Notes: generated by a model from the letters alone, not told the origin. DNA of 64,000 bases from Patescibacteria group bacterium (GCA_042568575.1 JBHPIO010000003.1:1-64000); one strand, 5' to 3'; numbered from the stretch's first letter, positions 1 through 64,000 are shown. Translations and numbers: made by a program.

Positions 1-2708
1 AATATTTATTTTCTGCAGAAAGTTTGAAATCAGAGATTTACAGTCATCTAACAACTGTTACAGAAGATAAAGCTGAATGGGTGAACGTATATTTGAATAG
101 GAAAAAAGAAGATGTGTCTATTCTTGCCCATTCACCCCTTGTAAGACAATCATTAAATGAACAATTAATACATGATACACAAAATGCTAAAGAAAGTATA
201 AAGAACAGAGCTGAGTTAGTTGCGAGAGAAGCAGAGAATTACATAAAGCAGCATCCAGAAATGACAATAGAAGATCTGCAGAATGATCCTGCTTTTCAGG
301 AGATTGCAGTTCAATCAGTAGGGGAAACTGGATATACGGCTCTTACAGATTATAAAACTCTAACCTGCAGATTTCATTCAAATCCTAAAATAGTTGATCT
401 TGATTTACATAATTTAGCAGAAAAACTTCCTGGTTTTTGGTCGATAATGGAAATGACTGAAGGAGGAAGATCTGTTGGGGGTTTCTATGATTGGCAAGAA
501 GCGGATGGAAGTTTGAAGAAAAAATATATGTACATTGAAGTGATTGATGCAAAGACCGCTGATAATGTTGGTTTAACAGTTGCAGCAACAACCTATCTTG
601 ATGAATATGATCTTGATATGGAACTTCTCAAAGATGTTGAGGATTATTTTAATAATTTTAGTGAATTTTATAATTATTCGGATTTATTTTTAGTAAGCTC
701 AAGTGGGGATGTTTGGTGGAGTGCTCAGCAGGATGCGGAATTGGGAACGAATCTTGATAATGGGATTTTTCAAGAAACACTTCTAGCTGAAACATATAAA
801 GCAGCGCAAGAAAGCAAAGATATTGCGTATTCTGATTATGCTTTTTATCCTCCAAGTTATGAACCTAAAGCGTTTATCGCTTCTCCCGTATACACCTGGA
901 ATAACAACATTTTTGTTGGAATAGTTGTGTTGCAAGTGGGAATAGAAGAAATTAATGAAATGATAGATGCAATTTTTTCCGAAGATGAATCTGGAAATGC
1001 ATATTTAGTAGGAGGCGATTATTTAATGAGGACAGACATAAAGGGTGAGGAAGGTACCGCTTTAAAGCGAAAGATTGAAACAGTAAATTCACAGAATTGT
1101 TTTACAGAGGACATATTTGAACATGAGGATCACGAAGAAGTTATACAATTCAAAAATCATCAGAATATCGATGTTGTGGGAGCGCATATTTATATACCAG
1201 AGAAGGAGTGGTGTCTATTGGCTGAAATTGAAGTAGAAGAAGCGCTTGCATCTATCAATAATGCCTTGTGGGTAGGAGTTATAATTGGATTGGCTATTGT
1301 TTGTATTGTATTTGTAGTTGCTCGTTGGATTAGTAAAAGTATTAGTGAGCCAATTCTTAAATTGCATGAAGGAACGAAGATTGTTGAAAAGGGGAATTTG
1401 GATCTAAAAATTGATGTTGGAACAAAAGATGAAATAGGTGCTTTGGGCAAAGCCTTTAATAAAATGACATCAGCTATTAAAAAATCTAGAGCAGAGGTTG
1501 AAAGAAAGGTAGAAGAACAAACAAAAGAAATAGTAGAACATAAATCTCGTTTAGAGAATCAACAGCGTGCGGTCTTGAATATATTAGAAGATGTGGCTGA
1601 GGAGAAGGAAATAACAGCAAAGGAAAGAGATAAAATTAATACTATCCTGTACAGCATTGGAGATGGAGTGTTTGTTGTAGACAAGGAATATAAAGTGAAA
1701 ATGTTTAATAAAATGGCTTATCAAATATCTGGTTATACCGAAGAAGAGGTGTTTGATAAACCGTACAATGAAGTTCTAAAATTTATTTCGGAAAAAGATA
1801 AATCAAATGCTGACACATTTATTAAAGAGGCAATGAAAACTGGGAAACAACAATCATTAGTTAAAGACAGTGTTTTAATTCGGAAAGATGGATCAAGTGT
1901 TCCAGTTTCTGATAGCGCGGCACCATTAAAAGATAACGAGGGTAATGTTATCGGATGTATTGTGGTTTTCCGTGATGTAACTAAAGAACGAGAAGTAGAG
2001 CAAATGAAATCAGAATTTGTGTCTATTGCTTCTCATCAGTTACGTACACCTTTAACGGTAATGGGATGGGAGCTTGAAATGATGGGGAAGGGATTCTTTG
2101 GGAAGTTTACGGAAAAACAACTTGTGGAATTTAAGAAACTTGATAAATCTCATAAACACATGTTGGAGCTTGTTAACGATCTGTTAGATGCTTCAAGAAT
2201 TGATGCAGGACGTCTTGAACTCAAGTTCGAGAACATTCAATTAGATGACATAATTAAGGAGGCAGCTAATAATGTTTCTGGCTTAGCTAAGAAGAAAAAG
2301 ATCAAACTAACATCTCCTCGGCTTAGCAAGAAATCACCTTTTGTCAACGTGGATTCCTCAAAAATTTCTGAAGTAATACAGAATTTAATTGAGAATGCCG
2401 TAAAATATACTCCTGATGGAGGCAAGGTTGATGTCTCCTATAAACCTGATAAAGATAAGAAATCTGTAGTTTTCTGTGTTACGGATAATGGGATAGGAAT
2501 TCCGCTTAAGGATCAAAAACGTATGTTTACGAAATTCTTTAGAGCGGATAATGCTGTGAGGGCTAAAAAAACAGGGACAGGTCTTGGACTCTATATAGCA
2601 AAAACTATTGTTGAAAATAGTAGTGGTGGAATTTGGTTTGAAACTAAAGAGGGTAAAGGTACAAGGTTTTACATAAGGCTTCCAATAATTAATAAGAAAA
2701 ATAAATGA
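1..2708 (+). CDS. Sensor histidine kinase (Cache-type extracellular domains, TM, HAMP, PAS, HisKA, HATPase); 5'-partial
   Basis: H-box SIASHQLRTPLT, N-box NLIENAVKYT, G-boxes DNGIGI and GTGLGL, HAMP DEIGALGKAFNKM, PAS SIGDGVFVVD. The frame is open from base 3, so the true start is probably upstream of the window. Confidence 0.92.
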   Translation, partial: YLFSAESLKSEIYSHLTTVTEDKAEWVNVYLNRKKEDVSILAHSPLVRQSLNEQLIHDTQNAKESIKNRAELVAREAENYIKQHPEMTIEDLQNDPAFQEIAVQSVGETGYTALTDYKTLTCRFHSNPKIVDLDLHNLAEKLPGFWSIMEMTEGGRSVGGFYDWQEADGSLKKKYMYIEVIDAKTADNVGLTVAATTYLDEYDLDMELLKDVEDYFNNFSEFYNYSDLFLVSSSGDVWWSAQQDAELGTNLDNGIFQETLLAETYKAAQESKDIAYSDYAFYPPSYEPKAFIASPVYTWNNNIFVGIVVLQVGIEEINEMIDAIFSEDESGNAYLVGGDYLMRTDIKGEEGTALKRKIETVNSQNCFTEDIFEHEDHEEVIQFKNHQNIDVVGAHIYIPEKEWCLLAEIEVEEALASINNALWVGVIIGLAIVCIVFVVARWISKSISEPILKLHEGTKIVEKGNLDLKIDVGTKDEIGALGKAFNKMTSAIKKSRAEVERKVEEQTKEIVEHKSRLENQQRAVLNILEDVAEEKEITAKERDKINTILYSIGDGVFVVDKEYKVKMFNKMAYQISGYTEEEVFDKPYNEVLKFISEKDKSNADTFIKEAMKTGKQQSLVKDSVLIRKDGSSVPVSDSAAPLKDNEGNVIGCIVVFRDVTKEREVEQMKSEFVSIASHQLRTPLTVMGWELEMMGKGFFGKFTEKQLVEFKKLDKSHKHMLELVNDLLDASRIDAGRLELKFENIQLDDIIKEAANNVSGLAKKKKIKLTSPRLSKKSPFVNVDSSKISEVIQNLIENAVKYTPDGGKVDVSYKPDKDKKSVVFCVTDNGIGIPLKDQKRMFTKFFRADNAVRAKKTGTGLGLYIAKTIVENSSGGIWFETKEGKGTRFYIRLPIINKKNK

Positions 2709-3391
2709 TAGATCCTAAGACTTTAAGTCACATAACGCATGAAATACGAGCTCCTTTAACTGCACTTAGGGGATATATTTCGCTTTTGGGTGAAGGTACT
2801 TTTGGTGAAATTACAGATAAATCAAAAGAAGTAGTAGATAAATTACACTTGGATGTGATTCAAACAATTTATCGTATTAATGATTTCTCAGCGCTGCTTA
2901 AGATTGAGAAAACAGATAAAGCAGAATTGCAAAAAAAAGAATCAATAAATCTTTTACCGTTTGTTAACGAAATCCTAGGAACGTACAAACTTGAAGAGGA
3001 ACAGGCGGTTAAAGTTAAATACAAAGTGAGCGGAGACGAGTCCATTCAGCTAGAAATCGCAGCGCTTTCCCTCAAGTTCATAATATCTTTTCTACTAAAA
3101 CATGCGGCTCGAATAAGCGAAGAAGGCTCGCAGATAGAGATACAAATCGATCAAAACGACAACTTTTATCGAGTGTCGGTTAAAGATACCGCCAAAAAAC
3201 TTGAATATGAAGATCCGGAATCTTTATTTGAACCGTTTGCAAAAACGGGTGATACATCTGAGCTAGGGAGCGGCTTGGAACTGTTTAATTGCAAGACAGC
3301 TGCAACTCTTATCCCAAACTCAAAAATAGGTGTACTGCCTGATTACAATCACGGTAATACTTTTTATATATCTCTACCATTTAATAATTAA
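2705..3391 (+). CDS. HisKA plus degenerate HATPase protein (pseudokinase / histidine phosphotransferase-like)
   Basis: H-box THEIRAPLTAL is retained, the N/G1 boxes are degenerate (LLKHAARIS, KDTAKK), and there is no sensor domain. The start overlaps the upstream kinase stop. Confidence 0.75.
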   Translation: MIDPKTLSHITHEIRAPLTALRGYISLLGEGTFGEITDKSKEVVDKLHLDVIQTIYRINDFSALLKIEKTDKAELQKKESINLLPFVNEILGTYKLEEEQAVKVKYKVSGDESIQLEIAALSLKFIISFLLKHAARISEEGSQIEIQIDQNDNFYRVSVKDTAKKLEYEDPESLFEPFAKTGDTSELGSGLELFNCKTAATLIPNSKIGVLPDYNHGNTFYISLPFNN

Positions 3392-3397
3392 TAAACA

Positions 3398-3784
3398 ATG
3401 GATACTTTAACCAAACTACTTATAGTTGAAGACGACAGGGAGCTGGTCGAAGTATACCGCAAGGTGTTTCAAAAAGAATATGATATCTATGTTAGTTATG
3501 ATGGTGAAGAGGGACTTATAAAGGCAGCAAATGTTCTTCCCGAAATCATCGTACTAGATGTCGACATGCCAAAGCTTAACGGATTCGAGGTTCTTAAAGC
3601 CATTAGGGCCAACATCGACCCACATGCTTTGGTTGTAATTGTTTCCAACTTAGGAGAAGAGGAAAACATTAAAAAAGGAATGGAGCTTGGAGCTGATGAC
3701 TATTTGGTGAAAGCAAATTACGATCCTGTTGGAGTGCTTGAGAGAGTGAAACAAATTCACAAAGAAAAGAAAGTTCATCAATAA
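3398..3784 (+). CDS. Single-domain response regulator (receiver only)
   Basis: LLIVEDD, IVLDVDMPKLNG and DYLVK motifs. Confidence 0.93.
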   Translation: MDTLTKLLIVEDDRELVEVYRKVFQKEYDIYVSYDGEEGLIKAANVLPEIIVLDVDMPKLNGFEVLKAIRANIDPHALVVIVSNLGEEENIKKGMELGADDYLVKANYDPVGVLERVKQIHKEKKVHQ

Positions 3785-3793
3785 ACACTACTT

Positions 3794-5206
3794 ATGAAGC
3801 GACATCTAAAAAACTATTTAGTACCCGGAGATCACAATGATCATATTCCGCATTTACTTAAACCAAAGGCAATTGCGTCTATCAGTTTAACGCTTTTGGC
3901 TTTAAAAATAGTTTTAGGTTTTGTTGTTTTCTTAGTTCCGTCTCTTGCGTTTGCATCGACAGGAATTACAACCCAGGACTTGCTTGCTTGTACTAACAGG
4001 AATCGTACCGAAAGAAATCTGAATAAGCTTGTTTTGAATTCTGAATTGAGTAGGGGCGCTCAGTCAAAACTTGGCGATATGGATACATACGACTATTGGG
4101 CGCATGTTAATCCTGTAAATGGCACAAGTCCGTGGTTATTTTTTGAGAATATCGATTACCCTTATATAACTGCCGGAGAAAATCTGGCATTTAGTTTTAA
4201 AACATCAGAGGGTGTTTGTAAGGGATGGATGGATAGTCCTACTCATCGTGCAAACCTTTTAGATCCGACTTTTCAGGAAGTTGGTTTTGCAGTTCGCGAT
4301 GTTGACTTAGGCTCAAATGGAAGAGGAATTTTGATTGTTCAATTCTTTGGAAGCAGGTTAGATTTCTATGAAGAAATTGAGCAGAAGGCATTGCTTGAGA
4401 ATTGTAACCTAACTATTCCTGGTGGTCCTGAAATTTTGAGTCCAGAATGTGGATTTATAAATGAAACACGTCCTGAAATAAAGGCAACCGCAGAAGAAGG
4501 CAAAAAGCTGTACTTTAGGATTAATGAACAGGAATACGAAGGTAAAGTTCTTGAAGAAGGTGAAAACCGCATCGTCAGATTGCCTGAAGGATATGAGCTT
4601 CCTGAAGGTCAGAACAAAATTGAGGCAATGCTTATAGAAAAGAACATGGAGGCTGCAGTAACTACTGTAAATGTAGATACTGGTTCTCCATTCATTAATG
4701 AAGAAACTTTGGGAGTTGAGGCATATATAAAGGATAACAAATACATGTTTGACCTTACAATTACTATTACAGACGACAATCTTTATAAAACGTTTATTAT
4801 GTATCAAAACGAAAATGGCGAACACAGGCAGATGGCGATGCAACTACTTGGTGACGATGTTTACTTTGCGCATTTTGAGTTTGATCCTTCGCAGGGCGAG
4901 GTTTTTCCAATAACGATTAATGCTTTAGATAAAGCTGAAAATTCGAGTACATTGTCTGTTGATTTACTTCCTGATAAAGACAATTTGCACGTTGTTGCTG
5001 GTGCAAAAACTATCAATAATCAGATCAATCTTGAATCTATTTGGAGACATCTGGTTGCGGGATTTCTTGTGATACTATTTGCTGTTTCGGTGCTTAGCTC
5101 TATTTTATATAAATGGAAGCATGAAAATGATGAATACTTGCATCATACAGCGCAAACTGTGATTCTTGGCATCCTAATGATGATGTCCGTTTATTTGCTT
5201 TTTTAA
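3794..5206 (+). CDS. CAP (SCP) domain membrane protein with Ig-like region
   Basis: YWAH...AGENLA...GWMDSPTHRANLL...EVGF CAP motif; N- and C-terminal hydrophobic segments. Confidence 0.85.
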   Translation: MKRHLKNYLVPGDHNDHIPHLLKPKAIASISLTLLALKIVLGFVVFLVPSLAFASTGITTQDLLACTNRNRTERNLNKLVLNSELSRGAQSKLGDMDTYDYWAHVNPVNGTSPWLFFENIDYPYITAGENLAFSFKTSEGVCKGWMDSPTHRANLLDPTFQEVGFAVRDVDLGSNGRGILIVQFFGSRLDFYEEIEQKALLENCNLTIPGGPEILSPECGFINETRPEIKATAEEGKKLYFRINEQEYEGKVLEEGENRIVRLPEGYELPEGQNKIEAMLIEKNMEAAVTTVNVDTGSPFINEETLGVEAYIKDNKYMFDLTITITDDNLYKTFIMYQNENGEHRQMAMQLLGDDVYFAHFEFDPSQGEVFPITINALDKAENSSTLSVDLLPDKDNLHVVAGAKTINNQINLESIWRHLVAGFLVILFAVSVLSSILYKWKHENDEYLHHTAQTVILGILMMMSVYLLF

Positions 5207-5215
5207 CTAATATAT

Positions 5216-6304
5216 ATGCCACATAAACGTAAATATTCGCTTAATCTTGTAATATTTTTCTCGCTGGTAATCGGCATATTTTTAGAGTTTGCACTATTTC
5301 AATTAGGTGCAGTGCGCTACACATTATATTGGGAACTTGGAGTTGGTTTTTATTTTCTTGTGGTGATGTTTGTACTCGCTATTTACGGTCCGCACTTCCT
5401 TCATATTGAGAAGGATTACCAAATGGGACATGCGTGGATGCGTGCAAAACGTATACTTCATTACGTTCTTCATTATTTCTTGCTGCCAACATTTTTATAT
5501 TTCAGCACTCTTACGTCATTATTTTTTCTTTCATCGGCGATTTTACAGCATATTCTGATTGCACTTTCAACATTTGCGTTTTTCTCCATACTTATATGTG
5601 TTTCCAAAGTAGTTAAATGCGCTCCTGTCGGATACAATCTTCCGGAAACAAAAAAGATGCTTTATTACTACATTTGCAGACTTAAATTCTGCTTTTTCTA
5701 TAAGCTTTACGTTGCTTTCTTAGCATTCACATCGTTGTATATTCTTTCGATTGAACTTGTTATCCCTCAACTGGCTCTTCCTTTTGCTATTGGCGTTGCT
5801 ATGTATCTTTTGCTCACGCACAATATGCTTTTCACTGTGAATTGGTCGTGGAAAGTACAAAAGCGAGCATTAGTAATATCGTTGTTAATGGCGGTTTTGG
5901 CGTTTGTGATTAGGCTCGGGAAAGTTCATTTCATAATTTCTGGAACTGTACTAATCACTTTTTATCACATTTTTGAGGGATTCTATTTTCATAAATTATC
6001 TAAGTTGAGCAAAGACATATTGCATAAATATTTATTGATGGGGGCTATAGCAGTAATGATTGTTTGGGGGAGTTTTGATCTTGATTTAGCAGGTTTGGTT
6101 CAACTGCCGGATGAAAATTTTGCTCGAATTGGTGGGGCATCAATTACAGAAGGAACTGAAGAAGGAGGTATGTTTGCTATTGGCGCAGCATTCAGCGCAA
6201 TCGTGTTCTTCTTTGCATATATCACAATGTTCCAAAGAGTGATTAAAACTCAGGCTGAAATTATGGAGGAAAAGAAAGATAGATTGTTTATTTTCAAGGA
6301 TTAA
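5216..6304 (+). CDS. Multi-pass membrane protein of unknown function
   Basis: Many hydrophobic helices; co-oriented and closely spaced with the upstream genes. Confidence 0.75.
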   Translation: MPHKRKYSLNLVIFFSLVIGIFLEFALFQLGAVRYTLYWELGVGFYFLVVMFVLAIYGPHFLHIEKDYQMGHAWMRAKRILHYVLHYFLLPTFLYFSTLTSLFFLSSAILQHILIALSTFAFFSILICVSKVVKCAPVGYNLPETKKMLYYYICRLKFCFFYKLYVAFLAFTSLYILSIELVIPQLALPFAIGVAMYLLLTHNMLFTVNWSWKVQKRALVISLLMAVLAFVIRLGKVHFIISGTVLITFYHIFEGFYFHKLSKLSKDILHKYLLMGAIAVMIVWGSFDLDLAGLVQLPDENFARIGGASITEGTEEGGMFAIGAAFSAIVFFFAYITMFQRVIKTQAEIMEEKKDRLFIFKD

Positions 6305-6414
6305 GTCACATGAGGGGTAGCTTTTCTGTCAATACCCTTTTGTAATTCGTTTATATAGGTATACTTATATAAGGTGGTTTAATAAAAACCGCTTTAATAT
6401 TTAACCAGACACAT

Positions 6415-8949
6415 ATGAGTCTGAAAAAAGCTACCTCATCAATTGCAATTATCGCGTTGGCAATGGTGACCTTTTTACAAATGGGCAGTGCTTTTGCTCA
6501 AACAACATCATTCGATGATGTTCCAACAAGTTACGATTACTATGACGCTGTTGATTACCTTAAGGGTGAGCAGGTTGTTGAAGGTTATGACGATGGAACT
6601 TACAAACCTGAAAACACAATGAATCGTGCTGAGTTTGTAAAAATCGTTTTACTTTCTTCTGGAGAAGAACCAGGAGGATCTGATTGTTTTCCAGATGTAG
6701 CAAACCAATGGTTTGCGCCTTATGTTTGTAAAGCAAAAGACTTAGGACTTGTTCAGGGATATCCTGACGGGAATTTTAAGCCAGAACGTCCAATAAACTT
6801 TGTTGAATCCGGAAAAGTTGTTTCAGAAGGATTGGATGTTTATGCGGACGATTCTTATTCTGACGCATGGTATCACAAGTATGTTGAAGGACTGGAGACA
6901 GAGGAAGCTATCCCTCCATCGGTTGATACATTTGATCAATACATAAATAGAGGAGAAATGGCCGAAATGATCTGGCGTTTGCAAACAGATCAAGGTGGTG
7001 ACTCGGGCGAATATGAAGGTCTTAAGGAAGCTACAGAAGCTCAAGTAATGAAGACGGTGGCTTCATGTTCTGAATTAAAAGAGAAGTTTGAAGATTACGG
7101 TTCTAATTATTATGGATATGGTGAATATGAAATGATGGATTCAGTGATGACTGGAGGCGGATCTATTGCTCCTGCATCTACAGGAACCCTTACCAAAGCA
7201 TCAGAAGAAACTGCTGCAGCAGATCCACGAGCAGCTGACGATGGAGATTATTCAACAACTAATCTTCAAGTGGAAGGTGTTGATGAAGCTGACATCGTAA
7301 AGACAGATGGAGAGTACATTTATATGGTTAAAGGAGAAACAATAAGAGTTATACAGGCATATCATCCTGATAATATGGTAGAGCTTGATGAGGTGACTTT
7401 TGCAGATGACGGATTTACTCCAACAGACATGTATGTTGATGGAGATAAGTTAACTGTACTTGGAACTTCATACTACTCGTATCCTTACCCACTTCGGGAT
7501 GAGCCAACAGTTGATATAATGCCTTATCCTTACTATGGAGGGAATATCTCAAAAGTGTATGTTTTTGATATCTCAGATAAAGAGAATATTGAAATTTTCC
7601 GAAAACTTGAATTCGAGGGAAATTATTCTCAATCACGAAAAGTAGATGAGATGGTTTACATGGTTTTAAATCGTCCTGGATTCTGGGCATATCCTGAACT
7701 TATGGATGCCGAAGAAGTAATTCCTCATTATAGAGATACAGACGACGAAGTAGCTAAACCTTTAATTGAATGTGGTGATGTTAAATATATCCCTGCATTT
7801 GAATCAGCAAACTACTTGATGGTTGTTGGAATCCCAACTGATTCAAAAACTTCCGAAGTTTCAAAAGAAGTTGTACTTGGATCAAGCGGAAACGTTTACT
7901 CTTCACGAGACAACTTATATGTTGCTGCATCTGAATGGAATTACTCATATAGAGGTAGTAATTCAAGCGAATCAACAAATGTTTATAAATTTGAATTAGG
8001 GCGAGACGATGTTGAGTTTGCTGGAAAAGGAAAAGTTCCTGGGCGAATTCTAAATCAGTTCTCAATGGATGAAGATGGTGATTACTTTAGAATCGCAACT
8101 ACTAAAGGGCACGTTTGGGATGATATCCCTTCTGCAAGCAATGTTTATGTTCTTGATGAGGACATGGATATGGTAGGAAAGGTTGAAGGAATTGCACCAG
8201 GTGAAGAAATCTACTCAACAAGGTTTATGGGAGATCGTCTTTATATGGTGACTTTCAAAAAGATTGATCCATTCTTTGTAATCGACTTAAGCGATCCAAA
8301 ATATCCAAATATTCTAGGAAAATTGAAGCTTCCTGGATACAGTGATTATCTACATCCGTATGATGATAATCACATTATTGGGTTTGGAAAAGATACAGCA
8401 GAACCAACTGAACAGGAAGAGCTTGATTGGGATCAGGATTTTGCATGGTATCAGGGAATTAAAATCGCAATGTTTGATGTAACTGACGTTGAAAATCCAA
8501 CACTGATGTTTCAAGAGATAGTAGGGGATAGAGGAACAGATTCACCTCTTCTAAATGACCATAAAGCGTTATTGTTCGATAAGGAGAAGAAACTGTTTGC
8601 ATTCCCTGTGGCAGTAGCGGAAATTCCGGAAAGCGAAAAGGATCCAGATATGCCTGGAAGCACATATGGAGAATTTGTTTTCCAGGGTGCTTATGTATAT
8701 CGAGTTGATTTGAACGGCTTTGATTTACAGGCTAAAATCACTCACTGGGACGAAACTGAAGTCGCGGACAAATCAGGATACTACTGGTACGGTCAAAAAG
8801 ACGTAGAGCGTGTGCTTTACATCGGAGACTATCTATACACAGTTTCAAAAGGAATGGTTAAAGCAAACGACATGACTGACGGATACAGCGAAACAAACTC
8901 AGTTGAGGTAGGTGGTGAAGATTACACTAACACCTACTATTACGACTAA
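6415..8949 (+). CDS. Secreted SLH-domain protein with C-terminal beta-propeller domain
   Basis: Signal peptide ending AFA; SLH motifs FDDVP..GYDDGTYKPENTMNRAEF; STTNLQVEGVDEADIVKTDG and GRILNQFSMDE are typical of secreted beta-propeller proteins. Confidence 0.88.
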   Translation: MSLKKATSSIAIIALAMVTFLQMGSAFAQTTSFDDVPTSYDYYDAVDYLKGEQVVEGYDDGTYKPENTMNRAEFVKIVLLSSGEEPGGSDCFPDVANQWFAPYVCKAKDLGLVQGYPDGNFKPERPINFVESGKVVSEGLDVYADDSYSDAWYHKYVEGLETEEAIPPSVDTFDQYINRGEMAEMIWRLQTDQGGDSGEYEGLKEATEAQVMKTVASCSELKEKFEDYGSNYYGYGEYEMMDSVMTGGGSIAPASTGTLTKASEETAAADPRAADDGDYSTTNLQVEGVDEADIVKTDGEYIYMVKGETIRVIQAYHPDNMVELDEVTFADDGFTPTDMYVDGDKLTVLGTSYYSYPYPLRDEPTVDIMPYPYYGGNISKVYVFDISDKENIEIFRKLEFEGNYSQSRKVDEMVYMVLNRPGFWAYPELMDAEEVIPHYRDTDDEVAKPLIECGDVKYIPAFESANYLMVVGIPTDSKTSEVSKEVVLGSSGNVYSSRDNLYVAASEWNYSYRGSNSSESTNVYKFELGRDDVEFAGKGKVPGRILNQFSMDEDGDYFRIATTKGHVWDDIPSASNVYVLDEDMDMVGKVEGIAPGEEIYSTRFMGDRLYMVTFKKIDPFFVIDLSDPKYPNILGKLKLPGYSDYLHPYDDNHIIGFGKDTAEPTEQEELDWDQDFAWYQGIKIAMFDVTDVENPTLMFQEIVGDRGTDSPLLNDHKALLFDKEKKLFAFPVAVAEIPESEKDPDMPGSTYGEFVFQGAYVYRVDLNGFDLQAKITHWDETEVADKSGYYWYGQKDVERVLYIGDYLYTVSKGMVKANDMTDGYSETNSVEVGGEDYTNTYYYD

Positions 8950-8965
8950 ATGGTTAGGTAAAACG

Positions 8966-8998
8966 AAAAAAGTCCTCCAGGAATGGGGGGCTTTTTTT
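8966..8998. terminator. Bidirectional intrinsic terminator
   Basis: A6-GTCCTCCA-ggaa-TGGGGGGC-T7 between the convergent SLH gene and rpsG. Confidence 0.8.
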
Positions 8999-9004
8999 AT
9001 TCCA

Positions 9005-9457
9005 TTAGTATCTTGCGTAATGAGCAAATGCTTTATTTGCAGCAGCCATCCTGTGAGTATCTTCTTTCTTCTTCATTGCTACCCCTTGGCTTTCTGCTGC
9101 GTGCATAACTTCTTGAGCAAGTCGTTCTGCCATTGCAGAACCTTTACCGCTTCTTGCAGCTCCTATGAGCCATCTGAATGCTAGAGTAATTTGTCTGTTA
9201 GCGTTAACCTCACGTGGGATCTGATATATAGCTCCACCGATACGCTTAGGTTTTACCTCCATTTGAGGTTTAATATTATCAAGAGCCTTATTAAATATCT
9301 TTGTAGGGTCTTCCTTCGTCTTCGTACCAATAATCTCCATTGCATCTTTGAAGATTTTTCGTGCAGTGGTTTTCTTTCCACGTTGCATCACGTAGTTTAT
9401 GAACTTTTCGTATAATGGGTTTGAATCCTGCGGTATAAAGCTTGCTCTTTTTTGCAT
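9005..9457 (-). CDS. rpsG: 30S ribosomal protein S7
   Basis: KFINYVMQRGKKTTA...EDTHRMAAANKAFAHY. Confidence 0.97.
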   Translation of the reverse strand: MQKRASFIPQDSNPLYEKFINYVMQRGKKTTARKIFKDAMEIIGTKTKEDPTKIFNKALDNIKPQMEVKPKRIGGAIYQIPREVNANRQITLAFRWLIGAARSGKGSAMAERLAQEVMHAAESQGVAMKKKEDTHRMAAANKAFAHYARY

Positions 9458-9475
9458 ATTATTTGTATAACGTTA

Positions 9476-9892
9476 TTATTTCTTAGATGATTTTTTAGAA
9501 CCGTATTTACTTCGGCTCTGTTGACGACCTTCAACACCTTGTGTGTCTAGTGATCCGCGAATGATATGATATCTAACACCCGGTAAATCCTTTACTCTTC
9601 CGCCTCTAATAGTTACTACAGAGTGTTCTTGAAGGTTATGCCCTTCACCTGGAATGTATGCATTAACTTCCATTCCGTTTGTAAGTCTCACACGTGCTAC
9701 TTTACGTAACGCCGAGTTCGGTTTTTTAGGTGTCATTGTAAACACTTTCACGCATACACCACGTTTTTGTGGACAGTTAATACTAACGTTCCTGTTTTTC
9801 AGGGTATTAAAGGTAATTCCCATAGCAGGAGACTTTGTCTTCTTAACGACCTTTTTTCGTGATTTTCTAACTAATTGATTTATTGTTGGCAT
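9476..9892 (-). CDS. rpsL: 30S ribosomal protein S12
   Basis: [30 protein letters not shown]. Confidence 0.98.
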
Positions 9893-9962
9893 AACTTATT
9901 TAAGTTTATTAGCGACAGTTAAGGTAACGGATTTATAATAGGAATGCAAGGAAAAATTTACC

Positions 9963-12900
9963 TTATAATTCACCTAATGTTTGGCTACGTTCTACAACGA
10001 TATTCTCCACAATGTCATCAGGTTGATATTTCCTCATCTCTTTAACAAGATCAGGATTTCGTTTTCGGTAAGTTTCACCTGCAGGAATTAGTTTTCCGAT
10101 GATAACGTTTTCCTTTAATCCTACGAGTGTATCAAGCTTGTTAGTTGTTGATGCTTCAACAAGAACACGGATTGTTTCCTGGAACGAAGCAGCTGATAGC
10201 CAGCTTGAGGTGTATAGAGCAATTCTTGTTAGACCAAGTAGAAGTCTTTCTGTGTGTGCAGGTTCCTTCTTCGCTTTCTTAAGGTCTTTGTTGATGTTAT
10301 CCAAATTGATTTGATCAACCAGTTCACCTGGGAGGAATTTACTATCTCCAGAATCAAGGATACGTGATTTAGAAAGCATTTGTCTCGCAATGATTTCGAT
10401 ATGCTTATCGTTAATAGTCTGACCTTGAGAAGCATATATACTTTGCACTTCCTGCATGATGTACTTCTGAACAATGTAGATGTCTGTTAACTTCATTAAT
10501 TCACGTAGATTGAAGTGACCAGAGGTTAGAGCATCACCTTTTTGAACTATAGCTCCACTCTTAACGACAATTGTTTTTCCCTTAGGGATTGTGTAGATTT
10601 TTTCAACTGATCCTTCAGAAATTAACTCAACGTACTTTTTCCCTACAGTAAGCACTTTCCCTTCACCTTCAGCCTTGATTGTGCTCTTGTGCTTTGTAGA
10701 TTTTGCAAGAACCTGTTTCTCTTTGATCTTGTCTCCTTTTTTAACAGCACTGGCCATATTAGGTCCAAGTTCATATTTTGTAATGATTGGCTCAGACGAA
10801 GTAATTGTAATATGAGCTGTTCTTCCTTTCTGACTAATTTTAACTTTTCCTCCGATCTCAGAAAGTATTGCTGGAGATTTAGGTGCACGAGCTTCAAATA
10901 GTTCTTCAACACGTGTAAGACCTTGTGTGATATCTTTTCCTTCCGCTACACCACCCATATGGAACGTACGCATCGTAAGCTGTGTTCCAGGCTCACCAAT
11001 ACTTTGAGCGGCAATAATACCAACAGCAGTTCCAATATTAACTGTTTTATTGGTTCCAAGATCTTTTCCATAACAACGTACACAAACACCATTAGGAGTT
11101 CCGCATGTCATCACAGAGCGTACTTCTACCTCCTCAACAGTACCATCGATGATTCTTTGTAATTCTTCACGTCCGATTTCTGTTCCTGAAGGGATTAGTA
11201 CTTCTCCTGTTTTAATATCAACGGCATCTTTTATCAAAATTCTACCGTAAATTCTTCTTTCGAATTCTTCACCGATCATTTCACTTTCTTCTCTGGTTAC
11301 TTTATGAGCATGATTAGATCCGCAGTCGTATTCTTTAATAATGATATCTTGAACCGCATCAACTAAACGACGAGTAAGATAACCCGCTTCCGCTGTTTTA
11401 AGCGCTGTATCTGATTTACCTTTACGTCCACCATGTGTTGCAATAAAGTATTCCAAAATTGTAAATCCTTCTTTTAAGTTCGATTTAATTGGAAGTTCGA
11501 TTGTTTTACCAGCCGGATTAGCAACCAGACCTTTAATACCGCAAAGCTGTGTGATCTGTCCCCAGTTACCACGAGCTCCAGAATTAATCATGTAGTGGAT
11601 GTGGTTTTCAGCATCAACGTTTTTGATCATTTCGGCAGTAATGTCTGACTTTGTTTGTGACCACACTTTAATAGTGTGTTTATAACGTTCTTCGTCAGTC
11701 ATTAACCCTTGCTTGTACTGACCTGTGATTTTCTTAACGACTTCAGAAGAATCATCAATGATTTTAGTTTTTGCTTTTGGAACAGTCATGTCTGATGCTG
11801 CAATTGAAAGTCCAGATTTTGTAGCAAATTTAAATCCGATTCTTTTAATCTGATCTGCAAGTTTTGCTGTTGTTTCAGTATCAGTTTGTACAAAACAGTC
11901 AATAATCAGGGCGCTTAATTTCTTTTTAGTCATCGTATCGTTTAGGAAATCAAGCTTATCAGGAATGAATGAGTTGAAGATAAGTCTTCCAACTGTTGTT
12001 TCAACAATTTCATCATCAACGCGAGCTTTAATTGGAGCTTGAATGTGAACGTGTTCAAGTCTGTAGGCAAGAATTGCTTCGTTAATATCGCTGAATACAA
12101 GTCCTTCTCCTTTTTTCCCTGGAGTCATTTTTGTTAAGAAATAACATCCAAGTACCATATCTTGTGTTGGAGTAACAATTGGTTCTCCATGAGATGGTTT
12201 AAGAAGGTTTCTAGATGATGTAATAAGTTTCTTAGCTTCAGCTTGAGCTTGTTTTGATAAAGGTACATGCACAGCCATCTGATCTCCATCGAAATCCGCG
12301 TTGAACGCTGTACAAACGAGTGGGTGAATCTGAATCGCTTTCCCTTCAATTAGTACAGGCTGGAACGCTTGGATACCAAGCCTGTGAAGCGTAGGAGCAC
12401 GATTTAACAGTACGTAATGATTCTTTGTTACTTCTTCCAGGATATCCCAAACTTCTCTTTTGCTTGCTTGTAGAAGCTTTTCTGCATTCTTAATGTTGTG
12501 AGCATATCCGTCTCGAATGAGTCTTCCAATCACAAACGGCTTGAAGAGTTCAAGAGCCATTAGTTTTGGAATACCACATTGGTGAAGTTTAAGTTGTGGT
12601 CCAACCACAATTACTGAACGTCCTGAGTAGTCCACACGTTTACCAAGTAGGTTTTGTCTGAATCGTCCCTGCTTACCTTTAAGCATGTCAGATAGAGACC
12701 TTAGTTTTCGCTTATCTCCTGAGTTAAACACAGTCTTTCCTTGTCTTGCACTGTTGTTAAGAAGTGTATCAACAGCTTCTTGAAGCATACGTTTTTCATT
12801 TCTGCAGATTACTTCAGGAGCTCCAATCGCTATAAGTCTTTTTAGACGATTATTTCTATTAATTACACGTCTGTATAGATCGTTAAGATCTGATGCTGCG

Positions 12901-13868
12901 AAACGTCCTCCATCAAGTTGCACCATTGGACGTAAATCCGGTGGAATAACTGGAAGAACTGTTAGAACCATCCATTCTGGTTTAATTGCAGCCTTATGAA
13001 GACTTCCGCATAGCTTGATTCTCTTAATAATCTTTTTTTGCTTTTGCCCTGAAGATTTTGTTAGATCTTCTTCAAGAGTCACAAGCATTTTTTCAAGATC
13101 GATGTTGTGAATAATTTCACGGATAGATTCAGCACCTGTTCCTGCTTTAAATACATGTCCAAATTTCATTGATAGGTTTCTGTATTCAAGTTCAGAATAT
13201 ACATTTCCAATTTTCAAGTTAGCGAGTTCATCTTTTGCTGTTGAATGTTGTTCATCAAGCTCTTCAATTTTCTTTGCGTATTCTTTTTCTAATGCTGTCA
13301 TTGTCGTTGCTTTAACTTTGTCAGCCTTAGCTTTTTCAACAGAGGCTTTAGCATCATCCTGGATTTTTTTACGATGCTGTTTGTACTCTTCAGCAAGTTG
13401 TGCTTTTGCTTCTTCCTTCGCGTTATCGTCAGCAGTAATAACGATATAAGCAGCAAAGTAAACTACCTGTTCGATTGTTTTAATTGGAAGGTCCAAAAGA
13501 AGCCCGATTCTACTTGGAGTAGAACGTAGAAACCAGATGTGAGTAACTGGTACTGCTAATTTAATGTGACCCATTCGCTCTCTTCTAACTGATGATCTTG
13601 TTACTTCGACTCCACATTTTTCACAAATTACACCTTTGTATCTAATTCTCTTGTACTTTCCACAATAACATTCCCAGTTTTTGGTTGGTCCGAAGATCTT
13701 TTCACAGAAAAGCCCTTCCCGCTCAGGTTTCTGGGTACGATAGTTAATCGTTTCAGGTTTCTTTACTTCGCCATGCGACCATGACAGTATGGCTTCCGGA
13801 GAAGCAACTGATAACGAAATTGAATCGAAGGTATCTATTGTGTGAGAACGTTTTTGTTGTGCTGACAT
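9963..13868 (-). CDS. rpoC: RNA polymerase beta' subunit
   Basis: NADFDGD catalytic motif, N-terminal Zn finger, [12 protein letters not shown]. Confidence 0.99.
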
Positions 13869-13891
13869 ATATAATTAGTTAGTTATGTATA

Positions 13892-14860
13892 TTATATAAA
13901 GTTGAATAATTGACCGATGAATAAGATGTAGAGGATTAAATAAAGAGCCCCTTCAAAATTGTAAAATTTCTTTTCGATTCCTGAGAATACAAGGAATACT
14001 GTTGAAATAATAAAGAACGGGATACCAATATGTAAAACACTGTCTGGCACTGGAAGGTCTGAAATAAGGCCTGAAACACCCATTACCATAAATCCATTGA
14101 AGATGTTGGATCCGAGTACGTTTCCAAGTGCCATTTCGAAATTCCCCTTTTTTGCTGCTGTTATAGAAACAAGAAGTTCAGGTAAAGATGTTCCAACAGC
14201 AACGGCTGTAATTGCAACTATAGCGGTATCAAGTTTAAGGAAGCCTGCAATTGAAATTACAGAATCGATTGTAAAGTTCGCACTTACATAAAGAGCAGCC
14301 GAGGCTAAAGCAATCATTCCGAGGTAATACCATTTGAATTTTGGCTTTTTCCCGCCATCCATTATTTTAAGCAATTTTTTTTCTTTTTCTGCTAAGCCCT
14401 CTTTGTGTTGCGAGATGTTATATAGGACGTAGATTATGAATCCGATGATAGAAAGGACAGCTTCTGGAAAATTAAATACGCCATCCTGCATTGTTAGGAC
14501 CAAAATTGCTCCAGAGCCTACCAACAAAGGAAGGTCGAGCCTAATAATGCTTCTACTTACTTCTACTTTTTTTGCAATTATTGTAGTAATACCAACTACA
14601 AGAAGGATGTTTGCAATGTTTGATCCGATAACATTACCGGCTACAAACCCTGCTTCACCTTTAGTGATTGAGAAAATCGATGTAACCAGTTCCGGCAATG
14701 AAGTGCCGGCACTGATAATAGTTACACCAACTATGAATTGAGGTACGCCAAGCGATAACCCTATCTTTTCTGAGTATCGCACAAAATAATCTGATGACTT
14801 AATCAGAAAGAACAGTGCGGCTGCAAAGACAATGATAGTTGTGAATAATTCAGTTGGCAA
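13892..14860 (-). CDS. Ca2+/Na+ antiporter (YrbG/CaCA family)
   Basis: Two alpha repeats, GTSLPEL...GNVIGSNI and GTSLPEL...GNVLGSNI. Confidence 0.92.
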   Translation of the reverse strand: MPTELFTTIIVFAAALFFLIKSSDYFVRYSEKIGLSLGVPQFIVGVTIISAGTSLPELVTSIFSITKGEAGFVAGNVIGSNIANILLVVGITTIIAKKVEVSRSIIRLDLPLLVGSGAILVLTMQDGVFNFPEAVLSIIGFIIYVLYNISQHKEGLAEKEKKLLKIMDGGKKPKFKWYYLGMIALASAALYVSANFTIDSVISIAGFLKLDTAIVAITAVAVGTSLPELLVSITAAKKGNFEMALGNVLGSNIFNGFMVMGVSGLISDLPVPDSVLHIGIPFFIISTVFLVFSGIEKKFYNFEGALYLILYILFIGQLFNFI

Positions 14861-14885
14861 AGTTTGGCGTGGTTATTAAGTTTTT

Positions 14886-15443
14886 TTAGAGACCAAGGTC
14901 TGCATCAATATTGATTCCACCTTCTTTTTTCTCCTCTTCTTTTTCTTCTACTGGTTCTTCCTCAGGAGCTTCTTCTTCTTTAGCTTCTGGTTCCGGTTTT
15001 TCAGCAGGTTTTTCTTTTTTCGGAGCTTCTTCTGGAGCAGATTCGTTATGAGCCACCATTCCTCCACCTTCATCAACCTGAGGGATGTAATCTTCACCTT
15101 CTTCACCCTTAGGTCTTTTTTCAAGCATGATCATGTCTTGAGCAACAACTTCAGTTCGGAATTTTCGAACACCTTCTGGAGTATCCCAGCTTCGTGTTTT
15201 TAGATAACCTTCGATGTAAACAAGTTTCCCTTTTTTTAGGTATTTGCTGCAGATTTCTGCAAGTCTAGCCCACGCAACAATGTCATGGTATTCAGCTAAG
15301 CTGTGTTTGTCAGAATCTTTTGTGATCCATTCACGGTTTGTTGCGATGCAGAATGTAGTTACCATCTGCCCATTTGCTGTTTGCCTCATCTCTGGGTCCC
15401 TTGTAAGGTTTCCAACCAGGATGACTTTGTTTACGCTTCTCAT
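14886..15443 (-). CDS. ssb: Single-stranded DNA-binding protein with long acidic C-terminal tail
   Basis: SVNKVILVGNLTRDPE, YIEGYLKTRSW. Confidence 0.95.
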   Translation of the reverse strand: MRSVNKVILVGNLTRDPEMRQTANGQMVTTFCIATNREWITKDSDKHSLAEYHDIVAWARLAEICSKYLKKGKLVYIEGYLKTRSWDTPEGVRKFRTEVVAQDMIMLEKRPKGEEGEDYIPQVDEGGGMVAHNESAPEEAPKKEKPAEKPEPEAKEEEAPEEEPVEEKEEEKKEGGINIDADLGL

Positions 15444-15483
15444 TCTCCTAATGGTTAGTAATAAAAATAATAGTAATTAAAAT

Positions 15484-18400
15484 TTAAGCGGCAAGATCTT
15501 TTTCCACTTTTCCTTCACTAAGTTCAACTGCAGCAGTTTCTGTTAAATTAACATCAGTTTGTGCAGGAACGGTATCAACTACCTGTGAACTCAGTTTTTT
15601 AGCTACTTCAGGATCTACTTCTTCACGTTCTTCGTTTCCTTCCTTAAGAATTGCTTTTTCATCCTCGCCTTCAAGCTTTTTAGAGTTTCCAAGATTTACA
15701 TTCAAACATAAACTTTGTAACTCCTTCACAAGAACGTTGAAACTTTCCGGAGTTCTTGGCTTTCGAATCTGTTCTCCTTTAACAATTGATTCGTAAGCTT
15801 TCGCTCTTCCGTATACATCATCAGATTTAATTGTGAGCATTTCCTGCAGTGTATGAGACGCACCGTAAGCCTCGAGCGCCCATACCTCCATTTCTCCAAA
15901 ACGCTGACCACCATGTTGAGCTTTACCTCCGAGAGGCTGCTGAGTAACAAGAGAGTATGGTCCCACACTTCGAGCATGGATTTTATCTTCAATCAAATGC
16001 GATAGCTTCATAATATAAGTTATCCCAACTGTAGTTTCGTGATCGAAAGGTTCTCCTGTTCGTCCATCATATAACTGAATCTTTCCTTCTTCAGGAAGGC
16101 CAGCTTTCTTTAGTTGGCGAGTAACTTCTTCAGTTCCCATACCGTTTAACGCAGGTGTAGCAACTTTGATATTTAGTTTTGAAGCTGCCCATCCAACGTG
16201 AGTTTCAAGAATCTGTCCTATATTCATACGACTTGATACACCAAGTGGATTTAGGATGATATCAACTGGAGTTCCATCAGGAAGGAATGGCATATCCTCT
16301 TGTGGGACGATAACTGAGATCACACCTTTATTTCCGTGTCGTCCAGCAACTTTATCACCAACAGAGATCTTTCTTGTTTGAGCAACTGCTACTCTAATTT
16401 GCTTGTTAACACCTGTAGGCAGTTCGTCTCCGTTTTTTCGTGTGAACAATTGAACTCCAACGACCTTTCCTCCTTCACCACCTGGTAAACGAAGCGATGT
16501 GTCTTTTACGTCACGCGCTTTATCTCCAAAGATTGCTCGAAGTAGGCGTTCTTCCGCAGTTAGTTCAGTTTCACCTTTTGGCGTGATTTTACCAACAAGG
16601 ATATCACCTTCTCTAACGTGCGCACCAATTCGAACGATACCGTCTTCATCAAGATCTTTTAATTTATTTTCACCGACATTTGGAATGTCTCGAGTGATAA
16701 TTTCAGGTCCGAGTTTTGTATCTCGAACGTCAATTGTAAAGTTTTCAATATGTACTGAATCGTATTCACCATCTCTTACAAGTCGGTCAGAAATAATTAC
16801 CGCATCTTCAAAGTTATAACCTTGCCAAGCCATGTATGCTACAAGAAGGTTTTTACCTAGAGCGAGTTCTCCCTGATCGGTAGATGCACCGTCAGCAAGA
16901 ACCTGACCTTTTTTAACTTTGTCTCCGGTATTTACAACTGCACGTTGATGGATTGCAGTAGCCTGATTAGATCTTTGATAAACATGTAATTCATAAGTTA
17001 CCTTACGACCATTTTTATAGATCACTGTGATTTCATCTGCATCAACATAAGACACAGTTCCATCATCTTCAGCAAGAACTACCTGTCCTGAACTTTTAGC
17101 TGCGACTTCTTCCATACCTGTTCCAACAACAGGGGCGCTAGGACTGATCAAAGAAACGGCTTGTCGTTGCATGTTCGATCCCATTGAAGCACGAGTGTTA
17201 TCATCATGCTCAAGGAATGGAATTAACGATGTTGTAATAGAAATGATCTGTTTAGGAGAGATATCAATATGGGTGACATCATCAACATGAGCCATTTCCG
17301 CTTCTCCATTATTACGTGCAGCAACACGAGTGGTTTTAAGCTCATCAGTTTTGTCATCGATCTCTGTATTAGCCTGAGCAATGGTTAATTTCTTTTCTTC
17401 GTCCGCATCGTAATATTTTATGTTTCCAGCAACGTAAGGACGAACTTTGATTTCACTTTTCTTCACTTTTTCGATTTCCTTTGCCTGTTTTTCATCAATC
17501 TTTTCGCCTGCCTTAACAATTACTTTTTTGCGTGCGTTAGAAATTGATTCAGCAGCAGTTCTTCCAATAAGATTGCCGGCTTTATTTTTTACATGACGAG
17601 AAATTTCGATAAACGGAGTTTCAATAAATCCGTATTCGTTAACACGCCCGAAGGAAGCAAGATGCACTACAAGTCCAATGTTTGGTCCTTCCGGTGTTGC
17701 AATAGGGCAGATTCTTCCGTAGTGAGATGTATGTACATCACGAACATCAAACGAAGCTCTTTCGCGTGAAAGTCCTCCAGGTCCCATAGCAGATAGACGT
17801 CTTTTGTGAGCAAGCTCAGCGAGTGGATTTGTTTGATCCATGAACTGAGAAAGCTGAGAACTCGCGAAGAATTCTCGAAGCGCTGCAGTAATTGGACGTG
17901 AATTGATAAGCTGTGTTGGAGTGATTGTATCAATATCCATTACAGTCATACGATCTTTTGCGATTCTATCTGTTCGTAAGAGACCTACACGGAACTTGTT
18001 CTGAACAAGTTCTCCAACCGCTCTTACACGACGATTACTTAAGTGATCGATATCATCTGGTTTCATTTCTCCATTATTCAAGGTAACCAGATACTTTAAT
18101 ATATAAACAAGATCATCAACTTGGAATGTATGATATTTTTTCTTGTTTGGAGTATCTAGTTCAAAACGTTTGTTTAGTTTGTATCTTGCAACTGGCCCCA
18201 TGTCATATTTTCTATAGTCAAAGAACATTGAGTGGATCAGTGCTTTTGCGTTTTCAGGAGTAGCCAAATCACCAGGACGAATTTTCCTGTAGATACTTTG
18301 ATATGCTTCTTCAACAGTTTTTGATGGATCCTTCTCTAATGTGTTCAGGATGTAATCATGTTCTACATCAAGTGTTACATTTTTGAATATATCAAGGATC

Positions 18401-19362
18401 TCTTTATCTTTTTCGAAACCAAAAACTCTTAGTAGTGCAGAAATAGGAATTTTACGTTTTCTATCAATCTTTACTGTGATAATTCCTTTTTTGTCAGTTT
18501 CAATTTCCAGCCATGCTCCACGTTTTGGAATGATTTTTGCACTGTGCATTCCTGGTGCAGCAGAATTTTCTGAGAAGAACACACCTGGAGATCTTACGAT
18601 CTGACTTACAACTACACGTTCGATACCATTTATAATGAAAGTCCCACGACCTGTCATTAAAGGTATGCTTCCAAGGAATACGTCTTGCTCTTTAATTTCA
18701 CCTGTCTCTTTGTTGATCAACTGAACATGAACTTTTAAAGGAGCTTCAAAAGTTAAATTCTTCGTTTTGGCTTGTTCAGGATTGTATTTTGGTTCACCAA
18801 TAGCATGTTCAAGAAAATGAAGTTCAAGTTTCTTTCCTGAGAAATCTGTAATAGGAGAAACCTCATCCAAAAGTTCACGTAGTCCCTCTTCCAAGAACCA
18901 CTTGTATGATAGCAGCTGAACTTCAATAAGTGGTGGAAGCCCAATGTCTGCATCACGCTGAGGAGAGAAATAGGTTCTCTGCGCTGTCTTAACTACTGGA
19001 GCAGAAATCTTTTCAATAAATGGAGCCATCGAGAAAGCATCACCTTCAATCATAGTTTTCTTCTTCCTTAGACTTACTCTTTTTGCTGGTTTTACTTCTT
19101 CTTTCTTTGTTGGGGCTGCTTTAATTGGCGCTACCTTTTTGGTAACCTTAGCAACTTCTTTTTTCTTCACAACTTTCTTCACAACCTTTTTAGGAGCTGT
19201 TTTTTTCGGAGCAGCCTTTTTTACAGTTTTTGCAGCTTTTTTGGTTGCAGCAGGCTTTGCCTTTTTAGTAGCTTTTGCTAATTTTGGCTTGACAGAAGCC
19301 TTAACTTGTTTTTTGGCTGGCTTTTTCACAGCCTTATTTTTGGAAGATGATTTAGAAGGCAT
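15484..19362 (-). CDS. rpoB: RNA polymerase beta subunit with Lys/Ala-rich N-terminal extension
   Basis: [39 protein letters not shown]. Confidence 0.99.
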
Positions 19363-19469
19363 AATAAAAATTAAGTAACGGAATATGGCTTTAAAATGCG
19401 CTATCTCTCACAACTCATTCGTAAATCCCCTGGGTAATGAAAAAGGGGGGTTTCTCTGACAGCAAAGTC

Positions 19470-19497
19470 ATTCTATTTATTTTCGAGTTGTTGTCAA
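19470..19497 (-). promoter_or_regulatory. Sigma70-type promoter of rpoB
   Basis: Minus strand TTGACA-N16-TAGAAT about 110 nt upstream of the start codon. Confidence 0.65.
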
Positions 19498-19514
19498 GAA
19501 AATTCGCCACCTTG

Positions 19515-19542
19515 TTGACAAATGCCATAAATTCGTTATAGT
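19515..19542 (+). promoter_or_regulatory. Sigma70-type promoter of the orphan gene pair
   Basis: TTGACA-N16-TATAGT, divergent from the rpoB promoter. Confidence 0.7.
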
Positions 19543-19601
19543 TGTCGTCTGGATTCGAAACTTGCTATTGAGGGGGGACCTCAATGAGAAGGGAGATCAG
19601 A

Positions 19602-19925
19602 ATGCGTTGTGTATTGTTCGTTTACAACCTTGGTAGAAAGCTCACGTTGAGCGAAATCCAAGAGCGGGAGAAGTTCCTAAGTGAGGAGATCGTTCACATT
19701 ATGTATAGGATGCCCTCGGATGAAGATCTTGCGGCTCTGATTGCCATGAGGTATGGCTTTGTCAGCGTTATCGAGATTCTCAGGGACGACCCTACCGGAC
19801 TATCTGGATTGCAGGAAGCCCGGGAGGCTACAATCGTGCATCAGCGCATCATTTACGCTGATGATGACGGTGTCATACACGATGTGCCTCTTGATGTGAA
19901 TTTGGAAGAAGGCGCAGATCGTTAG
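19602..19925 (+). CDS. Orphan protein, copy 1 of a tandem paralog pair
   Basis: ATG at 19602 is preceded by AGGGAG (alternative start 19584). It aligns with the next ORF (YNLGR, MPSD..LAAL, EI.R....GLSGLQ.AR). Confidence 0.75.
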   Translation: MRCVLFVYNLGRKLTLSEIQEREKFLSEEIVHIMYRMPSDEDLAALIAMRYGFVSVIEILRDDPTGLSGLQEAREATIVHQRIIYADDDGVIHDVPLDVNLEEGADR

Positions 19926-19985
19926 GGCGCCTAGATTCGAAACTTGCCATGGGGGATAAGGCCCTCAATGAGGAGGAAGACCAGA

Positions 19986-20336
19986 ATGTGTACAGTGCTT
20001 GAGTACAATCTCGGTAGAGAGCTCTTCAGGAGAGAAGTCCTGGAGCTAGAGAGATTTCTGGACGAACCGGTCACGAGTGTCATCTACAAGATGCCTTCGG
20101 ACGGAGAGCTCGCCGCCTTGCTGCTGAACGACGATGATTGCAGGGGATGCGACGTTGTCGAGATCAACAGAAGTAGCTCGGACGGGCTTAGCGGTCTACA
20201 GATGGCTCGAAAGCTCGGATCTGTGAAGCAGCGTTTCGTCTGCGCCGGCGTTCACGGAATCGTGGGCGACCTGCTCGATACTGCAGATCTGGAAGATGCA
20301 GATTCCCGTGAGGCCATCCGCGTCGGCTGCTGCTGA
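19986..20336 (+). CDS. Orphan protein, copy 2 of a tandem paralog pair
   Basis: ATG at 19986 is preceded by AGGAGG; paralogous to 19602..19925. Confidence 0.75.
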   Translation: MCTVLEYNLGRELFRREVLELERFLDEPVTSVIYKMPSDGELAALLLNDDDCRGCDVVEINRSSSDGLSGLQMARKLGSVKQRFVCAGVHGIVGDLLDTADLEDADSREAIRVGCC

Positions 20337-20377
20337 ACACACAACCAAAAGCCCGCTGGTCATCGTACCTGCGGCAT

Positions 20378-20403
20378 GGGCGCTTGAAACGGGCGCCCTT
20401 TTT
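20378..20403 (+). terminator. Intrinsic terminator
   Basis: GGGCGCTT-gaaac-GGGCGCCC followed by a T run. Confidence 0.75.
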
Positions 20404-20513
20404 CTCACGATACGGTTCCGCTCATTTTGTTCGCTTCAATGTATCGTTCAAAAACATCCGCATCCAAAAAGGTTGGGACATGGATATCAATCTTAATGCA
20501 AATACATGCTTTA

Positions 20514-21266
20514 TTAAGAAATTTTAGCGTTTGTGAAATATTTGTCGTAATACTCTTTCATCTCTTTCAAATGCTTAAGTAGCTTTTCATCATTACCAGC
20601 TTCAAGGAATTTTGGATTAACCTTCATTGAAATTGTTCCTGGGAATTCGTCTTGCTTTAGCTTTGTTAAAAAGCTTTCAAGTGGAAGAATTCCATCATCA
20701 GGAAGATAATACTTCTTTGAACCTTTAACATTTGATATGTGAATGTGAACCAGATATTTTTCAAGTGTTTTGTAAACACGCATTAGATCCTGGCGTTTTG
20801 TCGCGATTCTTGTTGTGTCGATACATGCATGTTTAAACTTTTTCATTTCCACAATGTTGTTCATCGCATGTTTTGGAATGATTCCAAGGATAAGATCCGC
20901 AGGAGCGTTCTCAAGCGCGATCGAAATATTTTCCTTAGCGCGAATTTTTGGAACTTTATTTTTAAGCCATGAAGTCTGCCCGAAATTCAAAATCTTTGGT
21001 GGCTGAATAATAATCACTTTGCTATGAATTTTCTTTGCCATTTCAATAGTTTTATCCAAACGTTTTGGAGTTGCATCAGGCAGTTGAACCGAAAGAATAG
21101 GAAGTCCGTATTCAGACGATAGACTCTTAATATAATCAGCATTATGAGTGTCGTAGTTCTTATCTTCTATATATAGGTCAATTCCGTCGTATCCAGCTTC
21201 CTTTGCAAACTGAAAGATGCGGTTTAGTCCGTACCCATGTAATGAATCTGTTGATAACGCAAGCAT
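20514..21266 (-). CDS. Sugar phosphate isomerase/epimerase family TIM-barrel protein
   Basis: AKEAGYDGIDL, IALEN, CIDTT, VHIHISN pattern; some metal ligands look degenerate. Confidence 0.8.
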   Translation of the reverse strand: MLALSTDSLHGYGLNRIFQFAKEAGYDGIDLYIEDKNYDTHNADYIKSLSSEYGLPILSVQLPDATPKRLDKTIEMAKKIHSKVIIIQPPKILNFGQTSWLKNKVPKIRAKENISIALENAPADLILGIIPKHAMNNIVEMKKFKHACIDTTRIATKRQDLMRVYKTLEKYLVHIHISNVKGSKKYYLPDDGILPLESFLTKLKQDEFPGTISMKVNPKFLEAGNDEKLLKHLKEMKEYYDKYFTNAKIS

Positions 21267-21361
21267 ACTAATTTATTTAAATGTTCATGTTATTTTAACA
21301 CAAAAAGGCATGTTCTGGCAACCACTTAGGGGTTTACAAAATTAAAGTGTTTAGCATGAGT

Positions 21362-22633
21362 TTAAGTGCGCTCAATCTTCTCTTTTACTCCCATATAAGG
21401 CCTTAGAGCCGCTGGAATCTCAACGCTTCCATCTTTTTGCTGATAATTCTCAAGGATTGCAACGAATATTCTTGCCATTGCCATTCCTGTTCCGTTTAAA
21501 GTATGAACGTATTCTTTTTTCCCATCAGCATTTTTAAATCGAATCTTACTTCGTCGTGCCTGATAAGTTGTTGTATTTGAACAGCTAGTAATCTCTCTGT
21601 ATTTTCCTTGAGTTGGAACCCATGCTTCAATATCGAGCTTCTTTGCTGCCGGATTTCCAAGATCTCCACCACACACGTTTACAAGTTGGTATGGCAGACC
21701 TAATCCTTGAACTAGTTCTTCCTCGATGCTCACAAGAAGTTCATGCTCTTCTTTCGATTTATCTGGATGCACAAACGAGAACATCTCGATTTTATCAAAC
21801 TGATGAACGCGAATAATTCCATGAGTATCTTTTCCGTAACTTCCTGCTTCTCGTCTAAAACAAGGTGAAAATGCAACATACCGAAGTGGCAAATCTTTCT
21901 CGTCAATAATCTCGTCATAGTGAAGCATGCATAAAGGAACTTCACCTGTTCCAATTAAATATAAGTCGTCTTCTTCTGGATTCACTGAATAAATTTCGTT
22001 TTTTTCAGCAGGGAAAAATCCTGTTCCAAGCATCGCATGTTCGCGAACAAGTATTGGTGGCAGAATTGGTCTGAATCCTTTTGGTGTGATTTTGCTTAAA
22101 GCGTATTGAATAAGCGCAAATTCAAGCAAAACAAGGTCGTTTTTTACATAGTAAAATCGAGCTCCAGAAGTAACGGCACCTTTCTCAAGATCAAGTAAAT
22201 CCAAATCTTTTCCAATGGCCACGTGATCTTTCGGTTCAAAATCGAATTTAGTAGGATCAAGATGTGTCTTTATAATCTGATTATCCTGATCGTCCATTCC
22301 TTCAGGAACATCTTCCAGAGGTGGATTTGGGACTTGCAAAGCAAGATCACTCAACACTTCATATATATCATCTAATTCTTGTTCTTTAATTTTCAAATCT
22401 TCTTTTAATTTTTTCATTTCTGTTAATAATTCTTCTTGTTCTGAAGCAGATCTTTCTTTAAATTTTTTAGAAACAGCATTTTGCTTGGTTCTAAGTTCGT
22501 CTACTTCTGCAATTAAAGCTCTACGTTCGTTAGCAGTTTGAACAAGTTTATCAATATCAACATCTACGCGTTTTTTTCTGCAACCTTCTTTAACAAGGTC
22601 GATATTCTCAACAATAAATTTAAGATCGAGCAT
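21362..22633 (-). CDS. serS: Serine--tRNA ligase
   Basis: CFRREAGSYGKDTHGIIRVHQFDKIE, HTLNGT. Confidence 0.98.
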   Translation of the reverse strand: MLDLKFIVENIDLVKEGCRKKRVDVDIDKLVQTANERRALIAEVDELRTKQNAVSKKFKERSASEQEELLTEMKKLKEDLKIKEQELDDIYEVLSDLALQVPNPPLEDVPEGMDDQDNQIIKTHLDPTKFDFEPKDHVAIGKDLDLLDLEKGAVTSGARFYYVKNDLVLLEFALIQYALSKITPKGFRPILPPILVREHAMLGTGFFPAEKNEIYSVNPEEDDLYLIGTGEVPLCMLHYDEIIDEKDLPLRYVAFSPCFRREAGSYGKDTHGIIRVHQFDKIEMFSFVHPDKSKEEHELLVSIEEELVQGLGLPYQLVNVCGGDLGNPAAKKLDIEAWVPTQGKYREITSCSNTTTYQARRSKIRFKNADGKKEYVHTLNGTGMAMARIFVAILENYQQKDGSVEIPAALRPYMGVKEKIERT

Positions 22634-22687
22634 TTTTGTAAGTTAAATAGTCTCTATCTTTATAGATGATGGAGGGGTGATTGTAAA

Positions 22688-23707
22688 CTATTCTTTTTTC
22701 TGCGTAACAACAATAAATTCGTACATTGTCACAAATAAAACTACTATTAAAGGTCCGTATATAATTCCGATAGATCCAAATGCGTTTATTCCTCCAACGA
22801 TTGCCAAAAATACAAGCACTGGATGAACAGCAATTTTTTCATCAACAAGTTTTGGCTTGATGATGCTTTGAATCGCGATGATTTCAATAACTACGTAATA
22901 TGCGAGTACAAATAGCGCAGTGTATCCCCCCGCAAGGAAATACACGATGATTGCGCCAAGTGCATACACAACAAAAGATCCTATTGTTGGAATGAGGGAG
23001 AGTAATGCTGCCAGGATAGCCCATATAAGTGCTCCTGGGATGTTGAAAAATGTAAATCCAATGAATGCTAAGATTCCCGAAAGACACGCTGAAATCACAT
23101 TTCCTACAAAAACTGTTTTTGAAACATGTTTGAATTTTTTGAATAATTTTTCGTTTTGGTTTGCGCTAAATGGAGCTATTCTCTTTAAGTTCTTCAGTAA
23201 TTTTTCTGAATCGATAAGGAAGAAGATGTACATAAACAGGAATACAAAAAACAGGAATATAAACTGAGCTACATTTGCTCCTATATTGGTCGTCATTCCA
23301 TATATAACGTTTCCTGCATTTTGAAGAATACTTTGAAGTCCATCTTTGATTTGGTCTATATCAAGCGTAAATCCAAATATGCTGAAATCCGAGAAGTTGT
23401 CGAAAAACTCCCAGAATGCTTCTTGATCAAATGTTTGAACAAACGCGAGTGCTTCTTTTGCAATTAATCCTATTAATAGTGCGAGTGGGGTGAATATGAA
23501 AATCAGTGTTATTAAAAGAACAAGAACCGCTGATATAACTTTTGGGATTTTAAGCTTTTGAGTAAAGAATTTCATTAACGGGTAAAAGCTGATTGTGAAA
23601 ATGAGCGCGAATACAATGCTCGACAAATATGGCCATACAATTAATCCAAAAAGGAATGCAAAAATGGCTAGAATAAGATATTTAATGCTTGTGTGTACTG
23701 TTGTCAT
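22688..23707 (-). CDS. AI-2E family transporter
   Basis: Multi-TM; LIPTIGS...IKPKLV...VHPVLVFLAIVGG...GIIYGP. Confidence 0.9.
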   Translation of the reverse strand: MTTVHTSIKYLILAIFAFLFGLIVWPYLSSIVFALIFTISFYPLMKFFTQKLKIPKVISAVLVLLITLIFIFTPLALLIGLIAKEALAFVQTFDQEAFWEFFDNFSDFSIFGFTLDIDQIKDGLQSILQNAGNVIYGMTTNIGANVAQFIFLFFVFLFMYIFFLIDSEKLLKNLKRIAPFSANQNEKLFKKFKHVSKTVFVGNVISACLSGILAFIGFTFFNIPGALIWAILAALLSLIPTIGSFVVYALGAIIVYFLAGGYTALFVLAYYVVIEIIAIQSIIKPKLVDEKIAVHPVLVFLAIVGGINAFGSIGIIYGPLIVVLFVTMYEFIVVTQKKE

Positions 23708-23717
23708 AATTTATATA

Positions 23718-24194
23718 TTAAGAAAAGACTGTTCCAATCCATCCTCCAACAAAATTCGTTACTGCAATAACAAGGACTCCAATTGCCATATGTTCTGCGA
23801 CCGCTTTCCATGGATTCCCTTTTTGCTGGCTTGCTATGTAATAACTAAAAACAGCAAGTGCAAAAAGTCCCCATGCGATACTTACAATAATGGCTGTATT
23901 AAGGTCAAATAAAAGCACAGGCACAAGGAATGTTAACGCGAAAAGTAGTTTGGCAAAAAAAGTTGCTGCCGTTGAAGTCCATACTTCCTTTGCAGTATGA
24001 ACATTCTCCGCTTCTTCAGAAATATGAATTCCAAGTGAATCTGAAAATGCATCTGCAATAGCGATTGTTAAAATTCCTCCAATCACAACTAATTTTGAAG
24101 AAGTTCCTGCGTTTAAACCAACAATAAGTCCGAGAGTTGTTATTATGGCTGAAGTAAGGCCAAAACTTATACCTACTTTTAGTGAATGGTCCAT
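23718..24194 (-). CDS. VIT1/CCC1-like membrane protein
   Basis: SFGLTSAIITTLGL...IADAFSDSLGIHISEE. Confidence 0.8.
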   Translation of the reverse strand: MDHSLKVGISFGLTSAIITTLGLIVGLNAGTSSKLVVIGGILTIAIADAFSDSLGIHISEEAENVHTAKEVWTSTAATFFAKLLFALTFLVPVLLFDLNTAIIVSIAWGLFALAVFSYYIASQQKGNPWKAVAEHMAIGVLVIAVTNFVGGWIGTVFS

Positions 24195-24269
24195 CCGAAG
24201 TTCTTTTAAAGGATTTCTAAAATCATTTTACAAGTTATTGATTCAGAATGACACAAATAAATTCAAAGG

Positions 24270-24923
24270 TTAAAGGTTCTGTAAAATATTATAGTCAACT
24301 TTAGATAGGTGATCTACAACCAAATCTGCTTTTGATAAATCTTGTGGAGTACGATGAGGGCTTGAAATTCCAATACACTTCATTTCAGCTGCTTTTGCTG
24401 CTGCTATGCCGTTCATTGCATCTTCAATTACAACGCACTGTTCAGGGGTCATGTTAATCTGTTTTGCTGCTTCCAGAAATACATCCGGAGCAGGCTTTCC
24501 TTTAGGAACCTCTTCGCCACTTACCAATTTTGTGAAATACTTCTCGAGTTCAAATTTCTTCACAACGACCTCTATATTTTTCATGCATGCAGATGAGGCG
24601 ACCACAAGAGTCATGCTGTTTTCATGCAGATTTTTGATAAGATCAACAACCCCAGGCATTGGATATTGATCATTATATTCTTCTAGATGGCTTAAATAGT
24701 TAGACTGCTCCATTTCTACCAGTTCTTTGACTGAATGAGGTGTATCGTGGTTGCTCTTAATGCCTTGCCACATGCCCTCGCTGGTAGTTCCAACATATGA
24801 TTGGTGTTCTTCGTCCGTTACATTCATGCCAAGCTTTTTAAAAAGCTCTTTTTCCTGCGCTTGCCTTACTGGTTCGCTATCAATAATTACCCCATCCATA
24901 TCAAATAATACTGCTTTGTACAT
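24270..24923 (-). CDS. HAD-family phosphatase (beta-PGM/CbbY-like)
   Basis: FDMDGVIIDSE, GKPAPDVF, IEDAMNG. Confidence 0.92.
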   Translation of the reverse strand: MYKAVLFDMDGVIIDSEPVRQAQEKELFKKLGMNVTDEEHQSYVGTTSEGMWQGIKSNHDTPHSVKELVEMEQSNYLSHLEEYNDQYPMPGVVDLIKNLHENSMTLVVASSACMKNIEVVVKKFELEKYFTKLVSGEEVPKGKPAPDVFLEAAKQINMTPEQCVVIEDAMNGIAAAKAAEMKCIGISSPHRTPQDLSKADLVVDHLSKVDYNILQNL

Positions 24924-24983
24924 ATCGTAAATTCGTTAAAAAATTGCCTACATACTTTAAGGGAATTTTTGGAAAATTGGAAG

Positions 24984-25340
24984 CTATACATTTGCAATAC
25001 TTTTTCCAATCCAAACCAGGAACATCCAGGCTCCAAATGAAAGAAGTCCAACTACAATAACAATACTCACAATTGCTGTTTTCAGGCTCTTGCCAAAGTA
25101 ACCTATAATTGTTCCAAAAATAGTCCATGAAGCGATAAGAACTACCGCATAACTATACACAGAAGAAGGAACTCCAAAGTAGTGCACAAGCGTAGCAGGG
25201 AACTCAAGAACATACACTCCGAGCGAGAATAAACCGAGATCGAGAATAACAGTGTGTCTTATCAAAAGAATCACACCAAACAGAGCGCCGGCTAAGGCAC
25301 CTATAAGCATACGTTTTTTTGCACTTTTAGAGAGGTTCAT
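24984..25340 (-). CDS. Small membrane protein
   Basis: Three to four hydrophobic segments; start overlaps the upstream stop. Confidence 0.65.
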   Translation of the reverse strand: MNLSKSAKKRMLIGALAGALFGVILLIRHTVILDLGLFSLGVYVLEFPATLVHYFGVPSSVYSYAVVLIASWTIFGTIIGYFGKSLKTAIVSIVIVVGLLSFGAWMFLVWIGKSIANV

Positions 25341-25870
25341 ATTTTCTTCCAGTTGTGTTTAACATACAATAAATAATCGATACTTGCAACAACTGAGACA
25401 ACAAATGTAGCATATAGCGAGTATTTTACGAAATCAATTTGTTCCATAATCATAAATGCCAGGCAGACAACCTGGAATAGGGTTGTGATTTTGCCTGAGA
25501 TTTGGGCTTTTAGAACCTTAGTGTTGAACTTAAGAATGATGGCAGTTAGCCCCATTAACGAAGTTGTGATATCTCTCAACATAAACATTACGAGGAAAGG
25601 AATCGCCAGTTCGAGTTTAATGAAATAAAAGACGAAAATTATAAAAACGAAAAGTCTGTCGAATACGGCATCCAAAATAGCGCCGAGTCTTGAGACTTGT
25701 TTCCATCTACGTGCAAGATAACCGTCTAGTATATCCAGAAATAGAGTAAAAAAAAGTAATCCAACCGCAAGAGTCTTGTTCGGGACAAGAATAATTATTA
25801 GAGCAAAAGGAAGCCTTAGAATGCTCAGGATATTTGGTATTGTGAAGATTTTTGTCTTTATCCTTGCCAA
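25337..25870 (-). CDS. CDP-alcohol phosphatidyltransferase (PgsA-like)
   Basis: TIPNILSILR and DILDGYLARR...GAILDAVFDR family signature. Confidence 0.9.
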   Translation of the reverse strand: MARIKTKIFTIPNILSILRLPFALIIILVPNKTLAVGLLFFTLFLDILDGYLARRWKQVSRLGAILDAVFDRLFVFIIFVFYFIKLELAIPFLVMFMLRDITTSLMGLTAIILKFNTKVLKAQISGKITTLFQVVCLAFMIMEQIDFVKYSLYATFVVSVVASIDYLLYVKHNWKKI

Positions 25871-26124
25871 CGTTTAAGTTTAGGAATGATACTGTTTGCC
25901 ATTGCTCTTGCTTCATCCTCTTGCATGCCCATTTGACTCACAGCCAATTGAACAATCTTTTCAATTTTATCTTCCATGGAAATTCCTGCATCAGTAAAAT
26001 CACCGTCTTGATAGCAGAATTTACAATATTCTTCATTTTTGCTTCCATCCTCATTTGTTCCATGATGCGCATCTTCTTTAAGTGGCATTCCACAGCTTTG
26101 GCACATAGGCCCCATATCTTCCAT
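25858..26124 (-). CDS. Zinc-ribbon domain protein
   Basis: CQSCGMP...GTNEDGSKNEEYCKFCYQDGDF...IPKLKRW. Confidence 0.88.
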   Translation of the reverse strand: MEDMGPMCQSCGMPLKEDAHHGTNEDGSKNEEYCKFCYQDGDFTDAGISMEDKIEKIVQLAVSQMGMQEDEARAMANSIIPKLKRWQG

Positions 26125-26247
26125 AATTTAAAAGTTTAATAATATTTATTGCTTAACGGATTATATCATAATTCTGCAAATATCAATTGCGCTCTTTACA
26201 AAAATAGTAAACAATGTATAGTGCGCTCTTATTCATCAATAAAATAT

Positions 26248-27369
26248 ATGGATAACCGAGTTCGTGAAGCCCTACGTAGTGGAAAAATTAATCTTCTTGG
26301 AAGAGTCTCTGATGAAGATCAGGAGACTATTGATCGTATTGGCGATGAAATTGAAGGAGTGTGGGCGGGGGTAGATGCAGTTTTAAAGGCACTATCTGAA
26401 GAAGAAGAGCCAGTTGGAATTGGTGAGCAATTTAGAGAAATTTATGAATCGGTGGCTAAGGCGTATGTGAGGTATAGAAAAGAAAATCCTGGAGAAAGGC
26501 TACGGTATGGGCCATCTCGATTTTTAGAAGAAATGATGAAGATGGGAAGATTGTTTGCAAAGCATGGGATTAGTGTTAATGCAGATGTACTTCGCAATAC
26601 AATGACTTACCATGGATACGCATATTGGAGAGATTTTTTCGAATCTGATGAGTGCAAACCTTTTAAAGATAGTCCTTGGGTAATTCGGCGTACAATATTA
26701 AGACACCCGCGTGATTGTAGAGAATTTCTTGCGACTGCGGCTCAAAATGCTCAAGCAACTTTAAATAAGAATGGAAACGTTAGGCCCGGGGAGGCAATGG
26801 CGGCAGAGATTAATCGTCCTCGCATAGGTTCAGATTTGTTTTTGGAAGGTGTTGATAGGGAAGTACAAGAATTGTCAGAAGACCCTCGAATAAATCCGTT
26901 GATAAGAGGTAAAAAATGGCTTTTAAGAAGGGCGGCACGAAAAAACACACAAGATCCAATAGGATATTTGATTGAAGTTTGGGAAAAGTTTGACGCAATA
27001 ATGCACAATAAAGAATTTGAAGAATTTTGGAGTTCGAAAAGTAACTTACTTAAAGTTGCTGCAGATTATGATGATCCTGAAGAATTTTTAAGAAATGCCA
27101 AAACTAAAATGGATGCAATATTGGAAGAAGAAGAGTTCTCGCAGTTCTTTGCTGAAAACCTTCTTTGGATTGTACGCAAGGCAGTATTGTTATCTCCAAG
27201 AAAGGCACGAAAGTTTTTAAGATCACTTCTTGCTGAGCAAATAACGATATTAGATGAAGTTGAGTTTGAGTATCTACAAGATGCTCCTGAAGAAGTCTTG
27301 TATGCTGCAGGATTGTATCCAAAGGATCCTAGGCCTTATTTAAGAAAAATGAATGCAGAGGCGGCATAA
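26248..27369 (+). CDS. Hypothetical protein with about 40-aa helical repeats
   Basis: Likely ATG at 26248 after TTTACA-N16-TATAGT; repeated EF..F....W..R.A...P..P..FL units. Confidence 0.75.
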   Translation: MDNRVREALRSGKINLLGRVSDEDQETIDRIGDEIEGVWAGVDAVLKALSEEEEPVGIGEQFREIYESVAKAYVRYRKENPGERLRYGPSRFLEEMMKMGRLFAKHGISVNADVLRNTMTYHGYAYWRDFFESDECKPFKDSPWVIRRTILRHPRDCREFLATAAQNAQATLNKNGNVRPGEAMAAEINRPRIGSDLFLEGVDREVQELSEDPRINPLIRGKKWLLRRAARKNTQDPIGYLIEVWEKFDAIMHNKEFEEFWSSKSNLLKVAADYDDPEEFLRNAKTKMDAILEEEEFSQFFAENLLWIVRKAVLLSPRKARKFLRSLLAEQITILDEVEFEYLQDAPEEVLYAAGLYPKDPRPYLRKMNAEAA

Positions 27370-27403
27370 CTAAAAAATCTCTTTCAAATTTATCTGATTT
27401 ACG

Positions 27404-27427
27404 ATATATTGATGTTGATCGATATGT
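27404..27427. promoter_or_regulatory. Putative ArsR/SmtB operator 1
   Basis: Imperfect inverted repeat ATATATTGAT-gttg-ATCGATATGT just upstream of the ArsR-family gene. Confidence 0.65.
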
Positions 27428-27438
27428 AATTTATTGTC

Positions 27439-27732
27439 ATGGTTGATTGTTGTCCCAAAAGTTGGCTAAAATTTTTTAAAGCTATATGTGACGAACATCG
27501 TCAAAAAATACTTGAGCTTTTGCATCATCATGAAAAACTGAACGCGAGCGAAATTGTTAAGAAGCTCAAACTTTCGCAGCCTACGGTCTCTCATCATTTA
27601 AAGATTCTTGTTGAATCAGATACGATAAAATCCGTAAAAAAAGGAAAGGAAGTCTTCTATACACTATCAAAGAATCACATATCTAAATGCTGCCATGGCT
27701 TTATGGAGCATTTTACGAAAAAGAAGAAATAA
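27439..27732 (+). CDS. ArsR/SmtB family transcriptional repressor
   Basis: FKAICDEHRQKILELL...LSQPTVSHHLKIL winged HTH; CC pairs at both ends. Confidence 0.92.
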   Translation: MVDCCPKSWLKFFKAICDEHRQKILELLHHHEKLNASEIVKKLKLSQPTVSHHLKILVESDTIKSVKKGKEVFYTLSKNHISKCCHGFMEHFTKKKK

Positions 27733-27736
27733 CGTA

Positions 27737-27766
27737 TTGACACATTTAAATCTATCGATGTATACT
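27737..27766 (+). promoter_or_regulatory. Promoter overlapped by putative ArsR operator 2
   Basis: TTGACA-N18-TATACT overlapping ACACATTTAA-atct-ATCGATGTAT. Confidence 0.6.
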
Positions 27767-27795
27767 AGGGGTGATTTATTCATAACCCCCTTATT

Positions 27796-27975
27796 ATGTT
27801 TTGTGGACACGGTCATGGGGACCACAAGGAGTTCTTTAAGGACATCAAACACGACATGGTGAACGAAGGAGACAAACTTGTTATCACTATTTCAGGCGAC
27901 AAGGACAAACTCGCTAAGATCGAAAAGAAGATTAAAGCGTTTCACACACTTTGTTGCGGAGACGACTGTTGCTAG
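27796..27975 (+). CDS. 59-aa His/Cys-rich putative metal-binding protein (not in the ORF track)
   Basis: My translation: MFCGHGHGDHKEFFKDIKHDMVNEGDKLVITISGDKDKLAKIEKKIKAFHTLCCGDDCC*. It has its own promoter and terminator. Confidence 0.8.
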   Translation: MFCGHGHGDHKEFFKDIKHDMVNEGDKLVITISGDKDKLAKIEKKIKAFHTLCCGDDCC

Positions 27976-27984
27976 TAGAATTGG

Positions 27985-28020
27985 GGAAGGCGAGGAGATA
28001 TTAATCCTCGCCTTTTCTTG
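27985..28020 (+). terminator. Intrinsic terminator
   Basis: AAGGCGAGGA-gatattaa-TCCTCGCCTT-TTCTT. Confidence 0.7.
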
Positions 28021-28717
28021 TTAGTTGTCCGTCGGTGTATTTCACCTCAATTTTCAAATCTCTACATATCTCACTATATCTACTAGCCATTGGTTTTCCT
28101 TCCATGTCCTCTTCGCAATAGATTGCATATTGCTCTTCAAGACCTGTGTCTGTAATATCAATCGATTTTAAATGTATTTCTGTTTCGCCTGCTTCAATAT
28201 CAAGATATTCTAAGTTATTCATTGCAGGTGGGTGTACAAATTTATATTCGCTATCATGATGAGCTATAAGATAATACGTTCCAATCGCAGGCATAGGACG
28301 CTCTAAAGAGTCTTGAACAAATAGCTCTTTATTGCCGTCATTATCAGCGTCAACGACTTTATAATCTCTTAAAAATCGAAGTACCTCCGAGTTTGAGTTT
28401 GGAAAAGCATCTTCTTTTACGACTTGCCACTTATTATCTTCAAGCGCAATTACAAGTAGATGTTCACTATCAACAGTTTGGTCCTGCCAAACTACATTTT
28501 CACTTTTGTAATAAAGTATTTTTTCATTAACACCATCTCCGTTGAAGTCTGCTTCATCAACAGAAACATCTTCTGCGTTGTGTGTAGTAAATGAAGCTGC
28601 ATCGAATTCAGCTGGTGTTGTTTCGGTGATTGGCTCTGCAATTGGTTCTGTTTGGGCGCATCCATTAAAATTGAGAATTACAAGAAGTCCCATCAGGGCG
28701 AGAATAAGATTTTTCAT
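28001..28717 (-). CDS. Putative lipoprotein with FG-GAP-like Ca-binding motifs
   Basis: Likely start MKNLILALMGLLVILNFNGC (lipobox-like Cys); ADFNGDGVNE and DADNDGNKE motifs. Confidence 0.75.
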   Translation of the reverse strand: MKNLILALMGLLVILNFNGCAQTEPIAEPITETTPAEFDAASFTTHNAEDVSVDEADFNGDGVNEKILYYKSENVVWQDQTVDSEHLLVIALEDNKWQVVKEDAFPNSNSEVLRFLRDYKVVDADNDGNKELFVQDSLERPMPAIGTYYLIAHHDSEYKFVHPPAMNNLEYLDIEAGETEIHLKSIDITDTGLEEQYAIYCEEDMEGKPMASRYSEICRDLKIEVKYTDGQLTRKGED

Positions 28718-28750
28718 GGTTGATTGGTTAAATATTGTTACCTCTATTAA

Positions 28751-28778
28751 CAATAACAAACTTAATTGAAAAAGTTGC
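28751..28778 (-). promoter_or_regulatory. Putative ECF-sigma promoter
   Basis: GCAAC-N16-GTTATTG on the minus strand; the same motif recurs at 29009-29036. Confidence 0.6.
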
Positions 28779-28784
28779 GGTTTT

Positions 28785-28820
28785 TGGAAAAGCGGGACCC
28801 CTCTCAGTCCCGCTCTTCCA
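28785..28820 (-). terminator. Hairpin terminator after the 41-aa ORF
   Basis: AGCGGGAC-N8-GTCCCGCT followed by TTT on the minus strand. Confidence 0.6.
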
Positions 28821-28850
28821 TATATCCTTAAACCCTTGTCGAATTTTTAG

Positions 28851-28976
28851 TTATTCCATACATGCAGCAATGTAATGTGTGTTTTGCACAGCGGCCTTTG
28901 CCAAAGCAATGTTGTAGCTGGTTAGGCTAATCATTATGAATGTTGATACTATTCCAAGAGCGAAAAATATTTTCAT
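28851..28976 (-). CDS. 41-aa hydrophobic or secreted peptide (not in the ORF track)
   Basis: MKIFFALGIVSTFIMISLTSYNIALAKAAVQNTHYIAACME*; flanked by a promoter motif and a hairpin. Confidence 0.55.
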   Translation of the reverse strand: MKIFFALGIVSTFIMISLTSYNIALAKAAVQNTHYIAACME

Positions 28977-29008
28977 GGTGGATGTGTTTATTAATATGCC
29001 TTCACTTT

Positions 29009-29036
29009 CAATAACACACCGTTTTAGAAAAGTTGC
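29009..29036 (-). promoter_or_regulatory. Putative ECF-sigma promoter
   Basis: GCAAC-N16-GTTATTG, same spacing as 28751-28778. Confidence 0.6.
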
Positions 29037-29041
29037 GGTTT

Positions 29042-29845
29042 TTATTTTTCCAGAAGAGGATTATACATCATAATCGCATGGTTCTCTGCGATAACCTCTT
29101 CTTTTTCTATTTTGTTTGTATGCTTGTTAATTGTCTTGCGGCAGATTTTGTTATTCCTTGTATATCCGCCCCAAGGTTCACTTTCAATCTTATGATCTTG
29201 TTCAAAAATTTCATATTTAACGTTAATTGGTTTGTCAGACAGCCATTTCCCAACCAAATGAGTTTCAGTGATTTCAAGATGAAGCTGGAATTTCTGGTGC
29301 GTATTATTCTTTATTTGAAGATCTATATTTGGATATCCGCAAGTTGCACCACTCCCAAAAGGCTGATTCCTTTTGACATCCGGGAAGACATCGTAGCTGT
29401 GACGCCAACGTTCAATAACAGATAGAGGAGTGTGAAGCGTCATCCAAAAAATAAGATTTGATAACTGGCAAATTCCTCCACCTATTCCGGATTTAACGGT
29501 TCCATCGTGTAGGATCATTCCTTTTAGATAGCCTTTGTGTTTGGTAGGTCTTCCTATAAGACGCCAGTAAGAAAATATTTGTTCTGGTTCAATAATAAGC
29601 CCGTTCATTTTCTTTATAGCGATTTTGAGATTTTGAATTTTGTTTTGTTGAAGCTGCATTTGGACATTCTTCAGCTTTCTAAGCAGGACGGTTTTGTGGG
29701 TGAAAATTTCATTTGGAAAGAGCGGCTTTCTTTTGTTTGTCGCAAACTTATTTCCAGACAAGTACCAGTAATAATATCTCTTGATTGTGTAGTAAATCTT
29801 TCCAGACAACAATCTCAGTTTCGATCTTTTCTTGGGTTTCTGCAT
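29042..29845 (-). CDS. VanW family protein
   Basis: FSYWRLIG...GIGGGICQLSNL...ERWRHS...DLQIKN. Confidence 0.9.
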   Translation of the reverse strand: MQKPKKRSKLRLLSGKIYYTIKRYYYWYLSGNKFATNKRKPLFPNEIFTHKTVLLRKLKNVQMQLQQNKIQNLKIAIKKMNGLIIEPEQIFSYWRLIGRPTKHKGYLKGMILHDGTVKSGIGGGICQLSNLIFWMTLHTPLSVIERWRHSYDVFPDVKRNQPFGSGATCGYPNIDLQIKNNTHQKFQLHLEITETHLVGKWLSDKPINVKYEIFEQDHKIESEPWGGYTRNNKICRKTINKHTNKIEKEEVIAENHAIMMYNPLLEK

Positions 29846-30062
29846 GTTTAAATTTTAGATTCCACCTGGGTGGAATCCCAGTTTCTAATATTTTTCCAAA
29901 AGAGTCAATTCCTGCTGCCTTTTCTGCTAAAGTGCTTTTTTGTCAAATTTTCTACATTGAAAACCTAAATAAAGTGGCATATGAATAACGAATTTGTTTA
30001 TTGTTGATGATTGCAAAAAGTGTTGGAATCATTATAAAAACCTAATAAGTTTGTTAAATTTT

Positions 30063-30090
30063 TTGACAGCAATAAGGTATAAAGTAGACT
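30063..30090 (+). promoter_or_regulatory. Sigma70-type promoter of the orphan lipoprotein
   Basis: TTGACA-N16-TAGACT. Confidence 0.65.
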
Positions 30091-30223
30091 TTTTTTGCGA
30101 AAGAAGAGTTTTCGTAAATGGCCTTAATTGAGCCAGCCCTTCATGATCCCCACAGCGATAGGGTCCTGATCTTTAACATTCTGTGTCTGGGGAGCACGGA
30201 GACAAGAGAAAGAGGAGCGAGAG

Positions 30224-31975
30224 ATGAATTACAGAACTTTGTTGACGGGGTTGGTGGCGTTGATGTTTGTGGGTTGTCCTGTTACACCAAAGCCGGACGT
30301 TAGGGAGCCGGTGGTTGTACGAGAACGACCAAAACCCAAGCTTCCGCCCATTCCGGCGAAGCTGGTGTGGAGTGATGGTTCGATTTTCGTGCCAACGAGG
30401 GAGTACACAACGTGCAACATTAGCGGCCGTGTCTACAGGATTTTTCTTCCTGACAATCGGGTGATAACGAAGAACTTGTACTATTACGAGCCGGTTGTGT
30501 GGCTCAAGCCTGTTCATCCCAAAAATAAAAGGCCTTACTCGGAATTCAGTCTGACGAATTACGATCTGACCAAGAATGCAGAGTGCCGCAAGCGAATTTG
30601 TTTGACGCAAGGAAAGCCGAAGTGCACAGTGGTTCTTTCTCCATTGCCTGTTTCCATGGTTGAAATAGGTGCAGCGAATGGTCATCCAGTAGGCAAGGCA
30701 TACGCTCGAAAATGGAGAAGAATCTTTAGAATTAATCAACGTTTGCAAAGTGGTGTAAGGGTTATAATTCCGCGCAAAACTGCCGCAGACGAAAAGCAAT
30801 ATTGCCCGATTCCTTTGGAAATCAGATATCGTTATCGTGCTTTCCGTGGTAGCGTAGCGCCTCAGCTCGTCCTCGATTTGTATTCAATGGCAAACTCGAG
30901 GGAATTCCAGCGGCTTTCCCAGAAGGTGAAGGTGGGTAGCGGAAACACACCCACACTCGTGGCGCCTCATCAGGTTCAGAGCTTGTTTACCAGGCAGAGC
31001 ACGAGTCTTACCAAGTACACCATCAATTTCTATGGTGATGACGGGAGCTCGCAGCCGTTTGTTAACAAGCTGCACGGCCTTTTGTCCGATGGGATGGAGA
31101 ACATTCTTACGGTAAATCTGGCTGCGGATCAAGCGAAACTTTCCCGTATGAGCAAAGAGCTTGTGTCGGGGATGGACTTCCAGAAGCTTCCAGACATTAT
31201 CAACAAGGCGGTGAAATCATTCAATAGCGCAAAAACTTCCAGGGAGCAGCGCACGCATATGTCTCATCGCGAGAAGTGGGATTTCTTCTCGGTCGTGGCC
31301 AAGGGCGCTTTGGAGTATCTAGGTCTGAAGGATCAACCTGCTAAGTGGACAAAGGACGAGTGGGACAAATTCATCCATGCCACAAAGAATACGTTCAAGT
31401 GGGAGCAGATAGATAGAACGGCAAACACCTGGCGTATCAGAGCGATCAACTTGGTGCGCTTGGTGGTTAGCAACCAGGTAAAAACCGCCTCAGTGCGAAC
31501 GGCCAAGTTCGATCTCAGTAGCTTTTCCTACCAGGAGGCTAATTACGCGGTTAACGTGCGTTGTAAGTGTATCCCGCGTGACGGCCACTGCGATGCGGGC
31601 TGCGAGACCTTTGGTACCAGCCCTCAAGATGATTGTGGGTGGTGTAGGCCTGTGTGCAAAGTGGTTCGAGTTGGGCGCGCAAGGGATTTTTGCCATACTA
31701 CACCGAATATGCATAACAGATCTGTTATCAGAAGCGGAACTATTTGTCTGCCAGCGGGGCATATAATTAGCAAGCTTCAGTATTTCTGTCATGGGGCTGC
31801 TTGTCCTTGGTCCTATGATCCTCGGGGTGGATACGGCGCTAATTATCGACTCCATACTGGAAACAGGTGTGCTATCTGGGCAAGGAAATGGGGTGGAAGA
31901 CCAGTTCGAGAGTGTTACAGAGTTCATTACACCGTCCCAGTCCGCCAGTGTCCCCGCGTTTGCACCCGCCGATAA
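30224..31975 (+). CDS. Orphan basic, Cys-rich putative lipoprotein
   Basis: MNYRTLLTGLVALMFVGC lipobox-like start, SD GAGGAG, 583-aa ORF, Cys-rich C-terminus, higher GC than the flanks. Confidence 0.8.
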   Translation: MNYRTLLTGLVALMFVGCPVTPKPDVREPVVVRERPKPKLPPIPAKLVWSDGSIFVPTREYTTCNISGRVYRIFLPDNRVITKNLYYYEPVVWLKPVHPKNKRPYSEFSLTNYDLTKNAECRKRICLTQGKPKCTVVLSPLPVSMVEIGAANGHPVGKAYARKWRRIFRINQRLQSGVRVIIPRKTAADEKQYCPIPLEIRYRYRAFRGSVAPQLVLDLYSMANSREFQRLSQKVKVGSGNTPTLVAPHQVQSLFTRQSTSLTKYTINFYGDDGSSQPFVNKLHGLLSDGMENILTVNLAADQAKLSRMSKELVSGMDFQKLPDIINKAVKSFNSAKTSREQRTHMSHREKWDFFSVVAKGALEYLGLKDQPAKWTKDEWDKFIHATKNTFKWEQIDRTANTWRIRAINLVRLVVSNQVKTASVRTAKFDLSSFSYQEANYAVNVRCKCIPRDGHCDAGCETFGTSPQDDCGWCRPVCKVVRVGRARDFCHTTPNMHNRSVIRSGTICLPAGHIISKLQYFCHGAACPWSYDPRGGYGANYRLHTGNRCAIWARKWGGRPVRECYRVHYTVPVRQCPRVCTRR

Positions 31976-32050
31976 CCCCTCTCCAATTCTCTTGTTAGTT
32001 ACGTAGCAAACACACTTCGGTGATTTCCCGGAGCTGATTGCTCATTCTTG

Positions 32051-32090
32051 CCCTACACCAAGCTTAGTTTAGTTTGCGTGTAGGGTTTTT
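32051..32090 (+). terminator. Intrinsic terminator
   Basis: CCCTACAC...GTGTAGGG followed by T5. Confidence 0.7.
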
Positions 32091-32092
32091 GA

Positions 32093-34063
32093 TTATTTTT
32101 TTTCTTCCTCATTTGCAGGCGCCTCTTCTTTATCCTCATCTACAACTTCACCTTCAACAACTTCTTCTTCGTCGGTTTTCTTTTCTTTTACAGTTACGCC
32201 GTCGTCTTCTTCGGCAGGAGCACCTTCTTCGCCTGGTGCTGCAGCACCAGCGGCTTTGTACATTTCTGCTCCAACTTTTTGAATAACTTCGGACAATGCT
32301 TCGTAAGCTGGTTTAATTTCTTCGTCTGTAGCTTCTTTGTTCTCAAGGATTTTCTTTAGTTCGTCGATCTTTTCCTGAACTGGCGCTTTCACGTCGTCGC
32401 TGACTTTGTCGCCGGCATCTTTAAGAGTCTTTTCACTTTGGAAAACTAGGCTTTCCGCTTTATTTCGAACTTCAATTGCTTCTTGTTTTTTCTTGTCTTC
32501 TTCAGCGTATTGTTCAGCTTCTTTTTTCATTCGTTCGATTTCCTCATCAGCCATATTTGAAGATCCTGTAATTGTAATATGCTGCTCTTTGTTTGTCGCC
32601 TTATCAGTTGCTTTTACGTTCAGGATTCCGTTTGCGTCGATGTCGAATGTAACTTCAACTTGTGGTACGCCCCGTGGAGCTGGCGGAATTCCATCGAGCA
32701 TGAATTTTCCGAGCGACTTATTGTCAACGGCCATTGGACGTTCACCTTGCAGTACGTGAATCTCAACAGATGTTTGATTGTCTGCAGCAGTTGAGAAAAC
32801 CTGAGATTTTGAAGTAGGGATTGTTGTGTTGCGTTCAATCAATTGCGTACAAACACCTCCCAGAGTTTCAAGTCCAAGTGATAGGGGAGTTACGTCCAAA
32901 AGAAGGATGTCTTTTACATCTCCTTGTAAAACTCCACCTTGAATTGATGCTCCCATTGCCACAACCTCATCTGGATTGATTCCTCTGTGTGATTCTTTGC
33001 CGAAAATTTCTTCTACTTTAGCTTGAACTGCTGGCATTCTTGTCATTCCTCCAACAAGGATTACTTCATCAATGTCGCTTTGATAAACCTTTGCATCGTC
33101 CATTGCTTTTCGGCATGGCTCTACAGTGTCATGAATCAAGTCGGCAATAAGATCTTCCAATTTTGCTCGGTTCAATTTGATGTTCAAATGCTTTGCCCCA
33201 TCGCTATCTGAAGTGATAAATGGAATGTTGACTTCAGTCTCATGTTGAGAAGAAAGCTCGATTTTAGCTTTTTCAGCTCCATCTTTTAATCTCTGGATAG
33301 CAACTTTATCTTTTGATAAATCTACTCCCTGTTCTTTTTTGAATTCTTCTACAAGCCAGTCGATGATTTTTTGATCGAAGTCATCACCACCAAGCTGAGT
33401 GTTTCCATTTGTAGAAAGTACTTCGAATTGTTTTTCTCCTTCTACATCATCAATCTCAAGGATTGAAACATCGAAAGTTCCTCCACCAAGATCGTATACT
33501 GCGATCTTTTTCTCTCCGCCTTTTTTATCCATTCCATATGCAAGAGCGGCAGCTGTTGGCTCGTTAATGATTCTTTTTACTTCAAGTCCTGCGATTTTCC
33601 CGGCGTCTTTTGTCGCTTGTCTTTGCGAATCGTTAAAGTATGCAGGAACTGTGATTACTGCTTCTGTAATTGTTTCACCTGTATATTTTTCCGCGTCCGC
33701 CTTTAGCTTTTGTAAGATCATTGCTGAAATTTCAGCTGGTCTTCGTTCTTTCCCATCAAGCACCATCTCAACTTCTCCACTTTTTCCTTTTACGCACTTA
33801 AACGGCATACGATCAATATCTTTTTTAGATTCATCATACAAATGTCCAATAAAACGTTTTGATGAAAAGATAGTATTGTCTGGGTTTGTAACTGACTGAC
33901 GTTTAGCAGCAACACCAACAAGACGTTCTTTGTCTTTAATTGCAACCATCGATGGAGTGGTTCTTCCACCTTCAGCGTTAGGGATCACAGTTGGCTCTCC
34001 GCCTTCCATAATTGCCATACAGCAGTTAGTTGTTCCCAGGTCGATTCCAAGTATTTTACCCAT
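32093..34063 (-). CDS. dnaK: Chaperone DnaK (Hsp70)
   Basis: [31 protein letters not shown]. Confidence 0.99.
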
Positions 34064-34083
34064 TTTATTGATTGTTAATTAAT

Positions 34084-34110
34084 TTAGCACTCGCAATTAT
34101 AGAGTGCCAG
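34084..34110. promoter_or_regulatory. CIRCE operator (HrcA site) in the dnaK promoter
   Basis: TTAGCACTC-N9-GAGTGCCAG versus consensus TTAGCACTC-N9-GAGTGCTAA; overlaps minus-strand TTGACC-N17-TATAAT. Confidence 0.9.
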
Positions 34111-34215
34111 CAAGTTCAGGTCAAGAGAAATTTATATAACTTTACACAGGGAGAAGTTTTTGACTTTCTATACGGAAATGCTATATTTAGATCTCCAGAG
34201 GGTTCTTAACCTAAA

Positions 34216-34413
34216 ATGATTATGAATGGACTAGGAGAAAACCCACAAATAGGTAGGCCTTCAGCAGTTCCTCGCGAACATGGTGATGTTAAAGCACGGC
34301 TTCGAGGGATGCGTGAAGCAAGCCTTGAAGAAGCTGATGCGGTTATTGCGGATTTGGAAAACGGCAACTACGAAGATGAAGATGCTTTGCTTGGTATGGA
34401 AGAAGCAGCTTAA
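34216..34413 (+). CDS. Small acidic hypothetical protein
   Basis: 65-aa ORF downstream of TTGACT-N16-TATATT (from 34160); fills the intergenic gap. Confidence 0.6.
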   Translation: MIMNGLGENPQIGRPSAVPREHGDVKARLRGMREASLEEADAVIADLENGNYEDEDALLGMEEAA

Positions 34414-34432
34414 GTAACGCTTAGCTTTCATT

Positions 34433-35488
34433 CTAACTTTCGTCCTTAAGGCGGAAGAGTTTTTTCTGGTATTTAATAAATCTCATTACGCGAATTACCT
34501 GAACAGTCCTTGCTAACAAATATTTCAATTTTGCAGAAGGATTATCTATAAATTCACCATCTTCGTCCTCATCATCAAAAGTCAAAGACATGTTTTCATC
34601 GCTTCGTATATTACTGATAGTTTGTCCAGCAATAGAATTTGCTTGATGCTCGAGTAATCTTTTTATTATTGCTGCTAGAAAATCTGCTGTATCTTTTTCT
34701 TCAGTGAAATATTTAGTAAATGATTCTTCAACCTCGGCTATGGCTTCAGCTAGTGCTTTGTCTTTCAACTTTACTTCTTTTGGTTTGACTCCTAATTGTT
34801 CTATGAAAACCCTTGACTCACAAGTTTCAATAAGTGTGTCTGCTCTATCTTCAGATTGCATCAATCCAGTTTTTTTCCTAAATTCACTTTTTCTTTTGCT
34901 GTCGAATCCGGCGGAATTGTTAATTTCACTGTATTTTTCTGACAATTCACAAAGTTGCTTATTACTAACCTCACTTCTCCCTTCAGTCATTTTTTCCAAT
35001 ATCTCAAGTAAACCTATTCGAAATTGTTGGTTGCATCTGTAATGATCAGGAGTTGATTGTGCAAGGAAGAAAACTCCCTTAGTTTTTAACTCATGAAGAA
35101 ATTTATCAACTAAACTTTCAAGTTCATTATAGTGTTTTATTAATGCTTCAAAAAACTCATCTCCCAATTGATTCATTGCCTCGACAAGTTTTGCTTTCCC
35201 CTCTGGCGGTAATTTGAAATTAGGATCAAATTCAGCTGTACTGTTTGCAACTTTTCCTAAACCTGCATACAGTGTTGCTAGCTCTCTTACTGTGTCGTCA
35301 TCTTCTCGAGCACCAACAATAACTTCCATATCGTTCTTCATTTGTTCAGGATCAAATCTAAACGGAGATACAACTTCTGCCGCAGCCGATTTAGTTGCTG
35401 CGTCACCTTTTACAGAAGGTTCATCTGTTTCTGGTTGTGCACCTTCTTCTAACCCTTTTTTTAGCTCCTTGTCGCGATCTTCAGTCAT
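34433..35488 (-). CDS. Hypothetical helical protein between grpE and dnaK
   Basis: 351-aa ORF with its own TTGACG-N17-TATAAT promoter; no recognisable motif. Confidence 0.75.
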   Translation of the reverse strand: MTEDRDKELKKGLEEGAQPETDEPSVKGDAATKSAAAEVVSPFRFDPEQMKNDMEVIVGAREDDDTVRELATLYAGLGKVANSTAEFDPNFKLPPEGKAKLVEAMNQLGDEFFEALIKHYNELESLVDKFLHELKTKGVFFLAQSTPDHYRCNQQFRIGLLEILEKMTEGRSEVSNKQLCELSEKYSEINNSAGFDSKRKSEFRKKTGLMQSEDRADTLIETCESRVFIEQLGVKPKEVKLKDKALAEAIAEVEESFTKYFTEEKDTADFLAAIIKRLLEHQANSIAGQTISNIRSDENMSLTFDDEDEDGEFIDNPSAKLKYLLARTVQVIRVMRFIKYQKKLFRLKDES

Positions 35489-35574
35489 GATATTTTATTA
35501 AATCATCAGTTAATTATACAACGCAAACAGGTTTGCGTCAATTGCTGTAGTACGATTTGGACGATCAAAACGTC

Positions 35575-36084
35575 TTAACTGCCATCTCCAACTTTAACTT
35601 TTGCAGGACGTAATGTCTGATCCTCAATTAGATAACCCGATTCGAGCTCTTCTATTACAACATCCTTTTCTCCGGGACCTTGTGCGATGGCTTCATGGAA
35701 GTCTGTGTTGAATTTTTCGCCGACCGCTTTCATCTTGGTTATTTTGAATTTTTCCATTATTTGTTCGAACTGTTTGATGATATTTTGAATTCCTTTAACC
35801 CAGTCATTTTCAACCAAGTCTTCTGGCAGATGTTCTGCAGCTCTTTCGAAACTGTCAAAAACTGGAAGGATCTCTGAAAATACGCTTGCTGATGCGAATT
35901 TCACGAATGCCTGTTTTTCTTCTTCGGCGCGTTTTTTGTAATTTTGAAGATCGGCCATTGCGCGCATTGCCTGATCATTTAGTTCTTCGATTTTTTTGTT
36001 TGCCAGTTCGAGTTCATTTGGGCACTCCTCTTGTGCGTTAGTTTCCTCTTCTTGAGGCACGCTTGTATCGTCCGTATCGTTCAT
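35575..36084 (-). CDS. grpE: Nucleotide exchange factor GrpE
   Basis: RAMADLQNYKKR...ILPVFDSFERA...GY...LRPAKVKV. Confidence 0.95.
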   Translation of the reverse strand: MNDTDDTSVPQEEETNAQEECPNELELANKKIEELNDQAMRAMADLQNYKKRAEEEKQAFVKFASASVFSEILPVFDSFERAAEHLPEDLVENDWVKGIQNIIKQFEQIMEKFKITKMKAVGEKFNTDFHEAIAQGPGEKDVVIEELESGYLIEDQTLRPAKVKVGDGS

Positions 36085-36103
36085 TATTAAAAGTGATTAA
36101 AGA

Positions 36104-36820
36104 TTATTTTTTGTCTTGAAAAAGTCTTTTGATTTCTTCAAGGATAGCTTTATTAAAAGGATAATTCATGCGAGTAGGGCCGATAATTCCCATGTAGCCT
36201 TGGAATCCGTCTTTTTCATATTTTGTGACAACAACACTGCAGCTTTGGATCTGTTCGAGAATATTTTCTTTTCCAATATAGATTTTAATTGAGTCGTCGA
36301 TATCAAGATCTTCAAGAAGTCTTCTAAAGTTGTCATCGTTTTCGAGTACCTCAACTACCTGGCTTGCCTGAATATTGTTTAAAGCGAATTCTGGCTGTTT
36401 TAAGGCATTTGAAAGGCCAAGATAAAAAGTTCTTTTGTTGTCTGGAAGTGTTGCGAAACTGACATTTTCCGTAGCGCGAGAAAGAATAGATACAGCATCG
36501 TAAATATGTTCACGAATTTTCTCTGCCTGATATTGTTCCTGAACATTTTTGATTTTCTGAATTGCCTTTTTCTTTGCTTCTTTGTAATCTGCGATTTCGT
36601 CTACATAAAGGCGATATCCTTGATCTGTTGGAACGCGTCCGGCAGAAGTGTAAGGTTGATAAATGAGTCCTTCCTTTTCGAGAGATGCCATGTCGTTACG
36701 AATTGTGGCAGGGCTTACGGAAAAATGATAGCTCACAAGTATCGTCTTTGATCCGACTGGCTCGGCTGTCTGGACGAAGTGTTTTACAATTGCCTTTAAG
36801 ATTTGTTGCTTCCTATCCAT
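36104..36820 (-). CDS. hrcA: Heat-inducible transcription repressor HrcA (short form)
   Basis: PVGSK...SPATIRNDMASLE...PYTSAGRVPTDQGYRLYVD...IIGPTRMNY. Confidence 0.95.
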   Translation of the reverse strand: MDRKQQILKAIVKHFVQTAEPVGSKTILVSYHFSVSPATIRNDMASLEKEGLIYQPYTSAGRVPTDQGYRLYVDEIADYKEAKKKAIQKIKNVQEQYQAEKIREHIYDAVSILSRATENVSFATLPDNKRTFYLGLSNALKQPEFALNNIQASQVVEVLENDDNFRRLLEDLDIDDSIKIYIGKENILEQIQSCSVVVTKYEKDGFQGYMGIIGPTRMNYPFNKAILEEIKRLFQDKK

Positions 36821-36829
36821 GGGGTTTGA

Positions 36830-36856
36830 TTAGCACTGAGTATTATACAGTGCCAG
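36830..36856. promoter_or_regulatory. CIRCE operator variant upstream of hrcA
   Basis: TTAGCACTG-N9-CAGTGCCAG; overlaps minus-strand TTGCCA-N16-TATAAT. Confidence 0.85.
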
Positions 36857-36945
36857 CTTTATTTGGCAAGATTTCGTTTAAGGTGCTTGAAAAAGAGCTC
36901 TTTTTGTGTTAAAATAGAGAGAAAATAAAAATAAATATAACCATC

Positions 36946-39096
36946 ATGAAAAATACAAACGCGGAAGCTCCGCAAACACCAAAAAAGCCTAGGAAGATAG
37001 GTAAAATTTTATTAATTGCCCTTGCAGTTGTAGTCCTTGGAGGGGCAACTGTATACACTCTTATGTTCTCCGGGGGTGGAGGAAGGCTTACAGGAAGCCT
37101 TATTCAAGTTCCGGAGTGTAGTCCAAATAATATAAAAGGACTAACAATATCTGATGCACCGTATGATTGGTGGGGAATCACCGATGAACAATGTGAGTGT
37201 AATGATAGTGAAAATTGGACAATAAACTCCTCTCTCCCTACTTATACAGGTGCGTATTGTGACGAAGCTTATGGTGTGTCTTGTTATAGATTAGAACAGG
37301 AGAATACACCTTGTGTTTGTAAGACCGGATTTCATCTTGAGGACTTTAACTGTGTTGAAGATGAATCTTCGGCTATGTGTATATTTTCAACACCTGAAAT
37401 TGATTATTGTACTTCGGGTGGAACGTGTATAGATAACTCGCATTTGGAACAAAATAGATGCCAGTGCGATAGTGGATATGAATTTAAAGAGGGGAAATGT
37501 GAAGCAGAAACCGCAACTGTTGAATCTGGAACATTTACCAAGGTTGTCGGTACCGGAATAACTAAGTCGTATGTAGATATGACTGAAAGATTTCCGGGAA
37601 CTGCAACTGATACAAAGAACGTAACTCAGTGTGCGGATTCTTCAATGAATTCAAGTTGTATTTGTCCTGATGATACTTATTTCGATTCGGTTAACGGGGA
37701 TTGTGTAGAGATTACTTGTGATCTTGATAAACAAAAGGTTGATGAAACTTACAACCACAATGTTGAGTCTTATGATCATACATCTGTGGCTGGACGGGCA
37801 ATGCTTGAAAATTATTATAAAGAGGTAGGATCTTATGCGGATGATTGTGCAGAGGAAGAAGTTGTTGCAGAAGAAACTACTACTGAGGAAGAAGCTGCGG
37901 TCGAAGAGGAAGCTGAAGAAGAAACTGCAGAAGAAACTGCAGAAGAAGAAACTGCAGAAGAAGAGGAAGTTGCAGAAGAAGAAGTTGCGTTAACTTGTGA
38001 TCAGTTATTTGCACTTTTGTCTCAAGCTTTCCGTGATGTGGACTGGGATGTGTATGAGTCTACAATGGAAGCTCTTGATGCTGATGAGTGTTTTGGATAT
38101 TGCGAATCAAGATTCTATTGGACAGTTATGTATATTTCTTTACGTGACTCGATTGCAGCGCGTTTATATTACGATGATGAGAACTGTACAAGTTGTGTTA
38201 TGTACAATGCACTTGCAGGTTATGCTGCAGAATTAATGACAGATTATACGGACTTTATCGAAACTGATGCTCAGATGCTTCGTGATCTTTTAGAGAGCTC
38301 TCTGGACTACTGTGAGGCGCCTACAGACCTTCAGGAGTTTAAAGATGGTCTCGAGTTTGATGATAGTATGTTCTTTACATATGAGGAAGAAGCACCAAAG
38401 GTAGCTGGAATATTCAGTTCATTTATTCCTACAGCGTATGCTCAGTCTAGCGACTTTTCAGATGATGTTGATAGTGTAATTGATGACGTGTTTAGCGAAA
38501 AATTTGAATTGCCAGAGCTTGAAGTTCCACCTACTCCGCAGTGTCGTTCACTTGATATTGTGAAACCTGATGCAGCGGTTGGAGATCAGCCTACAATTCT
38601 TATTCCTTTATCGGGATATGTTAATGAAGAGCTTGCGATCCTTGTTGATACTGATCCAAATGCGGTAAGTCTTTATAGATACAAATCTTTAGAAGCTACG
38701 ATTACTTTTGATAATCAGGGGCACATTTACGATACAATTAAAACTTCAGTTGTGATGAATCACACTGATACTAGCAAAGGCGATATAGTTACTGTTTGGG
38801 CTCTAGATAGTGAAGGAGCGGGAATTCAGGAGTGTCATGACTCATTTGTCGTGCAGATAAATACACCTGAACCGCCACCAGTTGTTTCAGCGCCTGCTAC
38901 TACTTACGTTCCGCCTGTTGCGGCACCACCTGCAGCGCCAGTTACATCTGCGCCACAGGTTCAACAAGTTGTGGCTCCGGCTCCAGTTTTTCATGCTGCT
39001 GCAGCACCAAATTCACCAGAAAATGGACCTGGCATGCTTTTGTATCTTGCAGGAGCAGGTATCGGAGGTGCATTACTAAGGCGTCGTAAAAAATAA
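36946..39096 (+). CDS. Cys-rich surface protein with EGF-like modules and a C-terminal sorting-like signal
   Basis: N-terminal TM; CVCKTGFHLEDFNC, CQCDSGYEFKEGKC and CICPDDTYFDSVNGDC modules; ends PENGPG-hydrophobic-RRRKK. Confidence 0.82.
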   Translation: MKNTNAEAPQTPKKPRKIGKILLIALAVVVLGGATVYTLMFSGGGGRLTGSLIQVPECSPNNIKGLTISDAPYDWWGITDEQCECNDSENWTINSSLPTYTGAYCDEAYGVSCYRLEQENTPCVCKTGFHLEDFNCVEDESSAMCIFSTPEIDYCTSGGTCIDNSHLEQNRCQCDSGYEFKEGKCEAETATVESGTFTKVVGTGITKSYVDMTERFPGTATDTKNVTQCADSSMNSSCICPDDTYFDSVNGDCVEITCDLDKQKVDETYNHNVESYDHTSVAGRAMLENYYKEVGSYADDCAEEEVVAEETTTEEEAAVEEEAEEETAEETAEEETAEEEEVAEEEVALTCDQLFALLSQAFRDVDWDVYESTMEALDADECFGYCESRFYWTVMYISLRDSIAARLYYDDENCTSCVMYNALAGYAAELMTDYTDFIETDAQMLRDLLESSLDYCEAPTDLQEFKDGLEFDDSMFFTYEEEAPKVAGIFSSFIPTAYAQSSDFSDDVDSVIDDVFSEKFELPELEVPPTPQCRSLDIVKPDAAVGDQPTILIPLSGYVNEELAILVDTDPNAVSLYRYKSLEATITFDNQGHIYDTIKTSVVMNHTDTSKGDIVTVWALDSEGAGIQECHDSFVVQINTPEPPPVVSAPATTYVPPVAAPPAAPVTSAPQVQQVVAPAPVFHAAAAPNSPENGPGMLLYLAGAGIGGALLRRRKK
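37850..37990 (+). repeat. Coding low-complexity repeat (GAAGAAACTGCA-like; EETA/EEVA)
   Basis: Tandem gaagaaactgca / gaagaagttgca units forming an acidic linker. Confidence 0.7.
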
Positions 39097-39225
39097 TCTA
39101 AATTTGGACGTGCCGAACCCGATTCATTGCGCATGCCTCGTTGCTATACTCTTTGGTATGCTTTGAGATGGCTGCTGTGAATGCGGGTTGGTGTTTTTGG
39201 ACTTTGTGAGGTTAGTGGGGAGGGG

Positions 39226-39732
39226 TTATGCTGCGAGTTCAGCTTGATCCATTTCGGCCAGGATACCTTGTATGTACTTCCAGGATATGCCGTTTAGGGC
39301 GTGCCGAACGATGATGTTGGCGCGAACTGCGACACCGCGAAGTGTGATATGATTTTGTGTTCGCAACCAGTGGTCATTTTCTTGACTACCGAAACAGCCA
39401 AGGCATTCACCCATCTTATCCGGGGACTTTACTTCTCGGATGAACCTCCTGGCTCTGTTCACGGCCATGTTGCTTACACGATTTGCTTCATCGACGACTT
39501 CCGGCCTTTCGGCGCAGATTTCTCGATGTTTTTCTCTATACCAAAGGGTATACTTCACGGCCCATGCCATTGGTATTACCACAACCTTCTTGCCTTCGGG
39601 CAAAGAAATGTTCATGAGACCACAGAGATACCGTGAGGCCTCCGTGAGGACTTCCCAGTCAAGCTGTGCATACAGCTCTTTTAGGTGCTCCGGGTGATTC
39701 CAATCCTTCAAATTTTCCGCAGTACCGCTCAT
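39226..39732 (-). CDS. Orphan protein
   Basis: ATG at 39732 preceded by AAGGAGG; higher GC; ends in ELAA. Confidence 0.75.
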   Translation of the reverse strand: MSGTAENLKDWNHPEHLKELYAQLDWEVLTEASRYLCGLMNISLPEGKKVVVIPMAWAVKYTLWYREKHREICAERPEVVDEANRVSNMAVNRARRFIREVKSPDKMGECLGCFGSQENDHWLRTQNHITLRGVAVRANIIVRHALNGISWKYIQGILAEMDQAELAA

Positions 39733-39827
39733 TGCATCCTCCTTGTTGTTGCATAAACCGTCAAAAACATACAATTGTTAATATGCTTGTGGCGGCTTAT
39801 GCAATTCCACTACCTTTCAAAGATCAT

Positions 39828-39870
39828 AAAAAAAACAGCTGAATTATAACGGTGATAACTCAGCTGTCAA
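39828..39870 (-). terminator. gap terminator hairpin that also contains a TTGACA-N16-TATAAT promoter for the orphan gene
   Basis: ACAGCTGAGTTAT-N7-ATAATTCAGCTGT plus a T run on the minus strand; -35 at 39865-39870 and -10 at 39843-39848. Confidence 0.7.
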
Positions 39871-39887
39871 CTTTTTGTCTTAGGCAA

Positions 39888-40892
39888 TTACATCTGTTTT
39901 CCAATATATTCAACCATATCAACTGTTCTTTCTGAGTAACCCCATTCGTTGTCATACCATGCAATTACTTTCACCAGGTTTCCCATCACCATTGTGGAAA
40001 GCCCATCAATAACAGATGAGAAGTGAGTTCCTTTGTAATCGATTGATACTAGTGGTTCTTCAGAGAATCCAAGGATTCCTTTTAGTCTATCTTTAGATGC
40101 TTTTTTCAAAATTTCATTTACTTCTTCTGCGCTTGTTTCTTTTTCAACATTGCATACGAAGTCAACAAGTGAAACAGTTGGAAGTGGCACACGAATCGCC
40201 ATTCCGTTTAATTTCCCTTCCATCTCCGGGATAACAAGTGCAACTGCTTTTGCAGCTCCAGTTGTTGTTGGAATCATTGAAGAAATAGCGGCTCTTCCAC
40301 GTCGTAAGTCTTTGTGAGCAGCGTCCAGCATGTTTTGAGATGTTGTAACTGCGTGAATTGTTGTTAGGAGTCCTTTCTCGATTCCAAGTTTTTCGTGAAG
40401 CACTTTAATTACAGGTGCAATACAGTTTGTTGTACAAGAAGCATTTGAAATTAGAAGATCTTTTTCTGCGTGCAGCTCTTCTTCGTTAACCCCCATTACG
40501 AGAGTTCTGTCGATATCTTTTCCAGGCGCACTAATAAGTACTTTTTTTGCTCCAGCCTGAAGGTGCTTTGATGCTCCTTCTCTAGTTCTAAATGCTCCAG
40601 TTGCTTCAAGTGCGATATCAATATTGTTGTCACGATGAGGAAGCTCAAGCGGTTCACGTGTGTGGTAAAGTTTGATTGATTTACCATTTACGATCATTTC
40701 ATCTTCGCTTTTTACTTCAATGTCAGCATCGAGCGTTCCATAACTTGAGTCGTACTTAAGCATGTGAGCCATTGTTGCTGCATTGTTTGGATCGTTGATT
40801 GCAACGATGTCAAATTTGTCTCTTAGCAAGTTTATGCGAAAAACAAGTCGTCCAATTCGGCCAAAGCCGTTTATTGCTACTCTAGGTTTCAT
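39888..40892 (-). CDS. gap: Type I glyceraldehyde-3-phosphate dehydrogenase
   Basis: AINGFGRIGR, SNASCTTNC, WYDNEWGYS; likely start at 40892. Confidence 0.98.
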   Translation of the reverse strand: MKPRVAINGFGRIGRLVFRINLLRDKFDIVAINDPNNAATMAHMLKYDSSYGTLDADIEVKSEDEMIVNGKSIKLYHTREPLELPHRDNNIDIALEATGAFRTREGASKHLQAGAKKVLISAPGKDIDRTLVMGVNEEELHAEKDLLISNASCTTNCIAPVIKVLHEKLGIEKGLLTTIHAVTTSQNMLDAAHKDLRRGRAAISSMIPTTTGAAKAVALVIPEMEGKLNGMAIRVPLPTVSLVDFVCNVEKETSAEEVNEILKKASKDRLKGILGFSEEPLVSIDYKGTHFSSVIDGLSTMVMGNLVKVIAWYDNEWGYSERTVDMVEYIGKQM

Positions 40893-40971
40893 AATATATA
40901 GTGTGTTAAGGATGCGCAGATAGTAATAGCGCACCAAGTGCCCACGGTCAATTAATTTTTATAAAATTTAT

Positions 40972-41580
40972 ATGAAAAGAATAAATGTTACGAAAGAAAA
41001 GTGGAAAGATTCGATTGTTGATGAAGCTGTTTTGGTTCTTAAGAATGGGGGAATAGTTATGCATCCTACAGATACTTGTTATGGACTTGCGGTTGATGTT
41101 TTTAACGAGGAGGCTTTGCACAAATTATATTCTTTAAAAAGAATGGATGAATATAAACCCGTAAGTATTATTGTTACTTCTATTGAAGATGCGAAACAAT
41201 GGGGAGAGGTAGATGAGAAGGCGGAAGATTTGATGCGTCGATTTTGGCCTGGTCCTTACACTTTTTTAGTTAAACGAAAAAGCACCCTGCCAATGTTTTT
41301 TAACAAGGGGATTGATAAAGTTGGGTTACGTAATCCGGCTTCACCTAATGTTATGGAAGTTGTTAAGAAATTTGGCCGTCCAATAACAACGACTAGTGCG
41401 AATATTTCGGGTAGGCCAGAAACTTACGATGCTTCAGAGTTTCTTGGGCAGATAAAGGGTGAGGATAACTCTGTAAAGCCTGATTTGATTATAGATATAG
41501 GCTTGATTGGCGAAAACGAACCATCAACTGTTTATGATATTGAAAATGATGTTTGTTTGAGAGGGAGTATCGATTTATAA
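40972..41580 (+). CDS. tsaC: Threonylcarbamoyl-AMP synthase (Sua5/TsaC family)
   Basis: PTDTCYGL, LKR, FWPGPYT, TTTSANISG. Confidence 0.92.
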   Translation: MKRINVTKEKWKDSIVDEAVLVLKNGGIVMHPTDTCYGLAVDVFNEEALHKLYSLKRMDEYKPVSIIVTSIEDAKQWGEVDEKAEDLMRRFWPGPYTFLVKRKSTLPMFFNKGIDKVGLRNPASPNVMEVVKKFGRPITTTSANISGRPETYDASEFLGQIKGEDNSVKPDLIIDIGLIGENEPSTVYDIENDVCLRGSIDL

Positions 41581-42036
41581 GATACTAACTATGCCCATTG
41601 CACCTAAAGTAATTACTATTCCAGCAATTGCGAGTCCTATTGCGATGAGCCCCATTGCCTTCCAGTATTTTATTCCGAAAAGGAAAGCCACTAGGCTTCC
41701 TGTCCATCCACCGCTTCCAGGAAGTGGGATTGCTACGAATACTATTAGTAGGATTGGTCCGTACTTTTCTAATGCATCTTTGTGCTTATGCTGTGTTTTT
41801 TCAAACAGTTTAGTAAAGAACTTATTGAAGAACTTAGAATGACGCATTAAAAACCGTGAAACTGGTCCAAGTAGCCAAAGTATAAAGAAGCACGGGATGA
41901 TATTACCTATATATGCCCATAAAAATACAGCTTCTGCCGGCATTCCCATTGCAAATCCAACAGGGATTGATCCGCGCAGTTCTATGATTGGAAGCATTGA
42001 AGAGAAAAAAACTATAATTTCAGGAGGCATGTTCAA
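41575..42036 (-). CDS. Putative small multi-drug export family membrane protein
   Basis: SMLPIIELRGSIP and FVAIPLPGSGGWTG motifs. Confidence 0.88.
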   Translation of the reverse strand: MNMPPEIIVFFSSMLPIIELRGSIPVGFAMGMPAEAVFLWAYIGNIIPCFFILWLLGPVSRFLMRHSKFFNKFFTKLFEKTQHKHKDALEKYGPILLIVFVAIPLPGSGGWTGSLVAFLFGIKYWKAMGLIAIGLAIAGIVITLGAMGIVSIL

Positions 42037-42306
42037 AAGATTTATACTGGTATTTTTTTATGCGCCTGTTTTTGTTTTATCATAGTCGATACTAATTGCC
42101 AAGACATAATCTTGTACAAAAAAATTACGCAATATTTACACTTTTGAACAATAGGAATGTATAATAAGCTTCGATGGCTTATTTAAAAGGAGAAGGTACG
42201 CCTGGATATCGTTTTGGAACACAAAACTTACTCTGTTTTTGGTAGAATCATTGACAGAAGAGTGTAAAAACCTTAATTTAGAGACGTATTCCGATGATCT
42301 AAAAAG

Positions 42307-42337
42307 TTATACACATTTTGTGCACAAGTTTTGAACA
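42307..42337 (+). promoter_or_regulatory. Three phased DnaA-box-like sites
   Basis: TTATACACA-tt-TTGTGCACA-ag-TTTTGAACA at 11-bp period. Confidence 0.6.
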
Positions 42338-42359
42338 GCAGAAGTGATAAAAACCTAGA

Positions 42360-43307
42360 ATGCCGCTTAACAAAAAGAATTATGGTCATGATCCTGTCCT
42401 TACTGAAACTGTTGAAAAGTATGCGGGACTACAAAAAGGTGACACGGTCATCGATTGCACATTAGGTCTTGGGGGGCACAGCGAAATGTTCCTAGAAATG
42501 ATAGGGAAGAAAGGAACTTTAGTTGCGTTTGAACAGGACGAAAGGAATCTAGAAGTTGCTAAGAAACGTCTTAACGAAAACAAAAACAAAATTCTTTTTA
42601 TCCACAAAAACTTTGTTCATTTACAACAAGAGGTTCAAGAGAGAAAGATAGAAGGAATTAAGTTGATATTCATGGATTTGGGACTAGCGTCGACACATAT
42701 TGATGATCCGGAGAGAGGATTTGCCTTTCTACATGATGGACCGCTTGATATGCGATTCGATAAAAGAAGTCCACTCACTGCAGAAAGAATTCTAGAACGA
42801 TACTCGGTTAAAAGGTTGGAAGAAATATTTAAAGTTTATGGAGAAGAACGATATAGCAAGAAATTTGCCAGAATCATTAAAGAAAATATTCCTTTTCATA
42901 CAACTACGGAGCTAGCGAACTTTATAGAGCAGCATTATCCAAAAGGAAAACAGAAAAGAGGAAAAAGGATACATCCTGCCACAAAAATATTTCAGGCCCT
43001 CAGAATCGAAGTTAATAATGAGCTTGAAATATTGGAAGACACATTACAGCAAGCAATAGAGGTACTGGATAAAGGAGGAAGGTTAATGGTTATCTCGTAT
43101 CACTCACTGGAAGACAGAATAGTAAAAAGAGCGATGAAAGCGGCTACTAAGGAATGTATCTGCCCACCAGAAAAACCGATATGTGATTGCAACCACAAAC
43201 CAGTACTTAAAATCCTTACTAAAAAACCGATCACGCCAACAGAAGAAGAAATTGAAAAAAACCCGCGAAGCAGAAGTGCAAAATTACGAACCTCAGAAAA
43301 AATCTAA
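42360..43307 (+). CDS. rsmH: 16S rRNA m4C1402 methyltransferase
   Basis: DCTLGLGGHS, GPLDMRFD, FQALRIEVN, ISYHSLEDRIVK, NPRSRSAKLR. Confidence 0.97.
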   Translation: MPLNKKNYGHDPVLTETVEKYAGLQKGDTVIDCTLGLGGHSEMFLEMIGKKGTLVAFEQDERNLEVAKKRLNENKNKILFIHKNFVHLQQEVQERKIEGIKLIFMDLGLASTHIDDPERGFAFLHDGPLDMRFDKRSPLTAERILERYSVKRLEEIFKVYGEERYSKKFARIIKENIPFHTTTELANFIEQHYPKGKQKRGKRIHPATKIFQALRIEVNNELEILEDTLQQAIEVLDKGGRLMVISYHSLEDRIVKRAMKAATKECICPPEKPICDCNHKPVLKILTKKPITPTEEEIEKNPRSRSAKLRTSEKI

Positions 43308-43348
43308 AAATTAGAAATCTTTATATATACAAATAACAATCTCCCTCA

Positions 43349-43705
43349 ATGTCACAAGTTATCGTAAATAGGAACTCACTTGCATACAGACGCCGCAGGC
43401 AGTCGATGCAAAAGATTAGCTTAAAACCATTTTTGTTGATGGTTTCTATGGGGCTTTTTATAAGCTTTTTAAGTGTGATGATGCTTGTGAATTTTAATAT
43501 GGCTTCTACAAAGGGATATACAATTAAATATTTAGAGGTACAGCAACAAGGACTTTGGGAAGAGAACGAGGAACTTAAGAAAGATTTACTGGAGCAAAAG
43601 GCATTGTCTGTGTTAAGCGAAAGTGAAAAAGCGAGATCGATGGTGAAACCGGGAAGAATTACCTATGTCTCAGGGCATAGCACAGTTGCACAAGTTACTG
43701 ACTGA
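43349..43705 (+). CDS. ftsL: FtsL-like cell division protein
   Basis: Directly after rsmH; basic N-terminus, single TM, coiled coil. Confidence 0.65.
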   Translation: MSQVIVNRNSLAYRRRRQSMQKISLKPFLLMVSMGLFISFLSVMMLVNFNMASTKGYTIKYLEVQQQGLWEENEELKKDLLEQKALSVLSESEKARSMVKPGRITYVSGHSTVAQVTD

Positions 43706-43744
43706 TTGATTTTCAGATAAGATTGCTAAGGTTGGGCCACAAAT

Positions 43745-43787
43745 AAAAAAATCCTCCTCGATAGGCTTTCCGGGGGGATTTTTTTTT
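43745..43787. terminator. Intrinsic terminator
   Basis: A-run-TCCTCC...GGGGGA-T run. Confidence 0.7.
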
Positions 43788-43831
43788 GCTATAGTTACTT
43801 CCGGCTTTTCTATTTTTATAACCGGACAAAA

Positions 43832-44866
43832 ATGGCTGATTTGGCACCTTTTTCAAAAGACAACAATCCTAATATTCGCGAATTAACTGGCGGATATACT
43901 TTATCAAACCTTAAAACTCTCCTTAGCGTAGCGGATAAACATGGTTTTGGTATTCCTGCATGTAACGCGCGTCATAAAACAATTGCGGAAGCGATTCTTG
44001 ATGCAGCTTGGGAAGCAAAATCTCCAATTATCATTGAAATTGCTGAGAGTGAATCAGGATATTGCCCAATGCAACCTGACATGCTTTCGGACATCGTTCA
44101 TAACGCAATCGAAGAACGAATAGCAAAATATGGGTATAGCGTGCCAGTTTGTCTTCATCATGATCATATTCAAAAAGATGTTGATGGATGCATACAAAAA
44201 TCAATCGATGCAGGATTCTCATCTGTAGAAGTTGATCTTTCTAAACTTCCAACTGAAGAAAACGCAGCAAAGTGTAGGGAAGTTGTTGAAAAAATTCACC
44301 CACTTGGAATTTCTATTGAAGTTGAAGAAGGTGAAATTGGAGCGGCATCTGCTCTTGCAGATCCTGACGTAGAACAGAATATTGCCAACTATTACACAAA
44401 GACTGAAGATGCGGTTAAGCTTGTTGAAGGATCTAAGCCAGAGGCGCTAGCGTTCTTTGTTGGAAATGGTCACGGAGTTTATTTGAAAGAACCACACTTA
44501 GGATTCGATCGTATTAAAGAAATTTGTGATCAGATTCGTCCTCTTGGAGCTTATGGAGTTTTACATGGTGGAAGTGGAATCTCGCCTGAAATGTTCCAGA
44601 AAGCAGTTGAAGCTGGTGCTCGAAAGTTCAACTACGCTACAACGCTTCAGAACATTTGGTTTAAATACTTCCCTCAGGAACTTACAGAAGCTATGGATAA
44701 AGCAGCTAAAGAAAACGAAAAACCTTTCCGAAAAGTTCTTTACATGTTTATTGACGAGGTAAACAAACTTGATCACACAGAGGCTAAGAAGGAAATTGCG
44801 GAGCATTTAAAGATGATGTTTAAAGAAGCTTTCCTTTGTGATGGTAAGGCTGATCTATACAATTAA
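43832..44866 (+). CDS. fba: Class II fructose-bisphosphate aldolase
   Basis: VCLHHDH, GNGHGVY, VLHGGSG; adjacent to FBPase. Confidence 0.9.
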   Translation: MADLAPFSKDNNPNIRELTGGYTLSNLKTLLSVADKHGFGIPACNARHKTIAEAILDAAWEAKSPIIIEIAESESGYCPMQPDMLSDIVHNAIEERIAKYGYSVPVCLHHDHIQKDVDGCIQKSIDAGFSSVEVDLSKLPTEENAAKCREVVEKIHPLGISIEVEEGEIGAASALADPDVEQNIANYYTKTEDAVKLVEGSKPEALAFFVGNGHGVYLKEPHLGFDRIKEICDQIRPLGAYGVLHGGSGISPEMFQKAVEAGARKFNYATTLQNIWFKYFPQELTEAMDKAAKENEKPFRKVLYMFIDEVNKLDHTEAKKEIAEHLKMMFKEAFLCDGKADLYN

Positions 44867-44877
44867 AAAACTAAATT

Positions 44878-45795
44878 ATGTCTATTGTTTCACTTGATAA
44901 GCATCTGCGCGATGCAAAGATCGATCACGATTTACGTCATGTTATAGGAATAATCGCGCGTAGTGCTAAGTATGTTCATAATGCAATGCAAACTGGTGAT
45001 CTTGGTCTTGCTGGTACTAGTAATATGTATGGCGAAGATCAACTTGCACTTGATGTGCTTTCGAATCAGATCTTTGTTAAAGAGCTTGAAGATTCACACT
45101 TAACTTCATGTCTTGCGTCTGAGGAGATGGAAGAAATCTGTAAAATTCCACTGGAGAAACAAGGGAAGTATGCTGTTGTTTTCGATCCACTTGATGGCTC
45201 TTCACTTGTTAATGCTAATTTTTCTATTGGAAGTATCTTTGGAATTTATGAGGGCGACAAGATTATGGGGAAAAAAGGTGATGATCAAGTAGCTTCAATT
45301 GTGGTTGTTTATGGACCACGCGTAACGCTTCTTTATACTGTTAAAAGCGGTGTTCATGAATTTATTTTGAATGCAGTTGGAGAATTTATTCTAACTCAGG
45401 AAAACATTAAGGTTGAGAAGGATGCGAAGAATTTTGCGCCAGGAAATCTGCGTGCAACTGTTACTGAGGAGAAATATGCGAAGTTGATTCAGAGTTGGAT
45501 GGATGAAAAATATACATTAAGATATTCGGGAGGAATGGTTCCTGACATCAATCATATATTCATGAAAGGGCAGGGAATATTTACTTACCCAGGTTATGAG
45601 GACGCGCCACAAGGGAAACTTCGGCTTCTTTATGAATGCGCTCCAATGGCACTTTTAATGGAGCAGGCGGGTGGAAGAGCAACTAATGGAAACAAAAGAA
45701 TCCTTGATATTGAAATTGAAAAACTGGATCAGAGAACGCCTATTTTCCTTGGAAGTGAGAACGAAGTTATAAAAGCTGAGAAAGCTCTTTCATAG
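44878..45795 (+). CDS. fbp: Class I fructose-1,6-bisphosphatase
   Basis: GEDQLALDV, FDPLDGSS, RYSGGMVPD, KLRLLYECAP. Confidence 0.96.
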   Translation: MSIVSLDKHLRDAKIDHDLRHVIGIIARSAKYVHNAMQTGDLGLAGTSNMYGEDQLALDVLSNQIFVKELEDSHLTSCLASEEMEEICKIPLEKQGKYAVVFDPLDGSSLVNANFSIGSIFGIYEGDKIMGKKGDDQVASIVVVYGPRVTLLYTVKSGVHEFILNAVGEFILTQENIKVEKDAKNFAPGNLRATVTEEKYAKLIQSWMDEKYTLRYSGGMVPDINHIFMKGQGIFTYPGYEDAPQGKLRLLYECAPMALLMEQAGGRATNGNKRILDIEIEKLDQRTPIFLGSENEVIKAEKALS

Positions 45796-45834
45796 AAAAT
45801 TGTAAAGAAACCTACGTGAATACGTTTACTAATT

Positions 45835-46416
45835 ATGATGAATATTAAAGATTCTAAAATTTCGGATAAAGAGATTGAGAAACTGGTTGTGAAGAGCCAG
45901 CAGGGAGACGCGGATGCTTTTGCGATCGTTTACGATACATACGTCACTCCTATCTATCGTTATATTTTTTATAAAGTGAAAAGGGAGGATGTTGAAGATC
46001 TTGTTGAACAGCTTTTTCTTAAGGCATGGGAGAACATTCGTAAATATAAGAAAAGAGATAAGACTACTTTTAAATCCTGGCTTTTTAGAATTGCTCACAA
46101 TCTTGTTGTTGATCACTATCGTCTTACAAGAGAGCATTCTTCGCTTGATCCACGATTATCTGACACTAAAAGGGAGTCTAATCCTGTTGGGCAGGCCTCT
46201 GAGAGTTTAAATAATGAACATTTACAGAGGGCGATTAAAAAGTTAAAGCCTAATTATCAGCAAATTGTTATTTTGAAATTCTTGAATGAATTATCAAATG
46301 AAGAAATTAGCAAGGTATTGAAGAAAAGCGAGGGGAGCGTGCGAATTTTGCAGTTTAGGGCACTTAAAGCTCTGAAAATTATTCTATCTGATATGGGTGT
46401 GAATTCGTATGAGTAA
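45835..46416 (+). CDS. ECF-family RNA polymerase sigma factor
   Basis: EDLVEQLFLKAW, FKSWLFRIAHN and a region 4 HTH (LSNEEISKVL..SEGSVRILQFRAL). Confidence 0.95.
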   Translation: MMNIKDSKISDKEIEKLVVKSQQGDADAFAIVYDTYVTPIYRYIFYKVKREDVEDLVEQLFLKAWENIRKYKKRDKTTFKSWLFRIAHNLVVDHYRLTREHSSLDPRLSDTKRESNPVGQASESLNNEHLQRAIKKLKPNYQQIVILKFLNELSNEEISKVLKKSEGSVRILQFRALKALKIILSDMGVNSYE

Positions 46417-46470
46417 CAAAATCCAACTTTTGTCGTTAGTTATAACGCAATAAGGCATAAAAGGGGAACC

Positions 46471-47697
46471 ATGAAAAACGATTATAAAAAACTGGAAAAA
46501 GCGCTTAGCGCTCTTAAGAAACCTTCTTTAGATGAGGGTATTAAGGGACGTATCAAAAGCAATATAGTTCAGCAAATAAGAGTAAATGAGCCTATTCCTG
46601 CTACTTATTCTAGATTAAAAGATGCACTCCATAAACTTGCAAGTACTGTTAAACCGGAGTCGACGGTGAGAGCTAGAATGAAAGAAGTAGTTCTTTCGAG
46701 TATCGAGCGTTTATCTATAAAGAAAAGCTTCTTTAGAAATACCTTAGGCAATTGGCAGAGAGCATTTGCTTCTTTCTTTATCGTCATGTTTACTTTTGGA
46801 GCTATAACTTTCTACATTAAAGATATTCCGGTTACAAACGCAGCTCTTAAGACTGTATTCAATAAGGTTTTTGGGACAGTTGAAGTAATAAGAAATGGTG
46901 AAAGGATCGAAGCTGAAAAGGATATGAGTCTTAAACAAGGCGATATTGTTGTTACTGGCGAAGATGGAATTGCTGTTATTCGTTATGTTGATAACTCTAT
47001 TACACGTCTTTCTCCAGAAAGTGAACTTAAGATACATAAGTTGTATCAGGATGTTCTTGATGAAACTAAGACTGAAGTTGAAGTTGAGTTAACACAAGGT
47101 CGTGTATGGACTCAGGTTGTGAATACTGACTCTAACGAAGCGACTTTTAAGGTTGCTGCTAATGATATTACTGCTAACGCTCAAGTAACAACATCATTTG
47201 ATATTAAACACGAAGATGAAGATGAGGGAGTTACAGTTTCTGTATTTGATAATGAAATTGAAGTTACTGTACAGGATGTAGAGGATCAAACACAGGTTAT
47301 TCACGAAGGATATGCTGTGGAAATTAATGATACCTCAGAACTCGAGGTTGTTACGCATTCAAATGGTGATGCTGAAGATAAATTGTGGGTTAATGTAAAT
47401 ACGGCTGAAGATAAAGAATATACTGAAGGTATGGTTGTAGAAGAAAGCGTGATTGCGGAAGAAACTGTTGTTGAGCCAGTTGTTACTGCTGTTAAAGCTC
47501 CAGTTGTAGAGGAAGAAGAGGTTGTTGAAGAACCTTCTGAACAAGATGTAGCTACACTTGCTGAAGTTGAGGTTGTTGAAGAACCAGTAATCGAAGAAGT
47601 AACTGAGGAGCCTGTTGTTGAAGAGCCAACAGAAACTACGCCAGAAGAGCCAACAGAGCCAGGATCAACCCGGTCATTGCAACGATCCCCCCAATAA
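46471..47697 (+). CDS. Putative anti-sigma factor (TM plus FecR-like domain, acidic tail)
   Basis: Follows the ECF sigma; GDIVVTGEDG...TRLSPESEL...LTQGRVW FecR-like beta domain. Confidence 0.8.
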   Translation: MKNDYKKLEKALSALKKPSLDEGIKGRIKSNIVQQIRVNEPIPATYSRLKDALHKLASTVKPESTVRARMKEVVLSSIERLSIKKSFFRNTLGNWQRAFASFFIVMFTFGAITFYIKDIPVTNAALKTVFNKVFGTVEVIRNGERIEAEKDMSLKQGDIVVTGEDGIAVIRYVDNSITRLSPESELKIHKLYQDVLDETKTEVEVELTQGRVWTQVVNTDSNEATFKVAANDITANAQVTTSFDIKHEDEDEGVTVSVFDNEIEVTVQDVEDQTQVIHEGYAVEINDTSELEVVTHSNGDAEDKLWVNVNTAEDKEYTEGMVVEESVIAEETVVEPVVTAVKAPVVEEEEVVEEPSEQDVATLAEVEVVEEPVIEEVTEEPVVEEPTETTPEEPTEPGSTRSLQRSPQ

Positions 47698-48700
47698 TCC
47701 AGAAGCGCATTACAACTTTTGCTTCTGACCAGCCGATATGTTCAAAATGGTGATGAAGCGGAGCTATCTTAAATACCTTTTTCTTGAATAGCTTTTTTGA
47801 AACTAATTGAATAATTACAGATAGTGTTTCTATAACGAAAACAAATCCAATAAGGATCAACGGAATGAATGAGTCTGTGAGCATGGCTATTACCCCTAAT
47901 GTGGCTCCAAGTGCCAAAGAGCCTGTATCACCCATATAGAACTTTGCGGGCGGTACATTGAACCATAAGAAGGCTAGCGTTGCTCCTGTTATAACTGCGC
48001 ATAGAGATGCTAAAAGAAGTAGTCCTTCCGCAAACGCAATTACACCAAACGATGCAAATGCTATTACAAGGAGGCCTCCTGCTAGTCCATCAAGGCCATC
48101 TGTGAAGTTAACTGCATTAGCTGTCGAAATGATTACAAGCATGAATAGGGGAATGTACCAGATTCCTAGGGGCACGTCTCCGAAACCAGGAAGGTTGAAC
48201 TGGTCATAACCTAGCTTGTAGTGGAACCATAATCCTCCAAGAAGCGCAAAAAAGAATAACCACAAGAACTTTGGTTTTATATTTATTCCTTTAGATTTCC
48301 CAAGTCCTTTTATATTAAAATAATCGTCAACTGCTCCAAGAACTGCAATAACAAGTAATGTAGCCACAGGAAGCCAGGTTTCTTTTCTGTTTAAAAGTGA
48401 ATGGTCTACAAGTCCGACTGCCGATAAAAGGCGACTTCCGAGCACAATAATAAGTGTTGTTCCCCAAATAAGAATTCCTCCCATTGTTGGTGTGCCCGCT
48501 TTTCCTTTATGTAGTGCGTGATATCTTTTTGCAGGTTCACCTGTTGAAGCTACTTCTCGAATTTGTTTGTGAATTTTATATTTCGTCAAAACTTTTATAA
48601 GTGGTTTTGCAAGAAACAAAGCCAGAACAAAAGCAGCCGAAAAAGAAAGGAATATAAGTGTTAAATGGCGCAGAATAAGGCTCAGATCGTATTCAAACAT
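47636..48700 (-). CDS. mraY: Phospho-N-acetylmuramoyl-pentapeptide transferase
   Basis: GTPTMGG, NAVNFTDGLDGL, YMGDTGS, APLHHHFE; likely start at 48700. Confidence 0.97.
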   Translation of the reverse strand: MFEYDLSLILRHLTLIFLSFSAAFVLALFLAKPLIKVLTKYKIHKQIREVASTGEPAKRYHALHKGKAGTPTMGGILIWGTTLIIVLGSRLLSAVGLVDHSLLNRKETWLPVATLLVIAVLGAVDDYFNIKGLGKSKGINIKPKFLWLFFFALLGGLWFHYKLGYDQFNLPGFGDVPLGIWYIPLFMLVIISTANAVNFTDGLDGLAGGLLVIAFASFGVIAFAEGLLLLASLCAVITGATLAFLWFNVPPAKFYMGDTGSLALGATLGVIAMLTDSFIPLILIGFVFVIETLSVIIQLVSKKLFKKKVFKIAPLHHHFEHIGWSEAKVVMRFWIIGGIVAMTGLILALLALLA

Positions 48701-48714
48701 AGGGAATAGGGGAA

Positions 48715-49608
48715 TTACCAGATATAAGATCGGAATGCCCAAGATGCGAGTCTTTTTGTCTCGGTAAACCGGGCAGGACTATTAAGTACGACGGTAATAA
48801 TTTTGTTATCGTTGTCGTTTTCAATTATCGATACAAAGCATAATCCCGCGAGTTCGGTATGTCCAGTTTTTAATCCAAGAACATTCATAAATCCTCCCAG
48901 AAGATCATTTGTTGATTCAAGATCATGGCTCAATGAACCATCAGCCGAAGAAATACTCATAGATGGGATAATAACGGCCCTGCGAATAAATGGCTTACGG
49001 TAGGCGTATCTTGCAAGCAATGCAAGGTCGTGAACTGTCGAATAATTTTCAAGCGCATCAAACCCTATTGGGTTTTCATAGTGTGTACTATACAAACCAA
49101 TTTTCTTTGTTTTGTCATTCATTTTTTGAACAAAGGTTGGAACGTCTCCTCCAATATGTTCAGCAACTGCAACTGCAGCATCATTTCCAGAGTGAATTAG
49201 AATTGCTAAAAGAAGATTTCTAAGCGTGATTTCTTCTCCACCATAAAGCCAAACTTTAGATCCTTCTGTTTGCGCGGCTTTGCTGCTTACATAAACAGTT
49301 TCGTCAAGATCACCTTCTTCAAGCGCGATTATAGCTGTCATTAATTTTGTTATACTTGCGATTTGCAACTTGGTATCCGGATTTTTTTCGTACAAAATGG
49401 TACCACTATCAAAGTCTACAATAATTGCTGCCTCTGCTTCTATTATTGGTGCGATCGAATGTTCTTTCTTCAAAGGGATCGACGAAGATGGAAGTGTTTC
49501 TTCGTATGAAACCGGATTCTCTACAGGTTCTTCAACAGGAGTATCTATCGCGATATCTCCAGTGCCGATCGTAATCGCAGCGTAAAGTTGTAAAAAGGAA
49601 GTAAGCAT
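48715..49608 (-). CDS. D-alanyl-D-alanine carboxypeptidase (peptidase S11)
   Basis: ASITK (SxxK), SGN and KTG motifs. Confidence 0.93.
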   Translation of the reverse strand: MLTSFLQLYAAITIGTGDIAIDTPVEEPVENPVSYEETLPSSSIPLKKEHSIAPIIEAEAAIIVDFDSGTILYEKNPDTKLQIASITKLMTAIIALEEGDLDETVYVSSKAAQTEGSKVWLYGGEEITLRNLLLAILIHSGNDAAVAVAEHIGGDVPTFVQKMNDKTKKIGLYSTHYENPIGFDALENYSTVHDLALLARYAYRKPFIRRAVIIPSMSISSADGSLSHDLESTNDLLGGFMNVLGLKTGHTELAGLCFVSIIENDNDNKIITVVLNSPARFTETKRLASWAFRSYIW

Positions 49609-49611
49609 TAT

Positions 49612-50319
49612 TTATGCCAGTAATTTATCAATTTCATTATTATTCAGAATGCGGAATTTACCTTTCTCAAGGGAGCCAAGACGCAACTTTCCAATTCTGA
49701 CGCGCATTAAGTATATAACGGGATTTCCTATTTCTTCAAACATTCTTTTAATTTGTCGTTTTCGCCCTTCATGAATTGTTACGTGGCATACTCCATGATT
49801 GTTCTTAGTCTTTCGATCTTTAATATCAACTTCACATGGGGATGTCATTTTTTTGTCAATCATAACGCCTTTTTCAAGCGCTTCTTTTTGGGCTTGAGTA
49901 AGCTCTTTTTTGCTGTATACCATGTACTCTTTTTCATGCTCAAATTTTGGATGAGTGATTTTGTATGCGAGGTCTCCGTCGTTTGTTAAAAGAAGTAGAC
50001 CTTCTGTGTCACGATCAAGTCTGCCAACAGGAAACAGATCGTCATATGGAATAAGATCCATCACGGTTTTTCGATTTTCTGTATCTGAACGCGTTGTAAT
50101 ATAGCCTGAAGGTTTGTTAAGCATCAACGTAATAGTTTCTGCTTTAGGTTTGATAGTTTCATCATCAACAGTAACTTTAGGATTTGTCTCGGGATCAACT
50201 TGTGTGCCAAGTTTAGTTACTATTTCTCCATTCACCGAAACACGCCCTTCCTCAATTAGGACTTCCGCTTTCCGTCTAGAATAGGAGCTGTTTAGTGCGA
50301 TATAACGTTGGAGACGCAT
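49612..50319 (-). CDS. rRNA pseudouridine synthase (RluB/RsuA family)
   Basis: MRLQRYIA..SRRKAE S4 domain, VGRLDRDTEGLLLLTNDG, EGRKRQIKRM; likely start at 50319. Confidence 0.95.
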   Translation of the reverse strand: MRLQRYIALNSSYSRRKAEVLIEEGRVSVNGEIVTKLGTQVDPETNPKVTVDDETIKPKAETITLMLNKPSGYITTRSDTENRKTVMDLIPYDDLFPVGRLDRDTEGLLLLTNDGDLAYKITHPKFEHEKEYMVYSKKELTQAQKEALEKGVMIDKKMTSPCEVDIKDRKTKNNHGVCHVTIHEGRKRQIKRMFEEIGNPVIYLMRVRIGKLRLGSLEKGKFRILNNNEIDKLLA

Positions 50320-50320
50320 A

Positions 50321-51832
50321 TTATTCTGTGGTTGTTTCAGCTGGTGCCGGTGCCTCTGTAGCAGCGTCAGCCTCTCCGCCTTCCTCCTCTTCTTCATCCG
50401 CTGCTGCTTCATCAGCGCTTGCCTGTGTAGGGAAATAATAATAGAAAATGTCTTCTGGGCGTGAATCAACGTAATCTTCGCCGAGTTCTATAATGATGTC
50501 TGCGTCGCTTATATATTGTGGTTCCATGTAAATTGAAGGGATGTCACTTGAAGTTTGTCCACCAATTAATTGTTGAATGAATGAAAGACCTGCAGGTTTC
50601 TTTTCTGGTTCTTCTGGTCCTGATGTGTCTTTGTAATAAATCATTGTTTCATTGATTTCCTGATTTTGCGCATTTCCGAATCTAATAACGTCAAAGCATA
50701 AGCGATTTAGCCGTGCTTTGGTTTCTGCGGCAAGTCCGCCTGTTTTTGTTCCGTTTAAGAGTTGTATCTCTGGTGGGTTTAAATTCAATTCTGGATAGTG
50801 GAAAATCAAATCAACATATTGATGTATGAATTCGAAATGGTCACCGATAGGAACAAGAACGAATGCTCCTCCAAATAGATCTCTTTGAGGAACATACAGG
50901 AATCCTCCGCATCCAATTGGGTTGTCTGTAATCACGCGGCTGATGATGTTTTCTTCGTGAAAGTCCTGAGATATCTTTGCTAGCTCAATAATATGCCCGA
51001 GAGTTAGGTTTGTTTCGATATTGTCTTCAACTGCATCAAATAAATCTTTAATTTTTCCGGGATTCAAAAGTACATCCTTTGTCATCGCTTTCTTTTTAAT
51101 CGCAAAGAGTAGCTTTTGCTGACGCTTTGAACGATCAAAATCACTTGTTGTTTTTCGGCTTCGTGCGTATTTAAGTGCTGTTTCTCCATCCATTTCTTGA
51201 AGTCCTGCTGATATGGAGAATGTTTGGTACAAAATTGTTCCATCTAGTGGATAGTATGGGTCGTGAATTGGTTCATCAACATAAACTTCAACACCACCTA
51301 AGCTATCAACAATATCCTTCATTCCTTGGAAGTCGATTTTAACGTAATAATGAATGTCTACACCTGTAATTTCTTCAGCTGCTTCTACCGCTAGTTCAAG
51401 GCCTGTTTCTGAATCGTACATTTGTTTTCCGAGCTCATAAAGTCTGTTAATTCTTACGCCTCCTCCGATTTTTTCTTTGTCTGCGTAGAAGTCACGAGGG
51501 ATAGAAACCATTGGTACAAGTTTGTTTGTTTGATCGATACTTGCAACGATTATTGTGTCGGTTAAGTCAGCACCATCATGATCACCACCACCAGTTCCCA
51601 GAAGCAAGATATTCGTATTTCCATAAAAGTCAGTTTCAAGTTGTTGTCCAAAAATTCCAATTACATTAATGAATCCGATTTGTTTGATAATTGCCGAGCA
51701 TCCATATAAGAAAAGAGCAAAAACAGTAATTACAGCAACAACCATGCCCCATTGCATGTGCTTTTTAACTTTAGGTCTGTGAAAGTTCAAATCTTTTTTC
51801 TTTCCTTTAAGACCCTTAAGGCTTTCGAGCAA
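50321..51832 (-). CDS. LCP (LytR-CpsA-Psr) family protein with LytR C-terminal domain
   Basis: NILLLG, TDTIIVASI, SIPRD, ALKYARSR, DFDRSKRQQ; start uncertain. Confidence 0.93.
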   Translation of the reverse strand: MLESLKGLKGKKKDLNFHRPKVKKHMQWGMVVAVITVFALFLYGCSAIIKQIGFINVIGIFGQQLETDFYGNTNILLLGTGGGDHDGADLTDTIIVASIDQTNKLVPMVSIPRDFYADKEKIGGGVRINRLYELGKQMYDSETGLELAVEAAEEITGVDIHYYVKIDFQGMKDIVDSLGGVEVYVDEPIHDPYYPLDGTILYQTFSISAGLQEMDGETALKYARSRKTTSDFDRSKRQQKLLFAIKKKAMTKDVLLNPGKIKDLFDAVEDNIETNLTLGHIIELAKISQDFHEENIISRVITDNPIGCGGFLYVPQRDLFGGAFVLVPIGDHFEFIHQYVDLIFHYPELNLNPPEIQLLNGTKTGGLAAETKARLNRLCFDVIRFGNAQNQEINETMIYYKDTSGPEEPEKKPAGLSFIQQLIGGQTSSDIPSIYMEPQYISDADIIIELGEDYVDSRPEDIFYYYFPTQASADEAAADEEEEEGGEADAATEAPAPAETTTE

Positions 51833-51878
51833 CTTTGAAAGAAGAGATTGCTTTCTCCTTTGCCGTATTTTTCGTGTT

Positions 51879-54338
51879 TTAAACTTCAGTGTAAATTACA
51901 GTTAGAAATAAATTGCTCCAGTCATCTTGTTTTATACCTATCCCTATTTCTTTCCATTGTGAGTTCAAAATGTCGCTTTCTTCTAAGAGTTTTTCTTGAA
52001 GAGTTTTCGCAGAACCTTCTTTTAAAATGTATGCTTTTCCTTCAGAAGTGATTCCATTGCTTTGGACTACATCAATCAGGTTTATACCAGATGGAGCGGT
52101 AAAAGAAAAGAAGTTTAGATTGATCATATCCGCACTCCATTCTCGGGATATATTTCGTAATTCGCTATTTAATATAAACGGAGCTTCTCGATTATTGTTA
52201 ACACCATTTAAAATTTCATATTCAAACTGCTCAAGATCGCCATCATTCCATGGAGCGTGCGAGAATTCTTCTGCAATAAATAAGTATCCAGAATCTCCTA
52301 AAGAAATTCCAAGTCCTACGTTGTCCCAGGTAGGATCCAAAACGTTTTGACGGTGTATTGCACTTCTCATTAGCGCTTTATGTGCGAAGTAAACTGTTGG
52401 AGCATGAGCAAGGTTTTCACCAACTTCTGTGGATATTCCATAATTTATTCTACGGTCGTCTGGGGTTTCTCCATCGAGATTGATGTGTGAAAAATAGTTC
52501 AGATCCCCCATGTCGTCGGCATGTGCTTGAGAAAGATTATTTAAATCATCTCGCATTGAAATACCAGAAAGTCCGTGTGATGCTCTTTCTTCATTTATGT
52601 ATGAAAGAAGCTCATTTCTGGAGCTTACAATGTGAAGTGATTCAGTAATTTCCATTGGATCCTGTAGATCGAAGAAGTCAGGAATAATAGGAATTCCATT
52701 ACCTATATATATAGGTACATTAACAACAGCTGAGCCGCCTTGATCATTTATCTCTAAAATATAAGTTCCTGTTTGTGCTGGCTTGTATGAGAAATTGAAA
52801 GATGAGTTTGCCGGAATTACGTCGTTTCCATAGTAATCAAGAAGTTGAGCTGAGGTGTGGATATCAAACATATCTATTGACCCGTCCGGTTTTATAACAG
52901 CACCTTCTGCGAAAATGTTTTCTTCAGTAAATCCAGATACAGAAAAAGTTTCTGTAGAGGTTAGAGTTTCCGGGAGTGAGTTGTATGTAAGTGCGTCATC
53001 AAGCGTTAATTTAAAATGATGCTTTACTCCTTTAAATGTTGTGTCGGCACTTTTGCCCCATTTAGATGAAAGCCGCACAGGAGCAAGTGAATCAGCTTGT
53101 GCTCCATAAACTCGCCATTTAATGTTATCTTCCTCGAATGTTTTAAAGTCGTTGTAGACGATTTCTAGAGTATCTACGTCGCGAACAAAATAAGATTCCA
53201 CATTGTTGTTCTGCATGAAGTAGATTCTGAATACGTCGTTTTGAGTTTTATTCCACGAAATTGTTGTAGCATCGTCTTCAAAGTCTATTGAAAGTCCGGA
53301 TGGAGTGTCTGAATTTGTTGCTGTCCCTTCTCCTGGGATTCCATCTAAAACATGAATAGGAGCAATTTTGCTTTCTCCATTATTTCCAGGAATTACACCT
53401 AACTGATACGTTCCGGCATTCCTGAATACCATCGGGATTTCAAAGCGATTACCACTAACTGTTCCTATAAAGTGAGTGTAATCATTTCCGCTTCCGTTAT
53501 CTTCCGCAAGAAAAGCAAAGATTGTATCGTAAGATCCACCATTAGTTATTTCGCCTTCCATAATGTATATCTCGTTTTTATAGAAAGTATTTGGAAGTGT
53601 ACTATCTAGCTCAATTTCGCTGAAGTAGTCAGAATTTATGGTAGAAAAATCTTCCGGATTATCAACATCCTGCACTTCATTAATTTTGTCTTCCGCTGTT
53701 TTATCTCCGCTATAGTTAATTACATCTTTTATAATAGTTTGATACATGAGCTGCGCCATATATCCTCTTGTGATTTCTTCACTTGGATTCAAAATGTTCG
53801 TTTCCGCAGTTAAAATTCCTTCTTCTTTGGCAAAATAAACATAAGGTGAGTACCACGTGAAACGGTAAGTGTCGTCGTAAGAGTTACTAGGAACTTCGGC
53901 AAGATCTAAGCGATCCCATTCTTGAACTTCGCCTAAAATTTTAAGTGCCTCCACTTTATTAATATGCTTTAGAGGTTGAAATGTCCCGTCAGGATATCCC
54001 TGAATCCATCCTTCGTATTTGGCTTTGCGAACGTAAGGTGCGTACCATTGGTTCTCATCTATATCAGGAAAACCACTTGCTGTATCGATATCCAGATTTA
54101 CTTCCGTTCCTTCAAGAACGATCTTCAAAAATTCGGTACGACTGATTGGTTGATCCGGACGAAATGTTCCGTCTTCATATCCCTGAACAACTCCATTTGA
54201 TTGAAGATAAGTGATCGCAATTTCGTTTGGATGCGTTATTGATACATCCGAAAATGTTGATCCAAACACCGTACTTGATTGAATAAAAAACACTATAATA
54301 ACGGGTACACTCAGGTACCTTAATAACTTTGATTTCAT
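51879..54338 (-). CDS. SLH-domain protein with C-terminal CAP domain(s)
   Basis: GYEDGTFRPDQPISRTEF SLH motifs; YFSH...GENLA...MRSAIHRQNVL CAP motif plus a degenerate second CAP. Confidence 0.88.
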   Translation of the reverse strand: MKSKLLRYLSVPVIIVFFIQSSTVFGSTFSDVSITHPNEIAITYLQSNGVVQGYEDGTFRPDQPISRTEFLKIVLEGTEVNLDIDTASGFPDIDENQWYAPYVRKAKYEGWIQGYPDGTFQPLKHINKVEALKILGEVQEWDRLDLAEVPSNSYDDTYRFTWYSPYVYFAKEEGILTAETNILNPSEEITRGYMAQLMYQTIIKDVINYSGDKTAEDKINEVQDVDNPEDFSTINSDYFSEIELDSTLPNTFYKNEIYIMEGEITNGGSYDTIFAFLAEDNGSGNDYTHFIGTVSGNRFEIPMVFRNAGTYQLGVIPGNNGESKIAPIHVLDGIPGEGTATNSDTPSGLSIDFEDDATTISWNKTQNDVFRIYFMQNNNVESYFVRDVDTLEIVYNDFKTFEEDNIKWRVYGAQADSLAPVRLSSKWGKSADTTFKGVKHHFKLTLDDALTYNSLPETLTSTETFSVSGFTEENIFAEGAVIKPDGSIDMFDIHTSAQLLDYYGNDVIPANSSFNFSYKPAQTGTYILEINDQGGSAVVNVPIYIGNGIPIIPDFFDLQDPMEITESLHIVSSRNELLSYINEERASHGLSGISMRDDLNNLSQAHADDMGDLNYFSHINLDGETPDDRRINYGISTEVGENLAHAPTVYFAHKALMRSAIHRQNVLDPTWDNVGLGISLGDSGYLFIAEEFSHAPWNDGDLEQFEYEILNGVNNNREAPFILNSELRNISREWSADMINLNFFSFTAPSGINLIDVVQSNGITSEGKAYILKEGSAKTLQEKLLEESDILNSQWKEIGIGIKQDDWSNLFLTVIYTEV

Positions 54339-54467
54339 ATTAATTTGCTAAGGACGCTAATGCATAATAAGCCTGCTCTTACGAGGTGTCAAACATCTAT
54401 TTTTGACATAAATAACCGTTTTCATTACAATTTGTGAGACTGTTTAATTCTTTAACCTTAAAAGGAT

Positions 54468-55502
54468 ATGAAAGTATTTTCTAAGGTCACTCTATTTACT
54501 CTTGTTGCAGGGCTTCTAGCCTTCGGAGCAGGTTGTGGTGGGGAAGGTCTTCCAGCAGGTAAATCACCTGAAGATGTAATTACGGAAGCACTTCTCAACT
54601 CAGAAGAAGTGACAAAATCTGTCTTTGAAATGTCAGTAGTAGCTGACCTCAAGGGAGACGTTGATGGTGAAAAAAACGATCTTAAAGGAGAAATGAAAAT
54701 TTCTGGAACTAACGACGTAGATGCTGGAACAATGCAGATTGCATTTTCTGTAGACGGAAGCATGAATGATGATAGCGTTGAAGCTAGCCTTGAGTTACGT
54801 GCTAACAAAGATGGTGTATTCGCAAAAATTGGAAAAGTAAAAGTTTCTGACTCAGATGTTACAGAACTTATCGATGCACTTGATGAAGAAGGATACATTG
54901 GAGACTGGCTTAATCTTTCTTTCATTAGTTCAGAAGATCTTATGCAAGGTGGATTCGGTGAAGTTGATTATACTGAGGGAGACGATCTTCCATTCACAAA
55001 TATTGAATACAAAGGAACAAAAGACGTTCTAGGTATCAACAGTTATTATTTTGCAGCAGATATCGACAAAGAAATGTTTGTTGGAATGATGGAAACAGGG
55101 GATCTTGCAGATGCTGAAGAATTCTTCGACGCAGCAGAAATTAGTGGAGAAGTATACGTTGCAGTAAAAGAAAACCTTCTAACAGGATTTGCTGGAAAAA
55201 TGAAACTTGATGACAAAGAAATGAACGGAACAATGGATATGTCATTCATGATCAACCCAACAAAATCAAGCCCAGTATCAACACCAGATGCAAAGAAAGA
55301 AATCACTGAAGAAGACATTGCAATGCTAATGTTCGGAGGTGCAATGATGGATCCAGGTCTTGAACTAGACGATGAAATGATGGTTGATGATCTAACAGGA
55401 GAAACAATTCCTTACTTCGACGGTGAAGAAATCACTGACGAAGAAGCAATGAGACTCCTTGAAGAAATGGAAGCAGAGTTAGAAGCTTTAGAAGCTATCT
55501 AG
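54468..55502 (+). CDS. Acidic lipoprotein (possibly LolA/LppX-like beta fold)
   Basis: Lipobox FGAGC; beta-rich body; upstream TTGACA-N17-TACAAT. Confidence 0.75.
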   Translation: MKVFSKVTLFTLVAGLLAFGAGCGGEGLPAGKSPEDVITEALLNSEEVTKSVFEMSVVADLKGDVDGEKNDLKGEMKISGTNDVDAGTMQIAFSVDGSMNDDSVEASLELRANKDGVFAKIGKVKVSDSDVTELIDALDEEGYIGDWLNLSFISSEDLMQGGFGEVDYTEGDDLPFTNIEYKGTKDVLGINSYYFAADIDKEMFVGMMETGDLADAEEFFDAAEISGEVYVAVKENLLTGFAGKMKLDDKEMNGTMDMSFMINPTKSSPVSTPDAKKEITEEDIAMLMFGGAMMDPGLELDDEMMVDDLTGETIPYFDGEEITDEEAMRLLEEMEAELEALEAI

Positions 55503-55521
55503 TCACGCATTACGAAACATC

Positions 55522-55560
55522 AAAAAAAGGCCTTCTCGCGTGATGCGGGAGGGTCTTTTT
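55522..55560. terminator. Bidirectional intrinsic terminator
   Basis: A7-GGCCTTCTCGCG-tga-TGCGGGAGGGTC-T5. Confidence 0.8.
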
Positions 55561-55575
55561 ATCTAAATTAGTCTG

Positions 55576-55616
55576 AGGCCCTTATTTATACTCGCTGGGC
55601 CTAAATGTACGAGTAT
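55576..55616 (-). other. Predicted H-type RNA pseudoknot in the 3' UTR of the orphan gene
   Basis: Two crossing perfect helices, ATACTCG/CGAGTAT (7 bp) and AGGCCC/GGGCCT (6 bp). Confidence 0.6.
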
Positions 55617-55625
55617 TGACGGAGA

Positions 55626-55937
55626 CTATCCTGAGTCCACGTCGGCGGGGAAGATGCCAAATGTCTTGAACAGATTTGTCACGACACTTAGGGGCGTCTC
55701 CTTCTCGTTTACCCGCTCAGCTATGTTTACTTCCACATTGAAGCGATCAAACGATTTTATTGATCCACTACCCGAATTCACGGCTTCGAGGGATATAATG
55801 GTTACTATCCCCTCGCGTTTTTGTTCCGTGTTCTCTCCTTGGTGATGGGTCCATTCCACAACGTTATCTTTGTCGTCAACGATTGCGTACAGTTTCGCGA
55901 GGTCCTGAATCTTGAGAAAACTCAATTCGATGATCAT
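55626..55937 (-). CDS. Orphan protein
   Basis: ATG at 55937 preceded by AGGAGG; promoter TTGACA-N16-TATGAT at 56021-56048. Confidence 0.7.
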   Translation of the reverse strand: MIIELSFLKIQDLAKLYAIVDDKDNVVEWTHHQGENTEQKREGIVTIISLEAVNSGSGSIKSFDRFNVEVNIAERVNEKETPLSVVTNLFKTFGIFPADVDSG

Positions 55938-56056
55938 ACTGTTCCTCCTGCAGATAATGTCTGCTGTAATGGATTCTTGGGTTGTGAAAGGACATAAATG
56001 ACACATAGCTAACTGCCTGCATCATACAATTAATCATGGGGGTGTCAAGCTTTTGC

Positions 56057-56767
56057 TTACTTATCCCAAACTGCGTTGAATTGTTTTAGAAGGATTTGAA
56101 CGATTTCTTTGTTGATGATTTCGATGCCGTACTGCTGATAAGTTGAACAAATGAAAGCTTTGCTCTCTCCAATAAACTGAATTGGCGTACATGCGGGAAG
56201 TGCTTTTAAATCTTCAATGGTGGAGACTTCAAATCGTTCCTGCTTTTTGTCTCCAAGAAGAATGAGTTTAATCTTTTTTTCGTTTTCAACAAATGCCGGA
56301 GCAAATCGCTGAAAAAATTTATGATGTTCTTTCGAACGCAGCGCCCAAATCGTGAGTTTTTGTTCTTTGATAACTTCATGAAAAATATTAGATATTCCGG
56401 TTTTGCTCGAATAGGATTTAACAGTTGGCATCACATGGTGCGGATGTTTCAGTGCTTCAAACGAAGGCAGCGACACAAGAATTTCTTCTTTATGGTAAGC
56501 GAGATTCCGCTTTTGTTCGTTGATATATGTGATTAGTTGTCTTGGCTCGACAGCCGTAAAATACCTGAGTTTATTTTGAATGAATTGGCAAACAAGCCCC
56601 TTTTTTACAAGCGATTCCAAAACTGAATATGCCGTACAACGATTAAGTTGTGCCTTTCGTGCGATAGTACTTGCCGGATGAGTTCCAATTTTTAAATTTG
56701 TACAATAAGTAATAGCTTCTTTCTCAGTTAACCCAATGTTTCTTAGCAATTCAATTAAGCTGTGCAT
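56057..56767 (-). CDS. TrmB-family transcriptional regulator
   Basis: LRNIGLTEKEAITY...ASTIARKAQLNRCTAYSVLESLVKKGLV...YFTAVEP. Confidence 0.88.
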   Translation of the reverse strand: MHSLIELLRNIGLTEKEAITYCTNLKIGTHPASTIARKAQLNRCTAYSVLESLVKKGLVCQFIQNKLRYFTAVEPRQLITYINEQKRNLAYHKEEILVSLPSFEALKHPHHVMPTVKSYSSKTGISNIFHEVIKEQKLTIWALRSKEHHKFFQRFAPAFVENEKKIKLILLGDKKQERFEVSTIEDLKALPACTPIQFIGESKAFICSTYQQYGIEIINKEIVQILLKQFNAVWDK

Positions 56768-57232
56768 ATCACGTATTGTGAAGGAAAGGAGTGCATTAAA
56801 GTATATTTACCGAGTTTTGTAAAGGTGGTGGTGTTGGTATAGTGTGACAACAGGGCGTGATTTTGTTTTTGTAGCGCGATGGAGGGTGCTTTGGAAATTG
56901 CGCAAAAAAGTCGACTTGACCGATATTTAATGAACATAAAATTGGTGTTATTTTGCTCCTATTCATATTGTTTGAAAATTTTTGAGAGGCGTGTTGATTG
57001 AGTGTTGATTTGTTTATTTTTGCGAACATTTAGTGGGTATATATTGAAGTTGAAAGCACGATCATTATATGAGTAGTTAGAATATTGTGTAATCGCTTTT
57101 TGCAGCGGATTTTGGGTTGTAGCTAGTGGCGATTTTTGATAAAATTTAAATAGGATTAATTTTATTTAGATTAGGTTTATATTGTTTACTTGTGGGGTCC
57201 TCAAAGTATTTATTTTGTTAACCCCAATATTT

Positions 57233-58057
57233 ATGAACCTTTTAAAAATGACAGATTGTGAATTATATGAGTATTGCAGAGAGATCGGAGGAAAAGCGCG
57301 TTTATGGAAAAAAAGATTTGTGGCTACTTTGCCTGAAATTGCAAGGCGCGGAATTCATAAGAAGAAAGGATTTGCTACTATTACTGAGTTTGCTGCAAAA
57401 GTTGGTGGCGTTGGGAAGAAAACTGTAGAAGCTGTTTTTCAGGTAGAAAAAAGGATCAAGGACAAGCCTGCTTTAATGGAACTATTGCCAAAGGTGGGGG
57501 TTAATAAAGTAAGGGTGATTTCTAGTATTGCAACGAAGGAAAATCAAAAGGACCTGGCGGAAAAAGTTCAGACTATGTCTAAACCTGCTCTTGAATTATT
57601 TGCTCGATCACAGCGAGAAGGGATTAAAGGAATTGGTCAAGCTCCTCCCGGGAGGAAAAAACGAGAACATATAAGTTTTGGTGTAGACGAGAAAATTGCA
57701 CTCAAGTTACGTAAGTTCAAGCAAAGGATTGAAAAAGAAAGAAGGCAAGCAGTTGATTGGAATGAGGTAATGAAGGCGCTTCTTGAAAATGTTGAAGATG
57801 ATCAGGAAAGATGTGCTTTTCCAGATTGTAATAAACCGGCGGAAGAAATTCATCATCCTGAAAGATATTCGCTTACTAAAAGTCATGAAAACGTGAAGCC
57901 GCTTTGCAAAACTCACCATGAAATTGCTCATCATGGTTTGATTGAAAATGAGGAGGGCGATCCGACGACGTGGCGAATTCGAAAGCATGCGGATCGAAAT
58001 CATCCGAAGTTTTGGATTGATAGGAAAACGATAAAACACAAACAATTCAGTTTTTAG
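57233..58057 (+). CDS. HNH-motif protein with N-terminal helical domain
   Basis: CAFPDCNKPAEEIHH...NVKPLCKTHHEIAH; likely start at 57233. Confidence 0.78.
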   Translation: MNLLKMTDCELYEYCREIGGKARLWKKRFVATLPEIARRGIHKKKGFATITEFAAKVGGVGKKTVEAVFQVEKRIKDKPALMELLPKVGVNKVRVISSIATKENQKDLAEKVQTMSKPALELFARSQREGIKGIGQAPPGRKKREHISFGVDEKIALKLRKFKQRIEKERRQAVDWNEVMKALLENVEDDQERCAFPDCNKPAEEIHHPERYSLTKSHENVKPLCKTHHEIAHHGLIENEEGDPTTWRIRKHADRNHPKFWIDRKTIKHKQFSF

Positions 58058-58101
58058 AATTTTTTTACAGAATTTTTAAATCACACGCGTATTGTTACGA
58101 T

Positions 58102-59580
58102 ATGAAAAGCATTTCTTTGAAAATATTTTGCTGCTTCTTCCTGGCGGGTGTGTTTCTTTATTCGACAATAGAAATATCTGCCTCGGTATTTTTTGTGATT
58201 CTGACTTGGAGTGTTTTCTTATGCTTCACCAAAAACAAAAAGCTGTTTTTTGTTGCGATTGCTGTTCTTGCGCTTTCAATCGGTTATTTAAGGGCTTTGT
58301 ATAATATCCCACAAGCACATGAAGGATTGATATCTTTCTACCATAACGAGAATCTTTTGCACATTTTTCAGGGAGAGATAGTTGCAAATCCAGATCGAAG
58401 AAGGGAGAAAGTTAACTATATCGTGGAGGCGCAAAGGATTTCTATTGATGGTCAATGGCGCGAAATCGATGGGCGTGTTTTGATTTCAAGCGATTTGTAT
58501 CCTGAATATAATTATGGTGATACTGTTGAGATATCTGGTTACATCATTGAGCCGGCGGAGTTTGATACGTTTTCTTATAAAGATTATTTGACGTTGTATT
58601 CGGTTTATTCGGTTATGTATCGACCGAGAATAAAACTTGTTGGTGAAGGCGGCGGTTCTTTGTTTTTTGCCTCTCTTTTTTCTTTAAAAGATGGATTTGA
58701 AGATAGATTGAATAAGCTTTATCCTGAGCCAATGGCGAGTTTTGAGGCGGGACTTTTAACAGGTTCAAGAAAGGGGATTCCTGATGATTTACTGAAAAGC
58801 TTCAACCTTACCGGGCTAACTCATATTATTGCGATTTCTGGGTATAATATCTCGCTTATCATTATCTTGATTTCATCTTTGCTCAAGAAGTTTTCGAGGA
58901 ATGTGAAAATCCCGATTGTGATAGTTTTTATTATTGTTTTTACTTTGTTTGTAGGGGCTTCGGCGGCTGTAGTAAGGGCTTCAATAATGGGAGTGATTGC
59001 GGTTTTGGCTTTGTGGTTTGGGCGGCAATCTCAAATTATAAGCGCTTTATTGTTGTCGGCGCTTGTCATGGTTTTTTGGAATCCACCCACACTTCTTTAC
59101 GATGTTGGTTTTCAACTTTCCTTTTTGGCGACGCTGGGATTGATTGTGAGTGGGAATTTTTTGCAGCGAATCTTTGCTTTTCTGCCTGCATCTTTTGGCT
59201 TTCAGGAAGCCTTTGCAATGACTTTGAGTGCGCAGGTGTTCGCACTACCTGTAATTCTCCTAAACTTTCAAAGGTTTTCACTAATTTCGCCAGTTGCGAA
59301 TGTCTTTGTTGTTCCGCTGATTCCGTTAGCAATGCTTTTTGGATTTATATCTGTCGTGCTCAGTATGGTTCATTTTTCTTTGGGATTTGTTTTTACTTTT
59401 CCTGCATGGTTTGTACTTAAAATATGTGTTTTAATAACACACTTTTTGGCAAACTTACCATTTGCATCTATGGAGACGCCATGGTTTTCGGTGTGGTTTC
59501 TTGTTGGATATTACCTCCTATTCATACTGCTTACCTATTTCGTATACCCATATTTTCGAAATGTTCTCAGGAGGGATTGA
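58102..59580 (+). CDS. comEC: ComEC/Rec2 competence protein (no beta-lactamase-like domain)
   Basis: GLTHIIAISGYN, AVVRASIM, DVGFQLSFLAT. Confidence 0.93.
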   Translation: MKSISLKIFCCFFLAGVFLYSTIEISASVFFVILTWSVFLCFTKNKKLFFVAIAVLALSIGYLRALYNIPQAHEGLISFYHNENLLHIFQGEIVANPDRRREKVNYIVEAQRISIDGQWREIDGRVLISSDLYPEYNYGDTVEISGYIIEPAEFDTFSYKDYLTLYSVYSVMYRPRIKLVGEGGGSLFFASLFSLKDGFEDRLNKLYPEPMASFEAGLLTGSRKGIPDDLLKSFNLTGLTHIIAISGYNISLIIILISSLLKKFSRNVKIPIVIVFIIVFTLFVGASAAVVRASIMGVIAVLALWFGRQSQIISALLLSALVMVFWNPPTLLYDVGFQLSFLATLGLIVSGNFLQRIFAFLPASFGFQEAFAMTLSAQVFALPVILLNFQRFSLISPVANVFVVPLIPLAMLFGFISVVLSMVHFSLGFVFTFPAWFVLKICVLITHFLANLPFASMETPWFSVWFLVGYYLLFILLTYFVYPYFRNVLRRD

Positions 59581-60123
59581 TGGCTCGATGTGAACGGGAT
59601 TCCATCCTTCTATGTGGAATGCGTATGAGATGATTTTTGCGCCTTTTTTGAGGTCTTTTTCGAATTTTGGGATGAATTTACGGAGAGTGTCTGGGAGCAT
59701 GTAGCAGACGATATAGTCTGTTCCTTCCAGGTTGCACAGTCTAAAGTCGCCAAATTTGATTTTTGCTTTTGATCGCCAGAATAATTGTCTGATTTTTGCT
59801 AGAAAGTACACTAGGGGTGAAAGTTCGTATCCAGTCGCTTTTGCTCCGTGTTTATTTGCAGCAAGATATGCGAGGCGTCCATCGCCGCATCCAATATCTA
59901 CTACGTTATCGTCTTTTTTGATTCCGGCAACTCTCATCATTCTTTTGCAGGCTTTCATTGGGGTTGGAACGAATGGTGCTCCGCCAATAAGTGCGACCAT
60001 TGTTGGAACCAACAGAAATAGGAACGAGAGTAGCATGAAAAGGTCTGGCATTCGTGGACTTGAGATTGCCATTACCCCGAACATGATACCGAGAATTACT
60101 GAGAAACTAAAGAAATCTAGCAT
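59518..60123 (-). CDS. Membrane-anchored class I SAM methyltransferase
   Basis: GAPFVPT, DIGCGDGR, GYELSP. Confidence 0.88.
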   Translation of the reverse strand: MLDFFSFSVILGIMFGVMAISSPRMPDLFMLLSFLFLLVPTMVALIGGAPFVPTPMKACKRMMRVAGIKKDDNVVDIGCGDGRLAYLAANKHGAKATGYELSPLVYFLAKIRQLFWRSKAKIKFGDFRLCNLEGTDYIVCYMLPDTLRKFIPKFEKDLKKGAKIISYAFHIEGWNPVHIEPSIPPENISKIWVYEIGKQYE

Positions 60124-60124
60124 T

Positions 60125-60649
60125 TTATATTTTGTATAAATAAAGTGTTGGTGTTTTTTCTTTTGGATTTTTCTTGATGACTCTTTGTGGTTTGAGTCCT
60201 TGGATTTTGAATGTATTGCTCACGATTCGTGTTCCTTTTTTACATTCCTTTTTGAGTTTTTTTGCGAGTCTTTTAAGTTCATGTGGCATTAGGTAGCAGA
60301 AAATAACATCTGCTTTATCCAGTTTTTCTTTAAAGAAGTTTTTGAAATGGATTTTAGCCTTGGAACCATTCATTAATTTACGAATAATAGCCAAAATATA
60401 GACTAATGGCGCAATTTCGTATCCAACAGCATTAATTTTTCTTCTTTTTTCCGCTTCAATAAGCATTCTGGCGTCGCCACATCCAAGATCCATGAATGTT
60501 TCCCCTTTTTTTAGAGAAATTTCGTCAAGAACCTTATCCATAACATTCTTTTTGGTTGGAACATAAGGCACGCGCAAGACTATTCCTACAAGTGCGGTTG
60601 CTGTAAGTAAGAATACGAAGATCAAAAATATGAGTAGTATGATGTCCAT
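60125..60649 (-). CDS. Membrane-anchored class I SAM methyltransferase (paralog)
   Basis: VPYVPT, DLGCGDAR, GYEIAP, VSNTF. Confidence 0.88.
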   Translation of the reverse strand: MDIILLIFLIFVFLLTATALVGIVLRVPYVPTKKNVMDKVLDEISLKKGETFMDLGCGDARMLIEAEKRRKINAVGYEIAPLVYILAIIRKLMNGSKAKIHFKNFFKEKLDKADVIFCYLMPHELKRLAKKLKKECKKGTRIVSNTFKIQGLKPQRVIKKNPKEKTPTLYLYKI

Positions 60650-60722
60650 TTATTTGTTTTAAATTCATACCATTTTAGCACAAATATGGCATAATATAAA
60701 TGCATGATTTAACTTTTTACCT

Positions 60723-61058
60723 ATGATCGACTCATATAAGTTTGGATCCATTGAAATCGATGGGCAAAGATATCGTCACGATGTGATTGTTTACAAAGAT
60801 GAAGTAAGTGAATGGTGGCGTGAATCTGGCCATAATGTGACCATTGGAGATTTAAGTGAGGTTCCTCCAAAGATTGATATTTTTGTTATGGGAAATGGAG
60901 CCAGCAGCAGGTGTGCTTTTCCAGACGAGACAAAAGAGTATTTGGAGAAAAAGGGGATAGAGGTAATTGTGGAAAAAACTGGAGATGCTTTTAAGACGTA
61001 CAATAAGCTCGCCAAAGAAGGGAAAAATGTGGCTGGAGGATTTCATTTGACGTGCTAG
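60723..61058 (+). CDS. Mth938-like domain protein
   Basis: IDSYKFGSIEIDG...MGNG...TGDAFKTYN...GFHLTC. Confidence 0.88.
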   Translation: MIDSYKFGSIEIDGQRYRHDVIVYKDEVSEWWRESGHNVTIGDLSEVPPKIDIFVMGNGASSRCAFPDETKEYLEKKGIEVIVEKTGDAFKTYNKLAKEGKNVAGGFHLTC

Positions 61059-61063
61059 GGTGA

Positions 61064-63328
61064 TCAAGCCCTAATCCGTCTCTTCTTAACACCTTTTCCA
61101 ACAACTTTCTTTGCTGCCTGGGCAATTTCTTCTTCGCGCTTCTTTTCTGAGATGCCTTTTTTTGGTTTAAGTATACCTTTTGAACGTTTTTCAAGTTCTC
61201 TTTTGGCAAGTGCTTCGCGTTTATCAATGTCATCACGGACTTTATTGTGGTCGGATCTTGTGCCCCTAGATTCGTCTACAAATTGGGCGGGAAGATGATC
61301 GTCGTGTCCCAATTCTTGTAAGGCTCTTTTTGCATTGTGAACTTGTCCAACTTCGTTTCCGAATTTAAGTACATCGAATTTTTGATTTTCTTTAACTTGC
61401 TTTTTCTCATTTATTCCAAGTTTACCGCCAGATTGTTTAACTAATTCTTCGTGAAGAGCTTTTTCGTCTGCAGATAAATGAGTTGTCTGTTTTGTGACGT
61501 CCTCTTGTCCTGCATGTTTGTGGGCTTTTCTTTCACTATCTGCAAAAACTTCTCTAACAATAGCAATTTTTTCCAGTTCTGCTTTCATACTTTCGCTTTT
61601 TGCTATGTTCTCAAGTGCTTCCAGAATATCTGGATCTTCAGTTGTTCCTTGTGCCTCAAGAAGCATTGTTAACTCTTCTTGTTTCTTTTTACTTAGTGCG
61701 TTTTGAGGATCGCCTTCCAGCACAGTTTCATGCATTGCAAGCGCCTCCTGCAGCTTGCCAATTTCCTCGTAAATCTTAGCCTTAGACTGCAAACTAGTAA
61801 TCATCCTTTCGCTTCTTTCCTCGTCGGCGCTCTCCTTTCCCTGCTTTTTTTCAACTTTTGCTGTATCTTTTTTCTCGGTCTTTTCTGCGATTAACTCGTC
61901 ATTGTAATCGTTAGCAGCATTAAACAATTTAAGCCGTTCCCTATAACCTTCTTTATAAAATTTTGAGAACTTTGTTTGCGCTTTTGGATCAAGATTTTCG
62001 AAATCATCAAGAAGATTCTTTCTTGGGAGAATCATAGACGCAAATCCACCAATTTCCCTTGTTCTTCCTTTAAAATCAGTGCCGTGTTTGTAATACTCAA
62101 ACATATCTGCTCTTGTTTGCGGACCAATGACTCTGTTTTTTTCATAGTAATCAAGAAGCTTCACCGCACGTTTCATTAACTTTTCTTCTCGCTTCATTTG
62201 TTTAATCATTTCCTTTTTCTTGTCGATTGAACAATTTTCCCATTTACGCACTGTGTGTGGTTCAAGATCTAGAACATCATCGGAAAATCCTTTGTATTCA
62301 TTAGTCAATTTCTCGTCTTCCTTAAGCATTTCTCCGCTTTCCAGCTTTTTAAGAAGCTTGGCTTTTAGTTGCAAAGGGGCTTGTTTGAAAAACTTCTTAG
62401 TTGCGTCCTTACTTTCTTTAGACCACGTTGTTGATTTAACCGCCTCAACTTCTCTGTCAAAATCCCGTTCGAGTTGCCTGTTTAGATTTTCAAAGAACTT
62501 GACCTTATCACGTCGACGTAGCTCTTTAAAGCTGCTATCTTGGAATTCTTTTGGTAAAGTTTTAAACTTTTCGGTGAGTGCTTCGCGAGGTTTCAGAGTT
62601 TCTTCTTTATATACCGCAATCCATTCATCCAGCTTTTCAGGCGTTAAGTCACGAAGCTGCTTTTTAAACTTTCCAATAGATTCTTTGCTAAAATGCTTTG
62701 CGTCACGATCAAGCCAGCTTTCATATAGATTGATTCTTTTATCGCATTCTCGAAGCTCTTCAAGGCGATCACGCATTTCGTGACGTCTCCATTTTGTAAC
62801 TTCTTTTGCGAGATCAGGACGTAATTTAACGATTTCTTTTCGTAGTTCGACTCTTTCGCGGATTTCGTCTGTTAACTTGCGTTCTGCTCTTGCTTGATCC
62901 CACTCTGCGGTTATGTCTTCCTCTGGTAGTTCTTTAAACCATTCAATGTATTCCTTAGCACTATCTTCCGTGAAGGCCTCTTTTACATTGCCCATCACTC
63001 GTTGAGTATAATTATCAACACGGTTGCGTATCCTGTTTTGTTGGCCTTCCAGCTGTCTTTCCAGCGCCGCCAGTTCATTTGGTGATAAAGATTCACTGTG
63101 CATGAGATTTTCCAATTTGTCCTCCCATTTTTTTTGTTCTTTTTTGTTTAAAACACCTCCTTCTGCGAGTCTTCTTCTAAAAACCGCGCTGCGTTGGAGG
63201 ATATCCTGTGTTTCAGTCACGTCATTTCTTCTATTTGCTAAATTTTCAACTGCACCTTCACGATCTTCTCTATCTTTAGGGGCTCTTTCATTAAATACTA
63301 ATCGTCTTTCGGCAAAAAAATCATGCAT
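61064..63328 (-). CDS. Large helical hypothetical protein with internal repeats and one TPR-like motif
   Basis: 754-aa ORF; repeated [FW]S.ES..... units; AKIYEEIGKLQEALAMHETVLEGDPQN. Confidence 0.8.
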   Translation of the reverse strand: MHDFFAERRLVFNERAPKDREDREGAVENLANRRNDVTETQDILQRSAVFRRRLAEGGVLNKKEQKKWEDKLENLMHSESLSPNELAALERQLEGQQNRIRNRVDNYTQRVMGNVKEAFTEDSAKEYIEWFKELPEEDITAEWDQARAERKLTDEIRERVELRKEIVKLRPDLAKEVTKWRRHEMRDRLEELRECDKRINLYESWLDRDAKHFSKESIGKFKKQLRDLTPEKLDEWIAVYKEETLKPREALTEKFKTLPKEFQDSSFKELRRRDKVKFFENLNRQLERDFDREVEAVKSTTWSKESKDATKKFFKQAPLQLKAKLLKKLESGEMLKEDEKLTNEYKGFSDDVLDLEPHTVRKWENCSIDKKKEMIKQMKREEKLMKRAVKLLDYYEKNRVIGPQTRADMFEYYKHGTDFKGRTREIGGFASMILPRKNLLDDFENLDPKAQTKFSKFYKEGYRERLKLFNAANDYNDELIAEKTEKKDTAKVEKKQGKESADEERSERMITSLQSKAKIYEEIGKLQEALAMHETVLEGDPQNALSKKKQEELTMLLEAQGTTEDPDILEALENIAKSESMKAELEKIAIVREVFADSERKAHKHAGQEDVTKQTTHLSADEKALHEELVKQSGGKLGINEKKQVKENQKFDVLKFGNEVGQVHNAKRALQELGHDDHLPAQFVDESRGTRSDHNKVRDDIDKREALAKRELEKRSKGILKPKKGISEKKREEEIAQAAKKVVGKGVKKRRIRA

Positions 63329-63354
63329 GCTTTACTAAATTAGGGGCTTCATTG

Positions 63355-64000
63355 TTACACAGAGCAAGCGGAAAATCCACATGAAAGACAAAGCATGCAA
63401 CCTTCTGCAATTTGGAGCTGAGTTTTGCATTCAGGGCAAGCTTTGCTGTCCATAATTTCGTGCTTTGTGAGTACAGCTGTTTTAGTCCGTGTCTTCATTT
63501 CAGGTTGCATAGCAGCCTCTGTAGCAACACTTACGCCACCACCAACATGTTTATGTTCTCTTTGTGGTTGAATCGGAGGAAGTGTGAACTCTTCAGCTGG
63601 TGTACTAGCTGCCTCCATCCTTATAGATTGTTCATTTGTTGTTTTAGGTTCGTTATCATCAAGCGGGATCTGGTGTTGTCTTTCTGCTGTCTGTGGCATT
63701 TCTGGTAGAGCAACCTCCTGCGCTTGAACTTTTGGAGTTTCCGGTGTTGGTTCAGGGGTTGGAGCTGCAGGTTTTTCTGCTGCAGGAGCAGGAGCAGGAG
63801 CAGGCGTAGGAGCTCTTTCAGTTTTCGCTTTCTTATTAACCTTTCCGATGTTTAAAACTTGTCCTTCACGACTCTTATCTCTGTAAATTGTCACACCTTT
63901 ACATTTTAATTTGTAAGCAAGCATGTACGAGTCCTCAATATCTTTCATTGTAGCTTCTGTAGGGAAGTTGATAGTTTTTGATACTGATGAATCAACATGT
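63355..64000 (-). CDS. nrdJ: Class II (B12-dependent) ribonucleotide reductase, C-terminal part (partial)
   Basis: Frame open to the window end: [13 protein letters not shown]...[16 protein letters not shown], a Pro-rich linker and a C-terminal CPEC..EGC..C..CGFSAC zinc ribbon. Confidence 0.88.

Follow-up and report, generated by a model that had tools for sequence, protein, structure and literature searches.

The window analysed here, a 64,000-nucleotide stretch of DNA, belongs to a 1.2 Mb, ~38% GC Peregrinibacteria-like CPR MAG (31 contigs; completeness 82%) whose RpoB has its best relative in a 'Candidatus Peribacteria' MAG, at 66% identity. Four loci, A to D, lie beside rpoB, dnaK, gap, and a TrmB-like gene respectively, and a first-pass annotation had described them as orphan cassettes that form a gene class apart, with translation signals of its own. 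The question they raise is whether such loci constitute a new kind of genetic system or are the mark of acquired accessory DNA. We favor the latter; the four loci are probably recent, lineage-specific accessory-gene cassettes, built as moron-like autonomous units and part of a genome-wide set of high-GC islands.

The decisive fact, which the first-pass annotation did not contain, is that, when compared with a genome of the same genus (G001), all four loci prove to be clean insertions. Loci A, C, and D, and the 4.76 kbp segment holding B, are all absent from G001, in which the flanks are 76–89% identical, and we therefore regard them as lineage-specific insertions. At site A, alignment and BLAST show ~40–60 nt of unrelated sequence in G001, and the site is empty in nine of 12 family genomes, with flanks no more than 62 nt apart; site D is empty in all three family genomes where it is resolvable, and at the site of the 4.76 kbp segment G001 has two convergent stop codons 1 nt apart. 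The 5′ boundary of B is undefined because B lies inside this larger strain-specific segment. A point against the favored reading is that the edges of the inserts coincide with those of transcription units too neatly for illegitimate recombination by itself.

Table 1. Features of the four loci, in coordinates of the window.
Feature	Coordinates	Strand	Remarks
Locus A insert	19504..20479	+	Pairwise alignment vs G001 C46
A promoter, TTGACA-N16-TATAGT	19515..19542	+	Starts 11 nt inside insert; divergent from rpoB promoter (19497-19470)
A1 leader	19549..19601	+	Hairpin TTGAGG-GGGGA-CCTCAA, then SD AGGGAG (19590-19595); fold z -2.68
ORF A1, 107 aa	19602..19925	+	GC1/2/3 = 0.60/0.31/0.55
A2 leader and ORF A2	19926..20336	+	Duplicated leader copy, SD GAGGAGG (19970-19976); paralog of A1
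ORF A2, 116 aa	19986-20336	+	Outside homolog P0012, 76% identity
A intrinsic terminator	20378..20405	+	Fold z -1.98
Segment absent from G001, 4.76 kb	27372..32129		Contains ArsR-type HTH gene, 252-aa ORF, VanW-like gene, locus B
B promoter, TTGACA-N16-TAGACT	30063..30090	+	Consensus match
boxA-like element TGATCTTTAACATT	30167..30180	+	B leader; 11 nt in common with native rrn boxA
ORF B, 583 aa	30224..31975	+	SD GAGGAG (30212-30217); lipoprotein-like N-terminus, Cys-rich C-terminus
B intrinsic terminator	32050..32092	+	Fold z -4.10; abuts dnaK stop codon
Locus C insert	39105..39883	-	G001 has a 26-35-nt hairpin spacer here instead
C promoter, TTGACA-N16-TATAAT	39843..39870	-	Overlapped by 16-nt inverted repeat (39835-39867)
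C leader	39749..39827	-	ATGATCTTTGAAAGGTAG (39827-39810), then 56-nt hairpin (39804-39749); SD AAGGAGG (39744-39738) downstream; fold z -2.98
ORF C, 168 aa	39226..39732	-	No homolog found
Locus D insert	55560..56056	-	Left edge good to ~5 nt; between native bidirectional terminator and stop codon of TrmB-like gene
D promoter, TTGACA-N16-TATGAT	56021..56048	-	Begins 12 nt past neighbouring gene's stop codon
ORF D, 103 aa	55626..55937	-	SD AGGAGG (55949-55944)

The perfect TTGACA-N16-TAnnnT promoter claimed for each locus is present at all four, as a putative promoter that matches the consensus and lies inside the insert, but the same consensus is used by native genes. Perfect TTGACA/TAnnnT promoters with N16–18 spacers occur 94 times genome-wide. 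A called ORF starts no more than 250 nt downstream of 66 of them, and in 54 of these cases the ORF is a native gene, as at rpoB. Judged by these matches, TTGACA-N16-TAnnnT is the native sigma-70 promoter consensus and is not cassette-specific. The inverted repeat over the C promoter looks like an operator. The leaders are about as long as had been proposed (55–130 nt): counted from where the −10 element ends, 59, 133, 110, and 83 nt precede the ATG in A, B, C, and D respectively; at native promoters the −10 element lies 8–36 nt from the start codon. All five ORFs have a strong SD sequence (pairing with the 16S rRNA 3′ end over 5 nt or more, 5–10 nt before the start codon), with an SD to ATG spacing of 5–9 nt, but a hairpin preceding the SD, also part of the proposed design, beats shuffled sequences in only two of the five leaders, A1 and C (where it is inverted repeat I1); fold z scores for A2, B, and D are +0.62, +0.30, and +1.19.

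Native starts are SD-depleted genome-wide, as the first-pass annotation had proposed from a few genes. Across 924 starts (gene calls and start sites being those of a simple in-house ORF caller), SD 4-mers fall from 22–27 per 2-nt bin at −60 to −46 to 3–9 at −18 to −4, and native genes are translated SD-free from very short, AT-rich leaders. The 16S rRNA 3′ end, GGATCACCTCCTTTCT, retains a canonical anti-SD (CCUCC).

The raised GC content is equally clear, with ORF GC at 0.465–0.56 and GC3 at 0.53–0.65, against a genome GC of 0.38 and a native median GC3 of 0.29; a native dicodon model does not call A2, B, or D, and scores A1 and C at only 24 and 9. The ORFs look coding, as judged by the conservation of B across five sequences, a dN/dS of 0.24 between A1 and A2, the homologue of A2, and, for A1, A2, C, and D, a GC minimum at the second position of codons (GC2). 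These last four would be small proteins, and all of the loci probably make accessory proteins. Their orphan status is borne out for C, with no homologue among 5.8 billion proteins, and D, with none among 1.84 billion representatives; A has the one outside homologue, and B has four (46–69% identity, among 5.8 billion proteins) plus one metagenome locus, and was found in 0 of the 40 relatives searched. Locus A is not a single gene, comprising two tandem paralogous ORFs with duplicated leaders: the A1 and A2 proteins are 42% identical with a dS of ~2.2, and the leaders are 82–84% identical despite saturated synonymous sites. Alternative in-frame ATG codons are present at 19584 for A1 and upstream of D at 56006, the latter giving a product of 126 aa. 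The product of B looks like a surface lipoprotein, its lipoprotein-type signal being a motif read by eye. One B homologue examined in context lies in DNA of 39–42% GC, next to a gene whose start has no SD, so the source of B may be another AT-rich, SD-poor lineage and not an SD-using donor; as a further point against the favored reading, the donor search identified none for any locus.

Structured 3′ regions, also claimed for all four loci, are found in A and B, as intrinsic terminators, and in C, where the structure (z −3.69) has no adjacent T-run. The claim fails for D (z −0.48), which relies on a native bidirectional terminator at 55521–55560 that is also present in G001. Each unit would comprise a GC-rich orphan ORF preceded by a consensus sigma-70 promoter, 59–133 nt of leader, and a strong SD, and followed by its own or a neighbour's terminator.

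Of the boxA-like elements reported in three leaders, only that of B is credible: TGATCTTTAACA at 30167–30178 agrees with E. coli boxA in 11 of 12 nucleotides, and TCTTTAACATT in the same leader has the same sequence as CGTTCTTTAACATT, the boxA of this genome's rrn leader. The 9/12 matches to E. coli boxA in C and D are at chance level, since there are 2014 sites with no more than three mismatches in 2.4 Mb (~0.08 per 100 nt), and the C element, ATGATCTTTGAAAGGTAG, is also a 5-codon mini-ORF. The B leader is like an rrn-type boxA (NusB–NusE) leader in carrying TGATCTTTAACATT in a genome that contains nusB (PF01029 match at C3:29299-29688), but it differs in that the element lies in an mRNA leader without an adjacent boxB-like hairpin, and in that Rho was not found: TIGR00767 has no match in the present genome (G000), and the Rho RNA-binding domain PF07497 matches in 0 of 13 family genomes, seven of which are at least 90% complete. 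The idea that antitermination protects these transcripts from Rho therefore fails.

Scoring of the whole genome shows that SD sequences track high GC3 (cut-off 0.45, an arbitrary value). With any start in the first 40 codons allowed, 25 of 66 high-GC3 ORFs have an SD, compared with 34 of 1062 others (OR 18, p = 9e-18); for the first start only, the counts are 10/66 and 4/1062, and, among the high-GC ORFs, control windows contained 2, 1, and 0 matches. The same trend is seen in a 400 kb sample of G006, a member of a different genus (5/14 high-GC3 ORFs vs 11/408 others). Perfect promoters precede 12 of 72 high-GC ORFs and 54 of 1078 others, and the median leader is 96.5 nt in the former and 28 nt in the latter. 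Other islands missing from G001 are at C12:17253-19637, C12:21060-21908, and C4:18781-22979; genes of other high-GC islands that can be recognized as foreign include Oah (TIGR03200), Had (TIGR03201), a thiolase, and an OPT transporter fragment, and three paralogs in islands have myxo_disulf_rpt repeats, two of them also with MYXO-CTERM-type sorting tails. The benzoyl-CoA pathway enzymes Oah and Had, the thiolase, and the MYXO-CTERM proteins are plainly foreign genes. As a description, a distinct gene class is upheld: across the genome, SD sites, long leaders, and high GC occur together, and native genes show almost none of them. The boxA, credible at B only, and the promoter, shared with native genes, are not upheld as traits of this class.

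Phage morons are autonomous promoter-gene-terminator units lying between conserved genes, often with deviant GC content, and theirs is the closest known design. The present loci are likewise units of one or two genes, each with a promoter of its own (A and B also have their own terminator, D uses that of its neighbour, and the structured 3′ end of C has no adjacent T-run), cleanly inserted between genes that are adjacent in the relative, atypical in composition, and without a mobility gene of their own. The suggestion that they are phage-like morons holds for this design, including absence from the same site in relatives, but not for location, as their neighbours on the chromosome are housekeeping genes (rpoB, dnaK, gap) and regulators, not the genes of a prophage; searches of PHROGs gave no matches and no viral-contig relatives were found. 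They also resemble horizontally acquired genomic islets in composition (high GC and GC3), in being specific to the strain, and in having products of accessory or surface type, and one sister island, on C4, adjoins a conserved 75-nt tRNA-like element; they differ in their very small size (0.5–2 kb), in having no integrase or repeats, and, for C and D, in that no donor or close homologue was found. The absence of an integrase that had been reported is confirmed at the four loci, where we also found no terminal repeats, flanking repeats, or tRNA target. The loci do not look like integron gene cassettes, the inserts having no terminal inverted repeats and the four tyrosine-recombinase matches in the genome all being on other contigs.

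A more ambitious explanation, which we consider doubtful, is that the loci belong to a dedicated and undescribed CPR mobile-cassette system, in which promoter-to-terminator modules are swapped at preferred hot spots between genes (natural transformation with recombination in the flanks being one possible route) and are not random transfer debris. The A, C, and D inserts begin 11–17 nt upstream of the −35 element, which would place each promoter that far inside the insertion boundary, and they end at or near a terminator; the N16 spacer is present in 10 of 12 promoters of high-GC ORFs but 17 of 54 native ones; and the stretch downstream of dnaK varies across family genomes. The site after gap is occupied by three different ORFs, in G000 (ORF C), G006 (high-GC and SD-led), and G003 (native-style), with the promoter 2–20 nt from the stop codon in all three. 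Their leaders have a common motif, GAYCTTTGAAAGGT or GATGCTTGAAAAGG, such that a relative of the C leader motif is present in both G006 and G003, and this combination of different ORFs with related leader sequences hints at site-specific turnover. However, the three-way leader alignment is weak beyond the short motif, and CTTTGAAAGG occurs 4 times against ~3.7 expected (by our own base-composition estimate). The end motif common to C and D, AATTTAGAT, is not enriched at island ends (4 observed, 3.8 expected), some inserts elsewhere in the genome, C12:21060-21908 for example, contain no promoter, and a search of the inserts turned up no integrase, recombinase, phage family, attachment-like repeat, terminal inverted repeat, or target-site duplication.

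It is unlikely that the loci are ancestral, fast-evolving genes of the lineage that were lost in relatives and were never inserted. The genes of G003 and G006 at the C site, with their similar leader starts, and the old A1/A2 duplication (dS ~2.2) are compatible with such a history, but GC3 has not drifted toward the genome median, sites A and D are empty in most or all of the family genomes noted above, and BLASTP reveals no similarity between ORF C and the G006 ORF after gap. Less probable still is that chimeric assembly or binning produced the high-GC segments, a concern in a MAG that is 82% complete and spread over 31 contigs. Both flanks of each island lie on the same contig as the island itself and are native sequence collinear with G001, AT-rich native-type promoters lie within the inserts, and the single-contig genome of G006 has the same type of cassette. 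The first-pass proposal that the transcripts are tuned for the SD-reading ribosome of a host cell can be set aside, for the one point in its favor is that the genome makes almost no other use of SD sites, and it is unnecessary given that the organism's own 16S rRNA has a canonical anti-SD and that bS21, which could hide it, was not found in a search of the genome; moreover, the promoters are of the organism's own consensus, the signal read by eye in B implies export by the resident cell, no feature for RNA export was seen, nor is any known.

If the loci are acquired accessory cassettes, as we favor, they may have arrived with, or survived only through, complete donor-type expression signals, and the resident ribosome would read their SD sites. 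GC-rich, more structured 5′ ends would need an SD because the native, unstructured-leader route would be closed to them. We tentatively extend this, as a speculative reading, to suggest that the anti-SD serves a second translation channel used nearly only for acquired or accessory genes, with cassettes turning over at intergenic hot spots such as those after gap and dnaK. GC-rich cassettes would then be expressed only if they combine a consensus N16 promoter and a strong SD with a long leader, which in some cases is structured or carries a boxA. If true, this would help to explain anti-SD retention in SD-poor bacteria and would establish, for CPR chromosomes, an economy of moron-like cassettes. 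In Bacteroidia (PMC7797042, PMC6847099, PMC13000453, PMC3155529), native mRNAs are SD-free and the 16S rRNA retains CCUCC, as in the present genome. There, bS21, bS18, and bS6 hide the anti-SD (concealment by bS21 in PMC13000453) and the lone strong-SD gene is rpsU; here bS21 was not found, and PMC9297842 indicates that Peregrinibacteria are often without it. The two cases also differ in that the SD-led genes of the present genome are acquired accessory genes, whereas in Bacteroidia only rpsU has a strong SD.

Loci A to D, four GC-rich orphan cassettes, are insertions relative to the genome G001, a member of the same genus that has the flanks of all the loci (76–89% identity) and not the loci themselves (see table). 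Of the 12 further family genomes searched at the DNA level, nine could be resolved at site A, and in all nine the site is empty, its flanks separated by at most 62 nt; site D is empty in all three genomes in which both flanks were matched. The A, C, and D inserts begin 11–17 nt ahead of the -35 element. Neither terminal inverted repeats nor flanking direct repeats were found at the inserts, nor any integrase gene; the first-pass annotation likewise saw no integrase.

Coordinates of cassettes, islands, and sequence elements (the window is C23:1-64000 of genome G000; all contigs belong to G000 except where G006 is named)
Feature	Position	Remarks
Locus A insert (+)	window 19504-20479	G001 has ~40-60 nt of unrelated sequence instead
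Locus B (+)	edge of 4.76-kb stretch, window 27372-32129	G001 lacks the stretch; two convergent stop codons 1 nt apart
Locus C insert (-)	window 39105-39883	G001 has a 26-35-nt hairpin spacer instead
Locus D insert (-)	about window 55560-56056	missing in G001; upstream terminator kept
61-codon ORF at locus B	window 30118-30303	begins 27 nt after the -10; overlaps the B start in a different frame
In-frame ATG at locus D	window 56006	14 nt after the -10; would give 126 aa
16-nt inverted repeat ACAGCTGAATTATAAC / GTGATAACTCAGCTGT	window 39835-39867	over spacer, -10, and start region of the locus C promoter
Na/Ca-exchanger gene and ssb gene	window 13892-15443	split rpoB from rpoC
~50-nt repeat TGCCTTCACTTTCAATAACACA ... 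AAGTTGCGGTTTTTAT	window 28995-29047; C12:17212-17259; C31:30580-30633	each copy adjacent or close to a high-GC island
Three paralogous high-GC secreted proteins	C26:83100-85643; C2:36570-39020; C12:17378-19429	myxo_disulf_rpt repeats (myxococcal Cys-rich, acidic)
G000-specific island (L148)	C4:18781-22979	Oah (TIGR03200) and Had (TIGR03201), anaerobic benzoyl-CoA pathway
G006 cassette (L127)	G006 C1:1096389-1096960	directly 3' of the gap stop codon, the site held by locus C in the window
TCTTTAACA site	C31:20739	ahead of a high-GC, SD-led ORF
TCTTTAACA site	C23:104934	ahead of an ORF with GC3 0.46
Perfect E. coli-type boxA TGCTCTTTAACAATTT	C23:104931-104946	~107 nt upstream of the next ORF listed
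ORF with a tandem paralog	C23:105050-105607	
Long leader of a high-GC ORF	C31:20560-20975	carries boxA-like CATTCTTTAACATCT

Several of the traits that the first-pass annotation attributed to all four loci are borne out: each has its perfect promoter where it had been placed, a strong and correctly spaced ribosome-binding site (SD), and raised GC (ORF GC 0.465–0.56 and third-codon-position GC, GC3, of 0.53–0.65, where the native median GC3 is 0.29). The ATG follows the -10 element at a distance of 59, 133, 110, and 83 nt in A, B, C, and D respectively. Locus A, described there as a single locus, is a pair of tandem paralogous ORFs, A1 and A2, with 42% protein identity and duplicated leaders; since these leaders are still 82–84% identical despite a dS of ~2.2 (dN/dS 0.24), the leader appears to be constrained. 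The hairpin said to precede each SD beats shuffled controls at A1 (z -2.68) and C (56 nt, z -2.98) but not at A2, B, or D, and as a general design it can be rejected, the 45 nt before the SD of 25 SD-led high-GC ORFs having a mean fold z of just -0.88 with only 4 of 25 below -2. Structured 3' ends are likewise present in part, with intrinsic terminators at A and B and a structured region at C; D has no terminator itself and borrows one from its neighbour that the sister genome also possesses. A 3'-end motif shared by C and D, AATTTAGAT, is not enriched at island ends (4 observed, 3.8 expected).

Additional reading frames begin close behind three of the promoters: those of B and D in the table, and a mini-ORF of 5 codons that lies 17 nt past the -10 of locus C. 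They are possibly upstream ORFs, or else alternative starts in the native style; as vestiges of a native start, the ATGs 14–27 nt after the -10 in B, C, and D (three of four loci) are not significant by a rough estimate. The inverted repeat at the locus C promoter looks like a putative operator of a dimeric repressor.

The G000 assembly (1.20 Mb, 31 contigs, ~38% GC, 82% complete) has an RpoB whose best match, at 66% identity, is an 'uncultured Candidatus Peribacteria bacterium' MAG, with other CPR, Firmicutes, and Actinobacteria at no more than 60%; on the strength of such record titles, rather than of a phylogeny, we take it to be a Peregrinibacteria-like CPR bacterium. The separation of rpoB from rpoC is an unusual break in the rpoBC operon. 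A simple self-written dicodon-based gene caller gave 1110 genes, and at 924 confident native starts the SD is depleted rather than enriched, SD 4-mers falling from 22–27 per 2-nt bin at -60 to -46 to 3–9 at -18 to -4. Perfect TTGACA-N16/17/18-TAnnnT promoters occur 31, 44, and 20 times genome-wide, against 24, 21, and 17 expected from a first-order Markov model. Of these 95 matches (94 in a non-overlapping scan), 66 of the 94 are followed by an ORF within 250 nt, in 54 cases a native gene; at these native genes the -10 element usually ends just 8–36 nt 5' of the start codon, so that most native mRNAs are predicted to have 5' UTRs of ~1–30 nt. The promoter of the cassettes is thus the native sigma-70 consensus, and native mRNAs probably have very short, SD-less leaders.

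SD use tracks GC3 across the genome. In an ORF set of native calls and gap-filling ORFs, minus nine contig-edge and 13 rRNA-overlapping ORFs, an SD 5-mer precedes, by 3–11 nt, at least one start within the first 40 codons of 25 of 66 high-GC3 ORFs versus 34 of 1062 others (OR 18, p 9e-18), the class cut-off (GC3 of at least 0.45) being arbitrary and the gene calls and start choices our own; with the first start only, the counts are 10 of 66 versus 4 of 1062 (OR 47). Equal-sized control windows within the high-GC ORFs contain 2, 1, and 0 SD matches. Before cleaning the counts were 25 of 72 and 38 of 1078, and spurious antisense ORFs in the high-GC class dilute rather than inflate its SD fraction. 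A perfect promoter precedes 12 of 72 high-GC ORFs versus 54 of 1078 native ones, with an N16 spacer in 10 of those 12 versus 17 of the 54, and the median leader is 96.5 nt versus 28 nt. The link recurs in 400 kb of G006, a single-contig family genome of another genus with 35% GC, in which 5 of 14 high-GC3 ORFs have an SD versus 11 of 408 others.

The best-supported reading takes loci A–D to be autonomous, moron-like cassettes of recent acquisition. A foreign origin would account for their SD sites, long leaders, and GC content, along with selection for a full set of expression signals in a host that initiates its native genes in another way. We infer that the resident ribosome reads the cassette SD sites, and it seems likely that GC-rich 5' ends need an SD. 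One small genome thus holds a natural contrast between ~1,060 SD-less, short-leader native genes and a few dozen SD-bearing, GC-rich, strain-specific ones, and if the resident ribosome does read the SD sites, the lineage lets one test why SD-poor bacteria retain the anti-SD (the 16S rRNA complement of the SD) and how foreign genes gain expression under different initiation rules. If the cassettes are merely recent transfers keeping donor signals, the case is one of ordinary genome-island biology, and only the organism is unusual. As a practical marker, the combination of SD, GC3, and leader length flags recently acquired accessory genes in CPR genomes.

The searches point to no cassette donor and no insertion mechanism, which leaves some room for a dedicated cassette-exchange process, and the site after gap, the native gene beside locus C, is a possible hot spot. 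The G006 cassette at this site has a TTGACA-N16-TATAAT promoter, a leader with GACCTTTGAAAGGT, the SD AAAGGAGGT, a 133-aa ORF (56% GC), and a terminator; in G003, another family genome, gap is followed by a promoter and then by an ORF of 40% GC whose start, at ATGATGCTTGAAAAGG, is 17 nt from the -10, the same spacing as that of ATGATCTTTGAAAGGTAG in locus C. The remaining 10 family genomes have no comparable unit after gap in the sequence inspected. Homology between the locus C and G006 ORFs was rejected (no BLASTP alignment, nothing by tblastn), the three post-gap ORFs of G000, G006, and G003 have no detectable relationship, and the leader alignment is weak apart from one short motif. Site-specific cassette turnover is therefore a lead rather than a result. 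The further proposal that the cassettes are tuned for the ribosome of a host cell finds no support, as the 16S rRNA of G000 itself terminates in GGATCACCTCCTTTCT and keeps a canonical anti-SD. The ribosomal protein bS21 was not found in G000, which agrees with the part of a survey that describes clades containing Peregrinibacteria as frequently without it (PMC9297842).

The cassette products are likely to be accessory or surface proteins. The 583-aa product of locus B has a Cys-rich C-terminus and, as judged by eye, a lipoprotein-type N-terminus; a search of 5.8e9 proteins gave four homologs (46–69% identity) and one of 40 relatives gave none, and a further, partial homolog comes from a 1.8-kb metagenome contig (41% GC), where its neighbour is an msrB with an SD-less start. 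A1 and A2 have a single outside homolog, 76% identical to A2, protein C has none, and protein D has none among 1.84e9 representatives (HMMER, all read). A GC1 > GC3 > GC2 pattern in A1, A2, C, and D supports their being coding. Pfam, PHROGs, and PADLOC place the cassette proteins in no family, apart from a sub-threshold STAS_2 match of A2 (E 0.031); the ESM Atlas has no usable match for C, and AlphaFold2 gave poor models of B (pLDDT 49, 5-sequence alignment) and A2 (pLDDT 43, 3 sequences). Searches of viral contigs with A, B, C, and D, and of genome contigs with the B alignment, yielded no relatives. Within the window there are no Rfam matches, at the gathering threshold or at E up to 1, and no tRNA by ARAGORN.

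Stretches of at least 48% GC number 107 in the genome (7.3% of the total, rRNA and some native segments included). Two of the three myxo_disulf_rpt paralogs have MYXO-CTERM / GC_trans_RRR-type sorting tails, one above the curated cut-off and one just below it, and G001 lacks the C12 copy at least. Other islands encode a thiolase, a mannosyltransferase-like membrane protein, a methyltransferase, and an OPT transporter fragment, and the Oah/Had island adjoins a conserved 75-nt tRNA-like element; benzoyl-CoA pathway enzymes are unexpected in a 1.2-Mb CPR genome. Three of these islands were compared with G001 and are likewise missing there, and such content and absence are ordinary signs of horizontal acquisition. 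Several genes flagged by SD and GC3 look like surface proteins and may bear on host attachment. Lipobox enrichment was set aside as weak, a crude regex giving 5 of 50 versus 27 of 968. The ~50-nt repeat, with three copies in the genome and matches in G001 and the family genome G008, could be a common regulatory or promoter element.

The boxA-like leader element proposed for B, C, and D stands only at B. The rrn leader of G000 has a hairpin followed by CGTTCTTTAACATTT, with which TGATCTTTAACATT in the B leader has 11 consecutive bases in common, while C and D match at 9/12, no better than chance, because E. coli boxA with at most three mismatches occurs at 2014 sites in 2.4 Mb (~0.08 per 100 nt). 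The genome has 65 copies of the core TCTTTAACA, seven of which are intergenic and stand in sense orientation ahead of a gene: one in the rrn leader, one at locus B, the two in the table, and three at native genes. This distribution is no more than suggestive, the sites being few and the test post hoc. NusB is encoded in the genome. A search of G000 for Rho found none, and its RNA-binding domain was found in none of 13 family genomes, seven of them at least 90% complete, so a role of boxA in shielding untranslated RNA from Rho is inapplicable as stated. We also note that the long C31 leader has, 5' of the main SD, a mini-ORF of 3 codons preceded by a strong SD, AATAAGGAGGTGAAACATGGACGGATGA.
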